DNA of 64,000 bases from Candidatus Sulfomarinibacteraceae bacterium (GTDB taxonomy: Bacteria > Acidobacteriota > Thermoanaerobaculia > Thermoanaerobaculales > Sulfomarinibacteraceae), in contig CAWCLO010000001.1 in NCBI GenBank assembly GCA_963796455.1, positions 231,372 through 295,371 of the forward strand, in the 5' to 3' direction. A model generated the notes under the pieces. The model was given only the letters and a program-made list of their open reading frames with translations, searched no databases and was not told the DNA's origin. This document shows positions 1 to 64,000 of the stretch, piece by piece (within the stretch, counting starts at the first letter, position 1; each line of letters begins with the position of its first letter). The position numbers and the translations under genes were made by a program.

Positions 1-207
1 AACTCGGGGATCCTCTCACATTACTGGCGACGAGTTCTGTTCGTGGCGGCCATCGGTGCAGTGGTTGCTCTGGCGGACGATGTCCTGCAAATGAGTTTCG
101 GGCCGCAACCCGGCGCCTACCTGGTCTTCCTGGCGATCAACAATCTGATCACCTGGCTGTTGGCAGCGCTGGTGATCGGGTGGCGGATCAGGGCGGTTGG
201 CGACTGA
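1..207 (+). CDS. partial CDS (3' end) of a membrane protein, function unknown
   Basis: Frame 1 is open from the window edge to TGA at 205-207. The translation (...VLFVAAIGAVVALADD...YLVFLAINNLITWLLAALVIGWRIRAVGD) has two hydrophobic helix-like stretches. It is absent from the ORF track only because the start lies outside the window. Confidence 0.5.
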   Translation, partial: NSGILSHYWRRVLFVAAIGAVVALADDVLQMSFGPQPGAYLVFLAINNLITWLLAALVIGWRIRAVGD

Positions 208-242
208 AAACAGTCCGCTATCGAATCAGTTTGCGTGCGAGG

Positions 243-700
243 TGCGGAGCAGACGGCCATTGACCACTCGCTGGCGGGCGTGCTGCAAAGCTCCGCGGCC
301 CGGACATTCAAACGAAAAACGCCGCTTCCGCGGCGTTTGGAGTGAAGATGGTCGGGACGCGGAGATTCTGACACCGCGGCCGGCAGCGATTGTGGGAAAG
401 GTCGGATGCGGAGCAGACGGCCATTGACCACTCGCTGGCGGGCGTGCTGCAAAGCTCCGCGGCCCGGACATTCAAACGAAAAACGCCGCTTCCGCGGCGT
501 TTGAAGTGAAGATGGTCGGGACGCGGAGATTCTGACACCGCGGCCGGCAGCGATTGTGGGAGAGGTCGGATGCGGAGCAGACGGCCATTGACCACTCGCT
601 GAGCGGGCGTGCTGCAAATCTCCGCGGCCCGGACCATTCAAATGAAAAACGCCGCCGATTCGGCGGCGTTTGGAGTGAAATGGTCGGGACGCGGAGATTT
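243..700. repeat. 164-bp tandem repeat (two full units plus a third merging into the genuine tRNA-Pro 3' end)
   Basis: TGCGGAGCAGACGGCCATTGACC starts at 243, 407 and 571, giving an exact period of 164. Each unit carries the 19-nt tRNA 3' end TGGTCGGGACGCGGAGATT (349-367, 513-531, genuine copy 681-699) and a GC hairpin with a T-run. Confidence 0.9.
641..671 (-). terminator. rho-independent terminator 3' of tRNA-Pro
   Basis: On the minus strand, the hairpin AAACGCCGCCGAATCGGCGGCGTTT is followed by TTTTCATTT, immediately downstream of the tRNA. Near-identical hairpins sit at 315-338 and 479-502 inside the tandem units. Confidence 0.7.
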
Positions 701-757
701 GAACTCCGGACCCCCTGAACCCCATTCAGGTGCGCTACCAGGCTGCGCTACGTCCCG
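681..757 (-). tRNA. tRNA-Pro (anticodon GGG)
   Basis: Minus strand reads CGGGACGTAGCGCAGCCTGGTAGCGCACCTGAATGGGGTTCAGGGGGTCCGGAGTTCAAATCTCCGCGTCCCGACCA. It has a 7-bp acceptor stem, the T-loop GTTCAAATC, the anticodon loop AUGGGGU (GGG with G37) and an encoded CCA. Confidence 0.9.
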
Positions 758-1320
758 ACTCTTTCTTATTCTGTGTCTTACTCAGGCTCTTGAGTTCCAG
801 TGACATCTTGTCGATCTCGTCGCGGACATCGCGCAGGGTCGCGAGGAGTGGTTTTACGTCCTTCGAGGGTATCTTGTCAACCTCGGGTTTTGGCGACGGT
901 CTCTTTCTTGGGTGTCTTTCGGCGCGCGCTCGAGGTCTTGACCTTGCGTGAAGCCTCGGTTGGTTTCTCTTTCGCGACTTCGACGGGCTCCGGTTTCGGC
1001 GCCGCCTCGGGCTCGGGCTTTGCCTTCGGTGGGGCCTTTGTTTCTGCCACCGGTTTGGCCTTACTCAATCCATGGTGGCGATTTTTTACGCGCGCCGGCG
1101 ATGGTCAGTCCTTCGTCGAAGAGCAGGCGACGGATCTCTAGGATGAGCTCGACCTGTTCACGCGTATAGTTGCGCTGGCCGGTGCCGGTCTTGCCGGCCT
1201 CGAGCCGCTGGAACTCGGTTCCCCAGAAGCGCAACATGTAGGGCTGCACATTCGCCAGCTTGCAGACCTCGTTGAGCTTGAAGCTCTCCTTCCCGTCCGG
1301 AAGGACGGCTTATCAGGCAT
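735..1320 (-). pseudogene. MerR-family HTH regulator (LRFW-type), split over three reading frames
   Basis: SD GGAGG plus ATG at 1320 opens a frame that must shift after about 10 codons to read the HTH (FKLNEVCKLANVQPYMLRFWGTEF...RNYTREQVELILEIRRLLFDEGLTIAGARKK, ORF 1061..1249). A K/P/E/A-rich linker follows in a second frame (877..1068). A helical C-terminus (KPLLATLRDVRDEIDKMSLELKSL) lies in a third frame and runs into the tRNA. The junctions fall at A6, A4 and G-run homopolymers. Confidence 0.55.
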
Positions 1321-1348
1321 CCTCATCCTCCGATCCGGCGTACCAGGG

Positions 1349-3430
1349 TCAGGCGAGCTGCAGTCGTGACACGATGTGGCCGACCCAGGCCCCCGGCACC
1401 GGGACCTCGATATCGAGTTCGCGGACCTGGCCGCTTTCGACGATGGCACCCGTACCCTGGAGGCGGAGATGAAGCTGGTTGTCTTCGGCCTGGATATTGA
1501 CCTCGCGACCAGCTGCGGGTTCGATGGCGGCCGGCTCGACGGTTTCGATGATTTCAGGTTCCGCCGCTTCGCCCACTTCGATGATCTCAGGCTCCGCCGA
1601 TTCGACGACGGAAATATCTTCAACATCTGTCGCCTGAACATCGGGCTCGGCGAATGGATCAAAACCGCTCTCGACAACCGGTTCGGCCGGTCCGAGCTCA
1701 TTGATTGCCGCCGCAAGGTCATCCATCGGCAGGTTTTTATCTTCAACGCCGATTTCGCTGGAATCCTGGGCGAAGGCCGGCAAGTCGATGGGGGTCGCCT
1801 CGACCGCGGCCTCCGGCTCGATCGCCGCAATCGGTGCTGCAACCGCAGTATCGTCGTCACCCGGCATTTTGACCGCGGGCGCTTCAAAAAGTTCGGGAGA
1901 CAGAACGTGATTGTCGCCGGGCTGGGGAGCAAAGGGGCTCGGAGCATCGATCCGGTCCTCAAAGAAGTCCAGACCCGTGGGAACCTCGCTGACCGGCGGC
2001 GCTTCAGCAACCGGTTCAGGTTCCGGTACCTGGACAGGCGGTGGGTCAGCCGCCGGTGGCGCAGAGGCCTCCGGCCCCACGATCACATCGGTGAATGGAG
2101 GCTCCTCCTGAAACGGCTGAGCCGGAGCTCCCCCATCCGCTCCCGGGAAATCGAGTTCGAACATGTCGGGCTCGGGCTCGGGTTCGGATTCGAAGGCCGG
2201 TTCGGCCGGTTCTGGCGTCGCTGCCACCGCGTCCGGGGTGACCACATCGACGATGGGTTCCATCGGTGTCCCGGCGACGGAGACCTCGTCCACCGAGGGG
2301 GCCTGCATCTTGGGATCGGTCGGAATCTCTCCAAAAGGTTCCTCACCAAGAAGGCTTGCTGCGGCGTGAGCGGCTGCTTCAGAACCATCGCCGTAAACAT
2401 CGGTGTTGACCTCGTCCTCGAAGCCCTGCGCACCGCCTTGACCAAAGATCTCCGGACCCTGGGTCTTGGAAAAATCGGTGGTTTGGGCGCCAAGATCGGG
2501 AGAAAAAACGTCGCTGGCCGGCGGTGGCACGACTGGCGGCTGGGCGGGTGGAGGTGGTTCAGCCGGCGGCTGAACGGCCGGGGGTGGAGTTACCGGAGCC
2601 ACTGGCGGCGGAGCCTGCACCGGAGGCTGGGCGGCCGGCGGAGGAACAACCGCCTGCGGAGGCGGAGAGGCCGCCGGTGGAGTCACTGGTTGTTGCGGAG
2701 CCGGGGTCGGTCGATGGGGCGAAACCGGCGGCGGAGCCTGGACCGGCGTTGCAGCCGGAGGCGGCACGGACGGCACGCTGACCGGCGGCGAAGCGCTGGC
2801 GGGTGGGGGCGTAGCCTGAGGCCTGGCTCCCCCGGTCGCTCCCTCGTAGCGTTCGCGAAGACTGCGCATCACGAGTTTGACGATGCCCTCGAGAGTTTCC
2901 TGAACCCCAACGCCCTGGGTCGCCGTGGCCTCGAAAATCGGCATGGTGTAGCGATTGAGTTCGTGATTCATCTCCTCGACCGGGACGATGTCGCGGAGAT
3001 CACGTTTGTTGAATTGCAGCACCAACGGAAAACCATCGAGACTGATCCCCTGCAACAGCAGGTTTTCCTGGAGGTTTTTCAGGCTGTCGGCATTGGAGGT
3101 CTGCATCGCGCGCTGGGAGTCGGCCACGAAGACCACCCCGTCGGCGCCGCGAAGCACCAGCTGGCGGGTGGAGTTGTAGTGGACCTGACCGGGCACGGTG
3201 TACAGCTGAAGGGTCACATCCATGCCGCGGATGGCACCGATTTCGAGGGGCAGGAGGTCGAAGAAAATGGTCCGGTCGCCCTCAGTGGCGAGGGAAATCA
3301 TCTTACCCTTGTCGCCACCCTCGAAATGATCGTGAATCCACGCCAGATTGGTGGTCTTGCCACACAGACCAGGCCCGTAGTACACGATCTTTGCATTGAG
3401 TTTACGCAGTGCGTAGTTGAAGAAAACCAT
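1349..3430 (-). CDS. MglA-family Ras-like small GTPase fused to a ~490-aa Pro/Ala/Glu-rich low-complexity C-terminal extension
   Basis: The N-terminal ~195 aa align by eye with MglA: P-loop GPGLCGKTT, the MglA-type switch II YTVPGQ, and NKRD. The rest is PA-rich then acidic low complexity, ending in a short ordered segment (NQLHLRLQGTGAIVESGQVRELDIEVPVPG). Confidence 0.85.
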   Translation of the reverse strand: MVFFNYALRKLNAKIVYYGPGLCGKTTNLAWIHDHFEGGDKGKMISLATEGDRTIFFDLLPLEIGAIRGMDVTLQLYTVPGQVHYNSTRQLVLRGADGVVFVADSQRAMQTSNADSLKNLQENLLLQGISLDGFPLVLQFNKRDLRDIVPVEEMNHELNRYTMPIFEATATQGVGVQETLEGIVKLVMRSLRERYEGATGGARPQATPPPASASPPVSVPSVPPPAATPVQAPPPVSPHRPTPAPQQPVTPPAASPPPQAVVPPPAAQPPVQAPPPVAPVTPPPAVQPPAEPPPPAQPPVVPPPASDVFSPDLGAQTTDFSKTQGPEIFGQGGAQGFEDEVNTDVYGDGSEAAAHAAASLLGEEPFGEIPTDPKMQAPSVDEVSVAGTPMEPIVDVVTPDAVAATPEPAEPAFESEPEPEPDMFELDFPGADGGAPAQPFQEEPPFTDVIVGPEASAPPAADPPPVQVPEPEPVAEAPPVSEVPTGLDFFEDRIDAPSPFAPQPGDNHVLSPELFEAPAVKMPGDDDTAVAAPIAAIEPEAAVEATPIDLPAFAQDSSEIGVEDKNLPMDDLAAAINELGPAEPVVESGFDPFAEPDVQATDVEDISVVESAEPEIIEVGEAAEPEIIETVEPAAIEPAAGREVNIQAEDNQLHLRLQGTGAIVESGQVRELDIEVPVPGAWVGHIVSRLQLA

Positions 3431-3449
3431 GCGAATCCTTACACAAAGA

Positions 3450-4781
3450 CTATCTCTTTCGTCCCCTGATCATAACCCGGATTGGGACTCCGTCCAACCC
3501 GAGTGCCTTGCGGAGAACGTTCTCGAGATACCGCATATACGAGAAATGCGGCGGCTTCTGCAGGTTTGTGAAGAGGGCGAACTGAGGCGGCCCGTAGGCC
3601 GTCTGCGCGCAGTAATAGATTTTTGGCGCCTTGGTGCCGGCCATCGGGGGGGGACGAGAGTCCCAGGCGTCGCGCACCAGGCGATTGAGCTCGCTGGTGG
3701 AAATCCGGACCTTGAATGCCCGGTGAACCTCCCGCATGGCGGGAAAGAGCCGGTGAACACCTTTACCGTTAAGGGCGGAGAGATAGACCCTCGGTGAATG
3801 ACGCATGAATTTGAGGTTCTGCGCCACCTGGTCTTCGATCATCTGCCGTCCACGTTCCCGGTTGGTCACGAGGTCCCACTTGTTGACGACGAGGATCACG
3901 CCACGCCCGGCCTCCCAGGCATAGCCGCCGACATGCGCGTCCTGGTTGGTGATGCCCTCCGAAGCGTCGACCACAAGCAGGCAGAGATCGGCCCGTTCCA
4001 AATAGCGGCGAGCCATTACCACCGACAGCACTTCGGGACCACGATCGGTGCGGCCCTTACGCCGGATGCCGGCGGTGTCGACGAACTGATATCGCACACC
4101 GTCTTTTTCGAGCACCGTGTCGATAGCGTCCCGGGTCGTGCCTGAAATTTCGCTCACGAGCAGCCGTTCGTCGCCGAGCAGTCGATTGATCAGAGAGGAT
4201 TTCCCGACATTCGGCCGCCCGATGACGGCTGCGGGTATGTCTCCACCCTGTCCCTCACCTTCTGCAGCTTCGTCGAGGGGCGGCAGGTGGGGCTCGAGAG
4301 CATCCCACAAGGTGTCAAGCCCGGTGCCGTGCTCGGCCGAGATCACTGCCGGCGTGCCGAGTCCCAGGCGATGGAACTCGTGCGCCTGCAGATCCACGCC
4401 CTTGCGATCACCCTTGTTGACGACCGGGACCACCGGCACCTGCAGACCGCGGAGATAGTCGGCGATTTCGCGATCTTCCGGTATCGGACCGGCTGCGCCA
4501 TCGAGCAGGAAGATCACAACATCACCGTCGCGGATGGCCGATTCGGCCTGGCCCCGGATCAAGGGGATGAAGGTGTCTTCGTCCTCGAGGAGCAGACCGC
4601 CGGTATCGACCAGAGTGACGGTCCCGCCACCGGGTCGCTCGACTTCACCAAAGATTCGATCGCGGGTCACCCCCGGGAGATCATGGACCAACGATCTTCG
4701 GCTCCGGGTGAGCCGGTTGAAAAGGGTCGATTTGCCGACGTTGGGCCGGCCCACCACCACAACCACAGGTTGGCGGCTCAA
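3450..4781 (-). CDS. der: ribosome-associated GTPase Der (EngA)
   Basis: There are two tandem GTPase domains (GRPNVGKSTLFN and GRPNVGKSSLIN, each with NKxD) and a KH-like C-terminus. I chose the TTG start at 4781 (MSRQPVVVVVGRPNVGKS), which overlaps the upstream stop as TTGA. The ORF track extends to 4862. Confidence 0.9.
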   Translation of the reverse strand: MSRQPVVVVVGRPNVGKSTLFNRLTRSRRSLVHDLPGVTRDRIFGEVERPGGGTVTLVDTGGLLLEDEDTFIPLIRGQAESAIRDGDVVIFLLDGAAGPIPEDREIADYLRGLQVPVVPVVNKGDRKGVDLQAHEFHRLGLGTPAVISAEHGTGLDTLWDALEPHLPPLDEAAEGEGQGGDIPAAVIGRPNVGKSSLINRLLGDERLLVSEISGTTRDAIDTVLEKDGVRYQFVDTAGIRRKGRTDRGPEVLSVVMARRYLERADLCLLVVDASEGITNQDAHVGGYAWEAGRGVILVVNKWDLVTNRERGRQMIEDQVAQNLKFMRHSPRVYLSALNGKGVHRLFPAMREVHRAFKVRISTSELNRLVRDAWDSRPPPMAGTKAPKIYYCAQTAYGPPQFALFTNLQKPPHFSYMRYLENVLRKALGLDGVPIRVMIRGRKR

Positions 4782-5332
4782 ATCGGTTCCTCTTCGTCGG
4801 AACCTTCGACCTCGGGAACAGGTGTCTCCTGACTCATGATCGAACGCCCGACACAGATCCACCGGCCGTCCACCAACCTCATCTGGAGCAGGGTGTGCTG
4901 AATGGAGTTCTCGGTGTGGCCCTTTTCGATACCGTCGGCGGCGCCATAGCGGGTCACGTTCCAGACCTCGATCATCCGCACCGTCGAATTGACACCGCGA
5001 AACATGACGATGGTCTGGATATCGTGACCGACCAGCTCGGCATGGATCCGATCCCCGGTTTTCTGCAACAGGTCCTGGAGCAGCTTACGGACGGCGAGGA
5101 TCTCGTTGGGGCTGGCGATATCGTTCAATCCATTGGTGTCGAGGGTCGAGTAGGCCTTCGCCAGAGCAAAAAGATAGGTACGGGAGGCCTCTTCGAGCGC
5201 CGCGCGCTCTTCAGGACTGGGCTCCGAATCGTCACAACCCGCGGCGGCGAGCAACAGCACCGCCATGAGGATCGTGCTCAACAACTTGTGCGGCTTCACG
5301 GTCACCTCCAGGCACGCCCCGAGATCTTTCAC
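4778..5332 (-). CDS. hypothetical lipoprotein
   Basis: 184-aa ORF with a signal peptide and lipobox (LLLAAAGC). It is translationally coupled to der. The exact start is uncertain. Confidence 0.6.
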   Translation of the reverse strand: MKDLGACLEVTVKPHKLLSTILMAVLLLAAAGCDDSEPSPEERAALEEASRTYLFALAKAYSTLDTNGLNDIASPNEILAVRKLLQDLLQKTGDRIHAELVGHDIQTIVMFRGVNSTVRMIEVWNVTRYGAADGIEKGHTENSIQHTLLQMRLVDGRWICVGRSIMSQETPVPEVEGSDEEEPI

Positions 5333-5440
5333 GCGGAGGATAGCACTGCGCTGGCCTCGATTTGTCGGGGGCGGTAGACTCGGTCAATCAACCGGAAGCG
5401 GTCGAACCTGACGACCCGTTTCACAACGAGGTAGGTGCCT

Positions 5441-5740
5441 ATGACCGACAAGCTCAACATCAGCTGTCCGCATTGCGGTTCCCAGATCCGGATCGACACC
5501 GAGGCCGAGGTGGTTATCGACCACGAGCCGCCGCCGCGGATCACCGAGAAGGTGGGGTTTGACGAACGTCTGCAGCAGATAGAGGCCGAAAAAGACCGGG
5601 CCGCCGACAAAATGGCGGAGGCCATGCGCCGCGAAAAGGACAAGGAACGGTTGATGAAGGATCGGTTTTCGGAGCTTCTCAGCGATACCAAGAAAAAGGA
5701 CGACGGGTCGAAGCCGATCAAGGATATCGATTTGGACTAG
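5441..5740 (+). CDS. hypothetical small protein (N-terminal CPHC motif, K/E-rich helical tail)
   Basis: ATG at 5441 is preceded by GAGGTAGG. The translation is MTDKLNISCPHCGSQIRID... followed by a charged coiled-coil-like region. I recognise no family. Confidence 0.55.
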   Translation: MTDKLNISCPHCGSQIRIDTEAEVVIDHEPPPRITEKVGFDERLQQIEAEKDRAADKMAEAMRREKDKERLMKDRFSELLSDTKKKDDGSKPIKDIDLD

Positions 5741-5787
5741 TTCGGAGTTCGGAATTCGGAGTTCGGAGTTCGGAGTTCGGAGTTCCG
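5741..5787 (+). repeat. heptamer tandem array (TTCGGAG/TTCGGAA) x6.5
   Basis: It starts on the base after the TAG stop at 5738-5740 and reads TTCGGAG TTCGGAA TTCGGAG x4 TTCCG. Confidence 0.95.
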
Positions 5788-5886
5788 CTCAATGTTTCTC
5801 GAGGCGGTTGCCAGGATCACTGCGTCGTTGCCTGATGTCGTCGCTTCGCGGGTCGGACATCGGGCCGGGAATCGGTGGTAGCGGAT

Positions 5887-5921
5887 CGGAGAAACCGCAG
5901 ATCACGCAGATGAACGCAGAT
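5887..5921 (+). repeat. dispersed 35-nt motif CGGAGAAACCGCAGATCACGCAGATGAACGCAGAT
   Basis: An exact 35/35 reverse-complement copy lies at 45769-45803, and a degenerate copy at 45519-45553. Confidence 0.9.
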
Positions 5922-5990
5922 ATCAGATCGCAATAGGTGACGTGCAACCAAACCGATCACCGGAGCAACAGGCCCGCGAGCGCCGGAGGC

Positions 5991-6066
5991 GCGACAGATT
6001 ATTAGCCTGGGGCTCACGCTCCAGGTTTGGCGACCACACAAATTTATGAGCCCTGAAGGGGCGACA
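5991..6066 (+). repeat. dispersed ~76-nt element (GCGACAGA..AGCCTGGGGC..GAGCCCTGAAGGGGCGACA)
   Basis: A similar copy in reverse orientation lies at about 18431-18507. The alignment is by eye and contains several substitutions and indels. Confidence 0.7.
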
Positions 6067-6102
6067 CAAAAAAACCGCCCTCCCAGCTATGCGGGAGAGC
6101 GG
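6066..6102 (-). terminator. rho-independent terminator of the DsbA-like gene
   Basis: On the minus strand, CCGCTCTCCC-GCATAGCT-GGGAGGGCGG forms a 10-bp stem including one G-U pair, followed by TTTTTTTG. Confidence 0.75.
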
Positions 6103-6116
6103 TGGGGTGTTCCTTT

Positions 6117-6152
6117 TCGAAAATTCCGAATTCCGAATTCCGAATTCCGAAC
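6117..6152 (-). repeat. heptamer tandem array (TTCCGAA on plus strand, TTCGGAA in the sense of the minus-strand gene) x4
   Basis: Copies at 6124-6151 end 3 nt from the stop codon at 6155-6157. The array is the inverted partner of the one at 5741-5787. Confidence 0.95.
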
Positions 6153-6154
6153 TT

Positions 6155-7231
6155 CTACTCAGCAACCTCGTCGGCCGCCTCTTCGGGCTGTGGTTTCGGA
6201 GGAATCTCGATTCCGCGACGGGTGAGCTCTTCGTCGATCACCTTCTCAAAGGCCTCGATGGGCTGCGCACCGGTCAGAACCCGACCATTGATCAAGAATC
6301 CGGGTGTCCCGGTGATGCCAAAGCTCCGAGCCTCCATGGCATCGGCCCGCACCGTTTCGGCGTGGGTGCCCTGGTCGATGCACGCCCTGAAGAGATCGGT
6401 ATCCATCCCGATCTGCCCAGCCGCGGTCGACATCGCTTCGATATTGATCGCACGCTGGTTGGCAAAGAGCCAATCGTGAAGTTCCCAGAACTTGCCCTGA
6501 TCTCCCGCACAATGCGCTGCCTGGCCGGCCAGTTCCGCCTCGGCATGAATCGGCAGGGGAAGATCTTTGAACACGTGCTTGATCTGCCCTTCGTAGCGCT
6601 CGAGGAGGGCGGTGATGGTCGGTTGAACCCGGCTGCAGTAGGGACATTGATAGTCGGTGTACTCCACCAGGACAATCGGTGCATCGCTCGGACCCCGAAC
6701 CGGTGTGTCCTTGGTGATCTTGACGTCGACTCGCGGCGGATCGAGCAGTATCTCGACTCCGGCCGCGGCAAAAAGTTCCTTGCGCAGTTCTTCGCTCAGG
6801 GCAACTTGTTGCTGCTGCTGCAGTGCCTGGACCACCTGTTGCCGGGCCTGGTTGTCGTCCTGCGCGAGACGGTTGCGATACTGGGTCATGACCTTGACGA
6901 TCTCACCCTCGTCGGGTGGACCAACCTTGTCGGTGACGTTCTTCTTGATGTAGTCGGCGCTGGTGATGCCCTCCGCAGTCGCGGCCTTGGCGACCAACCG
7001 TTCGAAGATCTGGGCCTGAAGCCCGGCGATCTTGGCCTGATAGACCTGCTGCCGCAGGCTGACCAGGGAAGGACCGACCATCGCCTCGAGTTCCGTTGCA
7101 GTGATGACCTCGTCGCCGATTTTTGCGACCACCTCATCACCGGTCGACGCCTTGCCAGGTTCCTGCGCACAAGCGATCGAAGCAGCAAGTACCAGGAGGC
7201 ACCCGGCAAACGTCCATATCCATTTTTTCAA
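6155..7231 (-). CDS. DsbA-family thiol:disulfide oxidoreductase with an N-terminal SurA-like/coiled region (secreted)
   Basis: It has a CPYC active site in a thioredoxin-fold C-terminal half (VEYTDYQCPYCSRV...GTPGFLINGR). A TTG start at 7231 with GGAGGA upstream gives a signal-peptide N-terminus (KKWIWTFAGCLLVLAAS). The ORF track extends to 7327. Confidence 0.8.
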   Translation of the reverse strand: MKKWIWTFAGCLLVLAASIACAQEPGKASTGDEVVAKIGDEVITATELEAMVGPSLVSLRQQVYQAKIAGLQAQIFERLVAKAATAEGITSADYIKKNVTDKVGPPDEGEIVKVMTQYRNRLAQDDNQARQQVVQALQQQQQVALSEELRKELFAAAGVEILLDPPRVDVKITKDTPVRGPSDAPIVLVEYTDYQCPYCSRVQPTITALLERYEGQIKHVFKDLPLPIHAEAELAGQAAHCAGDQGKFWELHDWLFANQRAINIEAMSTAAGQIGMDTDLFRACIDQGTHAETVRADAMEARSFGITGTPGFLINGRVLTGAQPIEAFEKVIDEELTRRGIEIPPKPQPEEAADEVAE

Positions 7232-7353
7232 AACTGTTCCTCCGTTCTCCGTCGGCCGGATCGACATCCGGTTCGAGACGGCGTCTCCACTATGGCGGCA
7301 ATGCCACGGGAGGTCAATCTCAACCATGTAGAAGTAGGGTTAAAGCTGCCAGA

Positions 7354-8286
7354 TCAGTCGGCAAGACGCAACAGCGCGCTGTCAAGGTCGTCCAGGCCGG
7401 CCGTAATATCGACCCCCTCCGGCAGCCCTTGAAGCGTCGGGGCGCCGGCGCCCCCGAGCCACAGCTTGATTGCTGAAGGGAGACCCGCACGCAGGGTCGT
7501 CACCTCACGGACCGTCTCGTCCGGATTGGCAAAAAGACTGACCGATAATCCCACCGCCGCGGCATCAAACGCCTCCGCCGCCTTGATGATCTCGTCAACG
7601 GGCAGGTGCGGTCCCAGGACCCGGACGGCACGCCCGGAGGCCACGATAGCCAATGCGGCGACCTGCAGGCCGAGGCCATGGAACTCATTCGGAAGGCTGG
7701 TAATCGCCACCGGCCGCCCCTGCGCAGCCTCGTTCAACGGTTCTCTCAGCGTTCGGAGCTGATCCTCGAGCACCTCGGAAAAGAAGTGCTCGTGGCGGAT
7801 CTGGATGTCGCCCCGCCCCCACGCCTCACCAACCTCGAGGAGGAGGGGCGCAACCCGCTCGCGCAAATACCTCGGGAGCCCGAGGATGGCCGCTTCGCGG
7901 CGCAGCAGGGCCGCCAGGCCCTTGCGGTCGAATCTCCGGCAGGCGTCAAAGGCCAGGGCCGAAATATCCTCACCGCTTCCGGCAGCAGAATAGGTCTCGA
8001 GGACACCGGCCGTCTTCAACAGACCTTCAAGGTCATCCAGGGGCATTGGAACGATATCGCCGGCGCGATAGCCGGAGTCCAGGGCCTTCGAGATTATCAG
8101 CAGGTGTCGTACCTGATCGCCCGTATACCTGCGATGGCCCGAGGCCAGACGCTGCGGTTTTGGGAACCCGAATCGACGCTCCCACGCACGCAACGTGTGT
8201 TCGCCGATGCCGGTTCGCCGGGTCACCGCGCCCATGGGCCACAACTGCTCTCCCGAATCGACGTTTCCCTTCAACTCACCAATCAT
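7354..8286 (-). CDS. carH: CarH/LitR-type MerR-family regulator with a cobalamin-binding domain (putative B12-dependent photoreceptor)
   Basis: The N-terminus is a MerR HTH (VTRRTGIGEHTLRAWERRFGFP). It carries the W-x9-E-H motif (WGRGDIQIRHEH) and the B12-binding signature ExHxxG...SxL...GG (NEFHGLG, SVSL, LGGAG). The start may be M18, at 8235. Confidence 0.8.
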   Translation of the reverse strand: MIGELKGNVDSGEQLWPMGAVTRRTGIGEHTLRAWERRFGFPKPQRLASGHRRYTGDQVRHLLIISKALDSGYRAGDIVPMPLDDLEGLLKTAGVLETYSAAGSGEDISALAFDACRRFDRKGLAALLRREAAILGLPRYLRERVAPLLLEVGEAWGRGDIQIRHEHFFSEVLEDQLRTLREPLNEAAQGRPVAITSLPNEFHGLGLQVAALAIVASGRAVRVLGPHLPVDEIIKAAEAFDAAAVGLSVSLFANPDETVREVTTLRAGLPSAIKLWLGGAGAPTLQGLPEGVDITAGLDDLDSALLRLAD

Positions 8287-8379
8287 GCTCGCAAACCTCC
8301 GGCTGTATGCCTTCGTCGATCCAGTTGGCCCGGGTCATCCCTCTGCAGATTATCAAAACCTCGAGTCTGTAACGGCGCC

Positions 8380-8757
8380 TCACGCCGCGTTCTCGTGCCG
8401 CACGAGAGCCGTCTGATAGGCGTCGACAACCGAATCGGCGCTGATCTCGCCGGCTTCGGCGAAGAGACTCCAGTCGCCGCTCGATCCAAGACCGGTCGAG
8501 GGGTCCAGGACACGTTCGTCGGCCGCGACCACCACGGCCGCTTCACAACCCGCAAATCGGGCGGCCGCCAAAGCGTCAGAAACGGTCGGAGACGCTCCGG
8601 AGGACAATGCATAGTTCACGTGGACGCCTTCGAGCTCCTCCTCCACCTTGCGAACCAGACGATGCACGGTCGGGTTGAAAAGGCCCTTCACCCCGATCGG
8701 GAAGACAATGACGAGACCGGTGGGCCGCGTTGCCGAAACCTTATCGAAGATCTTCAT
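8380..8757 (-). CDS. hypothetical alpha/beta protein (weak CbiX-like pattern, no HGS motif)
   Basis: I chose the start at M49 of ORF 8380..8901 because it gives an ATGA overlap with the upstream stop. The pattern GLVIVFPIG...VHVNYALSSGASPTVSDALAAARFAGCEAAVVV only loosely resembles small CbiX chelatases. Confidence 0.5.
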   Translation of the reverse strand: MKIFDKVSATRPTGLVIVFPIGVKGLFNPTVHRLVRKVEEELEGVHVNYALSSGASPTVSDALAAARFAGCEAAVVVAADERVLDPSTGLGSSGDWSLFAEAGEISADSVVDAYQTALVRHENAA

Positions 8758-9257
8758 GAGTCGCCTCCAATCGCTGTCGTAGTCAACAAACCGCATCTTC
8801 TCTTCGACACCTCGTTCTTTCCCTCGAGCGCGCGACGGGTTACCAGATGCCGCCAGAGAAAAAGACCACGAAGAAACGGACGACACAGCCAGACAGGACA
8901 CCCTGCTGGAGGAAGAAACCAGATAGTGTCAGTCAGTCGAGAGGAATCTGCTCCCGTCTCTTCAACAACGTGTTGGTGGGCCCAGAAACGAAATGGCCCC
9001 TCGAGCGCGACGTCGGTGAAGCTTCTACCGTCTTCGATCGCGCCATGAAGGGCGACCCATTTTTGGCGCAGAGGCCAGCGGCCGACCCGAAACTCGACGA
9101 CGGAACCATCACTGACCCCGTTGCCCCGGTCGACGACTTCGAATCCAAAAAGGCTTGGAGAAAGAAGATCGATCGCATCCCGCCGCATGTGAAACGCCCA
9201 CAGAATTTCGGCGGGGACCGAAAAACTCGACATATGCTGGAATCGAATCGCGTCCAT
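8754..9257 (-). CDS. SRPBCC (START/cyclase-dehydrase-like) family protein
   Basis: 167-aa ORF. Its core (GPFRFWAHQHVV) parallels the core of ORF 12329..12784 (GPYRLWRHEHLF). It is the first gene of the minus-strand operon that ends with carH. Confidence 0.65.
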   Translation of the reverse strand: MDAIRFQHMSSFSVPAEILWAFHMRRDAIDLLSPSLFGFEVVDRGNGVSDGSVVEFRVGRWPLRQKWVALHGAIEDGRSFTDVALEGPFRFWAHQHVVEETGADSSRLTDTIWFLPPAGCPVWLCRPFLRGLFLWRHLVTRRALEGKNEVSKRRCGLLTTTAIGGDS

Positions 9258-9300
9258 GTCGCCTCCCCGCGCCGCAGATTTCCGACGCTCGTACGGTGAA

Positions 9301-9327
9301 CTTTCTAGATTTCTATATTATTTCCAG
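9301..9327 (-). promoter_or_regulatory. AT-rich shared motif TGGAA-N12-TCTAGA upstream of the SRPBCC-carH operon
   Basis: The minus strand reads TGGAAATAATATAGAAATCTAGAAAG about 46 nt upstream of the ATG at 9257. The same motif with identical spacing lies at 12811-12833. This is an AT-rich island in a GC-rich window. Confidence 0.35.
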
Positions 9328-9435
9328 ATTTTCTTGGTCTAAATCTAACCCTCTGGAATATTTGGCTCCCCAGCCCCGCTCACCCTCGCGCCCGCAGGAA
9401 TAATTCGGGAGTACGATGACGTGGAGGTTTTCCAG

Positions 9436-10917
9436 ATGCAAAAAATTTCTTCGAGCGTCCCCGACATGCGTGTCCGGAGGGTCAACAACGCAGTCGTCCA
9501 GGCGGATGGGGTCCGGATCGTGTATTGGATGACCGCCGCCCGCAGGACCCGTTTTAATTTTGCTCTGCAACGCGCCGCCGACTGGTCCCGCCAGCTGGGC
9601 AAACCCCTCGTGATCCTCGAGGCGCTTCGTTGCGACTATCCGTGGGCCAGTGACCGCCTCCATCGGTTCATCATCGAAGGCATGAGCGACAACTCGTTCG
9701 CCCTCGATGGCACCGATGCGACGTACTTTCCCTATATCGAGTTGTCCGCCGGAGCCGGGAGCGGCCTGCTCGAAGCGATCTCCGAGAATGCGGCCGTCGT
9801 GGTGACCGATGACTTTCCAACCTTCTTCCTGCCGAAGATGACCGCGGCGGCGGGCTCCAGGCTGCCGGTCCTGCTCGAGGCCGTCGACGGGAATGGGTTA
9901 CTGCCGATGGCGGCGGCGGACCGCGAGTTTGCCACCGCCTACTCCTTTCGGAGGTTTCTGCAAAAGAACCTCCTGGCGCACGTCGACCACATCCCGCTCG
10001 AGAATCCTCTCGCGGAATCACTCCCGAAGCCTCTCCCCCTTCCGGCCCAAATCACCCGGAAATGGCCTCAATCAGCAGACCTGCTGGTTTTGGGCGACAC
10101 CGTTGCGCTCGCCGGCCTACCCATCGACCACACGGTCGTCGAGGCACCGCTGCGAGGTGGTTCGCGGGCAGCCGAGGCTGTGTTGCGGGAGTTCATCGAC
10201 GACCGGCTCACTTCCTATAACAGTGATCGAAACCGCCCCGAGGCGAAAGGATCGAGCGGGCTCTCCCCCTACCTCCACTTCGGCCATATCTCGACCCACC
10301 AGATCTTTCTCGAGACCATTCGGCGGGAAAGGTGGAGTTCCGAAGATCTTGTCCCCCCCGCAAACGGCCGTCGGGCGGGGTGGTGGGGGCTGAGCGAAAA
10401 CGCGGAGGCATTTCTCGATCAGGTCGTCACCTGGCGAGAACTCGGGTTCAACTTCTGCTCAAAACGGACCGATCACGATCGGTGGGAGTCGCTCCCCGAT
10501 TGGGCGCAACGCACCCTCACCGAGCACGCGATCGACACCCGTGAGCACCTCTATACCCTTGAACAATTCACCGCGGCGGCCACTCACGACCCGTTGTGGA
10601 ATGCCGCCCAGAACCAACTGATTCGAGAAGGCACCATCCACAACTATCTCCGGATGCTGTGGGGCAAAAAGATCCTCGAATGGACGCGAGAACCTCGCGA
10701 AGCGCTCGCAATCATGATCGAACTCAACAACCGCTATGCCCTCGACGGTCGCGACCCGAATTCCTACACCGGCATCTTCTGGGTTCTCGGCCGCCACGAT
10801 CGGCCCTGGGGGCCCGAGCGGCCGATTTTCGGCAAGGTCCGGTATATGACCTCCGCCAACACGGCCCGCAAATTTCCAGTCAAAAAATACATTCAACGCT
10901 ACGGAGAAAACCGATGA
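9436..10917 (+). CDS. phr: deoxyribodipyrimidine photolyase (class II-like)
   Basis: Photolyase hallmarks: VYWM...RFNFAL near the N-terminus and HNYLRMLWGKKILEW plus WGP...FGKVRYM in the FAD domain. ATG at 9436 lies 8 nt after GGAGG. The ORF track starts at 9421. Confidence 0.85.
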   Translation: MQKISSSVPDMRVRRVNNAVVQADGVRIVYWMTAARRTRFNFALQRAADWSRQLGKPLVILEALRCDYPWASDRLHRFIIEGMSDNSFALDGTDATYFPYIELSAGAGSGLLEAISENAAVVVTDDFPTFFLPKMTAAAGSRLPVLLEAVDGNGLLPMAAADREFATAYSFRRFLQKNLLAHVDHIPLENPLAESLPKPLPLPAQITRKWPQSADLLVLGDTVALAGLPIDHTVVEAPLRGGSRAAEAVLREFIDDRLTSYNSDRNRPEAKGSSGLSPYLHFGHISTHQIFLETIRRERWSSEDLVPPANGRRAGWWGLSENAEAFLDQVVTWRELGFNFCSKRTDHDRWESLPDWAQRTLTEHAIDTREHLYTLEQFTAAATHDPLWNAAQNQLIREGTIHNYLRMLWGKKILEWTREPREALAIMIELNNRYALDGRDPNSYTGIFWVLGRHDRPWGPERPIFGKVRYMTSANTARKFPVKKYIQRYGENR

Positions 10918-12332
10918 AGATCCTGGTCACCGGAGCAACCGGCTATATCGGCGGACGGCTCGTTCCGCTGCTCCTCGACATGGGCCACGAGGTCCGGGTC
11001 ATGGTCCGCGATCCGGCCCGGATCGCGGGACGTTCGTGGTCCTCCGAGGTCGAAGTGGTTCGAGGAGATGTGGAGGACCGAGCATCGCTTGCCGGTGCCC
11101 TTGCGGGCATCGACACCGCCTACTACCTCGTTCACCTGATGGGGACCGGCGGAGATTTTGTCAAGCGCGACCGGGCCGCGGCCGCCAACTTCGTGGATGC
11201 GGCGGACGGGGTATCGCACGTCATTTACCTGGGCGGACTCTTGCCTCAGGCGGAAGCGGTCTCCGATCATCTCTCGAGCCGCGCCGAGGTCGGCGAAATC
11301 CTCCGCGCCGGGTTGCCCGCAACCGAGTTTCGGGCCGGCCCGGTGATCGGCTCCGGGTCTGCCTCTTTCGAAATGGTGCGCTATCTCACCGAACGCCTTC
11401 CGGCGATGATTGCGCCGCGGTGGATCCTCAACACCGTGCAACCCATCGCCGTTCGCGACATCCTCCGCTATCTGCTCCAGGCCCTGGACCGCGGACCCTC
11501 CGGGGTCTACAACGTCGGCACCGATCCGCTGAGCTTCAAGGGCATGATGCAGGAATTCGCCTCGGTGCGTGGGCTACGGCGGCTCATCGTGCCCGTCCCA
11601 GTGCTCGCACCCCGCCTGGCGGCCCTCTGGGTCGGGCTGGTGACACCGATTTCGAACAGGCTCGCGGTTCCGCTCATCGAAGGGGTCGTCCACCCGGTGG
11701 TGGCGGACACCTCCCGCGCGAGGGCCGACTTCCCGGAGATCGAGCCGATGTCCTACCGCGAAGCGGTCGCCCGAGCTCTCCAGCAGACGACGGAGAACGC
11801 AGTCACTACGAGGTGGTCGGGAGCGCTGGGTCATGCGCCGGCCTTCGAGCTCACCCAGACCGAGGGTTCGATCAAAGAAACACGAAGTTATCGGGCAGCC
11901 GCAGATCAGGAGTCCACCTTCCGCGCCTTCGCGTCGCTCGGTGGCAAGAACGGCTGGCTCTTCTGGAACTGGGCCTGGTCCCTGCGCGGCCTCATGGACC
12001 AGATCGTAGGAGGCCCGGGACTGCGCCGGGGCCGCCGCCACCCAACCGAGATCGCGCCCGGCGACGCCATCGATTTCTGGCGGGTTGAGCGGGTCGAGGC
12101 TCCCCATCTCCTGCGGCTGCGAGCCGAGATGAAAGTCCCGGGCCGCGCCTGGCTTCAGTTGGAGGCGGTGCCCGAAGGGGACGGGACCCAGGTCATTCAG
12201 ACCGCCATATTCGAGCCCTTCGGCCTCGGTGGACAGCTCTACTGGAACCTGCTCTACCCGGTCCACAAGATCATGTTCTCCGGGCTTGTACGGGCCATCG
12301 CGGCCCGAGCCGAAGACGAGGCTCGATCATGA
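10914..12332 (+). CDS. SDR-family NAD(P)-binding protein with a C-terminal DUF2867-like domain
   Basis: MKILVTGATGYIGG Rossmann motif. The start makes an ATGA overlap with the photolyase stop. The ORF track's longer N-terminus (from 10596) is an out-of-gene extension. Confidence 0.8.
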   Translation: MKILVTGATGYIGGRLVPLLLDMGHEVRVMVRDPARIAGRSWSSEVEVVRGDVEDRASLAGALAGIDTAYYLVHLMGTGGDFVKRDRAAAANFVDAADGVSHVIYLGGLLPQAEAVSDHLSSRAEVGEILRAGLPATEFRAGPVIGSGSASFEMVRYLTERLPAMIAPRWILNTVQPIAVRDILRYLLQALDRGPSGVYNVGTDPLSFKGMMQEFASVRGLRRLIVPVPVLAPRLAALWVGLVTPISNRLAVPLIEGVVHPVVADTSRARADFPEIEPMSYREAVARALQQTTENAVTTRWSGALGHAPAFELTQTEGSIKETRSYRAAADQESTFRAFASLGGKNGWLFWNWAWSLRGLMDQIVGGPGLRRGRRHPTEIAPGDAIDFWRVERVEAPHLLRLRAEMKVPGRAWLQLEAVPEGDGTQVIQTAIFEPFGLGGQLYWNLLYPVHKIMFSGLVRAIAARAEDEARS

Positions 12333-12784
12333 AGACATTTAGCTACCGCGACGAGCTGACCCTGCACAAGCCCCTCGCGGAGGTCTTCGATTTCTTCGCC
12401 AGAGCCGCGAATCTCGAGCGCCTGACCCCTGACTGGCTCCGTTTCGAGATTCTCACCCCCGGGCCCATCGAGATGAAGGTCGGCGCCCAGATCGACTACC
12501 GAATCAAGTGGCGCGGCATTCCGATGCGTTGGCGGACTGAAATCGAGGCCTGGGATCCCCCGCGCAGGTTCGTCGACCGCCAACTCCGCGGACCCTATCG
12601 GCTATGGCGTCACGAGCACCTTTTTGAAACGCGCGGCTACGGCACCGCAGTCATCGATCAGGTCGAGTACGCACCATTCGGCGGAGCGATCGCCAACCGT
12701 CTGGCGGTGGCGCGAGACGTGCGGCGGATCTTCAGATACCGCCATCAAGCCCTTCAGCACATTTTTGATCGCACCTCAACATAA
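12329..12784 (+). CDS. SRPBCC family protein (paralog of 8754..9257)
   Basis: 151 aa, with an ATGA overlap onto the upstream gene. Contains GPYRLWRHEHLFE. Confidence 0.7.
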   Translation: MKTFSYRDELTLHKPLAEVFDFFARAANLERLTPDWLRFEILTPGPIEMKVGAQIDYRIKWRGIPMRWRTEIEAWDPPRRFVDRQLRGPYRLWRHEHLFETRGYGTAVIDQVEYAPFGGAIANRLAVARDVRRIFRYRHQALQHIFDRTST

Positions 12785-12810
12785 ATATAGAAAAAATATT
12801 TAAGGGATCG

Positions 12811-12833
12811 TGGAATAATAGAATTTTTCTAGA
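12811..12833 (+). promoter_or_regulatory. second copy of the TGGAA-N12-TCTAGA motif, upstream of the fasciclin gene
   Basis: TGGAATAATAGAATTTTTCTAGA lies about 57 nt upstream of the ATG at 12891, in an AT-rich spacer. Confidence 0.35.
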
Positions 12834-12890
12834 TATTCTCCCTGACACTGCCGGATTCCGGCACCGAAATCAACGACCGTGGAGGTCATC

Positions 12891-13397
12891 ATGAAGCGTC
12901 TTTTTGTTCTCGGTCTGGTTCTCACACTCGGTTCGGTCCCGGCATTTGCAGGCGGAGACTGCGGAAGCGCAGCAGCCCATGCGTCGAACACCGGAGATAT
13001 CGTTGCGACGGCTCAGTCTGCGGGCGATTTCAACACACTCATTGCGGCCGCGAAAGCTGCCGGTCTCGTTGACACCCTCCAGTCAGCCGGTCCTTTCACC
13101 GTCTTCGCGCCCACCGACGAGGCATTCGCCAAGCTGCCCGCAGGTACCGTCGAGCATTTGCTCGCCAATCCAGATCAGCTGCGCGAGATCTTGCTCTACC
13201 ACGTGGTCCCCGGTCGCGTGATGGCCGCCGATGTGGTCGGTCTCTCCTCGGCGACCACCGCCCAGGGATCCGACATCATGATCAAGCTCGCCGACGGCAG
13301 CGTGATGATCGACAACGCCACCGTCACGGCCACTGATATCGAAACCTCCAACGGCGTCATCCACGTCATCGACACCGTGATCCTTCCTCGCGGCTGA
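12891..13397 (+). CDS. fasciclin (FAS1) domain protein, secreted
   Basis: Signal peptide [20 protein letters not shown] and FAS1 motifs [11 protein letters not shown] and [13 protein letters not shown]. Confidence 0.85.
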
Positions 13398-13440
13398 TTT
13401 CCCCCCGCGCCCGAAAACGCGCGATCAGCCGACCCTCCAA

Positions 13441-13471
13441 CGGCCCGCCCTCCTGGCGGGCCGTTTTTTTG
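13441..13471 (+). terminator. rho-independent terminator
   Basis: CGGCCCGCC-CTCCT-GGCGGGCCG followed by TTTTTTTG. Confidence 0.85.
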
Positions 13472-13646
13472 TCTGGTCCACCCATCCGATTCTCGATGCA
13501 CCATTCTCGATGACGTGTTGCAAACATCAATCCAGACTGCCGGGCTGAACGAGAATCGAATATCGAGCATCAAAACGCTTCCGTAAAATGAAGTCGCGAC
13601 GATTCCGCGCTAGACTCGGCAACCGAGATCAACCCGGAGGTGCCCA

Positions 13647-14918
13647 ATGCCCGTGACCCTCGCATCCAACGACCGCCAACAGCTGCTCGAACGCTTTCTC
13701 CGCTATGTGAAGATCGACACCCGATCCGATGAGAGCTCGAAATCGAGCCCGACGACCGAGAAACAGAAAGACCTCTCCCGGATGCTCGTCGACGAGCTCA
13801 AGGCCCTCGGCTGCGATGATGCCTTGATGAACGAGTGGGGATACGTTTTTGCCACCGTGCCCGGCAATCTTCCGGCCGATCATCCGGCCGCGGGTTCAGT
13901 GCCCACGATTGGTCTCATCGCTCACGTCGACACCTATTTCGGAACTTCGGGCAAGGACGTCAAACCCCAGATTATCGAGGGTTACGACGGCAGCGATATC
14001 GAACTCAACCCCGAACAGGTGCTCAAGGTGGCGGACAACCCCAATCTCTCCAAATGCGTGGGCGACACACTCATCCACACCGACGGCACGACCCTCCTCG
14101 GCGCCGACGACAAGGCCGGTGTAGCCGAGATCATGACCGCCGTCGCCTGGATGAAGGATCACCCCGAATTCATCCACGGTCCGGTCCGGATCGCCTTCAC
14201 CACCGACGAAGAGGTCGGCCGAGGGACCGAGCATTTTGATGTCGAAACCTTTGCCGCCGACTATGCCTACACCCTCGACGGATCCGACCTCGGCGAGATC
14301 GAAGACGAGACTTTCTGCGCCGACACCGCCAACGTGACAGTGATCGGTCATGATGTCCACCCGGGTTATGCCAAAAATAAACTGGTCAACGCCCTCCGGG
14401 TGACGGCCGCCATCATCGAGGGCATCGGCGACGAACTGCTGCCGGAGTCGACCGAGGGACGCGAGCCGTACCTCCACCCCTATATCGCATCGGGGGACGT
14501 CACGAAGGTCGAGCTCAAGGTCCTCGTCCGGGCCTTCTCGAATGAAAAACTCCACGAGCGTGAGGATTTTCTTCGGTCGGTAGTGGCGGATGTGGAAAAA
14601 CGATTCCCGAAGGCCAAGATCTCGATTGCAATCGAGGAGTCCTACCGCAACATGGCCTACAAGATCCGCGAGGACTCCAAAGTGTTGGAATACGCCCTCG
14701 AGGCTGTGGAACGCATCGGCGTCAAACCCATCAGACAGGCGATTCGCGGCGGAACCGATGGCGCCCGCCTCTCCTACATGGGTCTCCTGACACCCAACGT
14801 CTGGGCCGGCGGGCAGAACTTTCACTCGGTCCGCGAATGGGTCTCGTTGGAATGGATGGAAAAGGCCGTCGAGGGGACGCTCGAGATTCTCAGCGTGTGG
14901 GTGGAAAAGTCGGCCTGA
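13647..14918 (+). CDS. pepT: peptidase T (tripeptide aminopeptidase, M20B)
   Basis: LLERFLRYVKIDTRSDE at the N-terminus, HVDT, and GADDKAGVAEIM. The length is typical at 423 aa. Confidence 0.9.
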   Translation: MPVTLASNDRQQLLERFLRYVKIDTRSDESSKSSPTTEKQKDLSRMLVDELKALGCDDALMNEWGYVFATVPGNLPADHPAAGSVPTIGLIAHVDTYFGTSGKDVKPQIIEGYDGSDIELNPEQVLKVADNPNLSKCVGDTLIHTDGTTLLGADDKAGVAEIMTAVAWMKDHPEFIHGPVRIAFTTDEEVGRGTEHFDVETFAADYAYTLDGSDLGEIEDETFCADTANVTVIGHDVHPGYAKNKLVNALRVTAAIIEGIGDELLPESTEGREPYLHPYIASGDVTKVELKVLVRAFSNEKLHEREDFLRSVVADVEKRFPKAKISIAIEESYRNMAYKIREDSKVLEYALEAVERIGVKPIRQAIRGGTDGARLSYMGLLTPNVWAGGQNFHSVREWVSLEWMEKAVEGTLEILSVWVEKSA

Positions 14919-14960
14919 CCCGCGCCCTCGTTCGAGTCAGGGTCCGCACCCCGAATCGAG

Positions 14961-15266
14961 GTGCACGTGTCTGAAGACTTCCTTGCCACCATCGCACACG
15001 TCGAATGCCGCAGCGAAGGGCGGGGAGAAGAACACCCGATCGCGGTGATCATCGGCGAGCAACGATTTGCCATCGTCGATATCCTCGATCGCGCAATGAT
15101 TACGAGCGTCGAAGCCGGGGATCCGGTGCGCCATCGACTGTGGGTCGAGATCGCGGATGGGAGACGGTGCGAGTTGGTGCGGACCTTGCCAACGGGAAAG
15201 TGGAGAGTCCGGATGGAAGCTCGATCGGATGCGAGCGATGACGCGGGCGGGGAACCAGGGTCTTGA
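14961..15266 (+). CDS. hypothetical protein
   Basis: 101-aa ORF with a GTG start in an otherwise unassigned gap. I recognise no motif. Confidence 0.3.
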   Translation: MHVSEDFLATIAHVECRSEGRGEEHPIAVIIGEQRFAIVDILDRAMITSVEAGDPVRHRLWVEIADGRRCELVRTLPTGKWRVRMEARSDASDDAGGEPGS

Positions 15267-16916
15267 TCAGTCCGAGTGGGATCGGTCCAAACCAACCAAC
15301 CGCTCCTGCATCTTGTTCGCGGTCATGAGATCGCCCTTGGCGGAAGAAACCTCGATTCCGTCGCGATAGATTTGCCGGGCGGTTTCGATATCGCCCGCGC
15401 CCTCGTGGGCCCGGCCGAGAACCAGCAGGGCCGCCGAGTAGCGTGGATCATTGCTCAGGGCACGCTTCAGGTGTTCGATCGCATCGTCGAAACGAGCCTC
15501 CTCCACCGCCAGTTCTCCGAGCCCGAAATTGGCCAGGGCGTCATCCGGGTCGAGGTCGAGGACCTGGCGGAAGAGCTCCGCCCGCCGGCCGCGATCCACG
15601 GCGGCCGCCTCGGCCTCTTCGGCTTCGACCCGCTGGCGATCGCGATCGATCTGTTCACGTTTCATTCCGGCGCGCATCGCTTCTCCCGCCTCGCGCTCGG
15701 CATCATCGATCCGACCGAGCTGGTTGTAATACAACGAGAGATTGGTGTGCGCCATCACCGAGGTCGGTTCCACCTCGAGTAGACGGGTCATCAACCCGAT
15801 GGCCTCGTCGTAATTTCCATGCCGGCCGTGAATGACCCCAAGGGATTCGTAGGCGTCGGCGTAGCCGGGGCACACCGCAATGGCCCGCTCGAAGAGCCGC
15901 ATCGCCTCCCCTTCGCGATCGGCGGAGAACTCGGCCGCCGCCCTGACCGTCAGGTCATGGGCCCACTCTTCGGGAACAGGCGCCGCCAACAGGGGAAAAC
16001 TGCGCACGAGCACTTCGATCGACTGCCCCGCCTCGGTAAGGCATTCGAGCCGCCGGCCTTCGACGCGAAGATCGCGGATCAAGCGAGCCGTCAGGTAGGA
16101 GCGGCCGTGCCACACCGCACAAGCCACGATCTCACCCGCACGATCTTTCTGCCCTGTCGCAATGGTCTGACCGACAAGCCCTTCGAAATCGGCGTCGTCG
16201 GACACCACTTCGAGCACCATCGGTGCCCTTGCAGCACCACGGCCGCTCGCCACCTTGGCGACTGTTTCCTGGCCGAGATAACAACCCTTGTCAAAGGAAA
16301 CCGCGGCATCGATCAGGGTCGTTTCGTGAATCGGGGTCCCCTGCCGCAGCTCCACACCCCAACGGGCCAGACCCGAAAGAAGGCTGCGATGGACGAACTC
16401 ATCCGGATCCAGATGCGGCAGATCGAGATCTGCGCCGCTCCAGCTCACGAATCCCCGACTCCCCCACCCGGTGATCGGAACAGACGATTCGCGCGGGATC
16501 TCGTTCATCAGCCGAAGTGCCTCAGCACCAAGTGCGAGGTCGAGCTGTCCGGCATCGATCTCGCGGATCGTGACGTCGTCGGCAATTACGAAAGCCTCGA
16601 GCTGCGCCACCATGTGTTCCCCTGCACCACCGGGCATCAGAAGCTCGATGCGATCCGCCTTCTTACATAGGTAACCGAAGGCTTGCAGGCGCCCGGAGCG
16701 GTCCAACAGCGCCGTCAGCTGCGATGACCCGACCTCGAGCCCCCGGACATCCGAGGTGAGCTGGCTGTGAAGAAAGCGCTCGCGGTGCTGCCCTTCAACG
16801 GCAAAAACCCGCCAGCCGTCGAGGGGTATCTGAGCGCCGCCGAAGAGGAGGCGGTCAGACGCTGAAGGATTCACCGCAACCGCAGGTGTTGGTGGCATTG
16901 GGGTTGACGAAGACAA
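15267..16916 (-). CDS. YgfZ/GcvT-like folate-binding protein fused to C-terminal TPR repeats
   Basis: It has the YgfZ signature KGCYLGQE (SFDKGCYLGQETVAKV). The C-terminal ~200 aa are TPR-like (YESLGVIHGRHGNYDEAI..., NFGLGELAVEEARFDDAIEHLKRAL). The start is uncertain, because the ORF start overlaps the upstream gene by 62 nt. Confidence 0.8.
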   Translation of the reverse strand: MSSSTPMPPTPAVAVNPSASDRLLFGGAQIPLDGWRVFAVEGQHRERFLHSQLTSDVRGLEVGSSQLTALLDRSGRLQAFGYLCKKADRIELLMPGGAGEHMVAQLEAFVIADDVTIREIDAGQLDLALGAEALRLMNEIPRESSVPITGWGSRGFVSWSGADLDLPHLDPDEFVHRSLLSGLARWGVELRQGTPIHETTLIDAAVSFDKGCYLGQETVAKVASGRGAARAPMVLEVVSDDADFEGLVGQTIATGQKDRAGEIVACAVWHGRSYLTARLIRDLRVEGRRLECLTEAGQSIEVLVRSFPLLAAPVPEEWAHDLTVRAAAEFSADREGEAMRLFERAIAVCPGYADAYESLGVIHGRHGNYDEAIGLMTRLLEVEPTSVMAHTNLSLYYNQLGRIDDAEREAGEAMRAGMKREQIDRDRQRVEAEEAEAAAVDRGRRAELFRQVLDLDPDDALANFGLGELAVEEARFDDAIEHLKRALSNDPRYSAALLVLGRAHEGAGDIETARQIYRDGIEVSSAKGDLMTANKMQERLVGLDRSHSD

Positions 16917-17211
16917 ATCCCTTGCCCATCAATCCATCCTGAAAATCGAGGGTGATTCCCTTGAGATAGATGGTCGACTTGGGGTCGAGAAAAACCCGGA
17001 AACCGTCGAAATCCAGGATCGAGTCGTCGGGCCGCTGGTCACCGAAGTTCATCTCGTAGGACAGTCCCGAGCATCCACCACCGATCACTCCCAGCCGCAA
17101 TCCGGCGGCGGCCTTTTGTTCCTCGCGCTCGAAAATGGCCCGGATTTCCCGCTGCGCCTTTTCGGTCAGGGTGACCAGGGAGGACGGTGCGACCGTCGAT
17201 TGCTGACTCAT
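16855..17211 (-). CDS. IscA/ErpA (HesB) family A-type iron-sulfur carrier
   Basis: GGGCSGLSY and the C-terminal CGCGESFSV motif; 118 aa. Confidence 0.9.
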   Translation of the reverse strand: MSQQSTVAPSSLVTLTEKAQREIRAIFEREEQKAAAGLRLGVIGGGCSGLSYEMNFGDQRPDDSILDFDGFRVFLDPKSTIYLKGITLDFQDGLMGKGFVFVNPNATNTCGCGESFSV

Positions 17212-17618
17212 GACCCCGTACCCTCCACAACCCGCTGCAGTTCACCCGAGTGGTACATCTCGGTGACGATGTCGTTACCGCCAATGAACTCACCACGTAC
17301 ATAGACCTGGGGAAAGGTCGGCCATCCCGCGATCGTCTTGGCGGCGGCCCGGATGCCTTCGTCGGACAAAACGTCAAAAGTCCGATACGGCACTCCGACA
17401 GCATCCATGACTGCGACCGTATTGGCCGAAAAACCGCATTGCGGCTGTTGCGGGGTCCCCTTGATCAACAGAAAAACCTCGGTCGATTCCATCATGGCGC
17501 GGACCCGTTGGGCCGGGTCAACGCCTGCATGACTGTCGGCCACCGGCCGGCCCATCGCGTTGTCGGGCTCCGCCATCGAGGCCACCTTGAACGGATTGTC
17601 TCCACTTCGATCCATCAC
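17208..17618 (-). CDS. grxD: Grx4-family monothiol glutaredoxin
   Basis: CGFS active site (GTPQQPQCGFS) and WPTFPQVYVRGEFIGG. Its stop makes an ATGA overlap with the next gene. The true start is probably internal. Confidence 0.85.
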   Translation of the reverse strand: MMDRSGDNPFKVASMAEPDNAMGRPVADSHAGVDPAQRVRAMMESTEVFLLIKGTPQQPQCGFSANTVAVMDAVGVPYRTFDVLSDEGIRAAAKTIAGWPTFPQVYVRGEFIGGNDIVTEMYHSGELQRVVEGTGS

Positions 17619-17734
17619 ACCTCCAGGGTGTATTTCATTGATTCAACCGGCCGCATCCGCTTCGGGCACGGCCGCCATACGATGAAACATGAGACACAGT
17701 GTCATCAATTCCCGGCAACGGTACTCTTGGTGCC

Positions 17735-18388
17735 ATGAATCGCTACGACGACCTCTACCGGCAGACCCCAGACGTCTTCGGGCCCCTGGCCGATCCGATT
17801 CTCGAAAGATTCACGGATCTCATCGACAGCACGCGGCCGGTCCTCGATATCGGATGTGGCCAGGGTCGAAACAGCCTCTTTCTCGCACGAAGAGGGATCG
17901 CCGTCCACGCACTCGATCCATCCGCCGAGGCTGTGCGCACGGTGGCAGAGGGGGCGGAGCACCAGAGGCTGTCGATCCAGACCGTTCACGGCGGTTTCGA
18001 CGATGTCGTACCGGTAGCCGGCGGCTTCGGCACGATCCTCGTCTTTGGCCTGATTCCGGACCTCCGCCGAGAACAGGTCTCGAGGCTCGCGGCGGCCGTG
18101 GAGCAGCATCTGGGGCCGGGCGGCCTGCTCTTCATCACTGCCTTCGGCACGTGGGATCCCTCGTACGAACGTCACCGGAGCGATTGGACGGAGGCCGAAG
18201 AGAATTCCTACTGCTCGTTGGACGGTTTGATCCGGACCTATCTCGAACCGGGTGAGCTGGCGGCACTCTTTCCCGCAATGACGGTGCTTCACTCGTGGGA
18301 GGGGTTGGGCCCCGAACACCGCCACGGCGACGGGCCCCTCGAGCGCCACGGCAGGGCAGAGGCGGTGCTGCGCCAAACGACTTCATGA
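17735..18388 (+). CDS. class I SAM-dependent methyltransferase (TehB-like)
   Basis: SAM motif VLDIGCGQGRNSLFLA. Start taken at M13 of the ORF. Confidence 0.75.
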   Translation: MNRYDDLYRQTPDVFGPLADPILERFTDLIDSTRPVLDIGCGQGRNSLFLARRGIAVHALDPSAEAVRTVAEGAEHQRLSIQTVHGGFDDVVPVAGGFGTILVFGLIPDLRREQVSRLAAAVEQHLGPGGLLFITAFGTWDPSYERHRSDWTEAEENSYCSLDGLIRTYLEPGELAALFPAMTVLHSWEGLGPEHRHGDGPLERHGRAEAVLRQTTS

Positions 18389-18687
18389 TGTCATCCTGAG
18401 CGGATGCGGCGCCGAGCGGCGGCAGATTATTCTGTCGCCCTTTCAGGGCTCTCTTCATTTTTGATCCCGAATATCTGGGTCTCACGCCCCAGGCTATTCT
18501 CTGTCGCCGCTTCGCGGCTTTGCTTCACCGTCATCAAAAAACTGGTTCCCCGGATAACCCGTGGGCGGGCCCTAAAGGACCCGCCTACAGAATCTATGCT
18601 GATCTCGAGCTGTCGGCGCGTGCCAGGACACACCGGCAAGGCAGAGGCTGAACTGCGACGAGGGGATTCATGATGTCATCCTGAGCG
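18382..18687. repeat. composite repeat unit bounded by a 21-nt direct repeat TTCATGATGTCATCCTGAGCG
   Basis: The 21-mer is exact at 18382-18402, where it contains the methyltransferase TGA stop, and at 18667-18687. The interior holds the ~76-nt element (reverse copy of 5991-6066) and the hairpin GGGCGGGCCCTAAAGGACCCGCC. Confidence 0.85.
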
Positions 18688-18756
18688 AAGCGCCTTTTGC
18701 GCGAAGTCGAAGGATCTAAGCGACTCACTCTGGTTGACGACTCGATCATCGGATCT

Positions 18757-18822
18757 CCCCTTCTCACCGTCTCCCTTTCTCCCCTTCTCCCCTTCCCCCT
18801 TTCTCCCTTTTACCCTTTCGGG
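18757..18822 (-). repeat. octamer tandem array (TCCCTTTC/TCCCCTTC, reverse complement of GAAAGGGA)
   Basis: A C/T-only run with 8-nt periodicity. It belongs to the same family as 36914-36972, in the opposite orientation. Confidence 0.85.
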
Positions 18823-18887
18823 AACGGGATCGGTATCGAGCACGGAGACGCGACCGGGCCGGGGGTGCTAAGCTCCCCGGCAATTCA

Positions 18888-19793
18888 ATGAGCCCTGATC
18901 AAGCCCCCGTCATCGAGCGTCTGGACCAGCTCCAGCTCCTGGTCGTCACCGGCAAAGGAGGGGTGGGCAAAAGCACGGTCTCGGCGGCCCTCGGCGCGCT
19001 CCTCGCCAACCGCGGGCGCAAGGTTCTTTTGATCGAGGTCGACCCGAGGGAAAACCTCCACCAACTGCTCGACACGCCCCCCTCGGGTGGAGAGATCGTT
19101 TCCGCGGCTTCGAATCTCTGGCTGCAACACGTCGATCCGCGGGCCCTGCTCGACGATCTCGTGCGCGAAAAGCTCAAGGTCGGCGCGCTGGTTCGGAAGG
19201 TTTTGTCGAGCCAGGTCTACCTCCACTTCACTGAGGGCGCACCGGGTCTCAAACAAACCGCCGTATTCGGTCGCGCGCTGCGGATGGTGCAGGGCCACGG
19301 CCCGAAGCAACTGCGGCAGCCGGATGTCGTCATCCTCGACGCACCCGCGTCCGGCCACGGCATCGCCTGGATGGCGGCGCCGCAGCTCGTGTCGGAAGTC
19401 ATTTCGAGCGGGCCGATCGGCCACATGGCCACCGAGATCGCCACTTTCCTCGAGGATCGAGAGAGCTTTGGTTCGGTGGTCGTGACATCGGCCGAAGAGA
19501 TGCCGATTCAGGAGGCCCTGGAGCTGCTCGACGCCATGCAGACCCGGCTCGACCGGCAACCCGAACTCGTGGTCGTCAACGCCGTCTACCCACCGCTTCC
19601 GGCACGGGCGGGCCGCGACAAGACGACCCGTCTGTGGGCCCGTCGCCGGGCGGTCAATGAACACGAGCTGTCCCGACTTGAAGAACACTGGCGGGGCCCC
19701 ATGGCTGAGGTTCCGTTGGAACCAATCGACGCAGGACCTGTTCTCGTCGGAGTCGTCGGGGAGCACCTCGCACGAGCCCTGGAAGACGCTTGA
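18888..19793 (+). CDS. ArsA/Get3-family P-loop ATPase (first of a pair)
   Basis: Deviant Walker A TGKGGVGKST. 301 aa, with a 4-nt overlap onto the next gene. Confidence 0.8.
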   Translation: MSPDQAPVIERLDQLQLLVVTGKGGVGKSTVSAALGALLANRGRKVLLIEVDPRENLHQLLDTPPSGGEIVSAASNLWLQHVDPRALLDDLVREKLKVGALVRKVLSSQVYLHFTEGAPGLKQTAVFGRALRMVQGHGPKQLRQPDVVILDAPASGHGIAWMAAPQLVSEVISSGPIGHMATEIATFLEDRESFGSVVVTSAEEMPIQEALELLDAMQTRLDRQPELVVVNAVYPPLPARAGRDKTTRLWARRRAVNEHELSRLEEHWRGPMAEVPLEPIDAGPVLVGVVGEHLARALEDA

Positions 19794-20857
19794 TGGATCC
19801 GCGACGGAATCCTCTCGTGATCGTTGTCGGCTCGGGCGGAGTCGGGAAGACCACGCTTGCCGCAGCGATGGGCATCCGCTCGGCGCACAAAGGTGAGGAC
19901 ACCCTGGTCATGACCTTCGACCCGTCGCTGCGCCTCAAGGACGCCCTGGGTGTCGGCGACGAGGCGCGTCTCAAAGAGACCCGGGTCGCCATCGACGGGC
20001 CGGGCGCCCTGTCGGCGAGCCTGCTCGATGCCCGCACCACCTTCGACGGAATCATCGACCGCTACTCACCCGACGACGACGCTCGGAAGCGGATTCTCGA
20101 GAATCGTTTTTATGATCGCCTGTCGGCGAATCTGGCCGGAATTCTCGAATACATGGCCTCGGAGAGGCTTTTCGAAGCCTCCCAGACCGGGGCCTATTCG
20201 CGCATCATCCTGGACACTCCTCCAACCCGGCAGGCCCTCGATTTTCTCGGCGCCCCAGAACGTATCGTCGGCTTCCTCGACTCGGGCGCTCTGCGCATCG
20301 CGCTCAAACCGTGGTTCGGCAGCGACGGAAAACTCAAGGTGACTTCCCGGCTCGGTGTCCTCGGTCGCAACGTCGAGGGATTTTTCGACCGTATGGTGGG
20401 TCTCGAACTGCTGCGCGACATGGCCGAGTTTTTCCAGGCCTTCGCCCCCCTCTTCGACGGGTTCAAGGAACGGGCCCTTCAGGTGCAGGAGCTGCTGCGA
20501 TCGAAACAAACACTCTTCGTCCTCGTCTCGGGCCCCGGCAGCGGTCGGGTGGCCGATACTCTCTTTTTCGCGCGCAAGCTCACCGAAGAGGGGTACCACC
20601 TCGGCCCGATCGTCATCAACCGGGTGCACCCCGAGCTCCCCCCGGTTCGAGACACCGCGAACGAAGGCCGCAGGCTCCTGACCTGGCTCGGCAATCGGGA
20701 CCACGAAGGGGTCGCCGAACTTCGCGACCTGGTTGGTGAGACCCACCCGGTGATCGAGATCCCGCTGATGGAGGACGAACCGACGGGGCTCGATTCGCTG
20801 GCAGTCCTCGGCGAGATGTTTGAAGAAAAACTGGAGGAACAGCTGAGTAAGGATTGA
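19790..20857 (+). CDS. ArsA/Get3-family P-loop ATPase (second of a pair)
   Basis: GSGGVGKTT P-loop, TFDPS and DTPPT motifs typical of the ArsA/Get3 fold; 355 aa. Confidence 0.8.
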   Translation: MMDPRRNPLVIVVGSGGVGKTTLAAAMGIRSAHKGEDTLVMTFDPSLRLKDALGVGDEARLKETRVAIDGPGALSASLLDARTTFDGIIDRYSPDDDARKRILENRFYDRLSANLAGILEYMASERLFEASQTGAYSRIILDTPPTRQALDFLGAPERIVGFLDSGALRIALKPWFGSDGKLKVTSRLGVLGRNVEGFFDRMVGLELLRDMAEFFQAFAPLFDGFKERALQVQELLRSKQTLFVLVSGPGSGRVADTLFFARKLTEEGYHLGPIVINRVHPELPPVRDTANEGRRLLTWLGNRDHEGVAELRDLVGETHPVIEIPLMEDEPTGLDSLAVLGEMFEEKLEEQLSKD

Positions 20858-20872
20858 AACGGATTTCAAGAC

Positions 20873-20893
20873 GCTGGATCCTGGATGCTGGAT
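20873..20893 (+). repeat. heptamer array (GCTGGAT/CCTGGAT) x3
   Basis: It lies 15 nt after the stop at 20855-20857 and belongs to the CTGGATG family. Confidence 0.85.
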
Positions 20894-20927
20894 ACGCCCA
20901 CACGACTCGGTTTCAGAGGGAGCACAA

Positions 20928-21446
20928 ATGAAAAAAATAGCCGTGATCGTTGCAACAATCATAGTGGTCGGTTTTTCGTCGTGGGTCGGTGCCGGCGATG
21001 ACGAGGTCTTTGCCCAACCGGAGACGATGCTCCGCGAGATCTACTCCGCAGTATCGAGCGAGCTCGGAAAGGAACCCGACTGGGACCGGGTGCGATCGTT
21101 CTTCCACCCCGACGCGGTGATCGTTCTGCGAGCGACACCCGAGGAGACCTCGGTCATGGATGTGGAAGGATTCATCCGGGACTTCCAGAATTTTTACACC
21201 CGAATCAACCCTGAAGAAAAGATTTTCAAGGAGAAAGTGGTCTCGGTCAAGGTCTTGCCCTACGGCAATATCGCCTATGGCGAGGTGGTCTACGAAGCAG
21301 GAGTCACACCTTCTGAACGGCCGGCTCAGCGGGGTCTCGACGCCTGGCATCTGGTCAAAGAGAACGGCCGCTGGTGGTTCACCTCGGTGGTCAACGACAA
21401 CGAACTCATCGCGGGCCCGATCCCGAAAGAGGCCTTCGCCGACTAA
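20928..21446 (+). CDS. hypothetical secreted protein (possibly NTF2/SnoaL-like fold)
   Basis: It has a signal or anchor N-terminus, MKKIAVIVATIIVVGF. The tail WHLVKENGRWWFTSVV resembles DUF4440/SnoaL-like proteins, so the fold call is tentative. Confidence 0.6.
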   Translation: MKKIAVIVATIIVVGFSSWVGAGDDEVFAQPETMLREIYSAVSSELGKEPDWDRVRSFFHPDAVIVLRATPEETSVMDVEGFIRDFQNFYTRINPEEKIFKEKVVSVKVLPYGNIAYGEVVYEAGVTPSERPAQRGLDAWHLVKENGRWWFTSVVNDNELIAGPIPKEAFAD

Positions 21447-23724
21447 CCTGAGAGTCCAACCCGCTCACGAATCTGTTGAAACCTCGGGTCGTCCCGCAAC
21501 GGATCCAGATACGGAAGGAACAATTGGGCCGTCAGGGGATCGCCGACGGTGACCGCCCTGTCAAGCCACACGAAGGCAGCCTCGATTTGACCGAGGCCCA
21601 CTTGCACCTGCACGATCCCCATGGGGCGGATATACGCACCATCGGGTTTCGACATCAACTCCTCGAGGATCTGTTCGGCCTCTTCGCGCCGCCCCGCGAT
21701 ACCATATACCCACCCCAACCAACCGAGATAAAAGCTGCTGCGTTCGGAGATCACGGCGGCCCGCTCGGCCACGGCAACGGCCTCATCGTACCGACCCAGA
21801 GCGCCGTAGGTAGCGGTCAGAATCCATAAGGTCAGAAGGTAGTCGGAGTCGATATCGATCGCTCCATCGAGGGCGGCCAGCGCCTCTTCGGTTCGACCGG
21901 CGGCAAGCAAGGAGAGCCCGAGGGCAGAGTGGGCATAGGGCGAAAGAGGATCGAGATCGACGGCTCTTTCCGCCATGGCCGTCCCTCGTCATAACGTTCG
22001 GTCCAGGAGAGGGCCATGCTGAACCAGCTATAGGCAAGAATGAAGGATGGATTGGTCTCGATCGCAACCCTGAACTCTCTTTCGGCACCCTCCCAATCCC
22101 AGTCGAGAAATGTGTGTTTGAGGGCCACCGCCGCGCGAACCTCTGCCACATCCGGATCCAGTGCCAGTGCGCGCTGGATCGCCGCGTCGGCCTTGGCATT
22201 GGCCAGACTCGGTTCGAGACCATAGAAACCAAGACTGGCGTAGGCGTTCGCTACGCCTGCGTGCGCCAGAGTATAGGAAGGGTCCTCTTCGGCGGCCTGT
22301 TCGAAAAAGCTCACCGCCTTTTCCAACGAGTCTGTTTCCCGTTTGTACCAGTTGTGGAGACCCTTCAGATAGAGCTGATACGCCTCGACGGAAGCTGTCG
22401 GCCGTTTAATATCTTCTTTCGAGCTTCCTCCGAGCTTCACCATCAGCGCTTCCACAACCCGTTCGGAGATCTCATCCTGGAGGGCAAAGATGTCGTCCAT
22501 TTCCCGGTCGTATCTCTCGGACCAGAGCTGGAATCCGTTGTCCACATCCACCAATTGAACGCTGACACGCACTCTTTTCCCCGCAGTTCGGACACTTCCC
22601 TCGAGCACGGTCTTGACCTTGAGTTTTCTCCCGACCTCCCGGGCATCGCTTTCTTTTGGATCGAATTGAAATGCCGAGCTTCTCGCCGCGACGCGGAGCC
22701 CGTCGATCATCGCCAACGCATTGATGATCTCTTCCGCCATGCCCTCGCAGAAGTACTCCTGTTCCGGGTCGGGGCTGGTATTGGAGAAGCGCAGGACCGC
22801 CACCGACGACGGTTCCTCGCCAGTGTCTTCGCCAACCTCTACGATCCCCGAATGGTGGCTTTCGGAATCGCTTTGAGTGGCGGTCTTGAGGGCAAAGGCA
22901 AGATCGCTCGCGGTCTGAAATCGGTCGCTGGCGTTCTTTTCCAAACAGCGGCTGACGATCCTCCACAGACCCGGCGAGATCACGCTCCCGACACCCGTGG
23001 GCTCCGGTGGATCCTCTCCCAGAATGGCGCCGATGACATCCGCCGAACTCTCGCCCCGGAACGGACGAACTCCGGCAATCAGTTCGTAGAGAACCACTCC
23101 AAAAGAAAAGATATCGCTGCGGTGATCCACCGGCTTACCGCGCACCTGCTCCGGCGACATGAAACCGATGGTTCCGACCACCGGTCCCGGCAGACTCAAC
23201 CCTAAGGTCAGCTCCGTCGAACCCGAATCTCCAGCATCGGGCAAGACCAGCTGCTGGGCCAGTCCGAAATCCAGGATCTTGACCAGACCGTCCCGGGTCA
23301 GGAAGATGTTTTCTGGTTTGAGGTCACGATGCACAATGCCGCGGGTGTGGGCCGCCACCAGCCCGCCGGCGATCTGGAGGCCGATCTCGACCGCCTTTGA
23401 GGGCGCCAGACGAATCTCATCCATGTTCTGCCGCAGAGTCTGACCTTCAAGCAGTTCCATCACAGCGAAGGCCTTGCCCTCGATTCGTCCGAAATCGTGA
23501 ATCGCCAAAATATTCGGATGGGAAAGGGCCGCCACACTCTGGGCTTCCTTTTCAAAACGATCCAGAGCGGCCGAGTCAGTCGCCAGCTTTTCATTGAGGA
23601 CCTTGACCGCCACGTCCCTTTTGAGGCGGGTGTCCGTGGCGCGATAGACCTCCCCCATTCCGCCGGCCCCGAGAAGGTCGACGATCACATACGAACCAAT
23701 GGAGGTGCCTTTGCTGAGTATCAT
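21443..23724 (-). pseudogene. Ser/Thr protein kinase with C-terminal TPR domain, apparent frameshift near 21960-21990
   Basis: Kinase motifs are GAGGMGEVY, VAVK, HRDLKPENI and DFGLA. The TPR region continues in another frame: ORF 21832..23724 ends ...SWTERYDEGRPW, while ORF 21443..21976 begins MAERAVDLDPLSPYAH, in the same repeat register. Confidence 0.75.
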
Positions 23725-23861
23725 CCCGCGTCACATCCTGGAGATCCGGTCTCATGATACATGAGCAAACCAAACGATCGGTCCTTCCCGAAATCCTCCG
23801 TGAATATTAAGAATCGCTAATCGAGCAACGGGCCGACGGGAGGTGTGATACAAAACGCCCC

Positions 23862-24795
23862 ATGAAGTACGAATCGTCCGCTCTCACCCGTTTTGCGTTC
23901 GTCCTCCTGCTTTCCGCCACTGCCCTCTCCTGCACCGAGGCGCCGGTCCCGGTCGACCCGGCCTACGCCGCCGAGGTCGAACAGTGGCGAATCGATCGCC
24001 TCAAGAGGCTCACCGCCGCAGGACGGGTGGCTTTCATTGACCGGTTTGTACTGGCTCGAGCCGGGAGAAAACCGTTTTGGTTTCGCCAACGACAGCGCCG
24101 TCGTACTCCCGGACCCGAAGGTGCCCGAGATCGCCGGTCTGCTGGTCCTCGGTCCCGAAGGCGAAGTGGCTGCGATGGCCGAGGAGGGCTCCGGGGTCGC
24201 TCTGAACGGTGAACCGATGATCGAACCGGCGATCCTCGCCACCGATGCGGATGGCCGCCCAGACGTCATCACCGCCGGTCGTATCCAGTTTCACATCATC
24301 AAGAGGGGCGACAAAATAGGAGCGCGAGTCAAAGATCCAGAGGCGGCGTCTCGCCTGGCCTTCGACGGAATTTCCCATTTTCCGATCGACCCGACTCTCA
24401 AGGTGGGCGCTCGTTTCGAAGCTTATGGAGAAGCACGCGAAGTTGCGATCCCAACCGTCCTCGACCAGGACACCACCATGCTCGCCTTCGGTCTGTTGCA
24501 TTTCTCGATCGACGGAAAAGACCTGACGCTCGAGCCGTATATGGGAAGCGCCGATTCCGAGTCGATGTTTCTGATCTTTCGAGATGGCACTTCCGGCGTC
24601 ACCACCTACGGTGCCGGTCGCTTCATGTCGGTGGCGGCGGCGGACAAAGACGGCAAGACCGTGCTCGATTTCAACTACGCCTACAACCCGCCCTGTGCCT
24701 TCACGCCCTACGCGACCTGCCCGCTGCCGCCACCGCAGAATGTGCTGTTTGTACCGATCGAGGCGGGTGAAATGTATACCGGAGAGGCGCACTAA
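23862..24795 (+). pseudogene. DUF1684-domain protein, apparent frameshift near 24005-24030
   Basis: The signal peptide and N-terminus (MKYESSALTRFAFVLLL...EQWRIDRLKRL) are in one frame (ORF 23862..). The conserved body (DGWLSLTGLYWLEPGENRFG...YNPPCAFTPYATCPLPP) is in the +1 frame (ORF 23893..24795). Confidence 0.75.
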
Positions 24796-24799
24796 TCGA

Positions 24800-24820
24800 C
24801 TGGATGCTGGATGCTGGGTC
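24800..24820 (+). repeat. heptamer array (CTGGATG) x3
   Basis: It starts 4 nt after the TAA stop at 24793-24795. Its inverted partner lies at 25713-25741. Confidence 0.9.
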
Positions 24821-24944
24821 ACTCGAGTCCAAGACAGAGTCTCAGACGGCGATCAGGGACGGCGACAGCGATCAGCCTCAGCGACAGGGATCCGCGATCA
24901 GTGTTCAGCGTCAGCGAACAGTCATCAGCGACAGCAAACGGCAC

Positions 24945-25298
24945 TCACTTTCTCGGGTTCAATAGCCGCCACGTCATGGCACGGACCTGATCGAAGGCGT
25001 TCATCGCTTCAATGGCTCCGTTCAGGCTGATCGCTCCGGCGTGGGCGAGGAGCTGCAAGTGGCTGTCGACCTCTTTGGCCGAGGCGTAGGCGATTCGCCA
25101 GTGGTTCAACCGGTCTCTACCGAAGCGGCCGTGACCTTCTGCCAGGTTCGCAGGGACTGAACTCGCCGATCGGACTACCTGATCGGCTATCGACTTCAGC
25201 GGAGCTGGAACTCTCATCACAAGCTTGATCGCGATGCCTGCTGCTTCGAGGGCTTTTGAGTGGGCAACGAGGTTGGTGTTCGTCGCGGCGTTGGACAT
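24945..25298 (-). CDS. four-helix-bundle protein (23S rRNA intervening-sequence protein / Avd-like family)
   Basis: Family pattern IADQVVRSASSVPANLAEGHGRF...AYASAKEVDSHLQLL. ATG at 25298 lies 5 nt after GGAGGTG. 107 of 117 aa are identical to the copy at 32072..32425. Confidence 0.85.
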   Translation of the reverse strand: MSNAATNTNLVAHSKALEAAGIAIKLVMRVPAPLKSIADQVVRSASSVPANLAEGHGRFGRDRLNHWRIAYASAKEVDSHLQLLAHAGAISLNGAIEAMNAFDQVRAMTWRLLNPRK

Positions 25299-25301
25299 GG
25301 T

Positions 25302-25431
25302 CACCTCCGGGTCGTTCATTCCCCTACCCACAAGCCGGTGTGGCGGCCGATGTCAAGGATGCCCTGCACCCTGCCTGTCCTTGACATCGGCCGCCCACCG
25401 GCTACCCCTTCCTTGGAACGACCCGGAGGTG
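25302..25431 (-). promoter_or_regulatory. long hairpin sequestering the SD of the 4HB gene
   Basis: The outer 16-bp stem pairs CACCTCCGGGTCGTTC (25302-25317) with GAACGACCCGGAGGTG (25416-25431). An inner stem of about 25 bp pairs 25331-25359 with 25378-25405. In gene sense, the 3' arm contains the GGAGG just upstream of the ATG. Confidence 0.7.
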
Positions 25432-25712
25432 GCCATTTCGCCGACTAGACTCCTGATCGCTGCCGCCGATCGCTGACCGCTGTTCCCTGTCGCTGCCCCC
25501 TGATCGCTGTTCCCTGTCGCTGCCGCTGGTCCCTGACGCTGTCCCTGTTCGCTGTTGCCTGTCGCTGGCGCTGGACACTGTCGCTGCCGCTGCAATTCGG
25601 GAACGTGATCGGGTACGTGCCAACCGCGATCCGGATATGCCAATAAGCAACCGTGAGTCCTGGTCGAGCCATGGGGCAATTCCACCTGGCGAATTTTCTT
25701 GACGGCAGTTTT

Positions 25713-25741
25713 CCAGCATCTGAAATCCGGCATCCAGCGTC
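25713..25741 (-). repeat. heptamer array (CCAGCAT/CCGGCAT on plus strand, CTGGATG family in the sense of phnE)
   Basis: It lies about 41 nt downstream of the phnE stop and is the inverted partner of 24800-24820. Confidence 0.8.
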
Positions 25742-25782
25742 TAGAGTCCCGCTGAGTCAGCGGGAAATCGTTGAGGTTCTCG

Positions 25783-26877
25783 CTAAACGATCCGCTCTCT
25801 GATCTTCGCCGAAATGATGTCCATCAACCAGACGGTGCCGGCGATCAGCAGCACCAGGGTGCCGACCTCGCCCCATTCACCGAGATCCACCCTTGGTTTG
25901 AGGATGTAGCCGATGCCGCCGCCACCGACAAAGCCGATGATTGTCGACATCCGGACATTGATGTCCCAACGATAGATGGTGAAGGAGAGAAACGGCGGGA
26001 TAACCTGCGGCACGACCCCATATCGGAGCACCTGGAGCGTGCCAGCCCCGGTGGCGGTGATGGCATCCATCGGCCCTGTGTCGATGGATTCGATCTGCTC
26101 AGAGTAGAGCTTGGTCAATGCCGCGACCGAGTGGACCCAGAGGGCGAGGACACCGGCAAAGGGCCCGATCCCGACCCACGAGATAAAGATCAGTGCCCAA
26201 ACGAGGGGCTCCACCGCCCGGACAAAATTCATCAGCGTCCGTGCGACGGTGTAGGCCAGCTTGGCGCCGGTCGATCCGCGGGTCAGATTGCGGGCCGACG
26301 GGAAGGCGAGCACGAATGCCACCGGTATGGCGAAGGCGGTCGCCATGAATGCCAGGAAGATGGTCTGGACGAGCAATACCAGACCCTCGTGCAGGATGCT
26401 CGCTGACGGGTTCATGAGACCGCGGACGATATCGGCCGCCTTGTCGAATTTGGTCAGGAAGGAGTAGAGGTCGAGCTCGGTGATCAGCCACCCGGCAAAG
26501 AAGGTGAACTGGATGAAGACGGCGACAAACCAACCACGAAGGGTGTAGATCCAGTCGAGGCTCTTTTCTTCTTCGGGCACACCGAAGACCAGAGCGTGGC
26601 CCGGTGAGGCCCCAAGGGGACGGCTGAAAACACTCCACAGAATCGCGAGCCCGATTCCTACGGCGCCCGCCCAGGCGTAGTGGAGCAGATCGAGGATTTC
26701 TTCCGCCGTGTAGAGCAACCCGGTGGGCCCCCGCCGACCGGAAAATGCCACCACCAGAAGCTCCACCATCACAAAGAGCGTGGCGATCAAAATGGCATCG
26801 ATGCCGATCGCCTGCAAGTGGGCCAGACCGCTGCGCCAACCCGTAGGTTGCGTTGAGTGGTTTCCGGAGTCAGCCAT
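25783..26877 (-). CDS. phnE: PhnE-type ABC transporter permease
   Basis: Multi-pass membrane protein with the PhnE-like EAA region (ESIDTGPMDAITATGAGTLQVLRYGVVPQVIP). It lies adjacent to phnC. Confidence 0.8.
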   Translation of the reverse strand: MADSGNHSTQPTGWRSGLAHLQAIGIDAILIATLFVMVELLVVAFSGRRGPTGLLYTAEEILDLLHYAWAGAVGIGLAILWSVFSRPLGASPGHALVFGVPEEEKSLDWIYTLRGWFVAVFIQFTFFAGWLITELDLYSFLTKFDKAADIVRGLMNPSASILHEGLVLLVQTIFLAFMATAFAIPVAFVLAFPSARNLTRGSTGAKLAYTVARTLMNFVRAVEPLVWALIFISWVGIGPFAGVLALWVHSVAALTKLYSEQIESIDTGPMDAITATGAGTLQVLRYGVVPQVIPPFLSFTIYRWDINVRMSTIIGFVGGGGIGYILKPRVDLGEWGEVGTLVLLIAGTVWLMDIISAKIRERIV

Positions 26878-27651
26878 TTAAAAGCCCGTGTTCGAGGCCG
26901 GCTCGGCGTCCTCGCCATAGATTTCTTTGAAGGTGTCACGGTTGAAGTCGCCCGGTAACCCCTCCCAGACCAGGTGGCCGTCGCGGAGGGCCACCAGACG
27001 GGTCGCGTAGCGCTCCACAAGATCGATATCGTGCAGCGAGCAGATGACAGTGAGGCCTTCTTCGCGGTTGAGCGCTTCGATGTGCCGCATCACCGAGTGC
27101 CGAAGAGCAGGATCCAGTGACGCCACCGGTTCGTCGGCCAGGATCAGCTTGGGTTCCTGCATCAGAGCTCGCGCCACCGCGACCCGCTGCTGTTGGCCAC
27201 CGGATAGGGCGTCGGCGCGGCTCGATCCACGATCACCGAGACCGACCCGTTCGAGATTCGCGTTCGCCCGATCGCGTTCCGCCTGAGGGAAAGACATCAT
27301 CAGGCTCGGCAGCAGACTGCTCCGCCCGAGCGATCCGGAGAGTACATTGGCGAGCACGGTGTGGCGTCGCACCAGATTGAATTGCTGGAAGATCATCGCC
27401 ACCCGGCACCGCAGACGCCGCAACGGGCCACCTTTGAGGGCGGTGATCTCTTCGCCAAAAATCCAGACCCGGCCTTCGGTCGGGTCGATCAGACGATTGA
27501 TGCATCGCAGCAGGGTCGATTTGCCGGAACCCGAGAGACCGAGGATGGCGAGAAATTCGCCCTCACCTACCTCGAGATCGATGCCCTCGAGAGCGCGGAC
27601 CCCACCGGGGTAGACCATCCCGAGACCTTCGATCCGGATTGCCGGAGTCAC
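26878..27651 (-). CDS. phnC: PhnC-type ABC transporter ATP-binding protein
   Basis: Walker A GLSGSGKSTLLRCINRL, signature LSGGQQQRVAVARAL, Walker B LILADEP. Confidence 0.85.
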   Translation of the reverse strand: MTPAIRIEGLGMVYPGGVRALEGIDLEVGEGEFLAILGLSGSGKSTLLRCINRLIDPTEGRVWIFGEEITALKGGPLRRLRCRVAMIFQQFNLVRRHTVLANVLSGSLGRSSLLPSLMMSFPQAERDRANANLERVGLGDRGSSRADALSGGQQQRVAVARALMQEPKLILADEPVASLDPALRHSVMRHIEALNREEGLTVICSLHDIDLVERYATRLVALRDGHLVWEGLPGDFNRDTFKEIYGEDAEPASNTGF

Positions 27652-27671
27652 CGCAGGTTCAGGGAGCGCGT

Positions 27672-29048
27672 TCAGGACCCACCCCCACTTTTTTGCCGTT
27701 GTCGCTCGAGCTTGGCCTCGGCTGCATCGAGCAGGGCCGAGGCGCTGACCCCCGCTTCAGTCAGGGCAGTTCTGAAATCGTCGAAGTCGGCGTCAGAAGT
27801 CGGTGCGGCCGCGACTCCCGCCACCAGATCGTAGTATGCGCCCTGGCCGTCGGGTGTCTCGAGAAAGCGCTGGAGCGATGCCTCGAATTGTCCCCAAGTG
27901 GTGGGCGAAAACCCCTTGCGTACGCAGCACACATCATTTGGAATCGGGTCGGTGAGGGCCACGATCCGCACGTTTTCGAGCAGTTCGGCCCGCTCTTCCT
28001 TGGTCTGCATGTTCTTGAGGATCAGGAATCGGGCGTCGCCGACCAGGGTGCCGTCGCGCAGATTTGCCGGCGAAGGAGGTGAGTAGAAGGCGGCGCCGCC
28101 CGCCACCTTGCCGTCACGAACCGCCTGCACCACGTTGGGGTGGCCACCTGCAAAAAGCACGTGACCGAGGGTGATTCCGGATCGTTGCATCAGGGCGCGC
28201 GGAAAGATGTGGCCGGAGGTGGAAGTCTCGTCTGAGAAGGCGAAATTCGACCCGGTGAAATCATCGAGCCGTCTGAAGCCCGAGTCGGTCCGGGTCATGA
28301 TGCAGCCGTAGTAGACGTTGGACAGTTCCTGTTCGGGTTGTTCGCTGGTGTGGAGAACACGTGTTTCTCTTAAGGTGCCGGGGCGCTCGTATTCGAGCTC
28401 TTTGCGGCCGTCACCGACCAGATCATTGGGCGCGGAGTAAACGTGGCGGCTCGCGGCCGCATCCACATCCCTTTCCTCCACCAGACGAAACACGGCCTCC
28501 TTGTCGCTTTCGACCGGGACCTCGATCCAACCCGGTGCCTTCTCGTCCAGAAGTGCAACCAGCGAGGTGCGGAGCCTGCCCTCGATCACCTTTGGAACGG
28601 CGATGCGTCGATCCGAAAGCCCTTCGAGGCGTTGCGGCTCGCCGGCGCCCGATCGCGTGGTCACGATTGCGTAGCGATCCAGCGATCGCACCACCTGAAG
28701 TCGGGCCTCGGCGCCGTAACGGGCGTTGGCAAGGACATAAGCAAAGGCCGGGATCCACGCCACATCGGCCTGACCGGCTCCGAGAGCCTGGATCACCGCT
28801 GCATAACTGGTAGGGACCTGAGACCGCAGGGTCAGACCGCTGTCCTCACGAATGAAGCGTGCGAGCTCGTCTCCCCGTCGCACGAGCGTCCCCTGCTCCA
28901 CCGACGGCACGAAGAGCATCTGGATCGCCTGCTGGCCACGCATTTCGAGCTGCGACCTGTGGTACAGGCCCCAGATGAACCCAACCAGGGCCAGGCTGAT
29001 CAGCAGCCAACCCAGTCGCGGAACCCACGGATTCGGTCGTCTCGCCAT
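27672..29048 (-). CDS. PhnD-like periplasmic substrate-binding protein (enlarged, 458 aa, N-terminal anchor)
   Basis: PhnD-like segments (FVPSVEQ...YAAVIQALGAGQADVAWIPAFAYV and FSDETSTSGHIFP). It is longer than a typical PhnD. The substrate is not inferable. Confidence 0.7.
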   Translation of the reverse strand: MARRPNPWVPRLGWLLISLALVGFIWGLYHRSQLEMRGQQAIQMLFVPSVEQGTLVRRGDELARFIREDSGLTLRSQVPTSYAAVIQALGAGQADVAWIPAFAYVLANARYGAEARLQVVRSLDRYAIVTTRSGAGEPQRLEGLSDRRIAVPKVIEGRLRTSLVALLDEKAPGWIEVPVESDKEAVFRLVEERDVDAAASRHVYSAPNDLVGDGRKELEYERPGTLRETRVLHTSEQPEQELSNVYYGCIMTRTDSGFRRLDDFTGSNFAFSDETSTSGHIFPRALMQRSGITLGHVLFAGGHPNVVQAVRDGKVAGGAAFYSPPSPANLRDGTLVGDARFLILKNMQTKEERAELLENVRIVALTDPIPNDVCCVRKGFSPTTWGQFEASLQRFLETPDGQGAYYDLVAGVAAAPTSDADFDDFRTALTEAGVSASALLDAAEAKLERQRQKSGGGS

Positions 29049-29117
29049 AACGATGTGCCAGTCGGCGGGAAGCCTAGCACACCGCCCGGGGCTCGTTCAC
29101 CTGTTGTCCAAGCCGAC

Positions 29118-30302
29118 TCAAGCGTGCGGCGTCGGCTCCGGTTTGAGCGATTCCATGACCTCTTCCATGGCACGCAGCCGCATCTCCTGCAACCAGCTCG
29201 ACTTGACCACCCGCTGTTGCCAGATCTCGTGCATCACCGGGTAGCGCGGAACATCACCTCGTTCGTCAAATGCCACCGCACCGGTGACCCCGGTGAAATC
29301 CCGCAGACCAATGGTCATGTACTGGCGAAGCACCCGCGGGTGGTGCGCCTGTGCCTTCGACAGGGTCCGGATCGCAACGCGCATTGCGTCGTACCCATGC
29401 GCGGCATAGATATCCGGCGAAGTCCCGTACTCGAGCTGATAACGTTCGGCAAAACTCGCCACCTGCCCTTCCTTGGCGGCGACATCAAATGCAACCAGAG
29501 GAAAAACAACCCCTTCGGCCGCCGCGCCGCCGCGCTCGATCACGTGGCTGAGGTACAGGCTGGAGGTGGCCGCACGAACTCCCTCGTACGCGACCGAGTG
29601 GAGCATTTCCAGCACCTGCAGGGTGTTGTCGCCGTGCCCCACAACGTAGACCGCCTGCGGTTCGTGGGCGTGGAGCATGTCGGACAACTGGGTTTTCCAG
29701 TATTCGACTCCGGTGTGAATCGTGGCGAGAATCTCTCCTCCCAGATTGAGTTCAAAATGCTGCCGAAACTCGGTTTCGATGCCTCGAGTAAACACCGAAT
29801 CATCAGTCACGACCACAACTCGGCGCACCGCGCGCTGGCTGAAGAGGTGCCGCGCCGCCGTGCTTCCTTCGACCTCGTCGGTGGCAAAGAGGCGAAAGAA
29901 ATAGCGGCTGCGGCTCGCCAGTAGATTCGCCGGGGCTGAGGGTGAAACACACAGGACGTGGTTTTTCTCGACTACGGGAATCAGCGCCTCCGCCTCGTCG
30001 GTCGTGACCCCACCAACCACGATTGCGATGTCGTGCTCGTTGACGAGGCGCTGCAGTTCGTCAGCAGCCACCTTGGCCCTCGACGCCGTATCGGCCTCGA
30101 AGACCTGACACCCTGCCGGCAAGACGGCAAGCTCTTCGGCTTCAGCCAGGGCCATCCGGATGCCGTTGCCGACCGATTTTCCGTAGTCGCTTGCAGCACC
30201 CGTGGTCGGCAGCAGAACGCCCATCGAACGCTCGCCGCCGCATCCGGCGGCGACCAGCAGAACAAGGACAGCGATGCGATGAATCGACCTCGAATCGAAC
30301 AT
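29118..30302 (-). CDS. type I periplasmic binding protein (LivK/Peripla_BP_6-like) lipoprotein
   Basis: Lipobox LLVAAGC, then LLPTTGAASDYGKSVGNGIRMALAE, typical of this family. Start taken at M15; the ORF track extends to 30344. Confidence 0.75.
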   Translation of the reverse strand: MFDSRSIHRIAVLVLLVAAGCGGERSMGVLLPTTGAASDYGKSVGNGIRMALAEAEELAVLPAGCQVFEADTASRAKVAADELQRLVNEHDIAIVVGGVTTDEAEALIPVVEKNHVLCVSPSAPANLLASRSRYFFRLFATDEVEGSTAARHLFSQRAVRRVVVVTDDSVFTRGIETEFRQHFELNLGGEILATIHTGVEYWKTQLSDMLHAHEPQAVYVVGHGDNTLQVLEMLHSVAYEGVRAATSSLYLSHVIERGGAAAEGVVFPLVAFDVAAKEGQVASFAERYQLEYGTSPDIYAAHGYDAMRVAIRTLSKAQAHHPRVLRQYMTIGLRDFTGVTGAVAFDERGDVPRYPVMHEIWQQRVVKSSWLQEMRLRAMEEVMESLKPEPTPHA

Positions 30303-30671
30303 GGTCACCTCCAATTGGTTGTTCGGTACACAGAGCTTCTCCATCCATGTTACGAAGGGGAAGACGCCGCCATCAGGGAAAATGAGCGAAAATGACGCTC
30401 CTGTGACGGTTACTGGCCTCCAGTCACGTTGAAGCCATGGAATTCGAGCTTTGCGGGTCTGCTAACCTGCCTTCGAGCCGCCGGGGCGGCCGCGACGACC
30501 GCACCCGGACTCACCATCTTCTGTTCCGGGAGGACGAACACGTCTCACCGCTCCACCTTGTTCCTTGTCATCCTCAGCCTTGCCACGTCGACCGCGATGG
30601 CGGTGGAGGTGCTGATCGAGAGCCTCGCCACCGATCCGAGAACCGGAGCCTGGTGATCTCGTAGTAACGAT

Positions 30672-31760
30672 ATGCGCCACGGACACACCCCTCGGATCGC
30701 CGGCACGTGTTGGCCGGCGATCCTTTTTTGCGGCCTCCTTCTCGCCGCCGCCATCGGCGCAGCGCAGGAGACCCCGACACCCTTCGGCACCGTGGTCGAG
30801 GTGACCAGGATCCTGACCGAAGTCCGCGTCGTCGATTCGGACGGAATGCCGGTCCTCGGTCTGGGACCTGAGAACTTCCGGGTCAAGGTCGACGGGCAAA
30901 AGGTGGAGGTCGAATCGGTATCGTGGATCCCATCCACCGCCGCCGAGGCGGCTCGTTCGGCCGAAGGATCGCCTCGTCCCGAAAACGATTCGGCGGATCG
31001 GCAAAAATCCGAGGGCCGGTTGATCGTTTTCGTGTTCCAGAAAGACATCGCCCTGCGCTATTCACGAACGGTAGGTCTCGCCCAGATTGCACCCCACGCG
31101 CAAGAGTTCATCAGGAGTTTCGGCCCGGATGATCGCGTCGCGGTCCTGGTTTTCGGCAGCCATCTCGAACTTCGGGCGGACTTTACCGCCGACCACGAGG
31201 CGGTGGCCGAAATGGTCACCACAACCGAGGTTCTGGCCGGTCGAATCGTGCCCCCGGATCCCGACGGGCCATCGCTTGCGGCCCACCTCGACTCTCTCGA
31301 TATGAAGAGGGCTGCCACCATGAGCCGGGCCCTCGAGCTGATAGGCCAGGCGTTGCAACCCATCGAGGGAACCAAATCGATGATCTTCATCGGATTCGGG
31401 CTCGGCCAGATGAGCGCCGGTCCTCGAGTCACCGTCGGGGATCAATACCGGCTGGCGATGGAGGCCCTGACCGCGGCCCGCACCTCGGTGTTTTCGATCG
31501 ATATCACCGATGCCGATGCGCACTCACTCGAGCTCGGGATGCGCATCGTCAGCGAGGACACCGGCGGTTTCTATATGAAGACAAACATCTTCCCCGAGGT
31601 CGCGATGACCATGCTGGCGAAGGTCATCTCGAGCTATTACGAACTCTCGATCATCCCGCCTCCCGATCTCGATGAGAGCTACAAGATCAAGGTCAAGGTG
31701 GATCGTCCCAAGACGGATGTTTATGTCCGTCAGTGGCATCCGTCGTCGTACAGTTTTTAA
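30672..31760 (+). CDS. VWA domain-containing secreted protein (VWFA-related acidobacterial-type N-terminal domain)
   Basis: After the signal peptide comes the typical VEVTRILTEVRVVDSDGMPVLGLGPENFRVKVDGQKVEVESV segment, followed by a VWA-like body. Confidence 0.75.
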   Translation: MRHGHTPRIAGTCWPAILFCGLLLAAAIGAAQETPTPFGTVVEVTRILTEVRVVDSDGMPVLGLGPENFRVKVDGQKVEVESVSWIPSTAAEAARSAEGSPRPENDSADRQKSEGRLIVFVFQKDIALRYSRTVGLAQIAPHAQEFIRSFGPDDRVAVLVFGSHLELRADFTADHEAVAEMVTTTEVLAGRIVPPDPDGPSLAAHLDSLDMKRAATMSRALELIGQALQPIEGTKSMIFIGFGLGQMSAGPRVTVGDQYRLAMEALTAARTSVFSIDITDADAHSLELGMRIVSEDTGGFYMKTNIFPEVAMTMLAKVISSYYELSIIPPPDLDESYKIKVKVDRPKTDVYVRQWHPSSYSF

Positions 31761-31810
31761 GCGCCATCAGCGCATGCAAACGTCGTGGTCCTTCGTTAGT
31801 GGACCTCAAC

Positions 31811-31884
31811 GGGCTATGGGCTATGGGCTATGGGCTATGAGGCTATGAGGCTATGAGGCTACGAGGCTATGAGGCTATGAGGCC
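31811..31884 (+). repeat. tandem array (GGCTATG) x4 then (AGGCTATG) x5
   Basis: Direct reading. The period switches from 7 to 8 nt partway through the array. Confidence 0.95.
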
Positions 31885-31927
31885 AGGCCGACCGGTAATT
31901 TCGTTCCGAGCACGCGCCACTCTCTCA

Positions 31928-32042
31928 ATGTCATCCTGAGCGGAGCGCCCCGGCGCGTAGTCGAAGGATCTGCAGATTCGGATTTTTACAGGCCGTCCCA
32001 TAGATACTTCGACTCCGGCTTCGCCTCCGCTCAGGATGACAT
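31928..32042. repeat. cloverleaf-like palindromic element (GTCATCCTGAGCG family), copy 1
   Basis: Termini ATGTCATCCTGAGCGGAG and CTCCGCTCAGGATGACAT pair with each other. There is an inner stem GTCGAAGGATCT/AGATACTTCGAC and a side hairpin GCGCCCCGGCGC. Confidence 0.9.
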
Positions 32043-32071
32043 CCGGGGACGGCAGCGACAGAGAGCAGCAA

Positions 32072-32425
32072 TCACCTCGTCGGGTTCAACAGGCGCCAGG
32101 TCATGGCACGGACCTGATCGAAGGCGTGCATCGCTTCACTGGCTCCATTCCTGCTGATCGCCCCAGCGTGAGCGAGAAGCTGCAAGTGGCTGTCAACATC
32201 TTTCGCCGAGGCGTAGGCGATCCTCCAGTGGTTCAACCGGTCTCTACCGAATCGGCCGTGCCCTTCTGCCAGGTTCGCAGGGACTGAACTCGCCGATCGG
32301 ATCACTTGATCGGCTATGGACTTCAGCGGAGCTGGAACCCTCATCACAAGCTTGATGGCGATACCTGCTGCTTCGAGGGCTTTCGAGTGTGCAGCGAGAT
32401 CGGTGTTCGTGGCGGCTGAGGACAT
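32072..32425 (-). CDS. four-helix-bundle protein (23S rRNA IVS protein / Avd-like family), paralog
   Basis: 107/117 aa identical to 24945..25298. ATG at 32425 follows GGAGGCG. Confidence 0.85.
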   Translation of the reverse strand: MSSAATNTDLAAHSKALEAAGIAIKLVMRVPAPLKSIADQVIRSASSVPANLAEGHGRFGRDRLNHWRIAYASAKDVDSHLQLLAHAGAISRNGASEAMHAFDQVRAMTWRLLNPTR

Positions 32426-32430
32426 GGTCG

Positions 32431-32556
32431 CCTCCGGGTCGTTCATGCCCATACCCACAAGCCGGTGTGGCGGCCGATGTCAAGGATGCCCTGCACCTTG
32501 CCTGTCCTTGACATCGGCCGCCCACCGGCTACCCGTACTGTTGAACGACCCGGAGG
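32431..32556 (-). promoter_or_regulatory. long hairpin sequestering the SD of the second 4HB gene
   Basis: The outer stem pairs CCTCCGGGTCGTTC (32431-32444) with GAACGACCCGGAGG (32543-32556). The inner stem is the same GCCGGTGTGGCGGCCGATGTCAAGGA / TCCTTGACATCGGCCGCCCACCGGC as in copy 1. Confidence 0.7.
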
Positions 32557-32809
32557 TGGGCACGCCGTCGCTGAACCTGATTGCTGCCGCTGAACTCTGA
32601 TCGCTGATCGCTGTTCGCCGTCCCTGTTCGCTGTTGCCTGTCGCTGACGCTGGACACTGTCGCTGCCGCTGCAATTCGGACGCGGGCACGGGCACGGGCA
32701 CGGGCACGGGCAACCGCGAACCGGATATGCCAAAAACCAATCCGTAAGCCACTTGTTGTAAGGAGGGAAACTCCATGTGACGATCTGTTTTGGACAACAG
32801 TGCACGCAA

Positions 32810-32842
32810 CAAAAAAACCGGCGCCCGAGGGCGCCGGTTTTG
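32810..32842 (-). terminator. rho-independent terminator of the PDZ gene (hairpin is near-bidirectional)
   Basis: CCGGCGCCC-GAG-GGCGCCGG is flanked by A7 on the plus side (T7 on the minus strand) and by TTTT. Confidence 0.85.
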
Positions 32843-32861
32843 ACACTGATAACGGAAAATT

Positions 32862-33332
32862 CTATTCGTTCGATGCCATCTGCAGTTCGGCGTGGTCCAT
32901 CATGTGGCCGCCGATCCACTGCGCCATCACGTTGTCCGGGATGTTGCCCAGCTCGATGTCGAGGTCGATTTTCTTGCCTGAGCGCGCGACCGTGTAGGTG
33001 AATTCGGCTCCGGGTTTCATGGCGTATTGGACGTCCTTGATCTGCTTCTGGTTCTCTTCCGAAAATTTGACGCCGTTCACCGCCACGAGAACATCGCCCT
33101 TTTTGAAGCCGGCCGTTTCGGCCGGGCTGTCTTCGACAACCTTGGTGATGACCATCTTGCCCATGCCGCCTTCGTCATCCATCTCGATACCGACCCAACC
33201 TCGGTTCTTGAGGTTCTGTGCCATATGGTCGAGACAATCCTGAGTCGAAGAGGTGCATTTTTCGCCCGCCATCGCAGGCGCCGACATGACCATCATCGTC
33301 ACCACCGCAATCACGGTTATCATCTTCCTCAT
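32862..33332 (-). CDS. PDZ domain-containing secreted protein
   Basis: Signal peptide MRKMITVIAVVTMMVMSAPAMA and PDZ core GWVGIEMDD...VITKVVEDSPAETAGFKKGDVLVAVNG. Confidence 0.8.
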   Translation of the reverse strand: MRKMITVIAVVTMMVMSAPAMAGEKCTSSTQDCLDHMAQNLKNRGWVGIEMDDEGGMGKMVITKVVEDSPAETAGFKKGDVLVAVNGVKFSEENQKQIKDVQYAMKPGAEFTYTVARSGKKIDLDIELGNIPDNVMAQWIGGHMMDHAELQMASNE

Positions 33333-33511
33333 TCATACCTCCTGTGTCCCCCGAACACACAATGACACCGGCCCCATGCCGGATGCCGAGCACATTCGAA
33401 ACTGAAACTGCGATTCATTACAAGAACAACTACGGCAAGGTCAGGTCGATGTTTCAACCACTTACACAGGCGGCGATATGCCATAATTCCTCCCTACATG
33501 GAGGTCATCGC

Positions 33512-34438
33512 ATGAAAACCACAATCAATCGAGCTTTCGTAGTGATCGCGATCTGTCTACTCTCGGTCAGCTGCGCAAAAACAAATGCCGCGCCGGCGCC
33601 CAATATGGGCCTTCCGGACAGCCCCGACGGAACCGTCAAAGCAATCGCTGAAAATCTCGTCAACCATCAGCCGGCAATCATCTGGCAGGCTCTCCCTGAG
33701 AGTTATCGCAATGACCTCGCCGAACTGACCGGAACCTTTGCCGCCAAAATGGATCCTGTTCTTTACGACCGCACGCTGGCTGTTGTTGGTCGCGCAGTCG
33801 AGGTTCTGATCGAGAAAAAGCCGATCATCCTCGAGAGCCAGACCGCGGCGATGAGCGGTGTCAATCCCGAGCAACTTGACCAGGGCATGGGTTCGAGCCT
33901 TGCCATGGTCCAGACGCTTCTCGCAAGCGAAGTTTCCACCATCGCCGGACTCCAGGCGATCAACTGGGAGACCTTCCTGCAGACGACCGGTTCGGAACTT
34001 CTCATTCAAGCCGAAGCGATCAAGAGTGAAGAAGGGGAAGACCCGCTGGCAAAGCTCTCGACCCTCGAGGTGGAGGTGCTCGAAAGCACGGACGAAACCG
34101 CAAAGCTCCGCCTCTTGATCGAAGGTGAGGAACCGGAAGAAGTCGATCTGACCCGCGTCGAGGGTCGTTGGGTCCCGGCGGATTTGGCCAGAGAATGGCC
34201 GCAGATGATGGCCGATGCCCGGAAAGACCTCGATGAGATGGACCAGGAAAAAATGGACGAGATGAAGGGCCAGGCCCTGATGGGCCTGGCAATGGCCGAA
34301 GGCTTGATCGAACAGGTCGCCATGGTCGAAACAGCCGAAGAATTCGATGCGATGATCGGCCCGATGATCCAGGCCATGATGGGTTCCATGGGATCCATGA
34401 TGCCGGAGGACGAGGACTACGGCCCGGACGAAGGCTAG
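33512..34438 (+). CDS. hypothetical lipoprotein (acidic, Met-rich C-terminus)
   Basis: ATG at 33512 follows GGAGG. Lipobox LLSVSC. No family recognised. Confidence 0.65.
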   Translation: MKTTINRAFVVIAICLLSVSCAKTNAAPAPNMGLPDSPDGTVKAIAENLVNHQPAIIWQALPESYRNDLAELTGTFAAKMDPVLYDRTLAVVGRAVEVLIEKKPIILESQTAAMSGVNPEQLDQGMGSSLAMVQTLLASEVSTIAGLQAINWETFLQTTGSELLIQAEAIKSEEGEDPLAKLSTLEVEVLESTDETAKLRLLIEGEEPEEVDLTRVEGRWVPADLAREWPQMMADARKDLDEMDQEKMDEMKGQALMGLAMAEGLIEQVAMVETAEEFDAMIGPMIQAMMGSMGSMMPEDEDYGPDEG

Positions 34439-34456
34439 CCCGCGCTTCGTGGTGAT

Positions 34457-35806
34457 TTAGCGCCCGGCGAGAGCGTCGGAAGGATCGCCGGCGGCGCCTC
34501 TGCGCGCCGGCGGCAGGGCGCCCACCACACATGCTAGGACCGCCAGCACCAACACTGAGACGACCAGCCACGGAGAGAAGGCAAAGAAACTCTCCGGTTT
34601 GAAGGGAAAATCGGGGATCCGACCTGCGGCAAAAGCATCGGCGGCAATCGCCGCCAGCCGCGCCACCAGCACACCGGTCACCCCGGCCATCAGCCCGAGA
34701 GCAGCCCCTTCAGAAACCAGAAGTCTGGTGATGTCGCTGCGCCGGGCACCGACCGCGCGGAACAAGCCGATCTCCCGTCTTCGGACGATCACCACCAGAT
34801 AAAAGACGTGCATGATGTGGGCCGTTGCGATCACTATGAGGACCAGCCCCACAAGACCGAAGACCACCATCACGACCGAGGTCAACAGCGCAGCCCGCCG
34901 CGCGCCGCGGTCTCGAATATCCAGACCCATGGCCTCCACCGCCTCCACCACCTCCGGCATGGCCTCGCGGGCGGCCAATTCGATGATGATCGAGTGGTAA
35001 CGTTCTCCAGCTTCAGCAGAATCTAGCGTCGTGTTGAGCCGCCGGACATGCTCGAGGGGCAGGGTCACCCCGAGTGGGATCGCGGCCCTTGAAACCCCGA
35101 CCAGACGCATCCGTTCTCTGACCGGTGGGCCCGAGGCCGGTTTGAAGGTCGAGGCGCCGAAGTTCATCTCGAAGGTCAGACCTTCGAGGGCATCGGGGTT
35201 GATCTTAGGCAGGTCATAGGCGCGACGGAAAGCTCCGTTGTAGAGCTCGATCACATAGGGAGACACCAGAACCGGGATGTAGGGGCGGCACCAACTCGAG
35301 GCACAATAAGCATCCTGTCCACACTGTGCATCGCCAGCACAAGGGATCAGCGGATTGTCGGGGTCCCGGTCAGAGAAAACCGGGCCGATGGATTCCGAAA
35401 CCAACCGAGGATCGATCCCATCGGCCACGATCTCGGTCTGAAGACCGGCGCCGAAAAGCGCATTGCCACCCGAAGCCAGGGCCGGTACCGTCAGCCTCAT
35501 CTTCGGGTAGGCCGCAGCGACACCGTCGAGAGCCGCCAGATCGTCCAGCACCGATGGATCGAGCGCATCCCGCCCGAGATTGAGCCGGATCGCAAAAAGA
35601 TCCAGGTCGGCGCTCTTCGGGGCGACCTCGATCAGGTTTTCCGGAAAGACCTGGGTCAGCAGAAGATCCCGGATCTGGATACCGAGGGCGAGAAAAAAGG
35701 TCAGCGCCGCGATCCCGATCACGATGCCGATGGAGGCGACGGAAAAATGGCGCCAATGGCGGCGGAGATCGGACGCGACCGCGTGAATCCAGCCTCGTCC
35801 CATCAC
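34457..35806 (-). CDS. ABC transporter permease, FtsX/MacB family
   Basis: Topology is an N-terminal TM, a large periplasmic domain, and a C-terminal FtsX-like 3-TM bundle (REIGLFRAVGARRSDI). It overlaps the upstream ATPase gene by 4 nt. Confidence 0.8.
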   Translation of the reverse strand: MMGRGWIHAVASDLRRHWRHFSVASIGIVIGIAALTFFLALGIQIRDLLLTQVFPENLIEVAPKSADLDLFAIRLNLGRDALDPSVLDDLAALDGVAAAYPKMRLTVPALASGGNALFGAGLQTEIVADGIDPRLVSESIGPVFSDRDPDNPLIPCAGDAQCGQDAYCASSWCRPYIPVLVSPYVIELYNGAFRRAYDLPKINPDALEGLTFEMNFGASTFKPASGPPVRERMRLVGVSRAAIPLGVTLPLEHVRRLNTTLDSAEAGERYHSIIIELAAREAMPEVVEAVEAMGLDIRDRGARRAALLTSVVMVVFGLVGLVLIVIATAHIMHVFYLVVIVRRREIGLFRAVGARRSDITRLLVSEGAALGLMAGVTGVLVARLAAIAADAFAAGRIPDFPFKPESFFAFSPWLVVSVLVLAVLACVVGALPPARRGAAGDPSDALAGR

Positions 35807-36492
35807 CGGGTTCCTTTGTCGAAATCGGTCAGCCGGCCAGCGCTGAGTTCGAGAGTGCGGAGCCCCGCGGTGGAGATGGCTTCATCATGGGTGACCGCCA
35901 CAATCGCCAGTTCGTGATTTCGATGCAGTTCGGTAAGAAGCCCGACAAGGTCACCGGCGGTTCCCGCGTCCAGATTGCCAGTCGGTTCATCGCACAGAAG
36001 AACCCGCGGCCGGTTGAACAGCGCCCGCGCGAAGGCCACCCGTTGTCGTTCACCACCCGAAAGAGTCGTCGAGGGACGGTCACCGGAACCTTCGAGCCCG
36101 ACTTCCGCCAACAGTTCATCAGCCCTGTTTCGAACCGCCTCTGCGCTCCGCCACTCCTCACCGCGAGAAAAGAGCGAAGCCAGCGACACGTTGTCCCGAC
36201 AACACAGATGATCGAGCAGGTGGTCGCTCTGGAAAACGAATCCGATCGTGCGGCTCCGGTAGGAGCTGATTTCGATATCGTCCAGGGTTCCGATTTCACG
36301 CCCGTCGACCTGCACCGATCCAACAAAATCACCATCGAGACCACCGATCAGGTGGAGAAGGGTCGTCTTGCCCGAACCCGAACGCCCGACGATCGACACG
36401 AAGTCGCCGTCTCCGATCTCCAGATCGATTTCTCGTAGAACGGCCTTCTCGTTGCCGGGGTATTGCTTCGAAACATTTTCGAGTCTGATCAC
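35803..36492 (-). CDS. ABC transporter ATP-binding protein (LolD/MacB type)
   Basis: Walker A GRSGSGKTTLLHLIGGL, signature LSGGERQRVAFARAL, Walker B LLCDEPTGNLD. GTG start. Confidence 0.9.
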   Translation of the reverse strand: MIRLENVSKQYPGNEKAVLREIDLEIGDGDFVSIVGRSGSGKTTLLHLIGGLDGDFVGSVQVDGREIGTLDDIEISSYRSRTIGFVFQSDHLLDHLCCRDNVSLASLFSRGEEWRSAEAVRNRADELLAEVGLEGSGDRPSTTLSGGERQRVAFARALFNRPRVLLCDEPTGNLDAGTAGDLVGLLTELHRNHELAIVAVTHDEAISTAGLRTLELSAGRLTDFDKGTR

Positions 36493-36522
36493 GGGGCGAG
36501 TTTAGCGCGACCCGGGAGTCAA

Positions 36523-37082
36523 GTTTTGAGTTTTGAGTTTTGGGTTTTGAGTTCGGGCCCGTTTCGCGTTCCATTCGACCGGCTGGCGAAGGGGCGGAGG
36601 GGCGGAGGAGAAAGGGGGAACAAGCAACACGATGCTGGATGCTGGATGCTCGATCCCGAGCCCGAGCCCGTTGCCGTTACCGAACAGGGAAAGGGGGAAA
36701 GGGAGAAAGGGAGAACCGGCCGGCACTGATTTCGCCTGCATGCGAATGTCGCCTCCTGATGTCATCCTGAGCGGAGCGCCTTCGGCGCGTAGTCGAAGGA
36801 TCTGCGGACCGAAGACTGTTCCGTCCATCCCATAGATCCTTCGACTTCGCCCCCTGTGGGGCTACGCTCAGGATGACATCTTGAACGACAGTTCCGTTCC
36901 CGTTCCCGTTCCCGAAAGGGTGAAAGGGTGAAAGGGTGAAAGGGAGAAAGGGAGAAAGGGAGAAAGGGAGAACCGTACCGGAAGCGACGGACGTGATAAG
37001 ATCTGGTCCTCTGCTCCTCTGCTCCTCTGCTCCTCTGCTCCTCTGCTCCTCTGCTCCTCTGCTCCTCTGCTCCTCTGCTCCC
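36523..37082. repeat. microsatellite hotspot: at least 8 distinct 6-8 nt tandem arrays around one palindromic element
   Basis: Arrays: GTTTTGA x5 (36523-36557); GGGGCGGA x2 (36591-36618); GATGCTG x3 (36631-36653); CCCGAG x2; GGGAAAG/GGAGAAA (36687-36715); CGTTCC x4 (36891-36914); GAAAGGGT/A x7 (36914-36972); CCTCTGCT x9 (37007-37082). Confidence 0.95.
36758..36880. repeat. cloverleaf-like palindromic element (GTCATCCTGAGCG family), copy 2
   Basis: Termini GATGTCATCCTGAGCG...CGCTCAGGATGACATC. The inner 13-bp stem AGTCGAAGGATCT/AGATCCTTCGACT is perfect. Side hairpins are GCGCCTTCGGCGC and GCCCCCTGTGGGGC. Confidence 0.9.
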
Positions 37083-37112
37083 ATTCCCATTGCTGCGCTA
37101 CACTTCCTCCTC

Positions 37113-37910
37113 ATGCACATTCTGGCTCTCGATTTCGATGGTGTGCTCTGCGACTCGTCACGCGAGGTCTTCGTGGTCGCGGTCGACACCTATGCCTCGA
37201 TGGAGAGTGGGTCCCTGTTGCCCGCGCGATTGCAGCCGCTGCGCGATGACGCGCTCGGTGGTGGTGAAGGTTTTCGATCCGAAAGACTGTACGAAATCTT
37301 CATCGGTCTCCTGGCCCTCGGCAATCGGGCCGAGGACTTCGGAGTGTCGCTGACCGCCATGGACCGGGGAGCCCCGATCGACGGACAGGATGCATATGAT
37401 GAGTATTTTGGAGGCCTCGACCCGGAGTGGCTGGCAAGATTCCACACACGTTTCTATGAAGTCCGTACCAAGCTGCGCAACGCCGACGCCAGGGCTTGGA
37501 TCGGGCTCCACAAACCCTACCCCGGCCTCGCTGATCTATTGCGAAAGCACTCCGATCGTACGCTGCCTGCCGTGGTCACGGCCAAGGACGGTGTCTCGGC
37601 AAGACTGTTATTGGACGCCATGGGTTATGACGGCATTTTTGATCCGCAGCTCATTTTCGACAAAGAGACCGGGGTCGAAAAAACCCACCATCTCGAAGCC
37701 CTGCAACAACGGACGGGGATCGGGTTTTCAAAGGTCACCTTTATCGACGACAAACTCAACCATCTGGTCGCGGTCAGCAGACTCGGAGTGCGTGCGGTTC
37801 TTGCCGGTTGGGGCTTCAATACCCTGCGCGAGCATGCGCTCGCCGACAGGCTCGGCTTTGACGTGGCAACGCTGCGATCTGCAGAAAACGTTTTGTTCAA
37901 GGGAGAGTGA
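37113..37910 (+). CDS. HAD-superfamily hydrolase
   Basis: Motif I is LALDFDGVLCDS directly after ATG 37113. The ORF-track N-terminus from 36936 merely translates the octamer array. Confidence 0.8.
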   Translation: MHILALDFDGVLCDSSREVFVVAVDTYASMESGSLLPARLQPLRDDALGGGEGFRSERLYEIFIGLLALGNRAEDFGVSLTAMDRGAPIDGQDAYDEYFGGLDPEWLARFHTRFYEVRTKLRNADARAWIGLHKPYPGLADLLRKHSDRTLPAVVTAKDGVSARLLLDAMGYDGIFDPQLIFDKETGVEKTHHLEALQQRTGIGFSKVTFIDDKLNHLVAVSRLGVRAVLAGWGFNTLREHALADRLGFDVATLRSAENVLFKGE

Positions 37911-38699
37911 ATGGCAAAGAAGAAGTCAATCAGCCTCTACAGCTGGAATGTCAACGGAATCAGGGCCTGCGGACGCAAAGGCTTCCTCGACTGGCTGGCT
38001 GCCGCCAAGCCCGATGTCCTCGGTCTCCAGGAAACACGGGCGCTCCCCGAACAACTCGAGGACGCTCTCCTCAACCCAAAGGGCTATTCCGTCCATTACA
38101 ACCCAGCAGAGAAAAAGGGATACTCGGGAGTCGCCCTCTATTCGCGGCTCGATCCCGACAGTGTCATTCTGGGCGGTCTCAATGAAGAACGATTCAACAG
38201 CGAAGGCCGTCTGATCATCGCCGACTACGGTGATTTTCTCTTCTACACAGGGTATTTTCCAAACGGCGGCAACGACCTCAGCCGGGTGCCCTACAAACTC
38301 GATTTTTCGGAGGCGGTTCTGCAGCACGCGGAAAAGCAGCGCAAGAAGGGCCGCAGTATCGTCATCTGCGGTGACGTCAACACGGCCCACGAGGAGATCG
38401 ACCTCGCCAACCCCAAATCAAACAAGAAGAACACCGGTTTTCTGCCCGAGGAACGCGCCTGGGTGAGCCGTCTGATAGACCACGGATACATGGACATCTT
38501 CCGCAAGCTCCACCCCGAAGAAACAGGCCGTTACACCTGGTGGAGCAACCGCGGGGATGTCAGAGCACGCAACATCGGATGGCGCATCGACTACTTCTTT
38601 ATTTCTGCCGATCTCGAGGAGAAGGTGGTCGCCGCACGAATCCACCCAGATGTCATGGGGTCGGATCATTGTCCGATCGAGTTGGAACTGAAGTGCTAA
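37911..38699 (+). CDS. xth: exodeoxyribonuclease III
   Basis: SWNVNGIRA, LGLQETR and the C-terminal SDHCPIELEL; 262 aa. Confidence 0.92.
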   Translation: MAKKKSISLYSWNVNGIRACGRKGFLDWLAAAKPDVLGLQETRALPEQLEDALLNPKGYSVHYNPAEKKGYSGVALYSRLDPDSVILGGLNEERFNSEGRLIIADYGDFLFYTGYFPNGGNDLSRVPYKLDFSEAVLQHAEKQRKKGRSIVICGDVNTAHEEIDLANPKSNKKNTGFLPEERAWVSRLIDHGYMDIFRKLHPEETGRYTWWSNRGDVRARNIGWRIDYFFISADLEEKVVAARIHPDVMGSDHCPIELELKC

Positions 38700-38701
38700 C
38701 A

Positions 38702-38730
38702 GTTTTGAGGTTTGAGGTTTGAGGTTGGAG
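38702..38730 (+). repeat. heptamer array (GTTTTGAG, GTTTGAG x2, GTTGGAG)
   Basis: It starts 2 nt after the TAA stop at 38697-38699. Confidence 0.9.
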
Positions 38731-38847
38731 TTCCAATCCACAACCCGGAATGCGAATTCGAAAACCGGGTTCCCGTCCGCCCACACCCAGACCGAATCAG
38801 AAAAAGAGCAATTGCAAACTGTGCTTGCTTCCACCAGTCTGGCGCCC

Positions 38848-38886
38848 AACTCAAAACTCAACACTCAAAACTCAAAACTCAAAACT
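38848..38886 (-). repeat. heptamer array (ACTCAAA x5 on plus strand), inverted partner of 38702-38730
   Basis: Direct reading. It is the reverse complement of the TTTGAGT family. Confidence 0.9.
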
Positions 38887-38906
38887 GACGCCCTGGGGCT
38901 ATTGAA

Positions 38907-39347
38907 ATGATTGAAGACCACTACCGGCGGTTGGAGCGCATGTATCTCAGTTCTCCGGCAAACACTGTTTACAACGCTCGGATTCACGTCGAGGAGGCGG
39001 CAGCGGAGATCTCCCTCGATGTGGGGCTTCATCTCCACCACGCGGCCGGAAGCGTCCACGGTTCTCACTATTTCAAGGCTCTGGACGATGCCGCATTCTT
39101 CGCAGTCAACTCGCTGGTCGATGACGTGTTCGTGTTCACCGTCAGCTTCAATACCTATCTTGTGCGCCCGATCGTCGAAGGAACCATGACCTCCACCGGA
39201 TCCGTGGTGAATGCGGGTCGCTCATTGTGGATCGCTGAATCGACCGTGACAGACGATCGGGGCCGGCTGCTCGGCCACGGCAGCGGTTCCTTCATGAAGA
39301 GCAGGATCGCCCTTTCTGACATCCCGAGCTACGCTCACCACGGCTGA
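38907..39347 (+). CDS. PaaI-family (hotdog fold) thioesterase
   Basis: Typical length of 146 aa, and the pattern GSVHGSHYFKALDDAAFFA...GRLLGHGSGSF. Confidence 0.7.
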   Translation: MIEDHYRRLERMYLSSPANTVYNARIHVEEAAAEISLDVGLHLHHAAGSVHGSHYFKALDDAAFFAVNSLVDDVFVFTVSFNTYLVRPIVEGTMTSTGSVVNAGRSLWIAESTVTDDRGRLLGHGSGSFMKSRIALSDIPSYAHHG

Positions 39348-39385
39348 TGAGAGAGTTCGAATGATCCTCCGAAGCATTGACGACC

Positions 39386-40207
39386 GTGCCTGAACTCCCT
39401 GAAGTCGAGACCGTCCGCCGCTCGCTCGAGCGGGAGCTCCGGAATCTGAAGATCACCGGGGTCAGCGGTCACTCGATCCAACTCCGGCGCCCGCTCGATC
39501 TCGACAGCTTCCAGACAGTCCTCCCCAATTCGGCGTTCACCGCATTTCGCCGGCGTGGCAAGTTTCTGCTGTTGGATCTCGGCCCCTCGGGCAGTCTGTT
39601 GTGCCACCTCGGGATGTCCGGACGAATGATGATCGTTCACGCCGGGTCCGACCGTCTCCCGCATACACATCTCATTCTCGAGCTCAGTGACGGCCGCGAG
39701 CTTCGATATGTTGATCCCAGACGTTTTGGTTTTGTCGATTGGCTCGGTCAGGGCGCCGAAGAAAAGGACCCGTCACTTGGCCGGCTCGGTCCCGAGCCCC
39801 TCGATCCGACAATCGTGCAAATCCTACCGCCACTCATGCACTCACGGCGTGCTCCACTCAAAAGCCTCCTCCTCGACCAGCACCTGGTGGCGGGGGTCGG
39901 CAACATCTACGCCGTCGAGTCTCTGTGGCGTGCGGGAATCCACCCGCGCCGCAAGGGCTGCCGCACATCATTGCTTCGTTTGGAAAGGCTCACCGCGATC
40001 GTCAGAGAAGTGCTCATGGAGGCCGTCGAAGAGGGCGGCACGACCATTCGGGACTACGCCACGCCTGAAGGAGATTTCGGCTACTTCGCGATCCGGCTCG
40101 ACGCCTACGGACGAAAGGGCAAACCGTGTCGCCGCTGTGGGACCCCCCTTCGTGCCGAGGTCATCGCGGGACGAACGACTGCGTTTTGTCCGGGGTGTCA
40201 GAGGTAA
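39386..40207 (+). CDS. mutM: formamidopyrimidine-DNA glycosylase
   Basis: A GTG start at 39386 gives the obligatory N-terminus (M)PELPEVETVRR. The C-terminal zinc finger is CRRCGTPL...FCPGCQ. Confidence 0.9.
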   Translation: MPELPEVETVRRSLERELRNLKITGVSGHSIQLRRPLDLDSFQTVLPNSAFTAFRRRGKFLLLDLGPSGSLLCHLGMSGRMMIVHAGSDRLPHTHLILELSDGRELRYVDPRRFGFVDWLGQGAEEKDPSLGRLGPEPLDPTIVQILPPLMHSRRAPLKSLLLDQHLVAGVGNIYAVESLWRAGIHPRRKGCRTSLLRLERLTAIVREVLMEAVEEGGTTIRDYATPEGDFGYFAIRLDAYGRKGKPCRRCGTPLRAEVIAGRTTAFCPGCQR

Positions 40208-40212
40208 AGGGG

Positions 40213-40296
40213 CCATGGGCTATAGGCTATAAGCGATGGGCTTTAGGCCATGGGCTATGGGCTATGAGCTATGAGCTATGGGCCCTAAGCGATAAG
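40213..40296 (+). repeat. GGCTATG-family tandem array (degenerate, with two TAAGCGAT interruptions)
   Basis: It starts 5 nt after the mutM stop and reads CCATGGGCTATAGGCTATAAGCGATGGGCTTTAGGCCATGGGCTATGGGCTATGAGCTATGAGCTATGGGCC... Confidence 0.9.
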
Positions 40297-40301
40297 CTTT
40301 T

Positions 40302-41708
40302 TTGGCTCAGCTTTTTGCAGAAAACCCGCTGGAGGCGTTCGAGCCCACGGCCCCGGCTGAAGTACCATGGAGCCCGGAAGTGGAGGCATCGATGGGCCAC
40401 CTTGTCGGCAAAGATATTTATCGCCAGCTCGGTACAAAAATCGACAACCTGGCGACTCGAACACCTTGGAACGAGACGCTTTACGAGATCCTGACCGAGC
40501 TCTACACTCCCCAGGAAGCCGAACTGGTGGTCCGTATGCCCTACGGGTTGTCGACTGCCAAGCGCCTCGTTTCGGTCACCGGATATGACGAGGCACCCCT
40601 GCAGCATCTCCTCGCCAGTCTGTGCAGCAAGGGTCTGGTCATGGACATCGAACTCGGTGGAAGATATCGCTATACCGTATCGCCTCTGGTCATCGGAATC
40701 TTCGAACTCACCATGATGCGTACCGGTCCGGATCTCGACCGTAAGAAAATCGCCACCCTCTTCCACCAATACATGGGCCCCGACGGAGTTTTCCACGACG
40801 CCAATTATGCGCACGGCGAAACGACGACGATCATGAGGGCCCTACCCCACGAGGGCACCATCCGCGACGAAGATTTTGTCGAGATTCTCGACTACGAAAA
40901 AGCGCGCGAGATCGTCAGCCGCGCGCGTCGATTCTCGATGGGCATTTGTTCGTGTCGCCACGAGAAGCACCACCTCGGTCAGAGTTGCCGGGCCGAAGCG
41001 CCGATGGACAACTGTTCGTCGATGGATTATTCGGCGGACTTTTTGATTCGCAACGATCTTGCCCGCGAGGTCAGCCGCGAGGAGATGATCGACAATATCG
41101 ACCGCTCACGAGACCTCGGTCTCGTCATGAATGCGGACAATGTGCAGCGCAACGTCACCTTTATCTGCCACTGTTGCGGATGCTGCTGCAACGCCCTCGC
41201 CGGTTTGACCGAGCACGGATACACCGAATCGATCGTGACCTCCAGTTATATTGCCGTAACTGATGACGAGATCTGCAAGGGCTGCAACTTTTGTGAAAAG
41301 GCATGTCCAGTGGATGCCATTTCGATGGTGCCGAATGACAACCCCCAAACCAAAAAGAAGAAGAAGCCGGCAATCGATTTCGAGTTCTGTCTCGGCTGCG
41401 GTGTGTGTGCCAATGCCTGTTCGACTGGGGCGATGAAGCTCGACGAACGCGAGCAGCGAGTGATTCCGCCGGAAAGCACCTTCCAACGGGTGATTCTCTC
41501 GGCGCTCGATCGCGGAACTCTTCAGAATCAACTCTTCGACGATCCATCGAGCACCAGCCAGGCCTTCCTGCGCGCTTTCGTCGGCGGCTTTCTCAAACTG
41601 CCCCCGGTCAAAAAGGCGCTGCTCAGCAATCAGTTACGGTCACGTTTCTTGAGCGCAATGGAAGGCGGGGTCCGCAAGCAGGGAAAGAGTTGGGCAGCGG
41701 AGATCTAG
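40302..41708 (+). CDS. 4Fe-4S dicluster domain-containing protein (Cys-rich, CHCCGCCC motif)
   Basis: Two ferredoxin-type motifs (CKGCNFCEKACP, CLGCGVCANACS), plus CSCRHEKHHLGQSC and FICHCCGCCCNAL. The start is either TTG 40302 or ATG 40392. Confidence 0.75.
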   Translation: MAQLFAENPLEAFEPTAPAEVPWSPEVEASMGHLVGKDIYRQLGTKIDNLATRTPWNETLYEILTELYTPQEAELVVRMPYGLSTAKRLVSVTGYDEAPLQHLLASLCSKGLVMDIELGGRYRYTVSPLVIGIFELTMMRTGPDLDRKKIATLFHQYMGPDGVFHDANYAHGETTTIMRALPHEGTIRDEDFVEILDYEKAREIVSRARRFSMGICSCRHEKHHLGQSCRAEAPMDNCSSMDYSADFLIRNDLAREVSREEMIDNIDRSRDLGLVMNADNVQRNVTFICHCCGCCCNALAGLTEHGYTESIVTSSYIAVTDDEICKGCNFCEKACPVDAISMVPNDNPQTKKKKKPAIDFEFCLGCGVCANACSTGAMKLDEREQRVIPPESTFQRVILSALDRGTLQNQLFDDPSSTSQAFLRAFVGGFLKLPPVKKALLSNQLRSRFLSAMEGGVRKQGKSWAAEI

Positions 41709-41744
41709 TGGACTCTGCGGCTATGGACAGTTCGGATTCGGCGT

Positions 41745-41807
41745 CATAGCCTCATAGCCCATAGCCCATAGCCCCATAGCCTCATAGCCCCATAGCCTCG
41801 TCGTCCC
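41745..41807 (-). repeat. CATAGCC tandem array (reverse complement of the GGCTATG family)
   Basis: It ends 14 nt from the stop of the minus-strand gene at 41822-41824. In that gene's sense it reads GGCTATG. Confidence 0.9.
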
Positions 41808-41821
41808 ATTGCCAATGCCCG

Positions 41822-42673
41822 TCACGGTGGTGGCAACGAAATCGACGACTTCGGCATGGCGGGTTCTCCGCGCCCCGGTTGGTTGCGCTCCGGAAAACCA
41901 CCACCGAGACCCTTGGTAATGGTCGGCCCCACATGGCCGATCGGGGTCGGCCGCGGCGTCGGCACCCTGCCCCCGCCCTGGCGCCACACAAAGGAGGTGA
42001 AATTCGCGAGATCGGTTTGGGCGCGCGACAGGGACACCCCGGCCACACCAAAGGTCACCGCGCGATCATCGAGACTCCGCCAGCTTCGAAGCTCGCCGGT
42101 GCGATAGAATTCCTCACCGACAAAGGGGTACAGGGCTTTGCTTCGGGCGAGGGACCCGCTGATCGCCGAGCCGATTTTTCCTTCCACGATCAGATCACGG
42201 CTCTGGCCGTAGAACACCAACCGGACACGTTCGAGGACCGAGTCGACATAGGCCTGATACTCGGCGGAGTAGGCCGATTCCCGCCCATCCTCGTGGACGA
42301 CGGCGAGTGGATCATTGGCATCGAGCACCAACACCGCGAGCACACCCATCTCTTCGACCAAATCGGCCAGAGGTACGGGTTGCCTCAGATCCGAGGCACA
42401 CTTACGAACCTGCCGTTCGAGAGCCTGCGAGAGGTTGCCGGGGGGGCCGGCGCGCCACGCCGGCGGCAGTTTCAATCCACGCCTGATTCCGGCGTCATAT
42501 CGTTTGTGGTGTTCACGGACCTGGCGGGCAAAATCAGGTGGAAAGAAATCGACGGCTGACCACGCGACGTAGCGAACCGTCGTGGGGCTCCACCCGATGG
42601 ACAAAGCTGCCACAACAAGCACCGGAAAAATCCCGGACACCGCAAATCGATCGGGCAAAAAACGCTTCATCAC
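41822..42673 (-). CDS. hypothetical exported protein
   Basis: 283-aa ORF with an N-terminal hydrophobic segment and an ATGA overlap onto the upstream TlpA gene. No family recognised. The Gly/Pro-rich tail could hide an indel. Confidence 0.55.
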   Translation of the reverse strand: MMKRFLPDRFAVSGIFPVLVVAALSIGWSPTTVRYVAWSAVDFFPPDFARQVREHHKRYDAGIRRGLKLPPAWRAGPPGNLSQALERQVRKCASDLRQPVPLADLVEEMGVLAVLVLDANDPLAVVHEDGRESAYSAEYQAYVDSVLERVRLVFYGQSRDLIVEGKIGSAISGSLARSKALYPFVGEEFYRTGELRSWRSLDDRAVTFGVAGVSLSRAQTDLANFTSFVWRQGGGRVPTPRPTPIGHVGPTITKGLGGGFPERNQPGRGEPAMPKSSISLPPP

Positions 42674-43197
42674 GAGCCCGACGCGCCTTCCACCCCGGGA
42701 GCCGGTTTCATGGCCTTGACGCTCTCTCGGATGACATCCGGAAGTTCCGGAGAATAGCCGCGATAGATCCCGACCGGCCGTCCTTCACGATCGAGGAGCA
42801 CGTTGGTGGGCAGGCCTTTGATTCCGAGCTGAATCAGGCTCCTCTGATCCATCCGGTAGACCGGGACATCGATGTCATAGCGCTGCAGAAAACGCACACC
42901 CATCGCCGGTGATTGGTCGGTATTGACGGTCACGAGCGTGAATCCTTCATCGGCAAGCTCTTCGGCGAGCTTTTCCAGCTCCGGCAGCTCCATCCGGCAC
43001 GGTCCGCACCACGAGGCCCAAAAGGTCATCAGCACCGGTTTCCCGTGCAAGGAGTGAAGATCGATCTGGGCGGTGCCGTCGATGGCGGTGAATTTCATGT
43101 TAGGAAAGACCGGTGTTTCGACGACCTGGTCGTCTTCCGCGGCTGCAATCGATGCCGAAAGTACGAGCAACAGGAAAATGGCGAGAATTCGTCTCAT
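42670..43197 (-). CDS. TlpA-family thiol:disulfide oxidoreductase (redoxin)
   Basis: WASWCGPC active site. Signal peptide from M17 (MRRILAIFLLLVLSASIAAA). Confidence 0.85.
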   Translation of the reverse strand: MRRILAIFLLLVLSASIAAAEDDQVVETPVFPNMKFTAIDGTAQIDLHSLHGKPVLMTFWASWCGPCRMELPELEKLAEELADEGFTLVTVNTDQSPAMGVRFLQRYDIDVPVYRMDQRSLIQLGIKGLPTNVLLDREGRPVGIYRGYSPELPDVIRESVKAMKPAPGVEGASGS

Positions 43198-43306
43198 AGA
43201 GCCATGATACACCGACCTGCGGAGGCTGGATATTGAACCGTTCATACTTTGTGAAATTTAGCACAAAGACGCTGCGAATCGTTACCACATCTGCTACACT
43301 TTCCGG

Positions 43307-44215
43307 ATGAGTTGGGAACTGCACCGCATCACAATCGTCGGCGGCGGGATGATGGGAAGATCACTCGCCACCAAGGTCGCCCAGGAGGGCATCAACGTTT
43401 ATCTCAAAGAGGTTTCACAGGAAACCGTCGCGATCGGAAAGAGTGAGCTCGACCGGGCGCTGGAGAACGAAATCTCACGCTTCGGTCTGACCAACTCCGA
43501 AAAAAAAGCGATCCTGTCGCGCATCACCTGGGTCACCCAGTTTGATTGCGCATCCGACAGCGATCTCGCGCTCGAGGCCGTTCAGGAGGACTTTGGCCTC
43601 AAGCGTCAGATTCTGCGCGAACTGGATCGTCGGATGCCCGAGGGCAATCCGATCGTCATCAATACCTCGACCCTTTCGATCACCGAACTCGCCGCCCAGA
43701 ATTCGCAACCGGAGCGGATTGTCGGCATGCACTTTCTCTACCCTGTCACCACCACTCGGGTGGTGGAGGTGGTGCGAGGCCAGCTGACCTCCGATGAGGT
43801 CTACGAGCGAGCCATCGAGTTCGCGCGTCTCCTCGGCAAGATCCCGATCAAGGTCTTCGAAATGCCCGGCTTTGTCACGACCCGCGTGCTTTTGCCCCTG
43901 ATCAACGAGGCCATGCACGTCGTGATGGAAGGGGTCGCCGAGGCGGCCGAAGTCGATCTCGCCCTGAAAATGGGCTATGAGTTCCGCATCGGTCCGCTCG
44001 AGTGGGCCGACCGCACGGGTCTCGATCGCGTCCTCAACTGGATGGATCACCTGCACAAGGAGAGCGGCGAACCGCGGTTTCGTCCGTGCCCGTTACTCAA
44101 GCGTTTGGTGCGGGCCGGACTGCACGGAGCCAAGACCGGGCGCGGTTTTTTCGAATATGACGAAAACCGCCGCCGGACCGATCGTCTCGCCGACGACAAG
44201 CCAGGGCTCGGCTGA
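43307..44215 (+). CDS. 3-hydroxyacyl-CoA / 3-hydroxybutyryl-CoA dehydrogenase
   Basis: NAD fold IVGGGMMG, then IVGMHFLYPV and GFVTTRVLLPLINEA. Confidence 0.85.
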   Translation: MSWELHRITIVGGGMMGRSLATKVAQEGINVYLKEVSQETVAIGKSELDRALENEISRFGLTNSEKKAILSRITWVTQFDCASDSDLALEAVQEDFGLKRQILRELDRRMPEGNPIVINTSTLSITELAAQNSQPERIVGMHFLYPVTTTRVVEVVRGQLTSDEVYERAIEFARLLGKIPIKVFEMPGFVTTRVLLPLINEAMHVVMEGVAEAAEVDLALKMGYEFRIGPLEWADRTGLDRVLNWMDHLHKESGEPRFRPCPLLKRLVRAGLHGAKTGRGFFEYDENRRRTDRLADDKPGLG

Positions 44216-44241
44216 GCCGAGCCGAAACAACGGAGCGCAGC

Positions 44242-45498
44242 ATGAAAATCCTCGTTTTGAACAGTGGATCGTCTTCGGTCAAATTCCAGATCATTGAAAC
44301 CGATATTGACCGTATGAACGCCGATGAGGACCAAACTCTCGCGGTGGGTTTGGTCGAAAAGATCGGACTCTCCGACTCGCGGTTGGTACTCGAGGTACCC
44401 AACCGCCAGACCTACCAGGATTACCGCGAGATCCTTGAGCACCGGACCGCCATCGAGTGGGTGCTGCGTATTCTGGTCGATCCGGAGGTCGGAATCATCT
44501 CTTCGGTCGACGAGATCGAGGCTGTGGGTCACCGTGTGGTTCATGGCGGCGAAGCCTTTGCATCCTCCGTGCTCATGACCCCCGAAGTCGTCCAGAGCAT
44601 TCAAGAGTGCTCGGCGCTGGCGCCACTCCACAACCCTCCAAATCTGCGTGGATATCAAGCCGCGTTTGCGGCAATGCCCGAAGTCCCCCACGTCGCGGTT
44701 TTTGACACCGCATTCCACCAGACGATGCCTGCGCACGCTTTTCTCTACGGCATTCCATTCCAGCTCTACAAAAAGCACGCACTGCGAAAATACGGATTTC
44801 ACGGCACTTCCCACCGTTTTGTGACCTTTCGCGGCTGCCAGATCCTCGAATGGGAACGCGAAGAACGCAAGGTGATCTCGGTCCACCTCGGAAACGGGTG
44901 TTCTCTTGCCGCGGTCGACCGGGGGAAAAGCATCGACACCTCGATGGGTTTCACGCCACTCGAGGGTCTGGTGATGGGCACACGCTCCGGCGACATGGAT
45001 CCGGCCATCATTCCCTGGCTGATGGCGATGGAGGAACTCACCCTCCACCAGGTCAATACCATGCTCAACAAGCACTCGGGGCTCTATGGCATCTCCGGGG
45101 TCAGCTCCGATATGCGGGAACTGTTGGAAGCACGCGCCAGCGGCCACCAGAGGGCCGACGTCGCCTTCCGCATGTTCGCCTACCGCATCAAGAAGTACCT
45201 GGCAGCTTATGCGGCCGCCATGGGAGGCGTCGACGCGGTCTTCTTCACCGGCGGAATCGGACAGAAATCCGCCGAAGTGCGTGAGGAAACCCTGGCCGGT
45301 CTCGAGTTCATGGGCATCGAGCTCGATCGTGAACGCAACGCGACCACCACCAGCGGCGAAGGTGAGATCACCACCGACGACTCGCGAGTCCGGGTGCTGG
45401 TGGTGCCCACCAACGAGGAAAAGACGATTGCACGGGACGTGGTCCGGGTCCTCAATGGGATCATGCCGGAGTTCACTCCACCCGAAACCGTTATCTGA
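44242..45498 (+). CDS. ackA: acetate kinase
   Basis: MKILVLNSGSSSVKFQ, GHRVVHGG and FHGTSH motifs; 418 aa. Confidence 0.93.
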   Translation: MKILVLNSGSSSVKFQIIETDIDRMNADEDQTLAVGLVEKIGLSDSRLVLEVPNRQTYQDYREILEHRTAIEWVLRILVDPEVGIISSVDEIEAVGHRVVHGGEAFASSVLMTPEVVQSIQECSALAPLHNPPNLRGYQAAFAAMPEVPHVAVFDTAFHQTMPAHAFLYGIPFQLYKKHALRKYGFHGTSHRFVTFRGCQILEWEREERKVISVHLGNGCSLAAVDRGKSIDTSMGFTPLEGLVMGTRSGDMDPAIIPWLMAMEELTLHQVNTMLNKHSGLYGISGVSSDMRELLEARASGHQRADVAFRMFAYRIKKYLAAYAAAMGGVDAVFFTGGIGQKSAEVREETLAGLEFMGIELDRERNATTTSGEGEITTDDSRVRVLVVPTNEEKTIARDVVRVLNGIMPEFTPPETVI

Positions 45499-45518
45499 TC
45501 GGGCCGGTTTCCGACGCA

Positions 45519-45803
45519 CGGAGAGACCGCTGATAGCGCAGATGGGCGCAGATAGTCGAACCGTGTTTTGATTTTCGTGTCGTCGATCAACATTTCCAGC
45601 GACTTCGGCAACGTTGAACCGCAAAGTTCATTTTTGACCAAATCAAACAGCTAACCTGCGGGGTCAATGCGTTGCCGGCTGGTGGCCCGACGTCTTTGTC
45701 TTGCAGGTCCTCAACGGGAGCGAGAGACGTGAGCGGTATTCGAGTCCGTTCAATCGCCGGGCCCGGAAATCTGCGTTCATCTGCGTGATCTGCGGTTTCT
45801 CCG
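45519..45803. repeat. MITE-like unit: degenerate and exact copies of the 35-nt CGCAGAT motif in inverted orientation around a ~215-bp AT-richer core
   Basis: 45519-45553 (CGGAGAGACCGCTGATAGCGCAGATGGGCGCAGAT) faces 45769-45803, which is the exact reverse complement of 5887-5921. Confidence 0.6.
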
Positions 45804-45818
45804 TGACCGGCTGCGATG

Positions 45819-45841
45819 GGAATTCCGAATTCCGAATTCGC
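45819..45841 (-). repeat. heptamer array (AATTCCG x2.5 on plus strand, TTCGGAA family in the sense of pgsA)
   Basis: It ends 6 nt from the pgsA stop at 45848-45850. Confidence 0.85.
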
Positions 45842-45847
45842 GACTCG

Positions 45848-46525
45848 CTACTCCCCTGCCTCATCTGCATCCTTACGGTCCTGCCTGGCCTCTTCGACAA
45901 AGCGGCTGACCCGGTAGATGTAGTTGAACGCGGAGACGATCACCAGAATGAATGAGGCGTAGAAACAGGCTTCGGGGATCCACCACGGAATGTCGACGAC
46001 ATTGGCGAAGAGCACGACCGCCACGGTCAGGACCTGAGAAAAAGTCGTCGCCTTGCCGAGAACCGATGGCGGAAACTCCCGCAACCCCTCGACCATGTAG
46101 AGAACCCCGGCCACCAGCATGATCACAAAATCACGAAAGAGGGCCAGTATCGTCAACCACAGCGGAATCACCACCGCCTGCCCCTGGGGGATGGTCAAGG
46201 CAATGTAGGCGACCGTGATCAACATCTTGTCGGCAATCGGGTCCAGATAGGCACCGATCCGAGATTGCATGTCCATGCGTCTGGCAAGATACCCATCCAA
46301 GGAGTCGGTCAGACCGGCAACCACAAAGACCCACAAGGCCAGTTTGAAATCCGAATCGGTGACTGCGAGGACAAAAAACGGAACCAGCGCCATCCGCAGC
46401 AGGGTGATGAAATTCGGAACCGTCAGCGGGCGCAGTTTTTCTTCGACCCGGGTGCGGATCTTTTCGCGCGCCTCGCGATCCATCGAAGGTTTCTTCACCC
46501 GTTTCCCTGCCGGTTGAGCCGCCAC
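45848..46525 (-). CDS. pgsA: CDP-diacylglycerol--glycerol-3-phosphate 3-phosphatidyltransferase
   Basis: CDP-alcohol phosphatidyltransferase motif DSLDGYLARRMDMQSRIGAYLDPIADK. The start may be M15 (46483). Confidence 0.85.
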   Translation of the reverse strand: MAAQPAGKRVKKPSMDREAREKIRTRVEEKLRPLTVPNFITLLRMALVPFFVLAVTDSDFKLALWVFVVAGLTDSLDGYLARRMDMQSRIGAYLDPIADKMLITVAYIALTIPQGQAVVIPLWLTILALFRDFVIMLVAGVLYMVEGLREFPPSVLGKATTFSQVLTVAVVLFANVVDIPWWIPEACFYASFILVIVSAFNYIYRVSRFVEEARQDRKDADEAGE

Positions 46526-47277
46526 AGGATTCTCAATCCGTGCAACGTGAGGTCGGGCTCGACATATTGGATGAGTTCGGTGTGGCTGGCAAAGGCGCCC
46601 GCGAGCCCACCGGTGGCGATCACCTTGGCATCGCCAAGCTCATCGAGGATCCGTCGGGTCACCCCTTCGATCAAACCCAGGTAGCCATAGAAGAGCCCGC
46701 TCTGGATACTGTCCACCGTGCCCTTGCCGATGACCCGGGGCGGCGGCGCCATGGCGACGTCGGGGAGCTTGGCGGTCTTGGACGACAAGGCGTTGGCAGT
46801 CACTCCGGGACCCGGGGCGATGACGCCACCGAGGTATTTTCCGTCCACCGAGACGACCTCCCAGGTGATCGCGGTGCCGAAATCGAGCACCAGACAGGGA
46901 CCACCGTGCTCGGCGAAAGCAGCCACCGCATCACACAAACGATCGGCACCGAGTTCCTGCGGCGCATCGACCACCAACGGCATGTCTGTTCGGATGCCCG
47001 GCTCGACGAAAAAGGCGGACTTATCGAGATATCTCGCAACGCCCTCGCGCAGTCTCGGATCCATCGGGGGGACCACAGACGAGACGGCGACGTCGAGCAG
47101 ATCCGTGGGGGCGACACCTTCCAGTTGAAGGAGTTGATGAAGCCACATCCCCACCTCGTCGGCGGTCCGTTCAGCGTGGGTCGTGAGGCGCCAATGGGTA
47201 CGCAGTCGGTCGCCGTCGAACAGCCCCACCACCGTATTGGTATTGCCCACATCGAGTGCCAGCAGCATATCGCTCAT
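46495..47277 (-). CDS. coaX: type III pantothenate kinase
   Basis: LLALDVGNTNTVVGLF at the N-terminus, with DFGTA and ATGG motifs; 260 aa. Confidence 0.9.
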   Translation of the reverse strand: MSDMLLALDVGNTNTVVGLFDGDRLRTHWRLTTHAERTADEVGMWLHQLLQLEGVAPTDLLDVAVSSVVPPMDPRLREGVARYLDKSAFFVEPGIRTDMPLVVDAPQELGADRLCDAVAAFAEHGGPCLVLDFGTAITWEVVSVDGKYLGGVIAPGPGVTANALSSKTAKLPDVAMAPPPRVIGKGTVDSIQSGLFYGYLGLIEGVTRRILDELGDAKVIATGGLAGAFASHTELIQYVEPDLTLHGLRILWRLNRQGNG

Positions 47278-47484
47278 TCAGCCTCCGAAAATCTCACGGT
47301 ACAGCCCCAGATGCGCGGTGTCCACTCAGACTAAACCATGGAGCCCGTGTTCCGTAGTATTATCTGCGCGCGTTATGCGCACATTCAAAAACTGCGGGCA
47401 CTTCGGGAAGTGGCCCGTGCAGGGCAATAACGAGCCGGCTCGGAACTGCCAAAACACAATCACTGAAACGGAAGGGGACGCAAG

Positions 47485-49254
47485 ATGAGTCTTCGACGAG
47501 GATGGATGACCGCTGCGGTAGTGCTCGCGGTCCTTTTGTGCGGTCCGACGGCGACCGCCCAGAAGGCTGAGGTGCCGGTCAAAGAGGTTTCTCTCGACAA
47601 CGGCATGAAATTCCTGATGGTCGAACGGAGCGAGAGCCCGACGGTGTCGGCAGGTTGGATCGCCCACGTCGGATCGGTCAACGAGGAAGTCGGCGTGACC
47701 GGAATCGCCCATCTCTTCGAGCACATGATGTTCAAGGGCAGCCGGGTCATCGGCACTTCGGATTACGAAGCGGAAGCCGAGATCATCGCCAAACTCGACA
47801 GCCTGAGGCTCGAGATGGATGTCGAATATGCGGCCATGCGTGAGGCCAAGCGGCGTGGTGAGATCACCGGAAGCATCTTTCTGCCCGAAAACGTGACGCC
47901 ACGGTTGGCTGAACTCAGGGAACAGATGAAGGCTCTCCAGGAACAACAGAAGGCCATCATCGTCAAAGACGAATTCGACCAGATCTACACCGAGGCCGGT
48001 GCGTCATCGATGAATGCCGGGACCAGCAACGATTTCACGGTGTATTTCATCACCGTCCCCGCCAACAAACTCGAACTGTGGTTCTGGATGGAGTCAGAAC
48101 GGCTCCTCAACGCGATCTTCCGCGAGTTCTACACCGAGCGGGACGTGGTTCGCGAAGAACGAAGGATGCGCACCGAATCAAACCCGGTGGCAAAATTCGA
48201 AGAGCAGTTCGACATGATGTTCTGGGGCTCGATCCCCTACCACCACCCGACCGTAGGATGGCCATCCGATGTCGAATCAATCGGCCGCGACGCCGCCAAT
48301 CGATTCTTCGCCACCTATTACGCGCCCAACAACCTCACGGCTGCACTGGTCGGAAATTTCGAATCAGACGAGGCGCTCGCGTTGGCCAAGAAATACTTCG
48401 GCCGCATCCCACGCGGCGGGACCCCTCCACCCGAGGTCGTCACCGAAGAGATCGAACAGCTCGCAGTACGACGGATGACTGCCGAAGCGGACACCAACCC
48501 TTCGGTCCACATCCGTTGGCACACGGTCCCTTTCGCCCATCGGGACATGTATGCCCTCGACGTAATGGGATCGGTTCTCAGTGACCGCACCGGTCGACTC
48601 TATAAATCGTTGGTCGAAGCCAATCAACTCGCAACGGGTCAGCCCTACGCGAGCTTCGACCCGATGAAATATGCCGGGTCTTTCGAAATCGGCGGCGAGC
48701 TTGCCGAGGGCATCGAACACCAGCAGGTGGAAGATGCTCTCCTCTTCGAGATCGATCGTCTCAAGACGGAGCCGGTGGAGGCGCGAGAACTGCAGAAAGT
48801 GAAGAACCAATCCCTCGCGAACTCCTATAGGCGTCTGCAATCCGACTACTTTTTGATGCTCCAACTCCTGCTCTACGACGTGTGGGACAACTGGAACTAT
48901 CTCAACGAATCTTCGGAAAAGATCGAGGCCGTGACGGCCGAAGACATCCAGCGGGTTGCAGAGACATATTTCACCGATGAGGGGAAAAATATTCTGTGGT
49001 ATTTCCGCAAAGAGGGCAGCGAAGAGGATCCCGAACTGGCGGCGTTGAGCGGCCAGGCCAAGGCCATCGCCAAACAGGCCCTCGCCCAGATCGCCCAGAT
49101 TGACGACCCCGCGCAACTCGAGCAGGGGCTCGCTCAGATGAAGGCGATGCTCGGCCAGACGCCACCGGAGATCAAGCCAGCCATCGAGCTGGCGGTCAAG
49201 CGTGCAGAGGAACGACTTGCTGAACTTTCGGCCGCGGCCGGAGAGGAGGAGTGA
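47485..49254 (+). CDS. M16-family zinc peptidase (active subunit)
   Basis: Signal peptide, and the inverted zinc motif HLFEHMMFKG (HxxEH). Confidence 0.88.
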   Translation: MSLRRGWMTAAVVLAVLLCGPTATAQKAEVPVKEVSLDNGMKFLMVERSESPTVSAGWIAHVGSVNEEVGVTGIAHLFEHMMFKGSRVIGTSDYEAEAEIIAKLDSLRLEMDVEYAAMREAKRRGEITGSIFLPENVTPRLAELREQMKALQEQQKAIIVKDEFDQIYTEAGASSMNAGTSNDFTVYFITVPANKLELWFWMESERLLNAIFREFYTERDVVREERRMRTESNPVAKFEEQFDMMFWGSIPYHHPTVGWPSDVESIGRDAANRFFATYYAPNNLTAALVGNFESDEALALAKKYFGRIPRGGTPPPEVVTEEIEQLAVRRMTAEADTNPSVHIRWHTVPFAHRDMYALDVMGSVLSDRTGRLYKSLVEANQLATGQPYASFDPMKYAGSFEIGGELAEGIEHQQVEDALLFEIDRLKTEPVEARELQKVKNQSLANSYRRLQSDYFLMLQLLLYDVWDNWNYLNESSEKIEAVTAEDIQRVAETYFTDEGKNILWYFRKEGSEEDPELAALSGQAKAIAKQALAQIAQIDDPAQLEQGLAQMKAMLGQTPPEIKPAIELAVKRAEERLAELSAAAGEEE

Positions 49255-49255
49255 G

Positions 49256-50731
49256 ATGCGACGAATGATCATGCCCCTTGCCTCCGTGCTGGTGTTCGCC
49301 ACAGCATTTATTTTTGCGGCAGATATCCCGGAACGCCCCGAGGAGCTCCAGTACCCCGAATTCAAGTTCGACCTTCCCGATGCGGATTCGCTTCGTTTTG
49401 AACTCGCCGACGGCACTCCGGTCTATGCAAAACGCGACAGCGAGTTCCCGTTGGTCAACATCACCGTCTATTTCAAGGGCGGCCGCTATCTCGAATCTGA
49501 CGACAAGGCCGGTCTTGCAGCCATCGCTGGAGATGCCTGGCGCTCAGGGGGAGCCGGCGAGCGCACCGCCCAGGAACTCGACGAAGATCTCGATTTCCTG
49601 GCCGCCACCATCGGCACCAACATCGGCGAAGTCAGCGGGTCGGCCAGTCTCAATGTGTTATCGAAAGATCTCGATGAGGCGCTGGCCATCTTTATGGACG
49701 TGCTGACCAAACCGACCTTCCAGCAGGATCGTTTCGACAAGACCAAAGACAACATGATCCAGGCCATCAAACAACGAAATGACGACTCGGCGAACATCGA
49801 AGGCCGCGAATGGCGCCGGCTCATCAACGGGGATGATTTCTGGGGGAATCGACTCTCGACCAAGGCCTCCATCGACTCCATCACCACTTCCGACGCCAAG
49901 GGCTTCGTGTCGTCGCTGGTGCGTTCCGGCAATGTCCTGGTCGCCGTTTCGGGCGACTTCGAAGCAGCCGCGATGGAGGCCCTGCTCAACCGGACCATCG
50001 GGTCCCTCGAGCCCATGGCGCAACCGCTGCCCGCCATCCCACAGCCCGATCACACACCCGCCCCGGGCGTCTATGTGGTCAACAAATCCGATGTCAATCA
50101 GGGCAGGGTCCGGATCGGCAAGATCGGATTCCGCGAAGGGCACCCCGACGAGTTCGCCCTTAAAATGGGCAACGAAATCCTCGGCGGTGGCGGTTTCACG
50201 GCAAGAATGATGAAACGCATCCGTTCAGACGAGGGTCTCGCCTACGACGCCCGCTCGTCCCTCAATTTCCCGGTCACCATACCGGGCGCCTTTGTTGCGG
50301 AATACCAATCCAAATCCTCAACCGTTCCCTATGCGGCGGAGATCTTTTTCGAGCTCCTTGATTCGATGCGGACCAAAGCGGCCTCCGATGAGGAACTGCA
50401 GACCGCGAAGGTTTCGTTCATCGAGATCTTTCCGCGTTTCTTTGCCAGCGCCGACCAGATCGTCGGGATCTTTGCCAGCGATGAGCTCCTTGGACGAGAT
50501 CATTCATATTGGACGGATTACCGCGATCGCGTCGCCGCCGTCTCGGCAAAGGATGTGACCGCCGCCATGAAAAAGCACCTCGATCCCGCGACCATGATCA
50601 TGCTGGTGGTCGGCAATCTCGAAGAGATTTCACAAGGCCACCCCGATCACGAGGCGGCGCTGACCGACTTCGGCGAAATCAAGATGGTTCCGCTGCGCGA
50701 TCCGCTGACTCTGGAGCCGATCGTCGAGTAA
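49256..50731 (+). CDS. M16-family peptidase (non-catalytic partner type)
   Basis: ATG 49256 lies 1 nt after the upstream stop. It has the M16 fold pattern but I saw no HxxEH. Confidence 0.8.
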   Translation: MRRMIMPLASVLVFATAFIFAADIPERPEELQYPEFKFDLPDADSLRFELADGTPVYAKRDSEFPLVNITVYFKGGRYLESDDKAGLAAIAGDAWRSGGAGERTAQELDEDLDFLAATIGTNIGEVSGSASLNVLSKDLDEALAIFMDVLTKPTFQQDRFDKTKDNMIQAIKQRNDDSANIEGREWRRLINGDDFWGNRLSTKASIDSITTSDAKGFVSSLVRSGNVLVAVSGDFEAAAMEALLNRTIGSLEPMAQPLPAIPQPDHTPAPGVYVVNKSDVNQGRVRIGKIGFREGHPDEFALKMGNEILGGGGFTARMMKRIRSDEGLAYDARSSLNFPVTIPGAFVAEYQSKSSTVPYAAEIFFELLDSMRTKAASDEELQTAKVSFIEIFPRFFASADQIVGIFASDELLGRDHSYWTDYRDRVAAVSAKDVTAAMKKHLDPATMIMLVVGNLEEISQGHPDHEAALTDFGEIKMVPLRDPLTLEPIVE

Positions 50732-50752
50732 CCCAATCAATTCTGAATCTCT

Positions 50753-50781
50753 CGCCCGGGCTTCGGCCCGGGCGTTTTTTT
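50753..50781 (+). terminator. rho-independent terminator
   Basis: CGCCCGGGC-TTCG-GCCCGGGCG followed by TTTTTTT. Confidence 0.9.
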
Positions 50782-50874
50782 GGCTATGGGCTGTGGTATT
50801 GGGGCTATGGGGCTATGGGGCTATGGGGCTATGGGGCTATGAGGCTATGAGGCTTTTGGGGCTCTGAGGTTGTG
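50782..50874 (+). repeat. GGCTATG/GGGCTATG/AGGCTATG tandem array
   Basis: It begins on the base after the terminator T-run and has about 11 units of 7-8 nt. Confidence 0.95.
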
Positions 50875-50960
50875 GCGCGACGAGGGCGAACAACTGGAAA
50901 ACCCTCAAAGCCTCACCGCCAGGCCGCGCCGGCGGCCGATCATCGCCTCACAGCCTGTGC

Positions 50961-51422
50961 TCACGAATAGGTCCACGGCGTATCGTGGATAGTCAGCAAC
51001 TCACCTTCTCGGAAGCTTTCGCCGACCACGGCTTCGGCCACGGCGAGATCGTGGTCTCCGCCATCGACCCAGTTGACCAGACGGCAGCCCATATATCCGA
51101 GCGAGGCGTTGATAACCGGTGCGCCCACCTCGGGACAAAGTTTCCAGTCCACCTGCTCGAGGCGATTGTCGGGATTGCCAAAACCCAGTTGAGCGAGTTC
51201 CAGATCTCCCTTGCCAAGAAAGTTGACGGTAAAAGCTCGTGCTTCCTGGATCAACGCGTGCCCGGGATGGGTCTTTCGCACCGCCGTCGCCACCAGACAC
51301 GGTTCGAAGGAGATCTGGGTCAACCACGACCCTGTATAGATGAACATTTCCGTTTCGGTGGTCACCCCGATCAAATAGAGAGCATTCGGAATCAGCGCCA
51401 ACATTTCTCGTGGCTGGGCCAT
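50961..51422 (-). CDS. flavin reductase-like (FMN-binding split-barrel) protein
   Basis: Pattern LYLIGVTT...SWLTQISFEPCLVATAV...TVNFL. Start at M13 of the ORF. Confidence 0.7.
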   Translation of the reverse strand: MAQPREMLALIPNALYLIGVTTETEMFIYTGSWLTQISFEPCLVATAVRKTHPGHALIQEARAFTVNFLGKGDLELAQLGFGNPDNRLEQVDWKLCPEVGAPVINASLGYMGCRLVNWVDGGDHDLAVAEAVVGESFREGELLTIHDTPWTYS

Positions 51423-51538
51423 GTCGCCTCCCCTTCGATTGATGAGCTTTGATCTCATTTTACGTCACACTTGCGGGCTTGTGAAATCGGGTGCAAAATG
51501 GTCCGGCCCCAAAGCTGGGCAACTCCTGAGGAGGAAGA

Positions 51539-52701
51539 ATGAAGATCCACGAGTATCAAGGTAAAGAGGTGCTTGCCAAGCACGGTGTCCCGGTACCGCG
51601 CAGCGTCGTCATCACCGAGGCCGAAGAAGCCCGCAAGGCGGCCGAGGAACTGGGCGGCCGGGTGGTCGTCAAGGCGCAGATCCATGCCGGCGGCCGCGGC
51701 AAGGGTGGCGGCGTCAAGCTGGCTGACAACCCTGACGAGGCGGTCAAGCTGGCCGGTGAGATTCTCGGTATGACCCTAGTGACAAAACAAACCGGTCCCG
51801 AGGGCAAGCTGGTTCGGACGGTTTTGATCGAAGAGGCTCTGCCGATCGATCGCGAACTCTATCTGGGCGTGGTCCTCGACCGCTCGGAAGGCTTTCCGGT
51901 AATGATGGCCTCGAAATTCGGTGGTATGGAAATCGAAGAGGTCGCTGAAGAAAACCCGGACGCGATCCTCAAGGCCCATTTCGACCCCGATGTGGGGCTC
52001 CACCCGTATCTGAGCCGCAAACTCGCCTTTGGTCTGGACCTCGAAGGCGACGCCTTCAAGGCGGGCACAAAGTTCATGCATGCTCTGGCCAAGGCCTACG
52101 GCGAGAGCGATGCGTCGCTGCTCGAGATCAACCCGCTGGTCACAACGACTGACGGCCGGGTGGTCGCGCTCGACGCCAAGATGAACGTCGACGACAGCGC
52201 GCTCTATCGCCACAAAGACATCGAGGCAATGCGCGACATCCACGAAGAGGAACCGCTCGAGGTCGAGGCCTCGAAGTTCGATCTCAACTACATCAAACTG
52301 GATGGCAACATCGGTTGCATGGTCAACGGCGCGGGGCTTGCCATGGCGACCATGGACATCATCAAACACTGCGGCGGCGAACCGGCCAATTTCCTGGACG
52401 TGGGCGGCGATGCCTCCCAGGAACGTGTTGCCGCCGCTTTCCGCATTCTGCTTTCCGACCCGTCGGTACAGGGGGTTCTGGTCAACATATTCGGCGGCAT
52501 CGTGCGCTGCGACATGGTGGCGCGGGGTGTCGTGGCGGCGGCCGAAGAGGTCAAACTCAGCATCCCGTTGGTGGTTCGACTCGAGGGCACGAACGTCGAG
52601 GAGGGCCGGCGGGTTCTCGCCGAGTCCGGCCTCGATCTGATCGTCGGTGATGGCATGGCCGATGCCGCCGAGAAAGTCGTGGCGGCGGTTGGAGGTGCAT
52701 C

Positions 52702-52705
<4 letters not shown>
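51539..52705 (+). CDS. sucC: succinyl-CoA synthetase beta subunit
   Basis: [12 protein letters not shown]..., an ATP-grasp domain and GGIVRCD; 388 aa. Confidence 0.95.
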
Positions 52706-53586
<881 letters not shown>

Positions 53587-53587
53587 G

Positions 53588-53625
53588 AAGCTATGAGCTA
53601 TGCGCTTTGAGCTATGAGGCTCGAG
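53588..53625 (+). repeat. AGCTATG-type tandem array (GGCTATG family variant)
   Basis: It starts 1 nt after the sucD TAG and lies between the stop codon and the terminator. Confidence 0.8.
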
Positions 53626-53636
53626 CGTGTTTTCGA

Positions 53637-53667
53637 ACGCCCCTGGGAAACCGGGGGCGTTTTTTTC
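53637..53667 (+). terminator. rho-independent terminator of sucCD
   Basis: ACGCCCCTGG-GAAA-CCGGGGGCGT followed by TTTTTTT. Confidence 0.85.
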
Positions 53668-53848
53668 GAGGCCGGGTCGGAACCGATCTGTCTTCCGATA
53701 GGAACCGGAGCTTGCCTTCAGTCGTGGAGGCAAAAGGTAGGGAGAGGCGCCGGAGTTCGTACGAGATGATGTTTGGGGAGGACGTGGATGACCGACCAGG
53801 GTTTGTATCTTGCTGGTCGGACCTCGAATGCTCAGTGGGTCTTTTCAA

Positions 53849-53967
53849 GATGTCATCCTGAGCGCAGCGCCTCGGGCGCGGAGTCGAAGGATCTGCGGCT
53901 TCGTTGTCCTTCCGGCCACCCATAGATCCTTCGACTACGCCCTGCAGGCTCCGCTCAGGATGACATC
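53849..53967. repeat. cloverleaf-like palindromic element (GTCATCCTGAGCG family), copy 3
   Basis: It has the same termini and the same inner stem AGTCGAAGGATCT/AGATCCTTCGACT as copy 2. It is flanked by ~36-nt direct repeats at 53710-53745 and 53982-54017. Confidence 0.9.
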
Positions 53968-54037
53968 CGGAAGCGACCTGGGCTTGCCTTCAGTCGTGGG
54001 GCAGCAGGTAGGGGCAGCCCTGATATCAGGGAGGAAC

Positions 54038-57000
54038 TCACAACCGCGCGATTTCGTCCGCATCCAGAAACCACAACTCCATATGCGGTTCGTAGCTGAG
54101 TTCGAGCGCCTTTTGCAGGGCCTCGGCGTAGATCCGAATCTGCGGTTCGTAAACGGCGGTGCGCTGATCGATCGCCGGCTGATCCGGCAGAATGTCGGTC
54201 TTGTAGTCGGCGACCACAAGGCGATCATCGTCCGGATCGAGGTAGACGAGATCGATAAACCCGGAGACGACGGCGCCAGGCGGGCCCTCACCCTCCGACC
54301 ACAGCACGAGAGGCAACTCCCTCGCCATGACCCTTGGAGCGAGTGCTTCGAGGCGGGCCAGGCAATCGCCTTCAATCAAGTGACTCAGAAGATCACCGAT
54401 TCTGCCGGCGCCCTCGTCTACGTCGCGATCCGCAACCAGGCTGCCCAGCACGATATCTCGCCGAGCGGCAATCTGTGGCGCCAACGCTTCGTCGAGATCC
54501 AGGGTCTCGAGCAATTTATGCACGGCGGTGCCAAGCGCCATCGCCAGGTCCCGATCGGATGCGCCCTCCCCTGCCGTGTCGCCGTCCTCGGCATCGATGA
54601 GTCGAAGTCGATCATGAGCCTCTGCAGAAGCAGACCTGAAAACGGCCTGGGCCATCCGCTTGGCGGCCTCGCGACGGGCGACGGCCAACCCTTCGGCACG
54701 TTGCAACGCACCGGCTGGGAGCGACCAATCTTCGCTCGAGCCGATCGCGGGAACCTCGGCTTCCGACGGGTCAGCATATGCAGGCATCACACGAACCACG
54801 TGGGGCGCGGCATCAGCCTCGCGTTCGATCTCCCCATCTTGCTGCCGTGCGACAGCCGCCGGATCGAGACGGCGACCCAACAGATCGGCGAAATCAGCGG
54901 CCGCTTCGGGAGGCACCTCCTTGCCGGCTGCGATCCAACCACCCGACACCACTAATCGTTTCTTGGCCCTGGTGGCAGCCACATAGAGCAACCGAACCAA
55001 TTCGGCCCTGGTTTTCTGGGTCTGCTCCCACTCGGCGGCGGCAAGACCCGGTGTCAACCAACCAAAAATCCGGTATTCGGTTCGACCATCGATCTTGCTC
55101 ACGGAGGCCTTGTTCCGATCACCGCCGCCGCGGCCGCCCTTGTGGATCTGGGCCACATAGACATGTTCGAAATCGAGTCCCTTGGCGCGGTGGATGGTCA
55201 TCACGTGGACCGCATCGGTCTCGAGATCGGGCGGCACAGGGACCCGGCTCTCCTTGCCCTCCTCAACCGCCTGGCGGAGGAATCTCGCGAGTTCGGCATC
55301 GCCGCCGTGACCCGATCCAAGCGTCTCCTCGAGATCGCTGAGAAAGCGGTCGACCCGCGCTCTCCGAAACCCTCCAAGGTAACGAGCCGCTGCCGTCACC
55401 TCGGCCAGCCACAACGTCCTGACTTTTTCGACAAACACATCCGGTGGGTCCTCGCGCAACGACAGCCGGAGGTCGGCGATGAACTCAACAGCAGCCTGCG
55501 CCGCGACCGTCCAATTCGGCAGGACGTCGCTTCCGGGGGTGTCGGTGGGCGTTGCCTTTCGCGCGCTCTCAATGCTCTGTCGAGCAGCCGCCGCCTGCAC
55601 CGAGCCCGGACCGGCGAGCCGCGCCATCTTGCCCGGAAATCCTGCGTCCCATAACGGTGCCAGGGCGGCGTCGGGCACGCCAACCACATCGCTTCGGAGC
55701 ACCGTCAGGAGAGCCAGAACATCCGTAGGCTCGAGAACGCAACGAATGAGGGCCGCCACCTCGACCACCTCGCGCTGGCGGTAGTAGTCGCGCTCTCTGG
55801 CCACCTCGTATGGAATTCCCAATTCGCGAAAGGCGGCCAAAAGCTCTTCCTGGGCGGTCGTGACCCGCAGCAACACCGCCACATCGCCCCACGAAGTGAT
55901 CACCCCACCCGCGTGGAGCCTGAATATGTCTGTTGCCAGGGCACGTGCCTCGAGCGCCGTTGTGACCCGGTCCGAGTTGCCCTTTTCCGGGCCCACTCCA
56001 TCATCACCCCACGGCCAGGCCAACCAATGCTCGACCGTCCGCCACGGTCCTTCGTCGACGCCGGCCACGCCGCGCCGTTCTTCCGTGGCTTCGAGTCGTT
56101 GAAAGGCCGGTTGAACCCCCTTTTCGGAACGCATGACCGGCGCCACCAACCGCTCGACCTCGTCGAGGATCGGAGTCACCGAGCGGAAGTTGCGCACCAG
56201 ATCGACGGTCTCGCCGCCTTCGTCCTTCACACGCGCCACAAATGCGTCATAGGCGGCGAGATCGGCACTGCGCCACGCATAAATCGACTGTTTCGGATCG
56301 CCGACGATAAAAAGAGAGGGCCGACGCTCCGGATCACCCGACAGGGCGAGCCACTCCACCAACCGGCACTGGACATCGTCGGTGTCCTGAAATTCGTCGA
56401 CCAGGAGGTGATCGATACCGGCCACGACCTCGTGCCGAACCCCGGGCGAGTCCGCCAGAAGCCCTTCGGCGTAGCGGAGAAGATCCGAAAAGGTCAGCAT
56501 TCCGTGCTCGCTGCGCCGCGTCTGTACGGTCCCGAGCAACTCCCCCACCACAGCGCGGGCCGCAATGAGCTGATCTTGACACGGCTCCATGAGCGGCCCG
56601 AGCACAGCAGCCAGCCGGCCGGAAGCCGCTGCCACCTCGTGCTCTACGTCCTCGAGACGCCCACTTTCCGTCTTGTTGAATTTGAGCTTCGACCAGTCCT
56701 TGAGACGACCGACAACCCTCGGGTCGATGGTTGCTGCCGCGACCTCGAGTTCAGCCATGGAAGGCGCGGGGCTTTGCTCCGTCACCACCGCCAACTCGTC
56801 CGCCACATCCCTGCTCAAGGCAATGACCTCGGCCTTGACGCCATCGAGACGGCCGCCCACCGCCAGACTGAAATCACCCACCGCCGACCGCAGACGCTCC
56901 GCAACTGCTGTGCTGTCAGCAAAGGGGTCCCCGGCAAAGGTCTCCGGACCGGCCCCGGCCTCAACCAGTTGCACCAGCGCCTCGACGAGATCTCCCGGGG

Positions 57001-57610
57001 ACACACCCTCGATCGCCAGGCGCTCCCAGTGGTCGCGCTTCGGGTCCTTCTCGAGACCACGCAGCGACTCCTCCACCACCTCTTCGACCAGGGCTTCGAT
57101 TCGTGCACCGTCGGCATCCACCTCGAAGCGCGGGTGCAACCCGGCCTCCAGGGGATAGGTCGCGAGAAGCCGTTGGCAAAAGGCGTGGATGGTGGAGACG
57201 ACCAGGCGGTGGCTCTCCTCGGAAAGAGCACGCGCCCGCTTCGAGATCTCGCCCTTCGACGCCTCCACGACGCCGGGCTCCGGGTCCCACCCCACCGGAA
57301 CCTCGCCTTCCGCGAGATCAAATAATGCCGTACCGATTTTTCGCGCCATCTCGGCGGCCGCGGCCTCGGTGAAAGTAATGGCCACCACCCTCTCGATAAC
57401 CCGTCTGGCCACGGTCTGGGGATCAGAACCAGCTTCGACGTGACGCTCCCAGCCGGGACCCACACACCACACGGCGATCCTCGCCACCAGGAGCGCCGTC
57501 TTGCCGGTCCCGGCCCCCGCCACAACCACCACCGGGTGACCGAACTGGCTTTGGGCGACGCGGCGCGACTGCTCGTCGGCGGCCAGCGGATCAAGGAGTG
57601 CAGCCGTCAT
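54038..57610 (-). CDS. addA: UvrD/PcrA-type helicase with C-terminal PD-(D/E)XK nuclease (AddA-like)
   Basis: Walker A AGAGTGKT, helicase motifs (DEFQDT, VGDPKQSIY), and a C-terminal nuclease region (GFIDLVY...DYKTD). The ATG at 57610 overlaps the addB stop as ATGA. Confidence 0.85.
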   Translation of the reverse strand: MTAALLDPLAADEQSRRVAQSQFGHPVVVVAGAGTGKTALLVARIAVWCVGPGWERHVEAGSDPQTVARRVIERVVAITFTEAAAAEMARKIGTALFDLAEGEVPVGWDPEPGVVEASKGEISKRARALSEESHRLVVSTIHAFCQRLLATYPLEAGLHPRFEVDADGARIEALVEEVVEESLRGLEKDPKRDHWERLAIEGVSPGDLVEALVQLVEAGAGPETFAGDPFADSTAVAERLRSAVGDFSLAVGGRLDGVKAEVIALSRDVADELAVVTEQSPAPSMAELEVAAATIDPRVVGRLKDWSKLKFNKTESGRLEDVEHEVAAASGRLAAVLGPLMEPCQDQLIAARAVVGELLGTVQTRRSEHGMLTFSDLLRYAEGLLADSPGVRHEVVAGIDHLLVDEFQDTDDVQCRLVEWLALSGDPERRPSLFIVGDPKQSIYAWRSADLAAYDAFVARVKDEGGETVDLVRNFRSVTPILDEVERLVAPVMRSEKGVQPAFQRLEATEERRGVAGVDEGPWRTVEHWLAWPWGDDGVGPEKGNSDRVTTALEARALATDIFRLHAGGVITSWGDVAVLLRVTTAQEELLAAFRELGIPYEVARERDYYRQREVVEVAALIRCVLEPTDVLALLTVLRSDVVGVPDAALAPLWDAGFPGKMARLAGPGSVQAAAARQSIESARKATPTDTPGSDVLPNWTVAAQAAVEFIADLRLSLREDPPDVFVEKVRTLWLAEVTAAARYLGGFRRARVDRFLSDLEETLGSGHGGDAELARFLRQAVEEGKESRVPVPPDLETDAVHVMTIHRAKGLDFEHVYVAQIHKGGRGGGDRNKASVSKIDGRTEYRIFGWLTPGLAAAEWEQTQKTRAELVRLLYVAATRAKKRLVVSGGWIAAGKEVPPEAAADFADLLGRRLDPAAVARQQDGEIEREADAAPHVVRVMPAYADPSEAEVPAIGSSEDWSLPAGALQRAEGLAVARREAAKRMAQAVFRSASAEAHDRLRLIDAEDGDTAGEGASDRDLAMALGTAVHKLLETLDLDEALAPQIAARRDIVLGSLVADRDVDEGAGRIGDLLSHLIEGDCLARLEALAPRVMARELPLVLWSEGEGPPGAVVSGFIDLVYLDPDDDRLVVADYKTDILPDQPAIDQRTAVYEPQIRIYAEALQKALELSYEPHMELWFLDADEIARL

Positions 57611-60600
57611 TGGTCGGTTTCCGCCCGGGCAATGCCGAGCCACCACAAAGAGCGCGCACATTCCACGACCCGGTCGCCACTGTTCTCATCACCATTCATG
57701 AATCGCACGAGATCGCGCCGGAAGGCAGAATCATCGCGGCGGCAGGCCTCGGCGACAGCGCAATAGCTGCAGTGCTTCGCCGCACGCCCATCGGCCTCTT
57801 CGACCCTCGGGAAGGCGATTCCGACCGAGCGACCCTGCACGATGGTTCGGATCGCCGTTTCGAAAACCTCCATGTCATCCGCGTTGTCACCATCGATCGC
57901 GATCTCGCGGATCTCGTCTTTCCAGTCGTCCTTAGGTTTGAGGTAGAGGTATTTGCCGACACCATCGGGCACGCCGTCGGCGCGAGAGTATGCAGCGGCC
58001 TGCAAAAGGCGACCTCTGGCAATCAAGGTGCGGATGTTGGTGCTCCGGGAGGGCTCGGTGGAGGCTTCCACCGCAGGTTTCGCAGCCTTGTAATCCACCA
58101 AGACCGTGACCCCGTCCACGTTGTCCACGCGATCGGCACGGAACCTCAATTGATGCCCGACATCTGGAATGGACGTCCGTCCTTCAACTTCTGATCCGAG
58201 GACGGAAGGCAGAGCCCCGGTGTTCCACTCGAGCCTTCGTTCGATCTCGAGAAACTGCCGCGCCCGGGCAGCCAACAATGGCGCCATGCCCATCGAAGCA
58301 AGGCCTTCTGCGGTCGCGACCCGATGTGCTTCCCGGTTGACGAGATCATTCAGGCTCCCGGCATCCGGCCAGCGGACACTCACCGGATCCCTTGAAACGA
58401 GCTCGGCCAACCCACCGAGATTGCCGACGGCATCGGCCACCACCGTCTCGAGCACCCCGTGCACCACCTGGCCCACCATCGGACCGTCGATGCCGGGCAG
58501 ACCGAGAAGCGGATCGGGCATCGGCAGCACGCCGAGCCGACGCTGAACAAAGGCCCGCCACGGACAGGTTCCGATGCCCTCTGCATGGGTTACCCAGAGG
58601 TCATCGTCACCCTTCTCGTCGATTTCGCCGGTGAATCCGAACCATGCTCCGGGACCGGTCTCATCCGAAAGCCGTTCAACCGCAGCGAGTAGATCGGCAC
58701 GAGCGGTGGCAAGCAGCCCGGGAGACACCGTCCCGAAGCCCGATCCAGAATCGCAGAGCCCCTCTGCGATCGCAGCTTCCAACAATTGACCGGTGCCGCC
58801 TGGGCCCGCCAAAGGCGCCGCGAGAACCGCTATTTCATAGGCCGGTCTCGGCCGGGATGCAATCTCGTCATTCGACCACAGCTGAGGCACACTCATCGGA
58901 TCTCCAACACCCTCACGTCGCCTCAGCCGGTCGACAAAAGGTGATGGCGTCAGGCACCCCTCGCTGCCAAAAACATGCCACGACAGCACAGCCGAAGGGG
59001 CACTCGACAGCAGTTGGGCAAAGAGATAACGTTCCTCGTCAGCGCTCCGACCCTTGACCGGCATCTCCGGCAGGACATCGGCTGCGAGACGGGCGCGAAT
59101 CGCCTCGGGCAACATCGGGTCCTCGTGACCGACCCGCGGGAAAACACCTCGGTTGAGACCCACGACGTGAAGATGTTCGAAGGTCCGTGCCCGGGATTCC
59201 ATAACGGTCAGAACCTGCACCCCCGCGCCATCCCCTCCGAGCGGCACATCGCGGACCCCGTCGAGCCGGTCGGCGAGCAATTTCAGCCACTCCTCCCGGG
59301 CCAATTCGTAGCTCGCCGGCACCTCGCGACACAAACCATCGAGAGCCTCGTGAACAGCTCGCGACTCCGGTGTTCCCTCACTCCACCCGAGAGCCCCGAG
59401 CACCGCGGCCGTGTGTCGAGAGCAATCCCCGGCCGACGCCCGTTCAGGACTGCGCTCGAGCAGCGACACCAGGATTCCAGCCTCGGCAACGGCCGAGCGA
59501 AGGACATCCTTTGCCAGGCGCCGCGAAGATCCATCGCCACCGTCGACCTCGTCTTCCCGTCCGATCGCGAGTGGCAACCGAACCCCGCGCGGCGGCACCG
59601 CTTTGTCCGGCTGCGTCGCCAGATCGGCCAGGCTCAGGACACCCAGGACTCGCAACCCGAGCAACAGTTCGGTGGAAGCTTCGTTATCGGCGCGGGCCTC
59701 GATCCACTGATCAACCCGGGTCGCCGGGCCGCGTCGGAGGAGCTCCGTCAATCGACCTACACGGCGTTTTGGCCCCGCCCCGGGGACCACTGCCCCGGCG
59801 CCGGAAAAGGGCACACCCAGACGATGGAAGTGGCGCCGCAACGGCAGCGCCATGGAATCGAGCGTCCGGCCCACCACCGCCACGTCTTCTGCTTCGACGC
59901 CGTCATCGAGCAGACCGCGGATTCTTTCGGCCACCCAACGCGCCTCGGCCTCCACATCAGGCGCCTCCGCCAGCTCGATTTCGGGTGGTGGATCCTGTCG
60001 CCGGTCGGTCTCGTGGTCCAGGTGGTTCATCCGCTCATCAAGCCGGGTCAGATAGGCCCCCCCGAGATCGTCCCTCTCCGGAGCCGCCGGATCCGGCGGC
60101 CGATCGAGCATGACGGTCCCCCCGAGCACGCGGATCATGGCCACCAGAAGATCCGCCGCGACACCGGTGACGTCGGCAAAACCGTGCACCAACAATGCTC
60201 TGGTGGGGAGCAGATCGGGGCCGGCGATCTGGAGGGCATCCTCCGCCAGTTGCAGGGCGCGCATCGAACGCCTCAGACCCAGATCCTCTGCACTCTCGAA
60301 CGAAGACGCCGCCAGCCGCACCAGGGATGCGGAGCGCACGAGCCGCTCGGGCGCCACTTCACCGGCCACATCGTCGATCCGTTCGAGCACACCCTCTTCG
60401 TTGCCCGGCATGAAGCCGGCATCGAGAAGATCACGGACCGCACCCACCACCGCATCGTAACCATCGGTCAGACCGTCGAGGCTGGTGCGTAAGGTCGGCT
60501 CGGTTGCGGCGGTACGGCGAACCTGCACCTCGAAACCGGCATCGGCTCGTGGTGGCGTCAGACCGCTTCGCGCCGCCACCTCGAGAGCCAGGCCGAAAAG

Positions 60601-60936
60601 AGTCTGGACCTGGATTCCCACCACGGCGCCACGGCGCCGCGCAAGAACCCGCAGGATGTGGCGCCGCAGGCTTCGGGAGGGCACAACGACCCGTATCGGG
60701 ATCGCCAGATGCTCGACGCCGGCGCCAAACAAATTCTCGATTTCTTCGAGCAGCCGCTCCTCTGTCGCGCGGGCGCCTCGGCAGGAAATGATACGTGATC
60801 GGATTTCAGAAAGTTGATTCATCGGGACGAATCCATGGGACCACGGGCGGAGGGAGGTGTCAACACGACCCTTCGAGAGCGGGTTGTGCAGTGAAAGATC
60901 GTGCTTCAAATCAGCGAGTTCAAGGCCACGTGTCAC
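57607..60936 (-). CDS. addB: AddB-like PD-(D/E)XK nuclease/inactive-helicase subunit with a C-terminal Fe-S cysteine cluster
   Basis: About 1100 aa, encoded upstream of addA. C-terminal nuclease motif VDYKAAKP and the cysteine triad CSYCAVAEAC. I saw no Walker A. The start may be M39 (60822). Confidence 0.75.
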   Translation of the reverse strand: MTRGLELADLKHDLSLHNPLSKGRVDTSLRPWSHGFVPMNQLSEIRSRIISCRGARATEERLLEEIENLFGAGVEHLAIPIRVVVPSRSLRRHILRVLARRRGAVVGIQVQTLFGLALEVAARSGLTPPRADAGFEVQVRRTAATEPTLRTSLDGLTDGYDAVVGAVRDLLDAGFMPGNEEGVLERIDDVAGEVAPERLVRSASLVRLAASSFESAEDLGLRRSMRALQLAEDALQIAGPDLLPTRALLVHGFADVTGVAADLLVAMIRVLGGTVMLDRPPDPAAPERDDLGGAYLTRLDERMNHLDHETDRRQDPPPEIELAEAPDVEAEARWVAERIRGLLDDGVEAEDVAVVGRTLDSMALPLRRHFHRLGVPFSGAGAVVPGAGPKRRVGRLTELLRRGPATRVDQWIEARADNEASTELLLGLRVLGVLSLADLATQPDKAVPPRGVRLPLAIGREDEVDGGDGSSRRLAKDVLRSAVAEAGILVSLLERSPERASAGDCSRHTAAVLGALGWSEGTPESRAVHEALDGLCREVPASYELAREEWLKLLADRLDGVRDVPLGGDGAGVQVLTVMESRARTFEHLHVVGLNRGVFPRVGHEDPMLPEAIRARLAADVLPEMPVKGRSADEERYLFAQLLSSAPSAVLSWHVFGSEGCLTPSPFVDRLRRREGVGDPMSVPQLWSNDEIASRPRPAYEIAVLAAPLAGPGGTGQLLEAAIAEGLCDSGSGFGTVSPGLLATARADLLAAVERLSDETGPGAWFGFTGEIDEKGDDDLWVTHAEGIGTCPWRAFVQRRLGVLPMPDPLLGLPGIDGPMVGQVVHGVLETVVADAVGNLGGLAELVSRDPVSVRWPDAGSLNDLVNREAHRVATAEGLASMGMAPLLAARARQFLEIERRLEWNTGALPSVLGSEVEGRTSIPDVGHQLRFRADRVDNVDGVTVLVDYKAAKPAVEASTEPSRSTNIRTLIARGRLLQAAAYSRADGVPDGVGKYLYLKPKDDWKDEIREIAIDGDNADDMEVFETAIRTIVQGRSVGIAFPRVEEADGRAAKHCSYCAVAEACRRDDSAFRRDLVRFMNGDENSGDRVVECARSLWWLGIARAETDQ

Positions 60937-60997
60937 TACTGTCCAATAAAAATCGTCATTTGACGGTGCCCACCTGACAACACGAGGTTTATGGGTT

Positions 60998-61340
60998 GAT
61001 TGTTGGCATTTCCGGTTCGTGGTTGCGCCGCGTCCGAGTCGGCGTCCGTGCCCGTATTACAGCGGCAGCGACAGTGTCCAGGGGCAGCGACAGGAACCAG
61101 CGATCAGTGTTCAGCAACAGGGAACAGCGGCAGTGGCAGCAATCCGGTGCAGTGATGGCGTGGTCACCTCCGGGGCGTTCAACAGAAGGAAGAGCCGCTG
61201 TGGTGTAGGCGTCTCGCCTGCCCACCGTGCGGCCGAGACGGCCGCACCACAAAGACCGGAGCCCCGAAGAAGTGAGTGCTGTTCGCTGTCCCGGCCGCTG
61301 ATCGCTGACGCTGAATCCTGTTCGCTGTCGCTGGACGCTT
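60998..61340 (+). repeat. ORF-less, inverted relative of the 4HB-gene element
   Basis: It starts TTGGCATTTCCGG, matching the reverse complement of the CCGGATATGCCAA end. It has CAGCGAC arrays (61058-61145), a degenerate hairpin core with CACCTCCGGGGCGTTC and GTGCGGCCGAGACGGCCGCAC (61163-61275), and GTCGCTG arrays (61277-61337). There is no 4HB ORF. Confidence 0.75.
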
Positions 61341-61466
61341 ATCGAGACTCCTGGTTGGAAAAGAGTGGTCACGAGTGAAGAGTGATGGGCTCCCGGGAGG
61401 CGGGCCGGCTCAACCCCTGACCCTGAACTCCAGACTCTTCTCGCGACGGCGAGGCGATCAACGTTT

Positions 61467-61967
61467 ATGATGGCTATCGCGCAGCAAGGGGGCACTATGT
61501 CTGGAGTCGAAGGCCGGGTCATGAAACAGTGGAATCGCGCCAAGGATTCGGGCTTCCGTCGTCGGCTGTTCAGCCGGGCCATCGGCAGGGCTGCCCGCTA
61601 TACCGGCACCATCGGCGCCCAGGTCGAAGTGCTCGAAGCCGGCCGATCGATGGTCACCATGAAGGACCGCAAGGCCGTCCGCAACCATCTGCAATCGGTC
61701 CACGCCGTCGCCCTGACCAATCTGATCGAACTCACGGGCAGCCTCTCGATCATCGCCGCACTGCCACCGGACACACGGATGATCCCGATCCGACTCGAAA
61801 CCGATTTCGTCAAGAAGGGCCGCGGCCTCATGACCGCCGAGGGAATCTGTGAGATACCAGAATCAAACTCGGAAGCCGAACTGCCCGCTGAAGTCACGAT
61901 CACCGATTCAGAGGGCGACGTGGTTGCCCGGGGCCAGGTGTCCGTAAAAATCGGACCGCGGTCCTGA
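61467..61967 (+). CDS. hotdog-fold protein (DUF4442/YiiD C-terminal-like thioesterase)
   Basis: 166-aa ORF with the pattern NHLQSVHAVALTNLIELTGS...DFVKKGRG. The start is uncertain (M1, M11 or M19). Confidence 0.6.
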   Translation: MMAIAQQGGTMSGVEGRVMKQWNRAKDSGFRRRLFSRAIGRAARYTGTIGAQVEVLEAGRSMVTMKDRKAVRNHLQSVHAVALTNLIELTGSLSIIAALPPDTRMIPIRLETDFVKKGRGLMTAEGICEIPESNSEAELPAEVTITDSEGDVVARGQVSVKIGPRS

Positions 61968-62072
61968 AGGCTTGGGGCTTGAGGCCCGGGGCTTGAACAG
62001 ACCGGATCGCGTTCGGTGTGCCTCAAGCCTCACGCCTCAGGCCCCAGGTCCCAGGTCCCAGGTCTCAGGCCC
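61968..62072. repeat. inverted heptamer arrays filling a convergent spacer (GGCTTGA type facing CCTCAAG/CCCAGGT type)
   Basis: The left array (61968-61998) starts on the base after the TGA. The right array (62021-62072) runs up to the sppA stop. GGCTTGAGGC pairs with GCCTCAAGCC. Confidence 0.9.
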
Positions 62073-63802
62073 TACTCGATCCTTATCGGTGGCATCCATA
62101 CGACGCCGGGCGTCGGGATGTCGCCCGTCATCATCCACTCCTCCAGCAGTTCGAATCGGGCCTCCATGGCGACCTGTTCCGAATTGCGGCGTTTGGCAAA
62201 TTCCTGCCACCAGGATAGGACGCGCGGGTATTGCACGAGTTGAACGGACGCATCCGGATCGATGTCGGCCAGCTTTCTGGCCTCGATAAGGGCGTCGTCA
62301 AAATCACCCACCACATCCACCAAACCGTTCTCCCACGCCTGTTCGCCGGTGAAGACACGTCCGCGGCCGATGGCATCCACCGCCTCGATGCTCATGCCGC
62401 GGGACTCGGCCACACGCTCGACAAAGTCGTCGTAGATCCGATCCAACATCCGGTCGATGATGGCTCGCTGCTGATCGGTCCAATCTTCCATCTCACCGTA
62501 AATACTGGCATTCGCCCCGCGATCGAGCCGACCGAAGGTCACGCCGAGCTTGTCCGACCAGAATGCGGAGGTGTTGAGGTGCCCCGCATAGACCCCGATC
62601 GAACCGGTCAGCGTCGCCGGGTCGGCGACGATTTTATGGGCGCCGCAACTGATCCAATAACCACCAGAAGCCGCCACGTTCGCCATCGAAACCACCACCG
62701 GAATTTCTGCAGCAGTGCGTATCATTTCCTGGCGGATGATCTCTGAGGCGATGGCGCTCCCGCCCGGGGAATCAACCCGGAAGACAACTGCATCGATATT
62801 CTTTGCCCGTCGCACCGCTCGGAATGCCGCTGAAATCGTCTCGGACCCCATGATCTCGCCGCCAAAGAGCGGGTTCACGCTTTGCCCGCTCGCACCCCGC
62901 ATGATCGCGCCGGTTGCGGTCACCACGGCGATCCGGGGGCCACGCTCGATCGTGCCGCGACGCTTGAGATAGGAGCGAATCCCGATCGTGTCGCTGGAAA
63001 GCTCCTGGTCGTCGAAGCGATCGGTGAAACTCCCCCAATCCTCGAGTCGATCAACAAGGCCTGCCGCGACCGCTTCTTCACCGAGCAGGGGCGCTCGATC
63101 CACGAGTTCGCGAACCTCTTCGGAAGACAATCCACGTCCATCGGCAACGCCGCGGATCATTTGATCCATGAGCGAATCCAGCAGCCATCCGGTCATTTCG
63201 CGATGGGCCGGGGTGAAATCGGTCTGGGTATACATGAAACGCGCGGTCTTGTAATCACCACGTCCCGGAAATTCGGCCTTCATCCCGAGTTTGTCGAAAG
63301 TTCCGCGGACAAACGGGGTGCTGGAGGAAATCCCTATCAGATTGATGTCGCCTTGAGGATTCAAGGAGATCTCGTCACAGGCGGACGCCACGTAGTAGAC
63401 CAGGTTGCCGCTCGTGAACTCTCCGGCTGTATCCATATAGGCAGCCGTCCACTTTCCCGACGCTCCCACCCGAGCGATCAGAGAACGCAGCTCCTGCGCC
63501 GTGGCAAAGCCTCCGCCGACGCTGTCGACGCGCACTCGAAGACCCTTGACCCGGTCATCTTCCGAGGCCAGAACCAACGCCCGCCGTACATTTCGCAGGC
63601 TGGTGATCCGCTCACCCATCAATTCGGCCAGCGGGTCGTCGGATGTGACTTCGGCGATCGGACCGGCAATTCGGAGGGTCAATACCATCTGGCGGGGAAG
63701 CGATGGCGATGACAGCCCGCGCACCAGAAGCGCGAGGATTGCCACCCCGAAGATCACGAGCAAACAACCGGCACCGAGAAAATAGTGGCGAGCCTTGGCC
63801 AT
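62072..63802 (-). CDS. sppA: signal peptide peptidase SppA, 67K type
   Basis: 576 aa with an N-terminal TM and two tandem S49 domains (GGFATAQE...; SMANVAASGGYWISCGA). Confidence 0.9.
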   Translation of the reverse strand: MAKARHYFLGAGCLLVIFGVAILALLVRGLSSPSLPRQMVLTLRIAGPIAEVTSDDPLAELMGERITSLRNVRRALVLASEDDRVKGLRVRVDSVGGGFATAQELRSLIARVGASGKWTAAYMDTAGEFTSGNLVYYVASACDEISLNPQGDINLIGISSSTPFVRGTFDKLGMKAEFPGRGDYKTARFMYTQTDFTPAHREMTGWLLDSLMDQMIRGVADGRGLSSEEVRELVDRAPLLGEEAVAAGLVDRLEDWGSFTDRFDDQELSSDTIGIRSYLKRRGTIERGPRIAVVTATGAIMRGASGQSVNPLFGGEIMGSETISAAFRAVRRAKNIDAVVFRVDSPGGSAIASEIIRQEMIRTAAEIPVVVSMANVAASGGYWISCGAHKIVADPATLTGSIGVYAGHLNTSAFWSDKLGVTFGRLDRGANASIYGEMEDWTDQQRAIIDRMLDRIYDDFVERVAESRGMSIEAVDAIGRGRVFTGEQAWENGLVDVVGDFDDALIEARKLADIDPDASVQLVQYPRVLSWWQEFAKRRNSEQVAMEARFELLEEWMMTGDIPTPGVVWMPPIRIE

Positions 63803-64000
63803 TGAACACCTCCTGAATCGAACCCGATCGCTTCCACTGCAACGTGCCGAGCGGCCGCGAGGATTCCGGGAATGTCATCGTAGCAGCTTATGGACAACCG
63901 ACAGAGCCGCAACGTTGGAACCACCCACCCGTTTTTACGTAGAATCCCACAGGAAAGATTTGGAGCCAACATGACGCCCATTCGGTCTCGACTGTTTCGG

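Follow-up and report, generated by a model that had tools for sequence, protein, structure and literature searches.

The closest precedent for the repeats described here is found in Xanthomonas and in Nostoc PCC 7120, whose genomes carry G-rich tandem heptamers (GGGAATC and GGGGAYT, respectively) that are about 90% intergenic (Rehm et al., 2015, PMC4692102). These repeats lie 0-50 nt from open reading frames and some overlap stop codons, the G-rich strand being the coding strand downstream of a gene and the non-coding strand upstream of it; they are scarce between divergent genes, form 70-75 convergent inverted pairs per genome and have no assigned function (Rehm et al., 2015, PMC4692102). The arrays analysed here come from a 64,000-nt stretch of a Candidatus Sulfomarinibacteraceae genome (contig CAWCLO010000001.1), hereafter the window, and resemble those repeats in being tandem heptamers, in their intergenic location and geometry, in overlapping stop codons and in forming inverted pairs. 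They differ in host phylum (Acidobacteriota), in having about ten unit families per genome where the precedent has one unit per genus, in that most units lack a G3 tract whereas the Xanthomonas and Nostoc units form G-quadruplexes (G4), and in an asymmetry that arises from a shortage of C and an excess of T rather than an excess of G. That study describes neither arrays lodged between a stop and a conserved terminator nor drift of the unit among orthologous sites.

Mazel and co-workers reportedly described, in 1990, the cyanobacterial heptamers STRR1 (CCCCAGT), STRR2 (TTGGTCA) and STRR3 (CAACAGT); to our knowledge they have been assigned no function, and we know of no definition of STRR by 3'-edge placement, sense polarity or inverted pairing. 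The original prediction for this locus had likened its arrays to STRR, which is apt as a resemblance (in both, several tandem-heptanucleotide families are dispersed in the non-coding DNA of one genome), but taxon and units differ, only 62034-62072 (CCCAGGN) resembles STRR1, and the Xanthomonas and Nostoc repeats are nearer. The REP, BIME and REPIN sequences of Enterobacteria and Pseudomonas have roles in mRNA 3'-end protection and termination, and REPINs require a cognate RayT that has the same REP on its flanks. They share with our arrays an extragenic location, a concentration at 3' ends and in convergent spacers, inverted pairs of fixed arrangement, hairpins, mosaics with other short motifs and vertical persistence, but whereas our arrays repeat a 7-nt unit in tandem, a single REP unit is already an imperfect palindrome of 20-40 nt, and RayT in the relatives here has unrelated flanking repeats. 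Tail-less ('I-shaped') or bidirectional hairpin terminators are alike in that a long hairpin fills a convergent spacer, e.g., 61968-62071; the stems here, however, are tandem heptamers with the U-rich arm 5' and the A-rich arm 3', the reverse of the order A-tract, hairpin, U-tract. TAACTGA heptamer direct repeats are found in Beggiatoaceae, cyanobacteria and Bacteroidetes (MacGregor, 2015, PMC4679880); they too are intergenic tandem heptamers adjoining open reading frames, with a unit shared by distant phyla and no evident transfer mechanism, but they lie mostly a few nt upstream of starts, have a single unit and almost never form inverted pairs.

Arrays and their placement at gene boundaries

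TRF returned 33 merged arrays in the window (period 6-9, at least 2.8 copies; Table 1), 29 of them intergenic though coding sequence makes up 86% and non-coding sequence 14% of the window (binomial p=2e-21). At a score of at least 40 there are 25 arrays (24 intergenic) and none in 20 shuffled windows, and a GGCTATG x3 pattern has 13 matches versus 0 expected. Arrays occupy 14 spacers, the number originally given. Gene ends were checked by Pfam, by a coding model (leave-one-out strand errors 0/39) and by conserved orthologues; hyp101 corresponds to a 99-aa open reading frame in relatives, and hyp283 is 69-73% identical to its counterparts there. A small vocabulary of units is common to non-orthologous sites and other genomes.

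One short-read contig (L122) begins within the array at 38848-38886 and breaks off within that at 40210-40298, as assembly or sequencing artefacts might, but this explanation deserves almost no credence: in a second ERR11523668 assembly, Logan contigs match 61443-64000 and 38857-40282 at 100% identity, arrays included, and seven independent MAG loci have similar arrays at orthologous sites, as do more than 100 other genomes. The arrays are not the product of one assembler; they are a real, lineage-wide form of the heptamer repeats known from Xanthomonas and cyanobacteria.

By TRF boundaries nine arrays lie at most 15 nt from a stop codon, not twelve as first counted, and the array at stop 41822 is 22 nt away instead of 14; adjacency to stops itself exceeds random placement, with 8 arrays counted in the test against a mean of 3.55 under uniform placement within their own spacers (p=0.005). 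With a 30-nt edge criterion, arrays occur at 10/29 3' edges and 3/29 5' edges of the window, and at 27/82 and 2/86, respectively, in relatives (seven syntenic loci, 56-90% protein identity, independent gene calls; p=5e-8). Together this gives 37/111 versus 5/115. Arrays are strongly 3'-edge-biased in this lineage, but the strict placement originally claimed did not hold: four window arrays face start codons from 20-80 nt upstream (three inside the edge criterion), arrays crowd the divergent spacer 36493-37112, and Pfam-confirmed divergent spacers of Gemmatimonadales are filled by GGCTATG pairs. Only about five strong canonical terminators serve some 25 transcription-unit ends in the window, and arrays stand before a terminator, after one or without one. 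At DsbA and sucD the order is stop, array, intrinsic terminator; arrays so placed are therefore transcribed as 3' UTR, with which the RNA-level role proposed at the outset is compatible.

Table 1. Repeat arrays and associated features, in window coordinates; distances from stop codon to array follow TRF boundaries.
Feature	Position	Strand	Stop codon (distance)	Context
TTCGGAG x6.7	5739-5785	+	5740 (overlap)	conserved 101-aa gene 5435-5740(+)
CGCAGAT-type module (GGAGAAACCGCAGATCACGCAGATGAACGCAGAT)	5887-5924	+		linked to TTCGGAR arrays
Intrinsic terminator	6064-6103	-		DsbA-like gene; conserved in four genomes
TTCGGAA x4.3	6122-6151	-	6155 (3 nt)	between DsbA-like stop and terminator; inverted partner of 5739-5785
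AGGGGAGA/GAAAGGG-type octamer array (TCTCCCCT x6.8)	18754-18819	-		80 nt before ArsA-like start
CTGGATS x2.9	20874-20893	+	20857 (16 nt)	ArsA-like2
CTGGATG x2.6	24800-24817	+	24795 (4 nt)	DUF1684
Left degenerate CAGCGAC-type arm	24849-24935	+		flanks 23S_rRNA_IVP gene 24945-25331(-)
Right degenerate CAGCGAC-type arm	25452-25592	-		same 23S_rRNA_IVP unit
Degenerate CTGGATG-like partner, weak	25713-25745	-	phnE (37 nt)	by eye
GGCTATG(A) x9.4	31812-31883	+	31760 (51 nt)	
CAGCGAC-type arm, then CGGGCA x5	32568-32712			second IVP-gene copy
AGTTTTG x4.6	36522-36553	+		29 nt upstream of minus-strand ABC ATPase start; G-strand points away from gene
GGCGGAGG x3, CTGGATG x3.4, CGAGCC x3.3, GAAAGGGN x3.4	36585-36715	+		short-array run in divergent spacer
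CCGTTC x3.5, then GAAAGGGN x7.4	36894-36972	+		
TCTGCTCC x10	37002-37083	-		C-rich on + strand; ends ~30 nt before HAD start 37113
GTTTGAG x3.9	38704-38730	+	38699 (4 nt)	Exo_endo_phos; array at orthologous position in 4/4 relatives
Inverted TTGAGTT-type partner (AACTCAA x5.6)	38848-38886	-		20 nt before 4HBT start; spacer folds as hairpin
Degenerate GGCTATR array	40210-40298	+	40207 (2 nt)	fills whole Fpg-Fer4 spacer
GGCTATGA x7.2	41744-41799	-	41822 (22 nt)	conserved minus-strand gene 41822-42673
CGCAGAT-type module	45766-45803	-		inverted copy of 5887-5924
TTCGGAA x2.9	45820-45839	-	45848 (8 nt)	CDP-alcohol phosphatidyltransferase
M16b intrinsic terminator	50753-50781	+		hairpin + T7; conserved in L119, L123, L125
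GGCTATG(G) array	50782-50870	+		begins right past M16b terminator T-run; orthologues: AATTTTG arrays
AGCTATG x4.3	53589-53618	+	53586 (2 nt)	between sucD stop and its terminator
Intrinsic terminator	53636-53666	+		after sucD; read from sequence
Gene-less remnant of CAGCGAC-armed unit	61060-61344			arms 61060-61130 and 61296-61344
GGCTTGR x3.9	61969-61995	+	61967 (1 nt)	DUF4442
Inverted GGCTTGA partner + CTGGGRC x5.6	62020-62072	-	62072 (overlap)	runs into SppA stop; entire spacer is one hairpin

Polarity, inverted pairing and base composition

Among 3'-edge arrays with a G/C bias, the G-rich, C-poor strand lies in gene sense 9:0 in the window (p=0.004) and 24:2 in relatives (p=1e-5), which bears out the claim that the arrays read in one sense relative to the gene. 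More generally, the two arrays of a pair run in inverted orientation, the T/G-rich arm leading, and their spacers are therefore imperfect palindromes; because this rule reaches 5' edges and divergent spacers, the 'sense of the gene they follow' is a special case. Pair polarity is fixed in other genomes (10:0), and both arms of one spacer carry an identical unit even where the unit varies between genomes. Among the inverted same-family pairs first reported, 5741/6122 and 61969/62020 are clear, whereas 24800/25713 has a degenerate partner below the TRF threshold. The region 61960-62080 folds at -72.9 kcal/mol (z=-5.9), 38695-38910 at z=-3.3 and five compact pairs in relatives at z=-3.1 to -6.1, the array arms often extending a GC-rich core hairpin. 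The transcribed strand is not consistently favoured by folding energy, and no partner could be recognised for about half of the arrays (20874, 31812, 40210, 53589). The 5887-5924 module is 97% complementary to that at 45766-45803, and a CGCAGAT-type module also follows an ATTTCGG array in L125; the CAGCGAC-type arms around the 23S_rRNA_IVP gene are 79% complementary over 86 nt.

In gene sense, the 37 3'-edge arrays have C 0.11 and T 0.36, and array-free 3' flanks C 0.31 and T 0.20. As array G content (0.285) is not raised above background (0.30), the asymmetry stems from C loss. This counts against a mechanism put forward for the Xanthomonas and Nostoc repeats, in which the G-rich non-template strand forms a G-quadruplex or R-loop. 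So does the fact that most units, here and in relatives, have at most GG or a single G (TTCGGAR, CTGGATG, GTTTGAG, AATTTTG, GAATTCT, GGATATT); we regard the mechanism as very improbable, even though G3-4 tracts spaced compatibly with G4 do occur in some units (GGGCTAT, TGGGGCTA, GAAAGGGN, CGGGCA), the G-rich strand is non-template for transcription leaving the gene, and GGGAATC repeats form G4 in vitro (PMC4692102).

C loss and T gain with unchanged G on the sense strand are the signature expected from displaced-strand cytosine deamination, and fit a neutral origin in which slippage-prone heptamers would arise beside hairpins or terminators and persist by slippage equilibrium, with ORF-boundary trimming by purifying selection and promoter exclusion; polarity and C depletion would then reflect mutational asymmetry or a translation-signal filter, not function. 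Such self-perpetuating arrays are rather unlikely in our judgement. Array-free 3' flanks are not depleted in C, the Gemmatimonadales divergent spacers have a C-rich sense strand beside the start codon, opposite to what deamination predicts, and neither pair polarity nor arm-to-arm unit sharing would be expected. Deletion bias should moreover erase neutral 30-90-nt tracts at 56-90% protein identity, yet the arrays stay pure and in place. To be set against this are the freely drifting unit, the variable position relative to terminators, the absence of partners for about half of the arrays and the finding of no regulatory role for analogous repeats (PMC4692102).

Persistence at orthologous loci with drift of the unit

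Orthologous copies of the DsbA array occur in four genomes, each lying between a conserved stop and a terminator with compensatory changes; the array units are TTCGGAA, GAATTCG/T, GAATTYT and NAGTTYT. Arrays with differing units likewise stand at the Exo_endo_phos stop in 5/5 genomes, the Fpg stop in 4/5 and the ack stop in 3/4 syntenic genomes (in the window, the last has nothing beyond weak CGCAGAT-like repeats). The comparison of orthologous spacers thus indicates that arrays stay in place by inheritance even as their repeat unit changes.

Inheritance between a conserved stop and a conserved terminator argues against mobile foldback elements aiming at gene ends, the other origin originally suggested. 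It appears improbable that the arrays are termini of foldback, MITE-like or REPIN-like elements, moved by a transposase, Y1 (RayT-type) or other, and owing polarity and vocabulary to founder elements: array copies have two short modules in common but no element body, and array junctions show neither a target motif nor a target-site duplication. In favour of such elements, pair polarity is fixed, two genomes share the combination of TTCGGA array and CGCAGAT module, and the unit vocabulary crosses non-orthologous sites and genomes, GGCTATG arrays occurring in several phyla; this recurrence also upholds the view that the arrays are not independent microsatellite births. Inverted arms moreover enclose variable cargo, namely the IVP gene copies and remnant and a Fer4 gene missing in some relatives, but the Fer4 genes of the window and L127 share 78% identity, a level matching that of their neighbours, and Fer4 is therefore probably ancestral and lost elsewhere. 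A relative does carry a RayT gene; RayT genes are, however, flanked by their own unrelated 30-nt inverted repeats (GGTGCCAGGCCCAACGATT..AACGATTT), absent from the window and all other loci, and the three RayT loci examined contain no heptamer arrays.

Conservation of period and copy number amid drift at other positions would suit arrays serving as periodic platforms, on which a multimeric protein binds RNA or DNA and recognises one short core per 7 nt, with GGA (CsrA-like) or NAG triplets (HutP) as candidates. A GGA core keeps a fixed phase in TTCGGAR, CTGGATG, GGATATT, GGAATTA and TGAGGAA, CTGGATG is one mismatch off the CsrB repeat CAGGAUG, and the L130 array reads NAGTTYT. We nevertheless hold such platforms to be very unlikely, as the families lack a universal core (GGA is missing from GGCTATG, GTTTGAG, AATTTTG, GAATTCT and AACGTTGA), partner arms present the complement and no candidate protein was identified.

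A possible role at transcript boundaries

We tentatively favour slippage-maintained 3'-flank arrays that would act as REP/BIME-like transcript-boundary structures, a function deduced purely from geometry. Their 3'-edge placement, orientation and stop adjacency beyond uniform placement point to it, as do the 3' UTR arrays at DsbA and sucD, the orthology of the former, the arrays of differing unit at the Exo_endo_phos, Fpg and ack stops, the long hairpins formed by pairs of fixed polarity and shared unit, the scarcity of strong canonical terminators, the C-poor, T-rich sense strand and the precedent of the same geometry (PMC4692102). Against it, an array looks redundant wherever a canonical terminator is present, the T/G-first polarity is opposite to that of an intrinsic terminator, folding energies favour neither strand consistently, and about half of the arrays lack partners. 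Arrays also occupy a third to 60% of 3' edges, so positional 'conservation' could be recurrence, and the Gemmatimonadales pairs between two gene starts are unexplained by a 3'-end function. The DsbA terminator sits between two arms; its transcript should therefore not hold both, and the coupling of these arms may act at the DNA level. Overall, the original prediction was partly confirmed as an observation and partly supported as an interpretation.

Under the transcript-boundary explanation, short-period arrays (mostly 7-8 nt), inherited in place across the lineage at gene boundaries and mainly in the first bases past stops, would be kept array-like by replication slippage and gene conversion, and the unit would therefore drift while position, period and copy number (~3-12) persist. 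We infer that selection maintains them, through a property exerted at the level of the transcript. With a C-poor, T-rich sense strand and an inverted partner commonly tens of nt downstream or at the opposite spacer edge, they may work in a manner akin to REP/BIME extragenic palindromes or tail-less hairpins, unpaired arrays providing a C-poor, weakly structured linker between stop and terminator. Such transcribed 3'-flank structures would set the 3' ends of transcripts, protect them and insulate adjacent transcription units from each other, convergent ones especially.

Arrays at gene boundaries and their polarity

The 75 TRF rows obtained for the window reduce, once merged, to 33 arrays with a period of 6-9 (mostly 7-8) and at least 2.8 copies. 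Twenty-nine of the 33 are intergenic, although 86% of the window is coding (p = 2e-21), as are 24 of the 25 arrays scoring at least 40, a score reached by none in 20 shuffled windows; the number of array-bearing spacers, put at 14 by the original prediction, was reproduced. For the gene map, about 70 candidate ORFs were searched against Pfam, and the genes confirmed in this way served to train a 3-periodic Markov coding model, which made no strand errors in leave-one-out trials (0/39); this supervised model replaced a self-trained codon model, which was dropped for about five strand errors.

The distance to a validated stop codon is at most 15 nt for nine arrays and 16 and 22 nt for two others. 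Uniform placement of every array inside the spacer that contains it would put 3.55 within 15 nt of a stop, against the eight counted by the test (p = 0.005). Every gene end facing a spacer of at least 40 nt was then scored as an edge, with an array counted if it lay within 30 nt, and arrays were found at 10/29 3' (stop-side) and 3/29 5' (start-side) edges of the window. In seven 21-kb loci of relatives, found via the Fpg and DsbA-like proteins, syntenic with the window in two regions, gene-called independently of the window map and 56-90% identical to it in protein, the corresponding figures are 27/82 and 2/86 (p = 5e-8). The 3' bias is therefore genuine and lineage-wide, though not strict: the strict 3'-end placement that had been claimed does not hold, since arrays also stand before gene starts. 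The divergent spacer 36493-37112 is packed with them, an AACTCAA array (x5.6) lies 20 nt upstream of the 4HBT start, and a TCTGCTCC array (x10) stops about 30 nt upstream of the HAD start, which was put at 37113 using the gene length in relatives and the sequence. A -10-like TACACT is located 7-8 nt 5' of the ATG in the HAD and 3HCDH genes (37099-37115 and 43292-43309) and is conserved in a relative (L123 8050-8073, 12325-12346); its position suggests very short-leader or leaderless mRNAs in the lineage, and would put the upstream arrays ahead of the promoter.

Orientation was scored as G minus C of the TRF consensus, a measure that is uninformative for units such as GAATTCT. The expectation that arrays read in the sense of the gene they follow was borne out at 3' edges, where the gene-sense strand is the G-over-C strand (9:0 in the window, 24:2 in relatives), but the rule is wider than that: for arrays with the nearest ORF boundary within 100 nt, the G-rich strand is directed outward from the gene both at 3' (11:0) and at 5' boundaries (5:0) of the window. 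A public-genome scan for three consecutive GGCTATG units found at least 117 loci, the hosts among the matches listed being many Gemmatimonadales as well as Acidobacteriota, Chloroflexota, Verrucomicrobiota and Cyanobacteriota. Among the listed loci the same orientation prevails 51:20 at 3' and 46:12 at 5' boundaries, counts that use our own gene caller except for ten Pfam-checked flanking genes, and same-unit inverted pairs run GGCTATG...CATAGCC in ten cases and in the opposite order in none. Given this fixed order, such spacers are imperfectly palindromic, and whichever strand is read, the T/G-rich arm comes first. N-terminal Pfam matches confirmed the ten genes flanking GGCTATG pairs, and several pairs therefore truly sit between two gene starts, abutting the start codons. 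A telomere-like reading, with the G-strand directed outward from a gene block, was rejected, as the members of a same-family pair share one spacer instead of flanking a gene.

Inheritance, pairing and composition of the arrays

Downstream of the DsbA-like gene, one layout is common to four genomes: 2-3 nt separate the stop codon from an array of 4-7 heptamer units, and an intrinsic terminator follows. The terminator is clearly orthologous in the four, with compensatory changes in its stem, and the array units differ by genome (TTCGGAA; GAATTCG/GAATTCT; GAATTYT/CAATTYT; NAGTTYT). This common order with differing units indicates that the array is passed down in place within the 3' UTR and re-homogenised during drift. 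The Exo_endo_phos stop carries an array in 5/5 genomes (GTTTGAG, TTTGAAT, GAATGAG, GAATTCG, GGAATTA), overlapping the stop codon in 4/5 and providing the gene's stop codon in four relatives, and the Fpg stop carries one in 4/5. Arrays of three different units each begin 13-14 nt 3' of the ack stop, and for M16b, for which a metagenome scan yielded three loci, the array begins in three genomes immediately after the T-run of a conserved terminator. In the spacer between the DsbA-like gene and hyp99, a conserved gene of about 99-101 aa, both arms (the two inverted arrays) share one unit in 3/4 genomes, and the shared unit differs across genomes; since the DsbA terminator stands between the arms, their coupling may act on DNA and not via RNA pairing.

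Inverted pairs of one family occur in the window at 5739/6122, 38704/38848 and 61969/62020, with 24800/25713 as a weak fourth, so that the inverted same-family copies predicted at both ends of convergent spacers are upheld for the first and third of these pairs and only weakly for the fourth. The spacer 61968-62071 (104 nt) forms one hairpin (-72.9 kcal/mol, z = -5.9) and 38695-38910 folds at z = -3.3, while five compact pairs directly 3' of stop codons in relatives reach z values of -3.1 to -6.1, the array arms often lengthening a GC-rich core stem. Half of the arrays have no partner, and for 16 pairs no relation was seen between transcription direction and the folding energies of plus- and minus-strand RNA. 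The array hairpins have a U-rich arm 5' and an A-rich arm 3', and not the GC-rich hairpin with U-tract of an intrinsic terminator; canonical terminators are separate features adjoining the arrays, with about five strong ones in the window, where the promoter/terminator scan covers 1-20 kb and the remaining terminators were read by eye.

Read in gene sense, the 37 arrays at 3' edges contain A 0.25, C 0.11, G 0.285 and T 0.36, compared with C 0.31 and T 0.20 in array-free 3' flanks and C 0.32 and G 0.31 in the loci overall; the asymmetry is one of C lost, T gained and G unchanged. Loss of C with G unchanged, at 0.285 against a background of 0.30, speaks against a G-quadruplex explanation, and so does the absence of GGG from most units, TTCGGAR, CTGGATG, GTTTGAG, GAATTCT and AATTTTG all lacking the G3-4 tract that, over four units, confers the capacity to form a G-quadruplex. 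A neutral, self-perpetuating origin of the arrays is still a serious, if rather unlikely, explanation. Its best mutational mechanism, cytosine deamination of the non-template (sense) strand, suits the composition, but was rejected as it predicts the wrong strand in divergent spacers and fails for array-free flanks, and a neutral origin leaves the fixed polarity, the arm coupling and the array-specific loss of C unaccounted for. "Translation hygiene", the provision of extra stops after genes, was likewise dropped as a general cause: GGCTATG, TTCGGAR and CTGGATG carry no stop triplet in sense, unlike CATAGCC. Binding cores of the CsrA, HutP or TRAP type were discarded because no core is common to all units.

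Mobile elements and other features of array spacers

It had also been proposed that the arrays are the termini of a foldback mobile element. Orthologous arrays are kept in place, and neither a target motif nor a target duplication was seen at array junctions. When three TTCGGA-array copies are aligned, two from the window and one from L125, their similarity is limited to the array plus a CGCAGAT module of 30 nt, with no conserved internal body, and the orthologous arrays at the DsbA, Exo_endo_phos and Fpg ends, present in 4-5 genomes, do not show the presence/absence variation of a MITE. On these grounds a MITE or foldback transposon is unlikely over the divergence compared. The Fer4 gene (40302-41708), placed between Fpg and a conserved minus-strand gene, has GGCTATG and CATAGCC arrays on either side in the window and TTCGGAT and GAAATCC arrays in L127; it is missing in L123 (10823-10864) and in L125, where a 124-aa ORF is found instead (10823-12039). 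Genomes thus differ in gene content between the inverted arrays that delimit this spacer. Capture of Fer4 as a cassette between arrays was rejected, because the window protein is 78% identical to its L127 orthologue (11003-12313), similar to the neighbouring genes, an identity that makes an ancestral Fer4 the more likely case.

Of the window genes searched against Pfam, none matched Y1_Tnp. A Y1 transposase, named RayT by the sources, is present in one relative, and RayT genes in three further loci, none of which holds heptamer arrays, are flanked by inverted 30-nt repeats of their own. The flank repeat GGTGCCAGGCCCAACGATT..AACGATTT is absent from the window and from elsewhere in the 133 loci collected, and a link between RayT and the arrays was rejected, the flanks being unrelated to the heptamers. 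Because the repeat occurs only at RayT genes, the RayT genes of the relatives appear to be without a dispersed REP population.

Several further elements were observed in or near the array spacers (see table). In relatives, a C-rich CCRCCCACCC tract or its complement comes immediately 3' of many arrays. Because this tract makes up the 5' half of the DsbA terminator stem, its other occurrences may be what is left of terminators, or else alternative partners for pairing. Spacers with arrays also contain a palindromic element some 125 nt long, ATGTCATCCTGAGCG..GTCGAAGGATCT..AGATCCTTCGAC..CGCTCAGGATGACAT, which matched no Rfam family at the gathering score; relatives have a variant, CTGTCATCCCGACCGAG..GGGATCT, which in L129 includes a 40-nt unit repeated four times. 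One copy (53850-53970) comes after an AddA/AddB-type helicase-nuclease pair (54038-60936, minus strand; UvrD and PD-(D/E)XK domains; 1207 and 1109 aa). A 128-aa 23S_rRNA_IVP gene (PF05635, Avd-like four-helix bundle) is present in two copies that are 87% identical including flanks, each between degenerate CAGCGAC-type inverted arms (86 nt, 79% complementary), with a homologue of 83% nucleotide identity in a Ca. Sulfomarinibacteraceae MAG; by analogy, a stem with an ORF in its loop recalls the rRNA intervening sequences from which the family takes its name. An Acido-Lenti-1 RNA (RF01687) match of 45.9 bits was obtained at 18474-18519 (plus strand), and look-alikes, CCTGGGGC..GCCCCAGG, lie in array spacers near 5990-6040 of the window and in L128 (11550-11580, 11790-11830). 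At 243-757 a 164-nt unit is repeated in tandem (x2.8, 95% matches). Every copy contains a hairpin, a T-run and a degenerate version of the 3' portion of the tRNA gene located at 684-757 (minus strand), an arrangement resembling a stack of attachment-site remnants left by integrative elements beside a tRNA.

Positions of elements in the window and in loci from other genomes (L numbers)
Feature	Window	Other loci
RayT-type Y1 genes, inverted GGTGCCAGGCCCAACGATT(N)AACGATTT flanks		L131 3940-4000 and 4964-5005; L132; L133; L123 841-900
CCRCCCACCC tracts		L125 10866-10885, 15722-15733, 15765-15778, 20803-20816; L127 12485-12535; L119 3443-3458
Palindromic element, ~125 nt	31928-32045, 36759-36885, 53850-53970; half copies 18389-18402, 18673-18721	
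23S_rRNA_IVP units	24849-25655, 32053-32745; gene-less remnant 60937-61344	

Known repeats and possible roles

Heptamer repeats have reportedly been recognised as over-represented in some bacterial genomes since 1990 (STRR), and to our knowledge this has never been explained. The over-representation has been quantified for Xanthomonas and Nostoc, in which GGGAATC and GGGGAYT repeats, respectively, are intergenic, lie 0-50 nt from ORFs and sometimes overlap stop codons, are found on the coding strand when downstream and on the non-coding strand when upstream, form 70-75 inverted pairs per genome and are rare between divergent genes; no function was found (Rehm et al., 2015; PMC4692102). The arrays described here share with that type tandem heptamers of at least two units, an overwhelmingly intergenic (29/33) and ORF-proximal location, the G-rich strand coding downstream and non-coding upstream, and frequent convergent inverted pairs (three in the window; 10:0 among listed genomes), but they comprise many unit families, mostly unable to form G-quadruplexes, in a different phylum. 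They are a variant of the Xanthomonas/Nostoc geometry, to which they add orthologous persistence, coevolution of arms and depletion of C. The resemblance to STRR that had been suggested is a fair one, but it does not extend to units or host. The STRR1-3 units (CCCCAGT, TTGGTCA, CAACAGT) have no match among the TRF consensus units, the nearest being GCCCCAG/GGTCCCA at 62034-62072, and the host belongs to the Acidobacteriota, class Thermoanaerobaculia, and not to the (heterocystous) cyanobacteria. That placement draws on the Acido-Lenti-1 RNA match, on the 83% nucleotide identity of the IVP gene to its homologue in the Ca. Sulfomarinibacteraceae MAG, and on sources naming homologues Acidobacteria, Thermoanaerobaculales or Ca. 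Sulfomarinibacter. Like REP/BIME, the arrays are extragenic, favour 3' ends and the spacers of convergent genes, and are fixed in their inverted arrangement; unlike REP/BIME/REPIN, their units are direct tandem repeats of 6-8 nt and not imperfect palindromes of 20-40 nt, only array pairs being complementary, and no cognate RayT with matching flanks was found among the window genes scanned or in the loci of relatives. By taxon and units the arrays are not STRR, by unit structure and RayT linkage they are not REP/REPIN, and they do not look like a MITE.

Most likely, the arrays are maintained by slippage, anchored at gene boundaries, and form the arms of spacer palindromes. A role resembling that of REP/BIME or of tail-less hairpins, in which array hairpins would define and shield transcript ends and insulate neighbouring genes, is possible, and we favour it tentatively because 3' flanks that are transcribed contain the arrays, because these remain pure and keep their position across deep divergence, because pairs of them yield stable hairpins, and because canonical terminators are few. 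Against this role stand the partnerless half of the arrays, the coexistence of arrays with terminators, a polarity opposite to that of an intrinsic terminator, the pairs between gene starts in another phylum and folding without preference for the transcribed strand.

Quite improbable is a sequence-agnostic "boundary code" of one-way transcription gates, with selection on strand-asymmetric composition at a 7-8-nt period and not on the unit. The outgoing transcript would be C-poor, so that Rho could not load and transcription would continue to a proper hairpin or terminator; an incoming transcript, whether antisense, convergent read-through or read-through from upstream that heads for a promoter, would present Rho with an ideal place to load, a G-poor tract in which YC dimers recur periodically. 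A rut site is a C-rich, G-poor and weakly structured RNA of about 70-80 nt with spaced YC dimers. The antisense strand of the 3'-edge arrays has G 0.11, C 0.285 and a YC dimer in every unit, but the mean array is only 36 nt long against that length, and compact pairs bury the tract in a hairpin. If true, such gating would account for the polarity at 3' and 5' edges, for the inverted copies at convergent spacer ends and for free drift of the unit under a conserved period and size.

In practical terms, the arrays interrupt short-read assemblies and may misguide gene callers at C-termini. This lineage offers a cleaner system, with many unit families in one geometry, which tells against unit-specific explanations such as G-quadruplexes, and with arrays fixed between conserved stops and terminators, spacer arms that co-evolve and a strand-specific loss of C that has been quantified. 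The question of why heptamers occur at gene ends is now testable as one among transcript-boundary structure, directional Rho or R-loop gating, and a mutational by-product.

Follow-up and report, generated by a model that had tools for sequence, protein, structure and literature searches.

What is the unit that carries a small four-helix-bundle (4HB) gene between inverse arrays of seven-nucleotide repeats, and that occurs more than once in a 64,000-nucleotide stretch of acidobacterial DNA (the window)? The original prediction described two such units, at 24846-25650 and 32043-32740, and proposed a self-contained, possibly mobile RNA-protein module of which its author knew no description. Our analysis suggests that the feature is probably a single member of a multi-copy family of non-autonomous DNA transposable cassettes, related as free-living forms to the intervening sequences (IVSs) of rRNA. 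No description of this unit was found in the searchable literature.

Element copies in the window

The two gene-bearing copies, A (~24820-25712) and B (31917-32802), have the same orientation and a common layout, as predicted, with their genes on the minus strand. Each element measures ~0.9 kb and has as its sole gene one for a PF05635/TIGR02436 4HB protein. Read on the gene (minus) strand, the order is outer terminal inverted repeat (TIR), ISL3-type relic, CAGCGAC-type array, 135-nt hairpin, ORF, inverse array and outer TIR; TRF and reading of the sequence bear out the predicted inverse relation of the two heptamer arrays. The limits first assigned to the units proved too short, as the element extends to the TIRs. 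A nested element of 116 nt interrupts copy B. Likewise, the sequence GCAATTCGG...CCGGATATGCCAA is indeed present in both copies, but it is not the terminus it was taken for: it is a relic inside the element that shares homology with the left ISL3-type inverted repeat seen in the type II elements described below. The features are as follows.

24800-24819, no strand: (CTGGATG)n array flanking copy A from outside, with its inverse at 25713-25740 on the other side (TRF and reading)
24820-24843, minus strand: copy A TIR at the gene-strand 3' end, CACTCGAGTCCAAGACAGAGTCTC on the plus strand, homologous to the type I TIR of 20 relatives
24846-24940, minus strand: copy A 3' heptamer array, GTCGCTG-type on the gene strand (TRF)
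24945-25298, minus strand: copy A 4HB gene, 117 aa (PF05635 1.7e-14, TIGR02436 2.3e-15)
25300-25434, minus strand: copy A 5'-UTR hairpin, 135 nt (covariation; covariance model 133 bits)
25450-25592, minus strand: copy A 5' heptamer array, CAGCGAC-type on the gene strand (TRF, reading, folding)
25593-25645, minus strand: copy A internal ISL3-type relic (comparison with locus L003 and other type II loci)
25698-25712, minus strand: copy A degenerate TIR at the gene-strand 5' end, AAACTGCCGTCAAG (read against the type I TIR consensus of relatives)
31917-31926, minus strand: copy B right-TIR remnant, TGAGAGAGTG on the gene strand, with a 15-nt internal deletion (comparison with copy A)
31927-32043, no strand: unrelated small inverted-repeat element, GTCATCCTGAGCGGAG...CTCCGCTCAGGATGAC, 116 nt, nested in the copy B 3' array
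32072-32425, minus strand: copy B 4HB gene, 117 aa (BLAST and PF05635/TIGR02436 profiles)
32427-32561, minus strand: copy B 5'-UTR hairpin (covariance model 128 bits)
32565-32745, minus strand: copy B 5' heptamer array, then a (CGGGCA)5 run and the ISL3-type relic (TRF and reading)
32790-32802, minus strand: copy B left TIR, CACTGTTGTCCAA, directly after the PDZ-gene terminator hairpin (reading and pattern search)
60934-61367, plus strand: copy C, a gene-less derivative in the opposite orientation to A and B (BLAST and reading)

With up to one mismatch allowed, the only matches to the TIR pattern CACTNNTGTCCAA in the window lie at its three element copies, and the pattern recurs exactly in ~20 relatives. 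Copy C (434 nt) has TIRs at 60934-60946 and 61355-61367 that enclose a relic (61003-61015), a 5' array (61058-61142), a variant hairpin (61163-61276) that matches the covariance model weakly (16.6 bits) and a 3' array (61286-61344); its ORF has been deleted, with only the last ~14 nt left, and copy C is a deletion derivative. Its 9-bp flanks, GCCACGTGT and GTCACGAGT, agree at 7/9 positions, and copies A and B have degenerate flanks without clean target-site duplications (TSDs). All three are old copies. Further copies of the small element nested in copy B lie at ~36755-36880 and 18385/18672.

Both gene-bearing copies occupy spacers between convergent genes, as predicted: copy A lies between DUF1684(+) and an ABC permease(-), and copy B between a VWA-like(+) and a PDZ(-) gene. 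The genes that neighbor the element copies (DUF1684, ABC permease, VWA-like, PDZ, PD-(D/E)XK nuclease and DUF4442) include no reverse transcriptase, and Rfam detected no rRNA in the window, where only a tRNA and Acido-Lenti-1 were matched, in agreement with the original prediction on both counts. A promoter and terminator scan of the element detected none.

Arrays of 7-8 nt are frequent in the intergenic regions of the window generally, and an ordinary Fer4 gene (40302-41708) is bracketed by inverse GGGCTAT arrays, so inverse arrays are not wholly specific to 4HB genes. The period-7 CAGCGAC-type and GTCGCTG-type arrays that bracket the 4HB gene are, within the window, confined to the element copies.

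Termini, target-site duplications and spread among relatives

At least 239 confirmed relatives are present in MAGs of related Acidobacteriota, with up to 27 per MAG among the best 80. Two types of ends can be distinguished in these elements. Type I elements end in CACTGCTGTCCAA...TTGGACAAGAGTG and have a 9-bp TSD, the flanks being perfect in 10 of 20 loci and identical at 8/9 positions or better in 14 (control maximum 4/9); type II elements end in GGYTCATCCGG...CCGGATGARCC and have an 8-bp TSD, perfect in 12 of 46 loci and identical at 7/8 positions or better in 28 (control maximum 5/8). For elements inside tandem arrays, the repeats of the array account for part of the TSD identity. Relatives often sit in register within pre-existing heptamer arrays like the (CTGGATG)n beside copy A. 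At locus L016 a clean duplication, CCATTCGAT, lies outside arrays. The window copies have the outer TIR of the type with the 9-bp TSD, and contain the ISL3-type repeat only as the internal relic.

For 71 of the 80 copies the nearest neighbor is in the same MAG, and these neighbors are identical at a median of 95.7% (maximum 99.6%) while occupying different sites. Copies clustered by genome, and up to 99.6% identical to copies elsewhere, show in sequence comparison that the family has spread recently. The synteny of DUF1684 and the ABC permease is kept without an element in L105, L106, L108 and L110, and L110 has an element on the upstream side of DUF1684, a position that is empty in the window. 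Insertion polymorphism among relatives is thereby shown at the level of synteny; at the site of copy A the element is absent from relatives, but the site is not base-precise and is occupied by another gene. Conserved termini, TSDs and insertion polymorphism, which the original prediction had proposed looking for, were all found in relatives.

These results bear on another explanation of the locus, namely that the copies result from a local segmental duplication or are ordinary paralogues, with repeats that are generic simple-sequence DNA. The frequency of short arrays in the intergenic DNA of the window and the bracketed Fer4 gene would be in keeping with this. However, the A and B genes differ by a dS of 0.39 (78% identity at third codon positions), a third copy is present at a distance of 28 kb and in the opposite orientation, the CAGCGAC-type arrays are confined to element copies, and the relatives have conserved termini and TSDs. 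The dS value, together with the copy census, termini and TSDs of relatives, refutes a segmental duplication, and we give this explanation next to no weight.

The elements do have much in common with bacterial MITEs, including TIRs, TSDs, a high copy number, the lack of a transposase, intergenic location, nesting and a gene-less derivative (copy C). Unlike MITEs, they have a protein gene under selection and a covarying hairpin, and at ~0.9 kb they exceed the typical MITE size; the small, non-coding character of MITEs fits copy C only.

The 4HB protein, the 5' hairpin and the heptamer arrays

The proteins encoded by copies A and B are each 117 aa long and identical at 107/117 positions, as predicted, although an alternative in-frame ATG at 25319 would extend the copy A protein to 124 aa. 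Profile searches place both above the family cut-offs, with 54.4 (A) and 52.1 (B) bits for PF05635 (cut-off 33.8) and 56.7 (A) and 53.1 (B) bits for TIGR02436 (cut-off 24), and the predicted family assignment holds: the protein is a member of the 23S-IVS/S23p four-helix-bundle family, with the fold of Avd. The AF2 model of the copy A protein (pLDDT 92.5) consists of four helices and matches 2gsc (XCC0516) and 2rld (BT_0352) with a TM of 0.83 in Foldseek; the family profile matches 2gsc at 1.7e-31. The family motif Q..R.S..S.P.N.AEG..R is present, and in the protein alignment Q40, N51, E54 and E76 are invariant and S47 nearly so. With a dN/dS of ~0.16 and an intact ORF in 70 of 73 copies, the gene is, judging from codon substitution patterns, under purifying selection in nearly every copy.

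The predicted hairpin of ~130 nt is 135 nt long in both A and B, and the covariance model that we built for it, as the original prediction had suggested, returns the scores listed above. The alignment contains 37 pairs with 97.3% of cells paired, compared with ≤55% in slid controls. Compensatory changes affect 13 pairs and 94 cells, a level reached by 0 of 500 shuffles, and wobble cells read on the sense strand are G.U in 90 cases vs A.C in 31. The A and B hairpins are 92.6% identical, above the third codon positions of the adjoining genes, and the inner stem contains an invariant TGTCAAGG/CCTTGACA box. No Rfam family matches the hairpin at gathering thresholds, the only hits being sub-threshold and microRNA-precursor-like; a TTGACA is conserved within it, without a convincing -10 partner on either strand. 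The covariation and the sense-strand G.U bias establish the RNA part of the predicted RNA-protein module for the 5' hairpin, and for this part only.

In copy A the basal stem, CACCUCCGGGUCGUU / AACGACCCGGAGGUG, pairs with the Shine-Dalgarno site, which is predicted to be sequestered, so that transcripts including the upstream arm would be translationally silent. We suggest that in transcripts such as read-through RNA the hairpin may hold 4HB translation off or low. In IS10 and IS50, translation of the transposase is inhibited by fold-back of the transcript. The pairing of the ribosome-binding site by the 5' hairpin resembles this arrangement, with a mechanism that is here predicted; the gene of our element is not a transposase, and its hairpin is much longer and contains the invariant box.

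A protein with the fold of Avd, the accessory protein of diversity-generating retroelements (DGRs), next to a structured RNA raises the possibility of a retroelement-like RNA module, moved by a reverse transcriptase encoded elsewhere in a DGR-like retrohoming process. The fold is that of a protein that binds reverse transcriptase and template RNA, and the structural likeness is close, with a TM of 0.78-0.81 and an rmsd of 1.6-2.0 Å to 4dwl and 8ub7. However, the likeness to Avd is in fold only (8% identity, no family-profile match), the element has no adjacent reverse transcriptase, its TIRs and fixed 8/9-bp TSDs are the signature of DDE transposition, and the type II ends match ISL3 inverted repeats. 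We rejected the retroelement reading on the TIRs, the TSDs and the absence of an adjacent reverse transcriptase, and regard it as very unlikely.

The 5' and 3' arrays pair across the hairpin and ORF in minimum-free-energy folds (z -9.9 and -8.3), and do so in folds of both strands. The mean energy of the duplex between 5' and 3' arrays is -114 kcal/mol vs -87.5 for shuffled partners. Element-specific coevolution of the arrays was not detected, cognate partners giving -114 and non-cognate partners -112.5 kcal/mol, and pairing showed no strand bias, the sense strand equaling the antisense; plasmid cassettes likewise showed no bias. Given this lack of coevolution and strand bias, an RNA stem and DNA-level repeats are not told apart, and the predicted RNA-protein module is, as far as the arrays are concerned, compatible with RNA pairing without being distinguished from a role in DNA. 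The two arrays may zip into a long stem that loops out the hairpin and ORF, as in rRNA IVSs, and such a stem would make insertions tolerable within transcription units; alternatively or in addition, the arrays may be subterminal protein-binding repeats at the DNA level.

The ISL3 link and cassettes in other phyla

A tblastn search of the window and of loci L001-L080 with the Nostoc ISL3 transposase as query found no transposase in the window elements nor beside the 80 related copies. The element was predicted to be self-contained and possibly mobile; the termini, 8/9-bp TSDs, copy number and polymorphism uphold its mobility, but because it encodes no transposase it is not self-contained and must be mobilized in trans. 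We propose that a DDE transposase supplied in trans would move the element. ISL3 elements generate a TSD of 8 bp, and the type II TIRs resemble the ISL3 inverted repeats of Azospirillum and Leptolyngbya; the likely mover of type II elements is therefore taken to be of the ISL3 family. The window elements differ from ISL3 elements in having no transposase, an outer TIR CACTNNTGTCCAA with a 9-bp TSD, and an ISL3 repeat that is internal only. We infer the transposase acting on the window's type I ends, as we do the role of the arrays and the function of the 4HB protein, which may be a nucleic-acid-binding accessory factor needed for the element's own propagation or control.

A further connection is provided by a Nostoc pCC7120gamma insertion sequence, present in three copies, in which an 84-nt inverted repeat encloses a DDE_Tnp_ISL3 transposase, a 4HB gene and inverse (GGCAGAG)n arrays. 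Both the 4HB gene and the arrays are absent from five other ISL3 elements, so the Nostoc combination of transposase and 4HB gene could be a lineage-specific capture. Beyond ISL3, ~15 of 20 distant PF05635 genes from other phyla have inverted 7-8-nt arrays on both sides with lineage-specific units (AAGGGAA, CAGGGAA, GGGTGTA, GGAGATA, AAGGTTC, GGGAGCA, GGCAGGAG, TCAGGAG, GGGAAAA and GAGGACG), and this design of array, 4HB gene and inverse array is found in five phyla besides Acidobacteriota. Two of the distant cassettes carry direct arrays, not inverted ones, and at least one lacks arrays altogether. Most solitary cassettes contain no inverted repeat other than the arrays, which lie tight around the ORF inside operons; cyanobacterial cassettes are co-oriented within CRISPR-Cas, conjugation and other operons, and the arrays of Azospirillum rely for their pairing on G.U wobbles, which confines it to the sense strand.

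The 4HB genes could instead be host-beneficial paralogues (regulators, antitoxins or defence genes) located in repeat-rich DNA, with MITE-like carriers that hitch-hiked or captured the gene and with selection acting through host fitness. Purifying selection on almost every copy, the co-oriented cyanobacterial cassettes, the lack of a 4HB gene in most ISL3 elements and the bounding of the same core by two TIR types, which looks like capture, are all consistent with this explanation. Yet at least 20 redundant copies per genome should relax selection at the level of the host, whereas the ORFs have stayed intact at the frequency given above, and the clustering of copies by genome, with up to 99.6% identity at new sites, is what element-driven proliferation predicts. 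The arrays, moreover, accompany the gene across phyla while their units change, which makes them components of the cassette, not incidental sequence. We consider a host-beneficial origin unlikely, and favor a transposable cassette with a protein that serves it.

A stronger contender concerns the arrays themselves, which may act at the DNA level only, either as subterminal repeats bound by the transposase or the 4HB protein or as recombination substrates, in which case the RNA stem would be a by-product and the likeness to IVSs coincidental. The Nostoc arrays adjoin the ISL3 inverted repeats on the inner side, and the transposase also falls between them; direct arrays occur in two cassettes; elements insert in register into heptamer arrays; and the energies show neither a sense/antisense bias nor an advantage of cognate partners. 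Against this, the arrays of most solitary cassettes are the sole inverted repeat, tight around ORFs in operons, those of Azospirillum pair by G.U wobbles on one strand, and in the IVS precedent such stems are RNase III substrates (PMC4990558). A purely DNA-level role is accordingly a serious possibility, if not the one toward which we lean.

IVSs with S23p/four-helix-bundle ORFs have been known in rRNA since ~1990, and long suspected to be mobile (PMC4990558; bioRxiv 2024.02.27.582315), while their mobility and the role of the protein were never settled (PMC4990558). In the Coxiella IVS, RNase III cuts a terminal stem, and the S23p ORF is preceded by variable GACAGAT heptamers (PMC4990558). 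Our element shares with the rRNA IVSs (of Coxiella, Leptospira, Xanthomonas, Brucella and CPR bacteria, in 23S and 16S) the PF05635 protein, an ORF looped out by complementary termini (in the element by predicted pairing of the arrays) and tandem heptamers upstream of the ORF, which are GACAGAT in Coxiella and GACAGCG-type in the element. In contrast to the IVSs, the element lies outside rRNA, has transposon-type TIRs and 8/9-bp TSDs and reaches dozens of copies per genome; its arrays are long and degenerate where the IVS has a short perfect stem, an additional covarying hairpin covers the ribosome-binding site on the 5' side, and its gene is under purifying selection where the Coxiella ORF is decaying. 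The arrays also recall the heptameric SSRs of other bacteria (cyanobacterial STRR, GGGAATC/GGGGAYT of Xanthomonas and Nostoc, and TAACTGA of Beggiatoaceae), which are likewise intergenic 7-nt tandem arrays, sometimes in inverted pairs; the studies that describe them draw no link to PF05635 genes or transposon ends (PMC4692102, PMC4679880), whereas in the element the arrays are part or target of a defined mobile cassette.

Taken further, PF05635 genes with inverse 7-8-nt arrays might form one phylum-spanning class of mobile cassettes, found as rRNA IVSs, as silent insertions in operons (CRISPR-Cas, conjugation) and as transposon cargo. A 4HB oligomer would recognize the arrays as DNA or RNA and be required for spread or processing, and cycles of insertion and excision would add to the heptamer excess in Nostoc, Xanthomonas and these Acidobacteria. 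We offer this extension tentatively, as a speculation that is doubtful in its full breadth.

The element family, which numbers dozens of copies in related Acidobacteria from soil, gives sequence-based evidence for the idea that IVSs are mobile, from a free-standing relative and not from an rRNA IVS itself. It constitutes natural test material for that idea, with a free-living form marked by recent bursts as well as by TIRs and TSDs, a relative that is autonomous in having an ISL3 transposase, and a protein that is selected in nearly every copy. The bracketing of PF05635 genes by inverse short-repeat arrays in six phyla, with a unit that differs in each lineage, suggests a common logic for a very large uncharacterized family, which may connect to the excess of heptameric repeats that has long been noted in certain bacterial genomes. 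As these cassettes interrupt operons, including those of CRISPR-Cas, and inflate the counts of 'hypothetical proteins', recognizing them improves genome annotation.

Copies in the window and the protein they encode

The original prediction described two copies of one layout in spacers between convergent genes, and both are real. On the gene strand, copies A and B each run from a CAGCGAC-type period-7 array through a 135-nt hairpin and the ORF of a four-helix-bundle (4HB) protein to a GTCGCTG-type array, with convergent housekeeping genes on either side; the 117-aa products are identical at 107/117 positions. As was also predicted, there is no rRNA at the element: Rfam matched none in the window, only tRNA and Acido-Lenti-1 RNA. 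Self-BLAST of the window revealed a third copy, C (~60934-61367), in the opposite orientation, which has lost the ORF and retains both arrays and the 'conserved end', the sequence shared at one end of A and B. Comparison of the three copies revealed outer terminal inverted repeats (TIRs), CACTNNTGTCCAA...TTGGANNAGAGTG, a pattern that at ≤1 mismatch is confined, within the window, to these elements.

Features of the three window copies
24945-25298, minus strand, 4HB gene of copy A
32072-32425, minus strand, 4HB gene of copy B
~24820-25712, full extent of copy A
31917-32802, full extent of copy B, including a nested unrelated 116-nt inverted-repeat element
60934-61367, full extent of copy C

A local segmental duplication limited to two copies is contradicted by copy C and by the relatives described below; a recent duplication is ruled out as the origin of A and B, given that dS between their 4HB genes is 0.39 (dN 0.046) and third codon positions are just 78% identical.

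Both proteins exceed the curated PF05635 and TIGR02436 cut-offs. The AlphaFold model is a four-helix bundle (pLDDT 92.5) whose top structural matches are XCC0516 (2gsc) and BT_0352 (2rld), at TM 0.83 each, followed by the Bordetella DGR protein Avd (TM 0.78-0.81, 8% identity). Since the family profile matches 2gsc (1.7e-31) and 2rld but not Avd, the protein belongs, as predicted, to the IVS-protein family (IVS, rRNA intervening sequence); of the suggested likeness to Avd, only the fold stands. The gene is under selection, with pairwise dN/dS among copies of ~0.16 and intact ORFs in 70/73. An in-frame ATG 21 nt upstream, conserved in the window (25299-25319) and all relatives and used by many public gene calls, gives a 124-aa product starting MNDPEVT-; this ATG falls within the hairpin's basal stem.

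Termini, target sites and mobility

The unit had been proposed as possibly mobile, and its copy number, ends and target-site duplications (TSDs) establish that it is. Scanning a single genome from each species confirmed at least 239 relatives of the 4HB protein (75-90% identical); they belong to a few Acidobacteriota MAGs with the label Holophagae or Ca. Sulfomarinibacteraceae, and among the best 80 as many as 27 share a single MAG. All have the array, the hairpin, the ORF and the inverse array as a common core, and the ends are of two types.

Types of element end
Type I, MAG CAVZOK and the window: CACTGCTGTCCAA...TTGGACAAGAGTG, 9-bp flanks
Type II, other MAGs: ~25-bp repeat GGYTCATCCGGGAAAGCGTGAGG...CCTCACGGAATTCCGGATGARCC, 8-bp flanks

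Type I flanks are identical in 10/20 and match at ≥8/9 in 14/20 (control maximum 4/9), and type II flanks are identical in 12/46 and match at ≥7/8 in 28/46 (control maximum 5/8), figures that are inflated because many insertions lie in register within heptamer arrays that were already there, for example (ATGCAGG)n, (ATACTCG)n or (AACGTTN)n; TSDs outside arrays, as at locus L016 (CCATTCGAT; L-numbers denote loci fetched from other genomes or metagenomes), are clean. The 'conserved end' is present in the copies but is not a true terminus: it is a homologue of the left repeat of type II elements and, in the window, lies inside the type I ends.

The nearest neighbour comes from the same MAG in 71/80 copies, at a median identity of 95.7% (maximum 99.6%), with different sites and different TSDs. 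Orthologous regions were fetched from metagenomes using DUF1684, the neighbour of copy A. Four contigs keep the DUF1684(+)/ABC-permease(-) pair (permease 86-98% identical), and in 4/4 the element is absent between the two genes, the place being taken by a ~300-aa gene and two terminator hairpins; L110 conversely carries a related element with the same hairpin family upstream of DUF1684, where the window is empty. There is thus insertion polymorphism among relatives, although the empty site is not base-precise. In the close relatives L105 (1268-2230), L106 and L108, the ~300-aa gene at copy A's place has an N-terminal signal-like sequence and is followed by two CAATTC...GAATTG hairpins. L107 (420-500) holds, upstream of its DUF1684 orthologue, a solitary small hairpin with a CCTTGACA/TGTCAAG box beside (AATTCCT)n, possibly what is left of an element that was excised or has decayed.

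The hairpin and the inverse arrays

When 62 distinct hairpins were aligned (alignment A2), 97.3% of cells in 37 pairs were paired, against ≤55% in slid controls, and two-sided changes in 13 pairs (94 cells) were reached by 0/500 shuffles. A gene-strand RNA fits, because G.U cells (90) exceed A.C cells (31). A covariance model finds only A (133 bits) and B (128 bits) in the window, plus a weak match to C. The basal 13-bp stem is nearly invariant, pairs CACCUCC with the Shine-Dalgarno GGAGGUG and also covers the alternative ATG. In the inner stem, the TGTCAAGG(G)/(C)CCTTGACA box (25345-25390, 32472-32517) is invariant in all A2 hairpins while neighbouring pairs covary; it presents TTGACA on both strands, and no convincing promoter was found in the element, nor a -10 element for this TTGACA. 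In some copies the apical part is swapped for unrelated structured modules, giving a 196-nt form (L006, L016, L017, L021, L023, L024, L026) or a 235-nt form (L057, L064, L074, L079), and the Shine-Dalgarno-pairing stem is kept. The hairpin likely controls 4HB translation and would, for example, silence read-through transcripts, much like the fold-back inhibition of IS10/IS50.

The two arrays pair across the hairpin and ORF in minimum-free-energy folds of either strand (z-scores -9.9 and -8.3), with a mean duplex energy of -114 kcal/mol versus -87.5 with shuffled partners. As non-cognate partners are equally good (-112.5 kcal/mol) and the strands do not differ in duplex energy, complementarity is a family trait, compatible with action in RNA or DNA. 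The design recurs around distant PF05635 genes (20-45% identical) carried by plasmids of Cyanobacteriota, Bacteroidota (Riemerella), Gemmatimonadota (Gemmatirosa) and Pseudomonadota (Azospirillum), where the units differ: AAGGGAA/TTCCCTT, CAGGGAA/TTCCCTG, GGGTGTA/TACACCC, GGAGATA/TATCTCC, AAGGTTC/GAACCTT, GGGAGCA/TGCTCCC, GGCAGGAG/CTCCTGCC, TCAGGAG/CTCCTGA, GGGAAAA/TTTTCCC and GAGGACG/GTCTTCT. By eye, in this small, plasmid-biased sample, arrays were inverse in ~15/20 distinct cassettes, direct in 2/20 and missing in 1-2/20. Such change of unit with complementarity kept is whole-array covariation, which argues for selection on the pairing or on some equivalent symmetric recognition. Independently, a paper on the Coxiella IVS describes variable GACAGAT heptamers upstream of its S23p ORF, inside an RNase III-cut stem (PMC4990558).

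Many distant cassettes are co-oriented within operons, as in cas6/4HB/cas4 (L085, Pseudanabaena) and cmr2/4HB/cmr3 (L086, Picosynechococcus). In L091 and L097 the cassette follows a TraM-recognition-domain gene; spacers in these CRISPR-Cas and conjugation operons are merely tens of bases, and the L085 arrays are direct, (AGCTAAA)15 and (AGCCAAA)10.

Other repeats crowd the window. Tandem arrays of 7-8-nt units occupy ~20 intergenic regions (e.g. 5739-5785/6122-6151, 36522-37081, 38704-38886, 40210-40298/41744-41799, 50800-50863, 61969-62072), several as inverse pairs; AGTTCGG and AATTCCG would pair through a G.U wobble, and GGGCTAT/ATAGCCC arrays flank an ordinary Fer4 gene. The Acido-Lenti-1 RNA (18474-18519; 45.9 bits) has akin GACAGAT..AGCC(Y)GGGG..CCCCRGG motifs elsewhere, e.g. 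~5985-6040, and others nested in the 5' arrays of related 4HB elements (L004, L006, L007, L011, L012), as if it were a small mobile insert. A second inverted-repeat element, GTCATCCTGAGCGGAG...CTCCGCTCAGGATGAC, is dispersed (31927-32043, ~36755-36880, ~18385-18420, ~18672-18720), one copy nested in copy B and another between direct (GAAAGGGA)n arrays. Inverse copies of GGAGAAACCGCAGATCACGCAGATGAACGCAGAT ~40 kb apart (5890-5922, 45769-45803), each near a (GAATTCC)n array, are probably another dispersed family. A 164-bp tandem repeat (243-699; 2.8 copies, 95% identity) abuts and overlaps a minus-strand tRNA gene (684-757).

A possible transposase link and the nature of the element

On Nostoc PCC 7120 pCC7120gamma, an 84-nt inverted repeat (88% complementary) surrounds a 636-aa DDE_Tnp_ISL3 transposase and a 4HB gene; it consists of GGTTCTTGGCAACTTTTGGTGATC and (GGCAGAG)n, mirrored by (CTCTGCC)n and the inverse terminus.

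L093:663-3228 (NC_003267.1 12962-15527), Nostoc ISL3-family insertion sequence, 4HB gene downstream of the transposase

Two further copies (pCC7120alpha, Nostoc HK-01; loci include L094 and L095) bring the number in Nostoc to at least three. The ends of type II acidobacterial elements are similar to the inverted repeats of ISL3 (Azospirillum GGTCCATCCGCATTCCCGGTGCAGG, Leptolyngbya GGTTCACCGCAGG...), and ISL3 elements generate 8-bp TSDs. Against a general ISL3 link, five other ISL3 elements had neither 4HB gene nor arrays, and a search with the Nostoc ISL3 transposase detected none beside the 80 acidobacterial copies.

The evidence best supports a non-autonomous transposable cassette with an IVS-type 4HB gene as cargo, a free-living relative of rRNA IVSs, related both to these and to a MITE or IS derivative. 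A DDE transposase would mobilise it in trans, the arrays may form an RNase III-type stem or alternatively serve as DNA-level subterminal repeats, and the 4HB protein could be an accessory nucleic-acid-binding factor. In the literature searched (subscription journals lay outside it), we found no description of the TIR/TSD-bounded element, the PF05635 array rule or the ISL3 insertion sequence with a 4HB gene. The element offers a tractable system for the decades-old question of IVS mobility and suggests that a very large, uncharacterised protein family follows a common logic.
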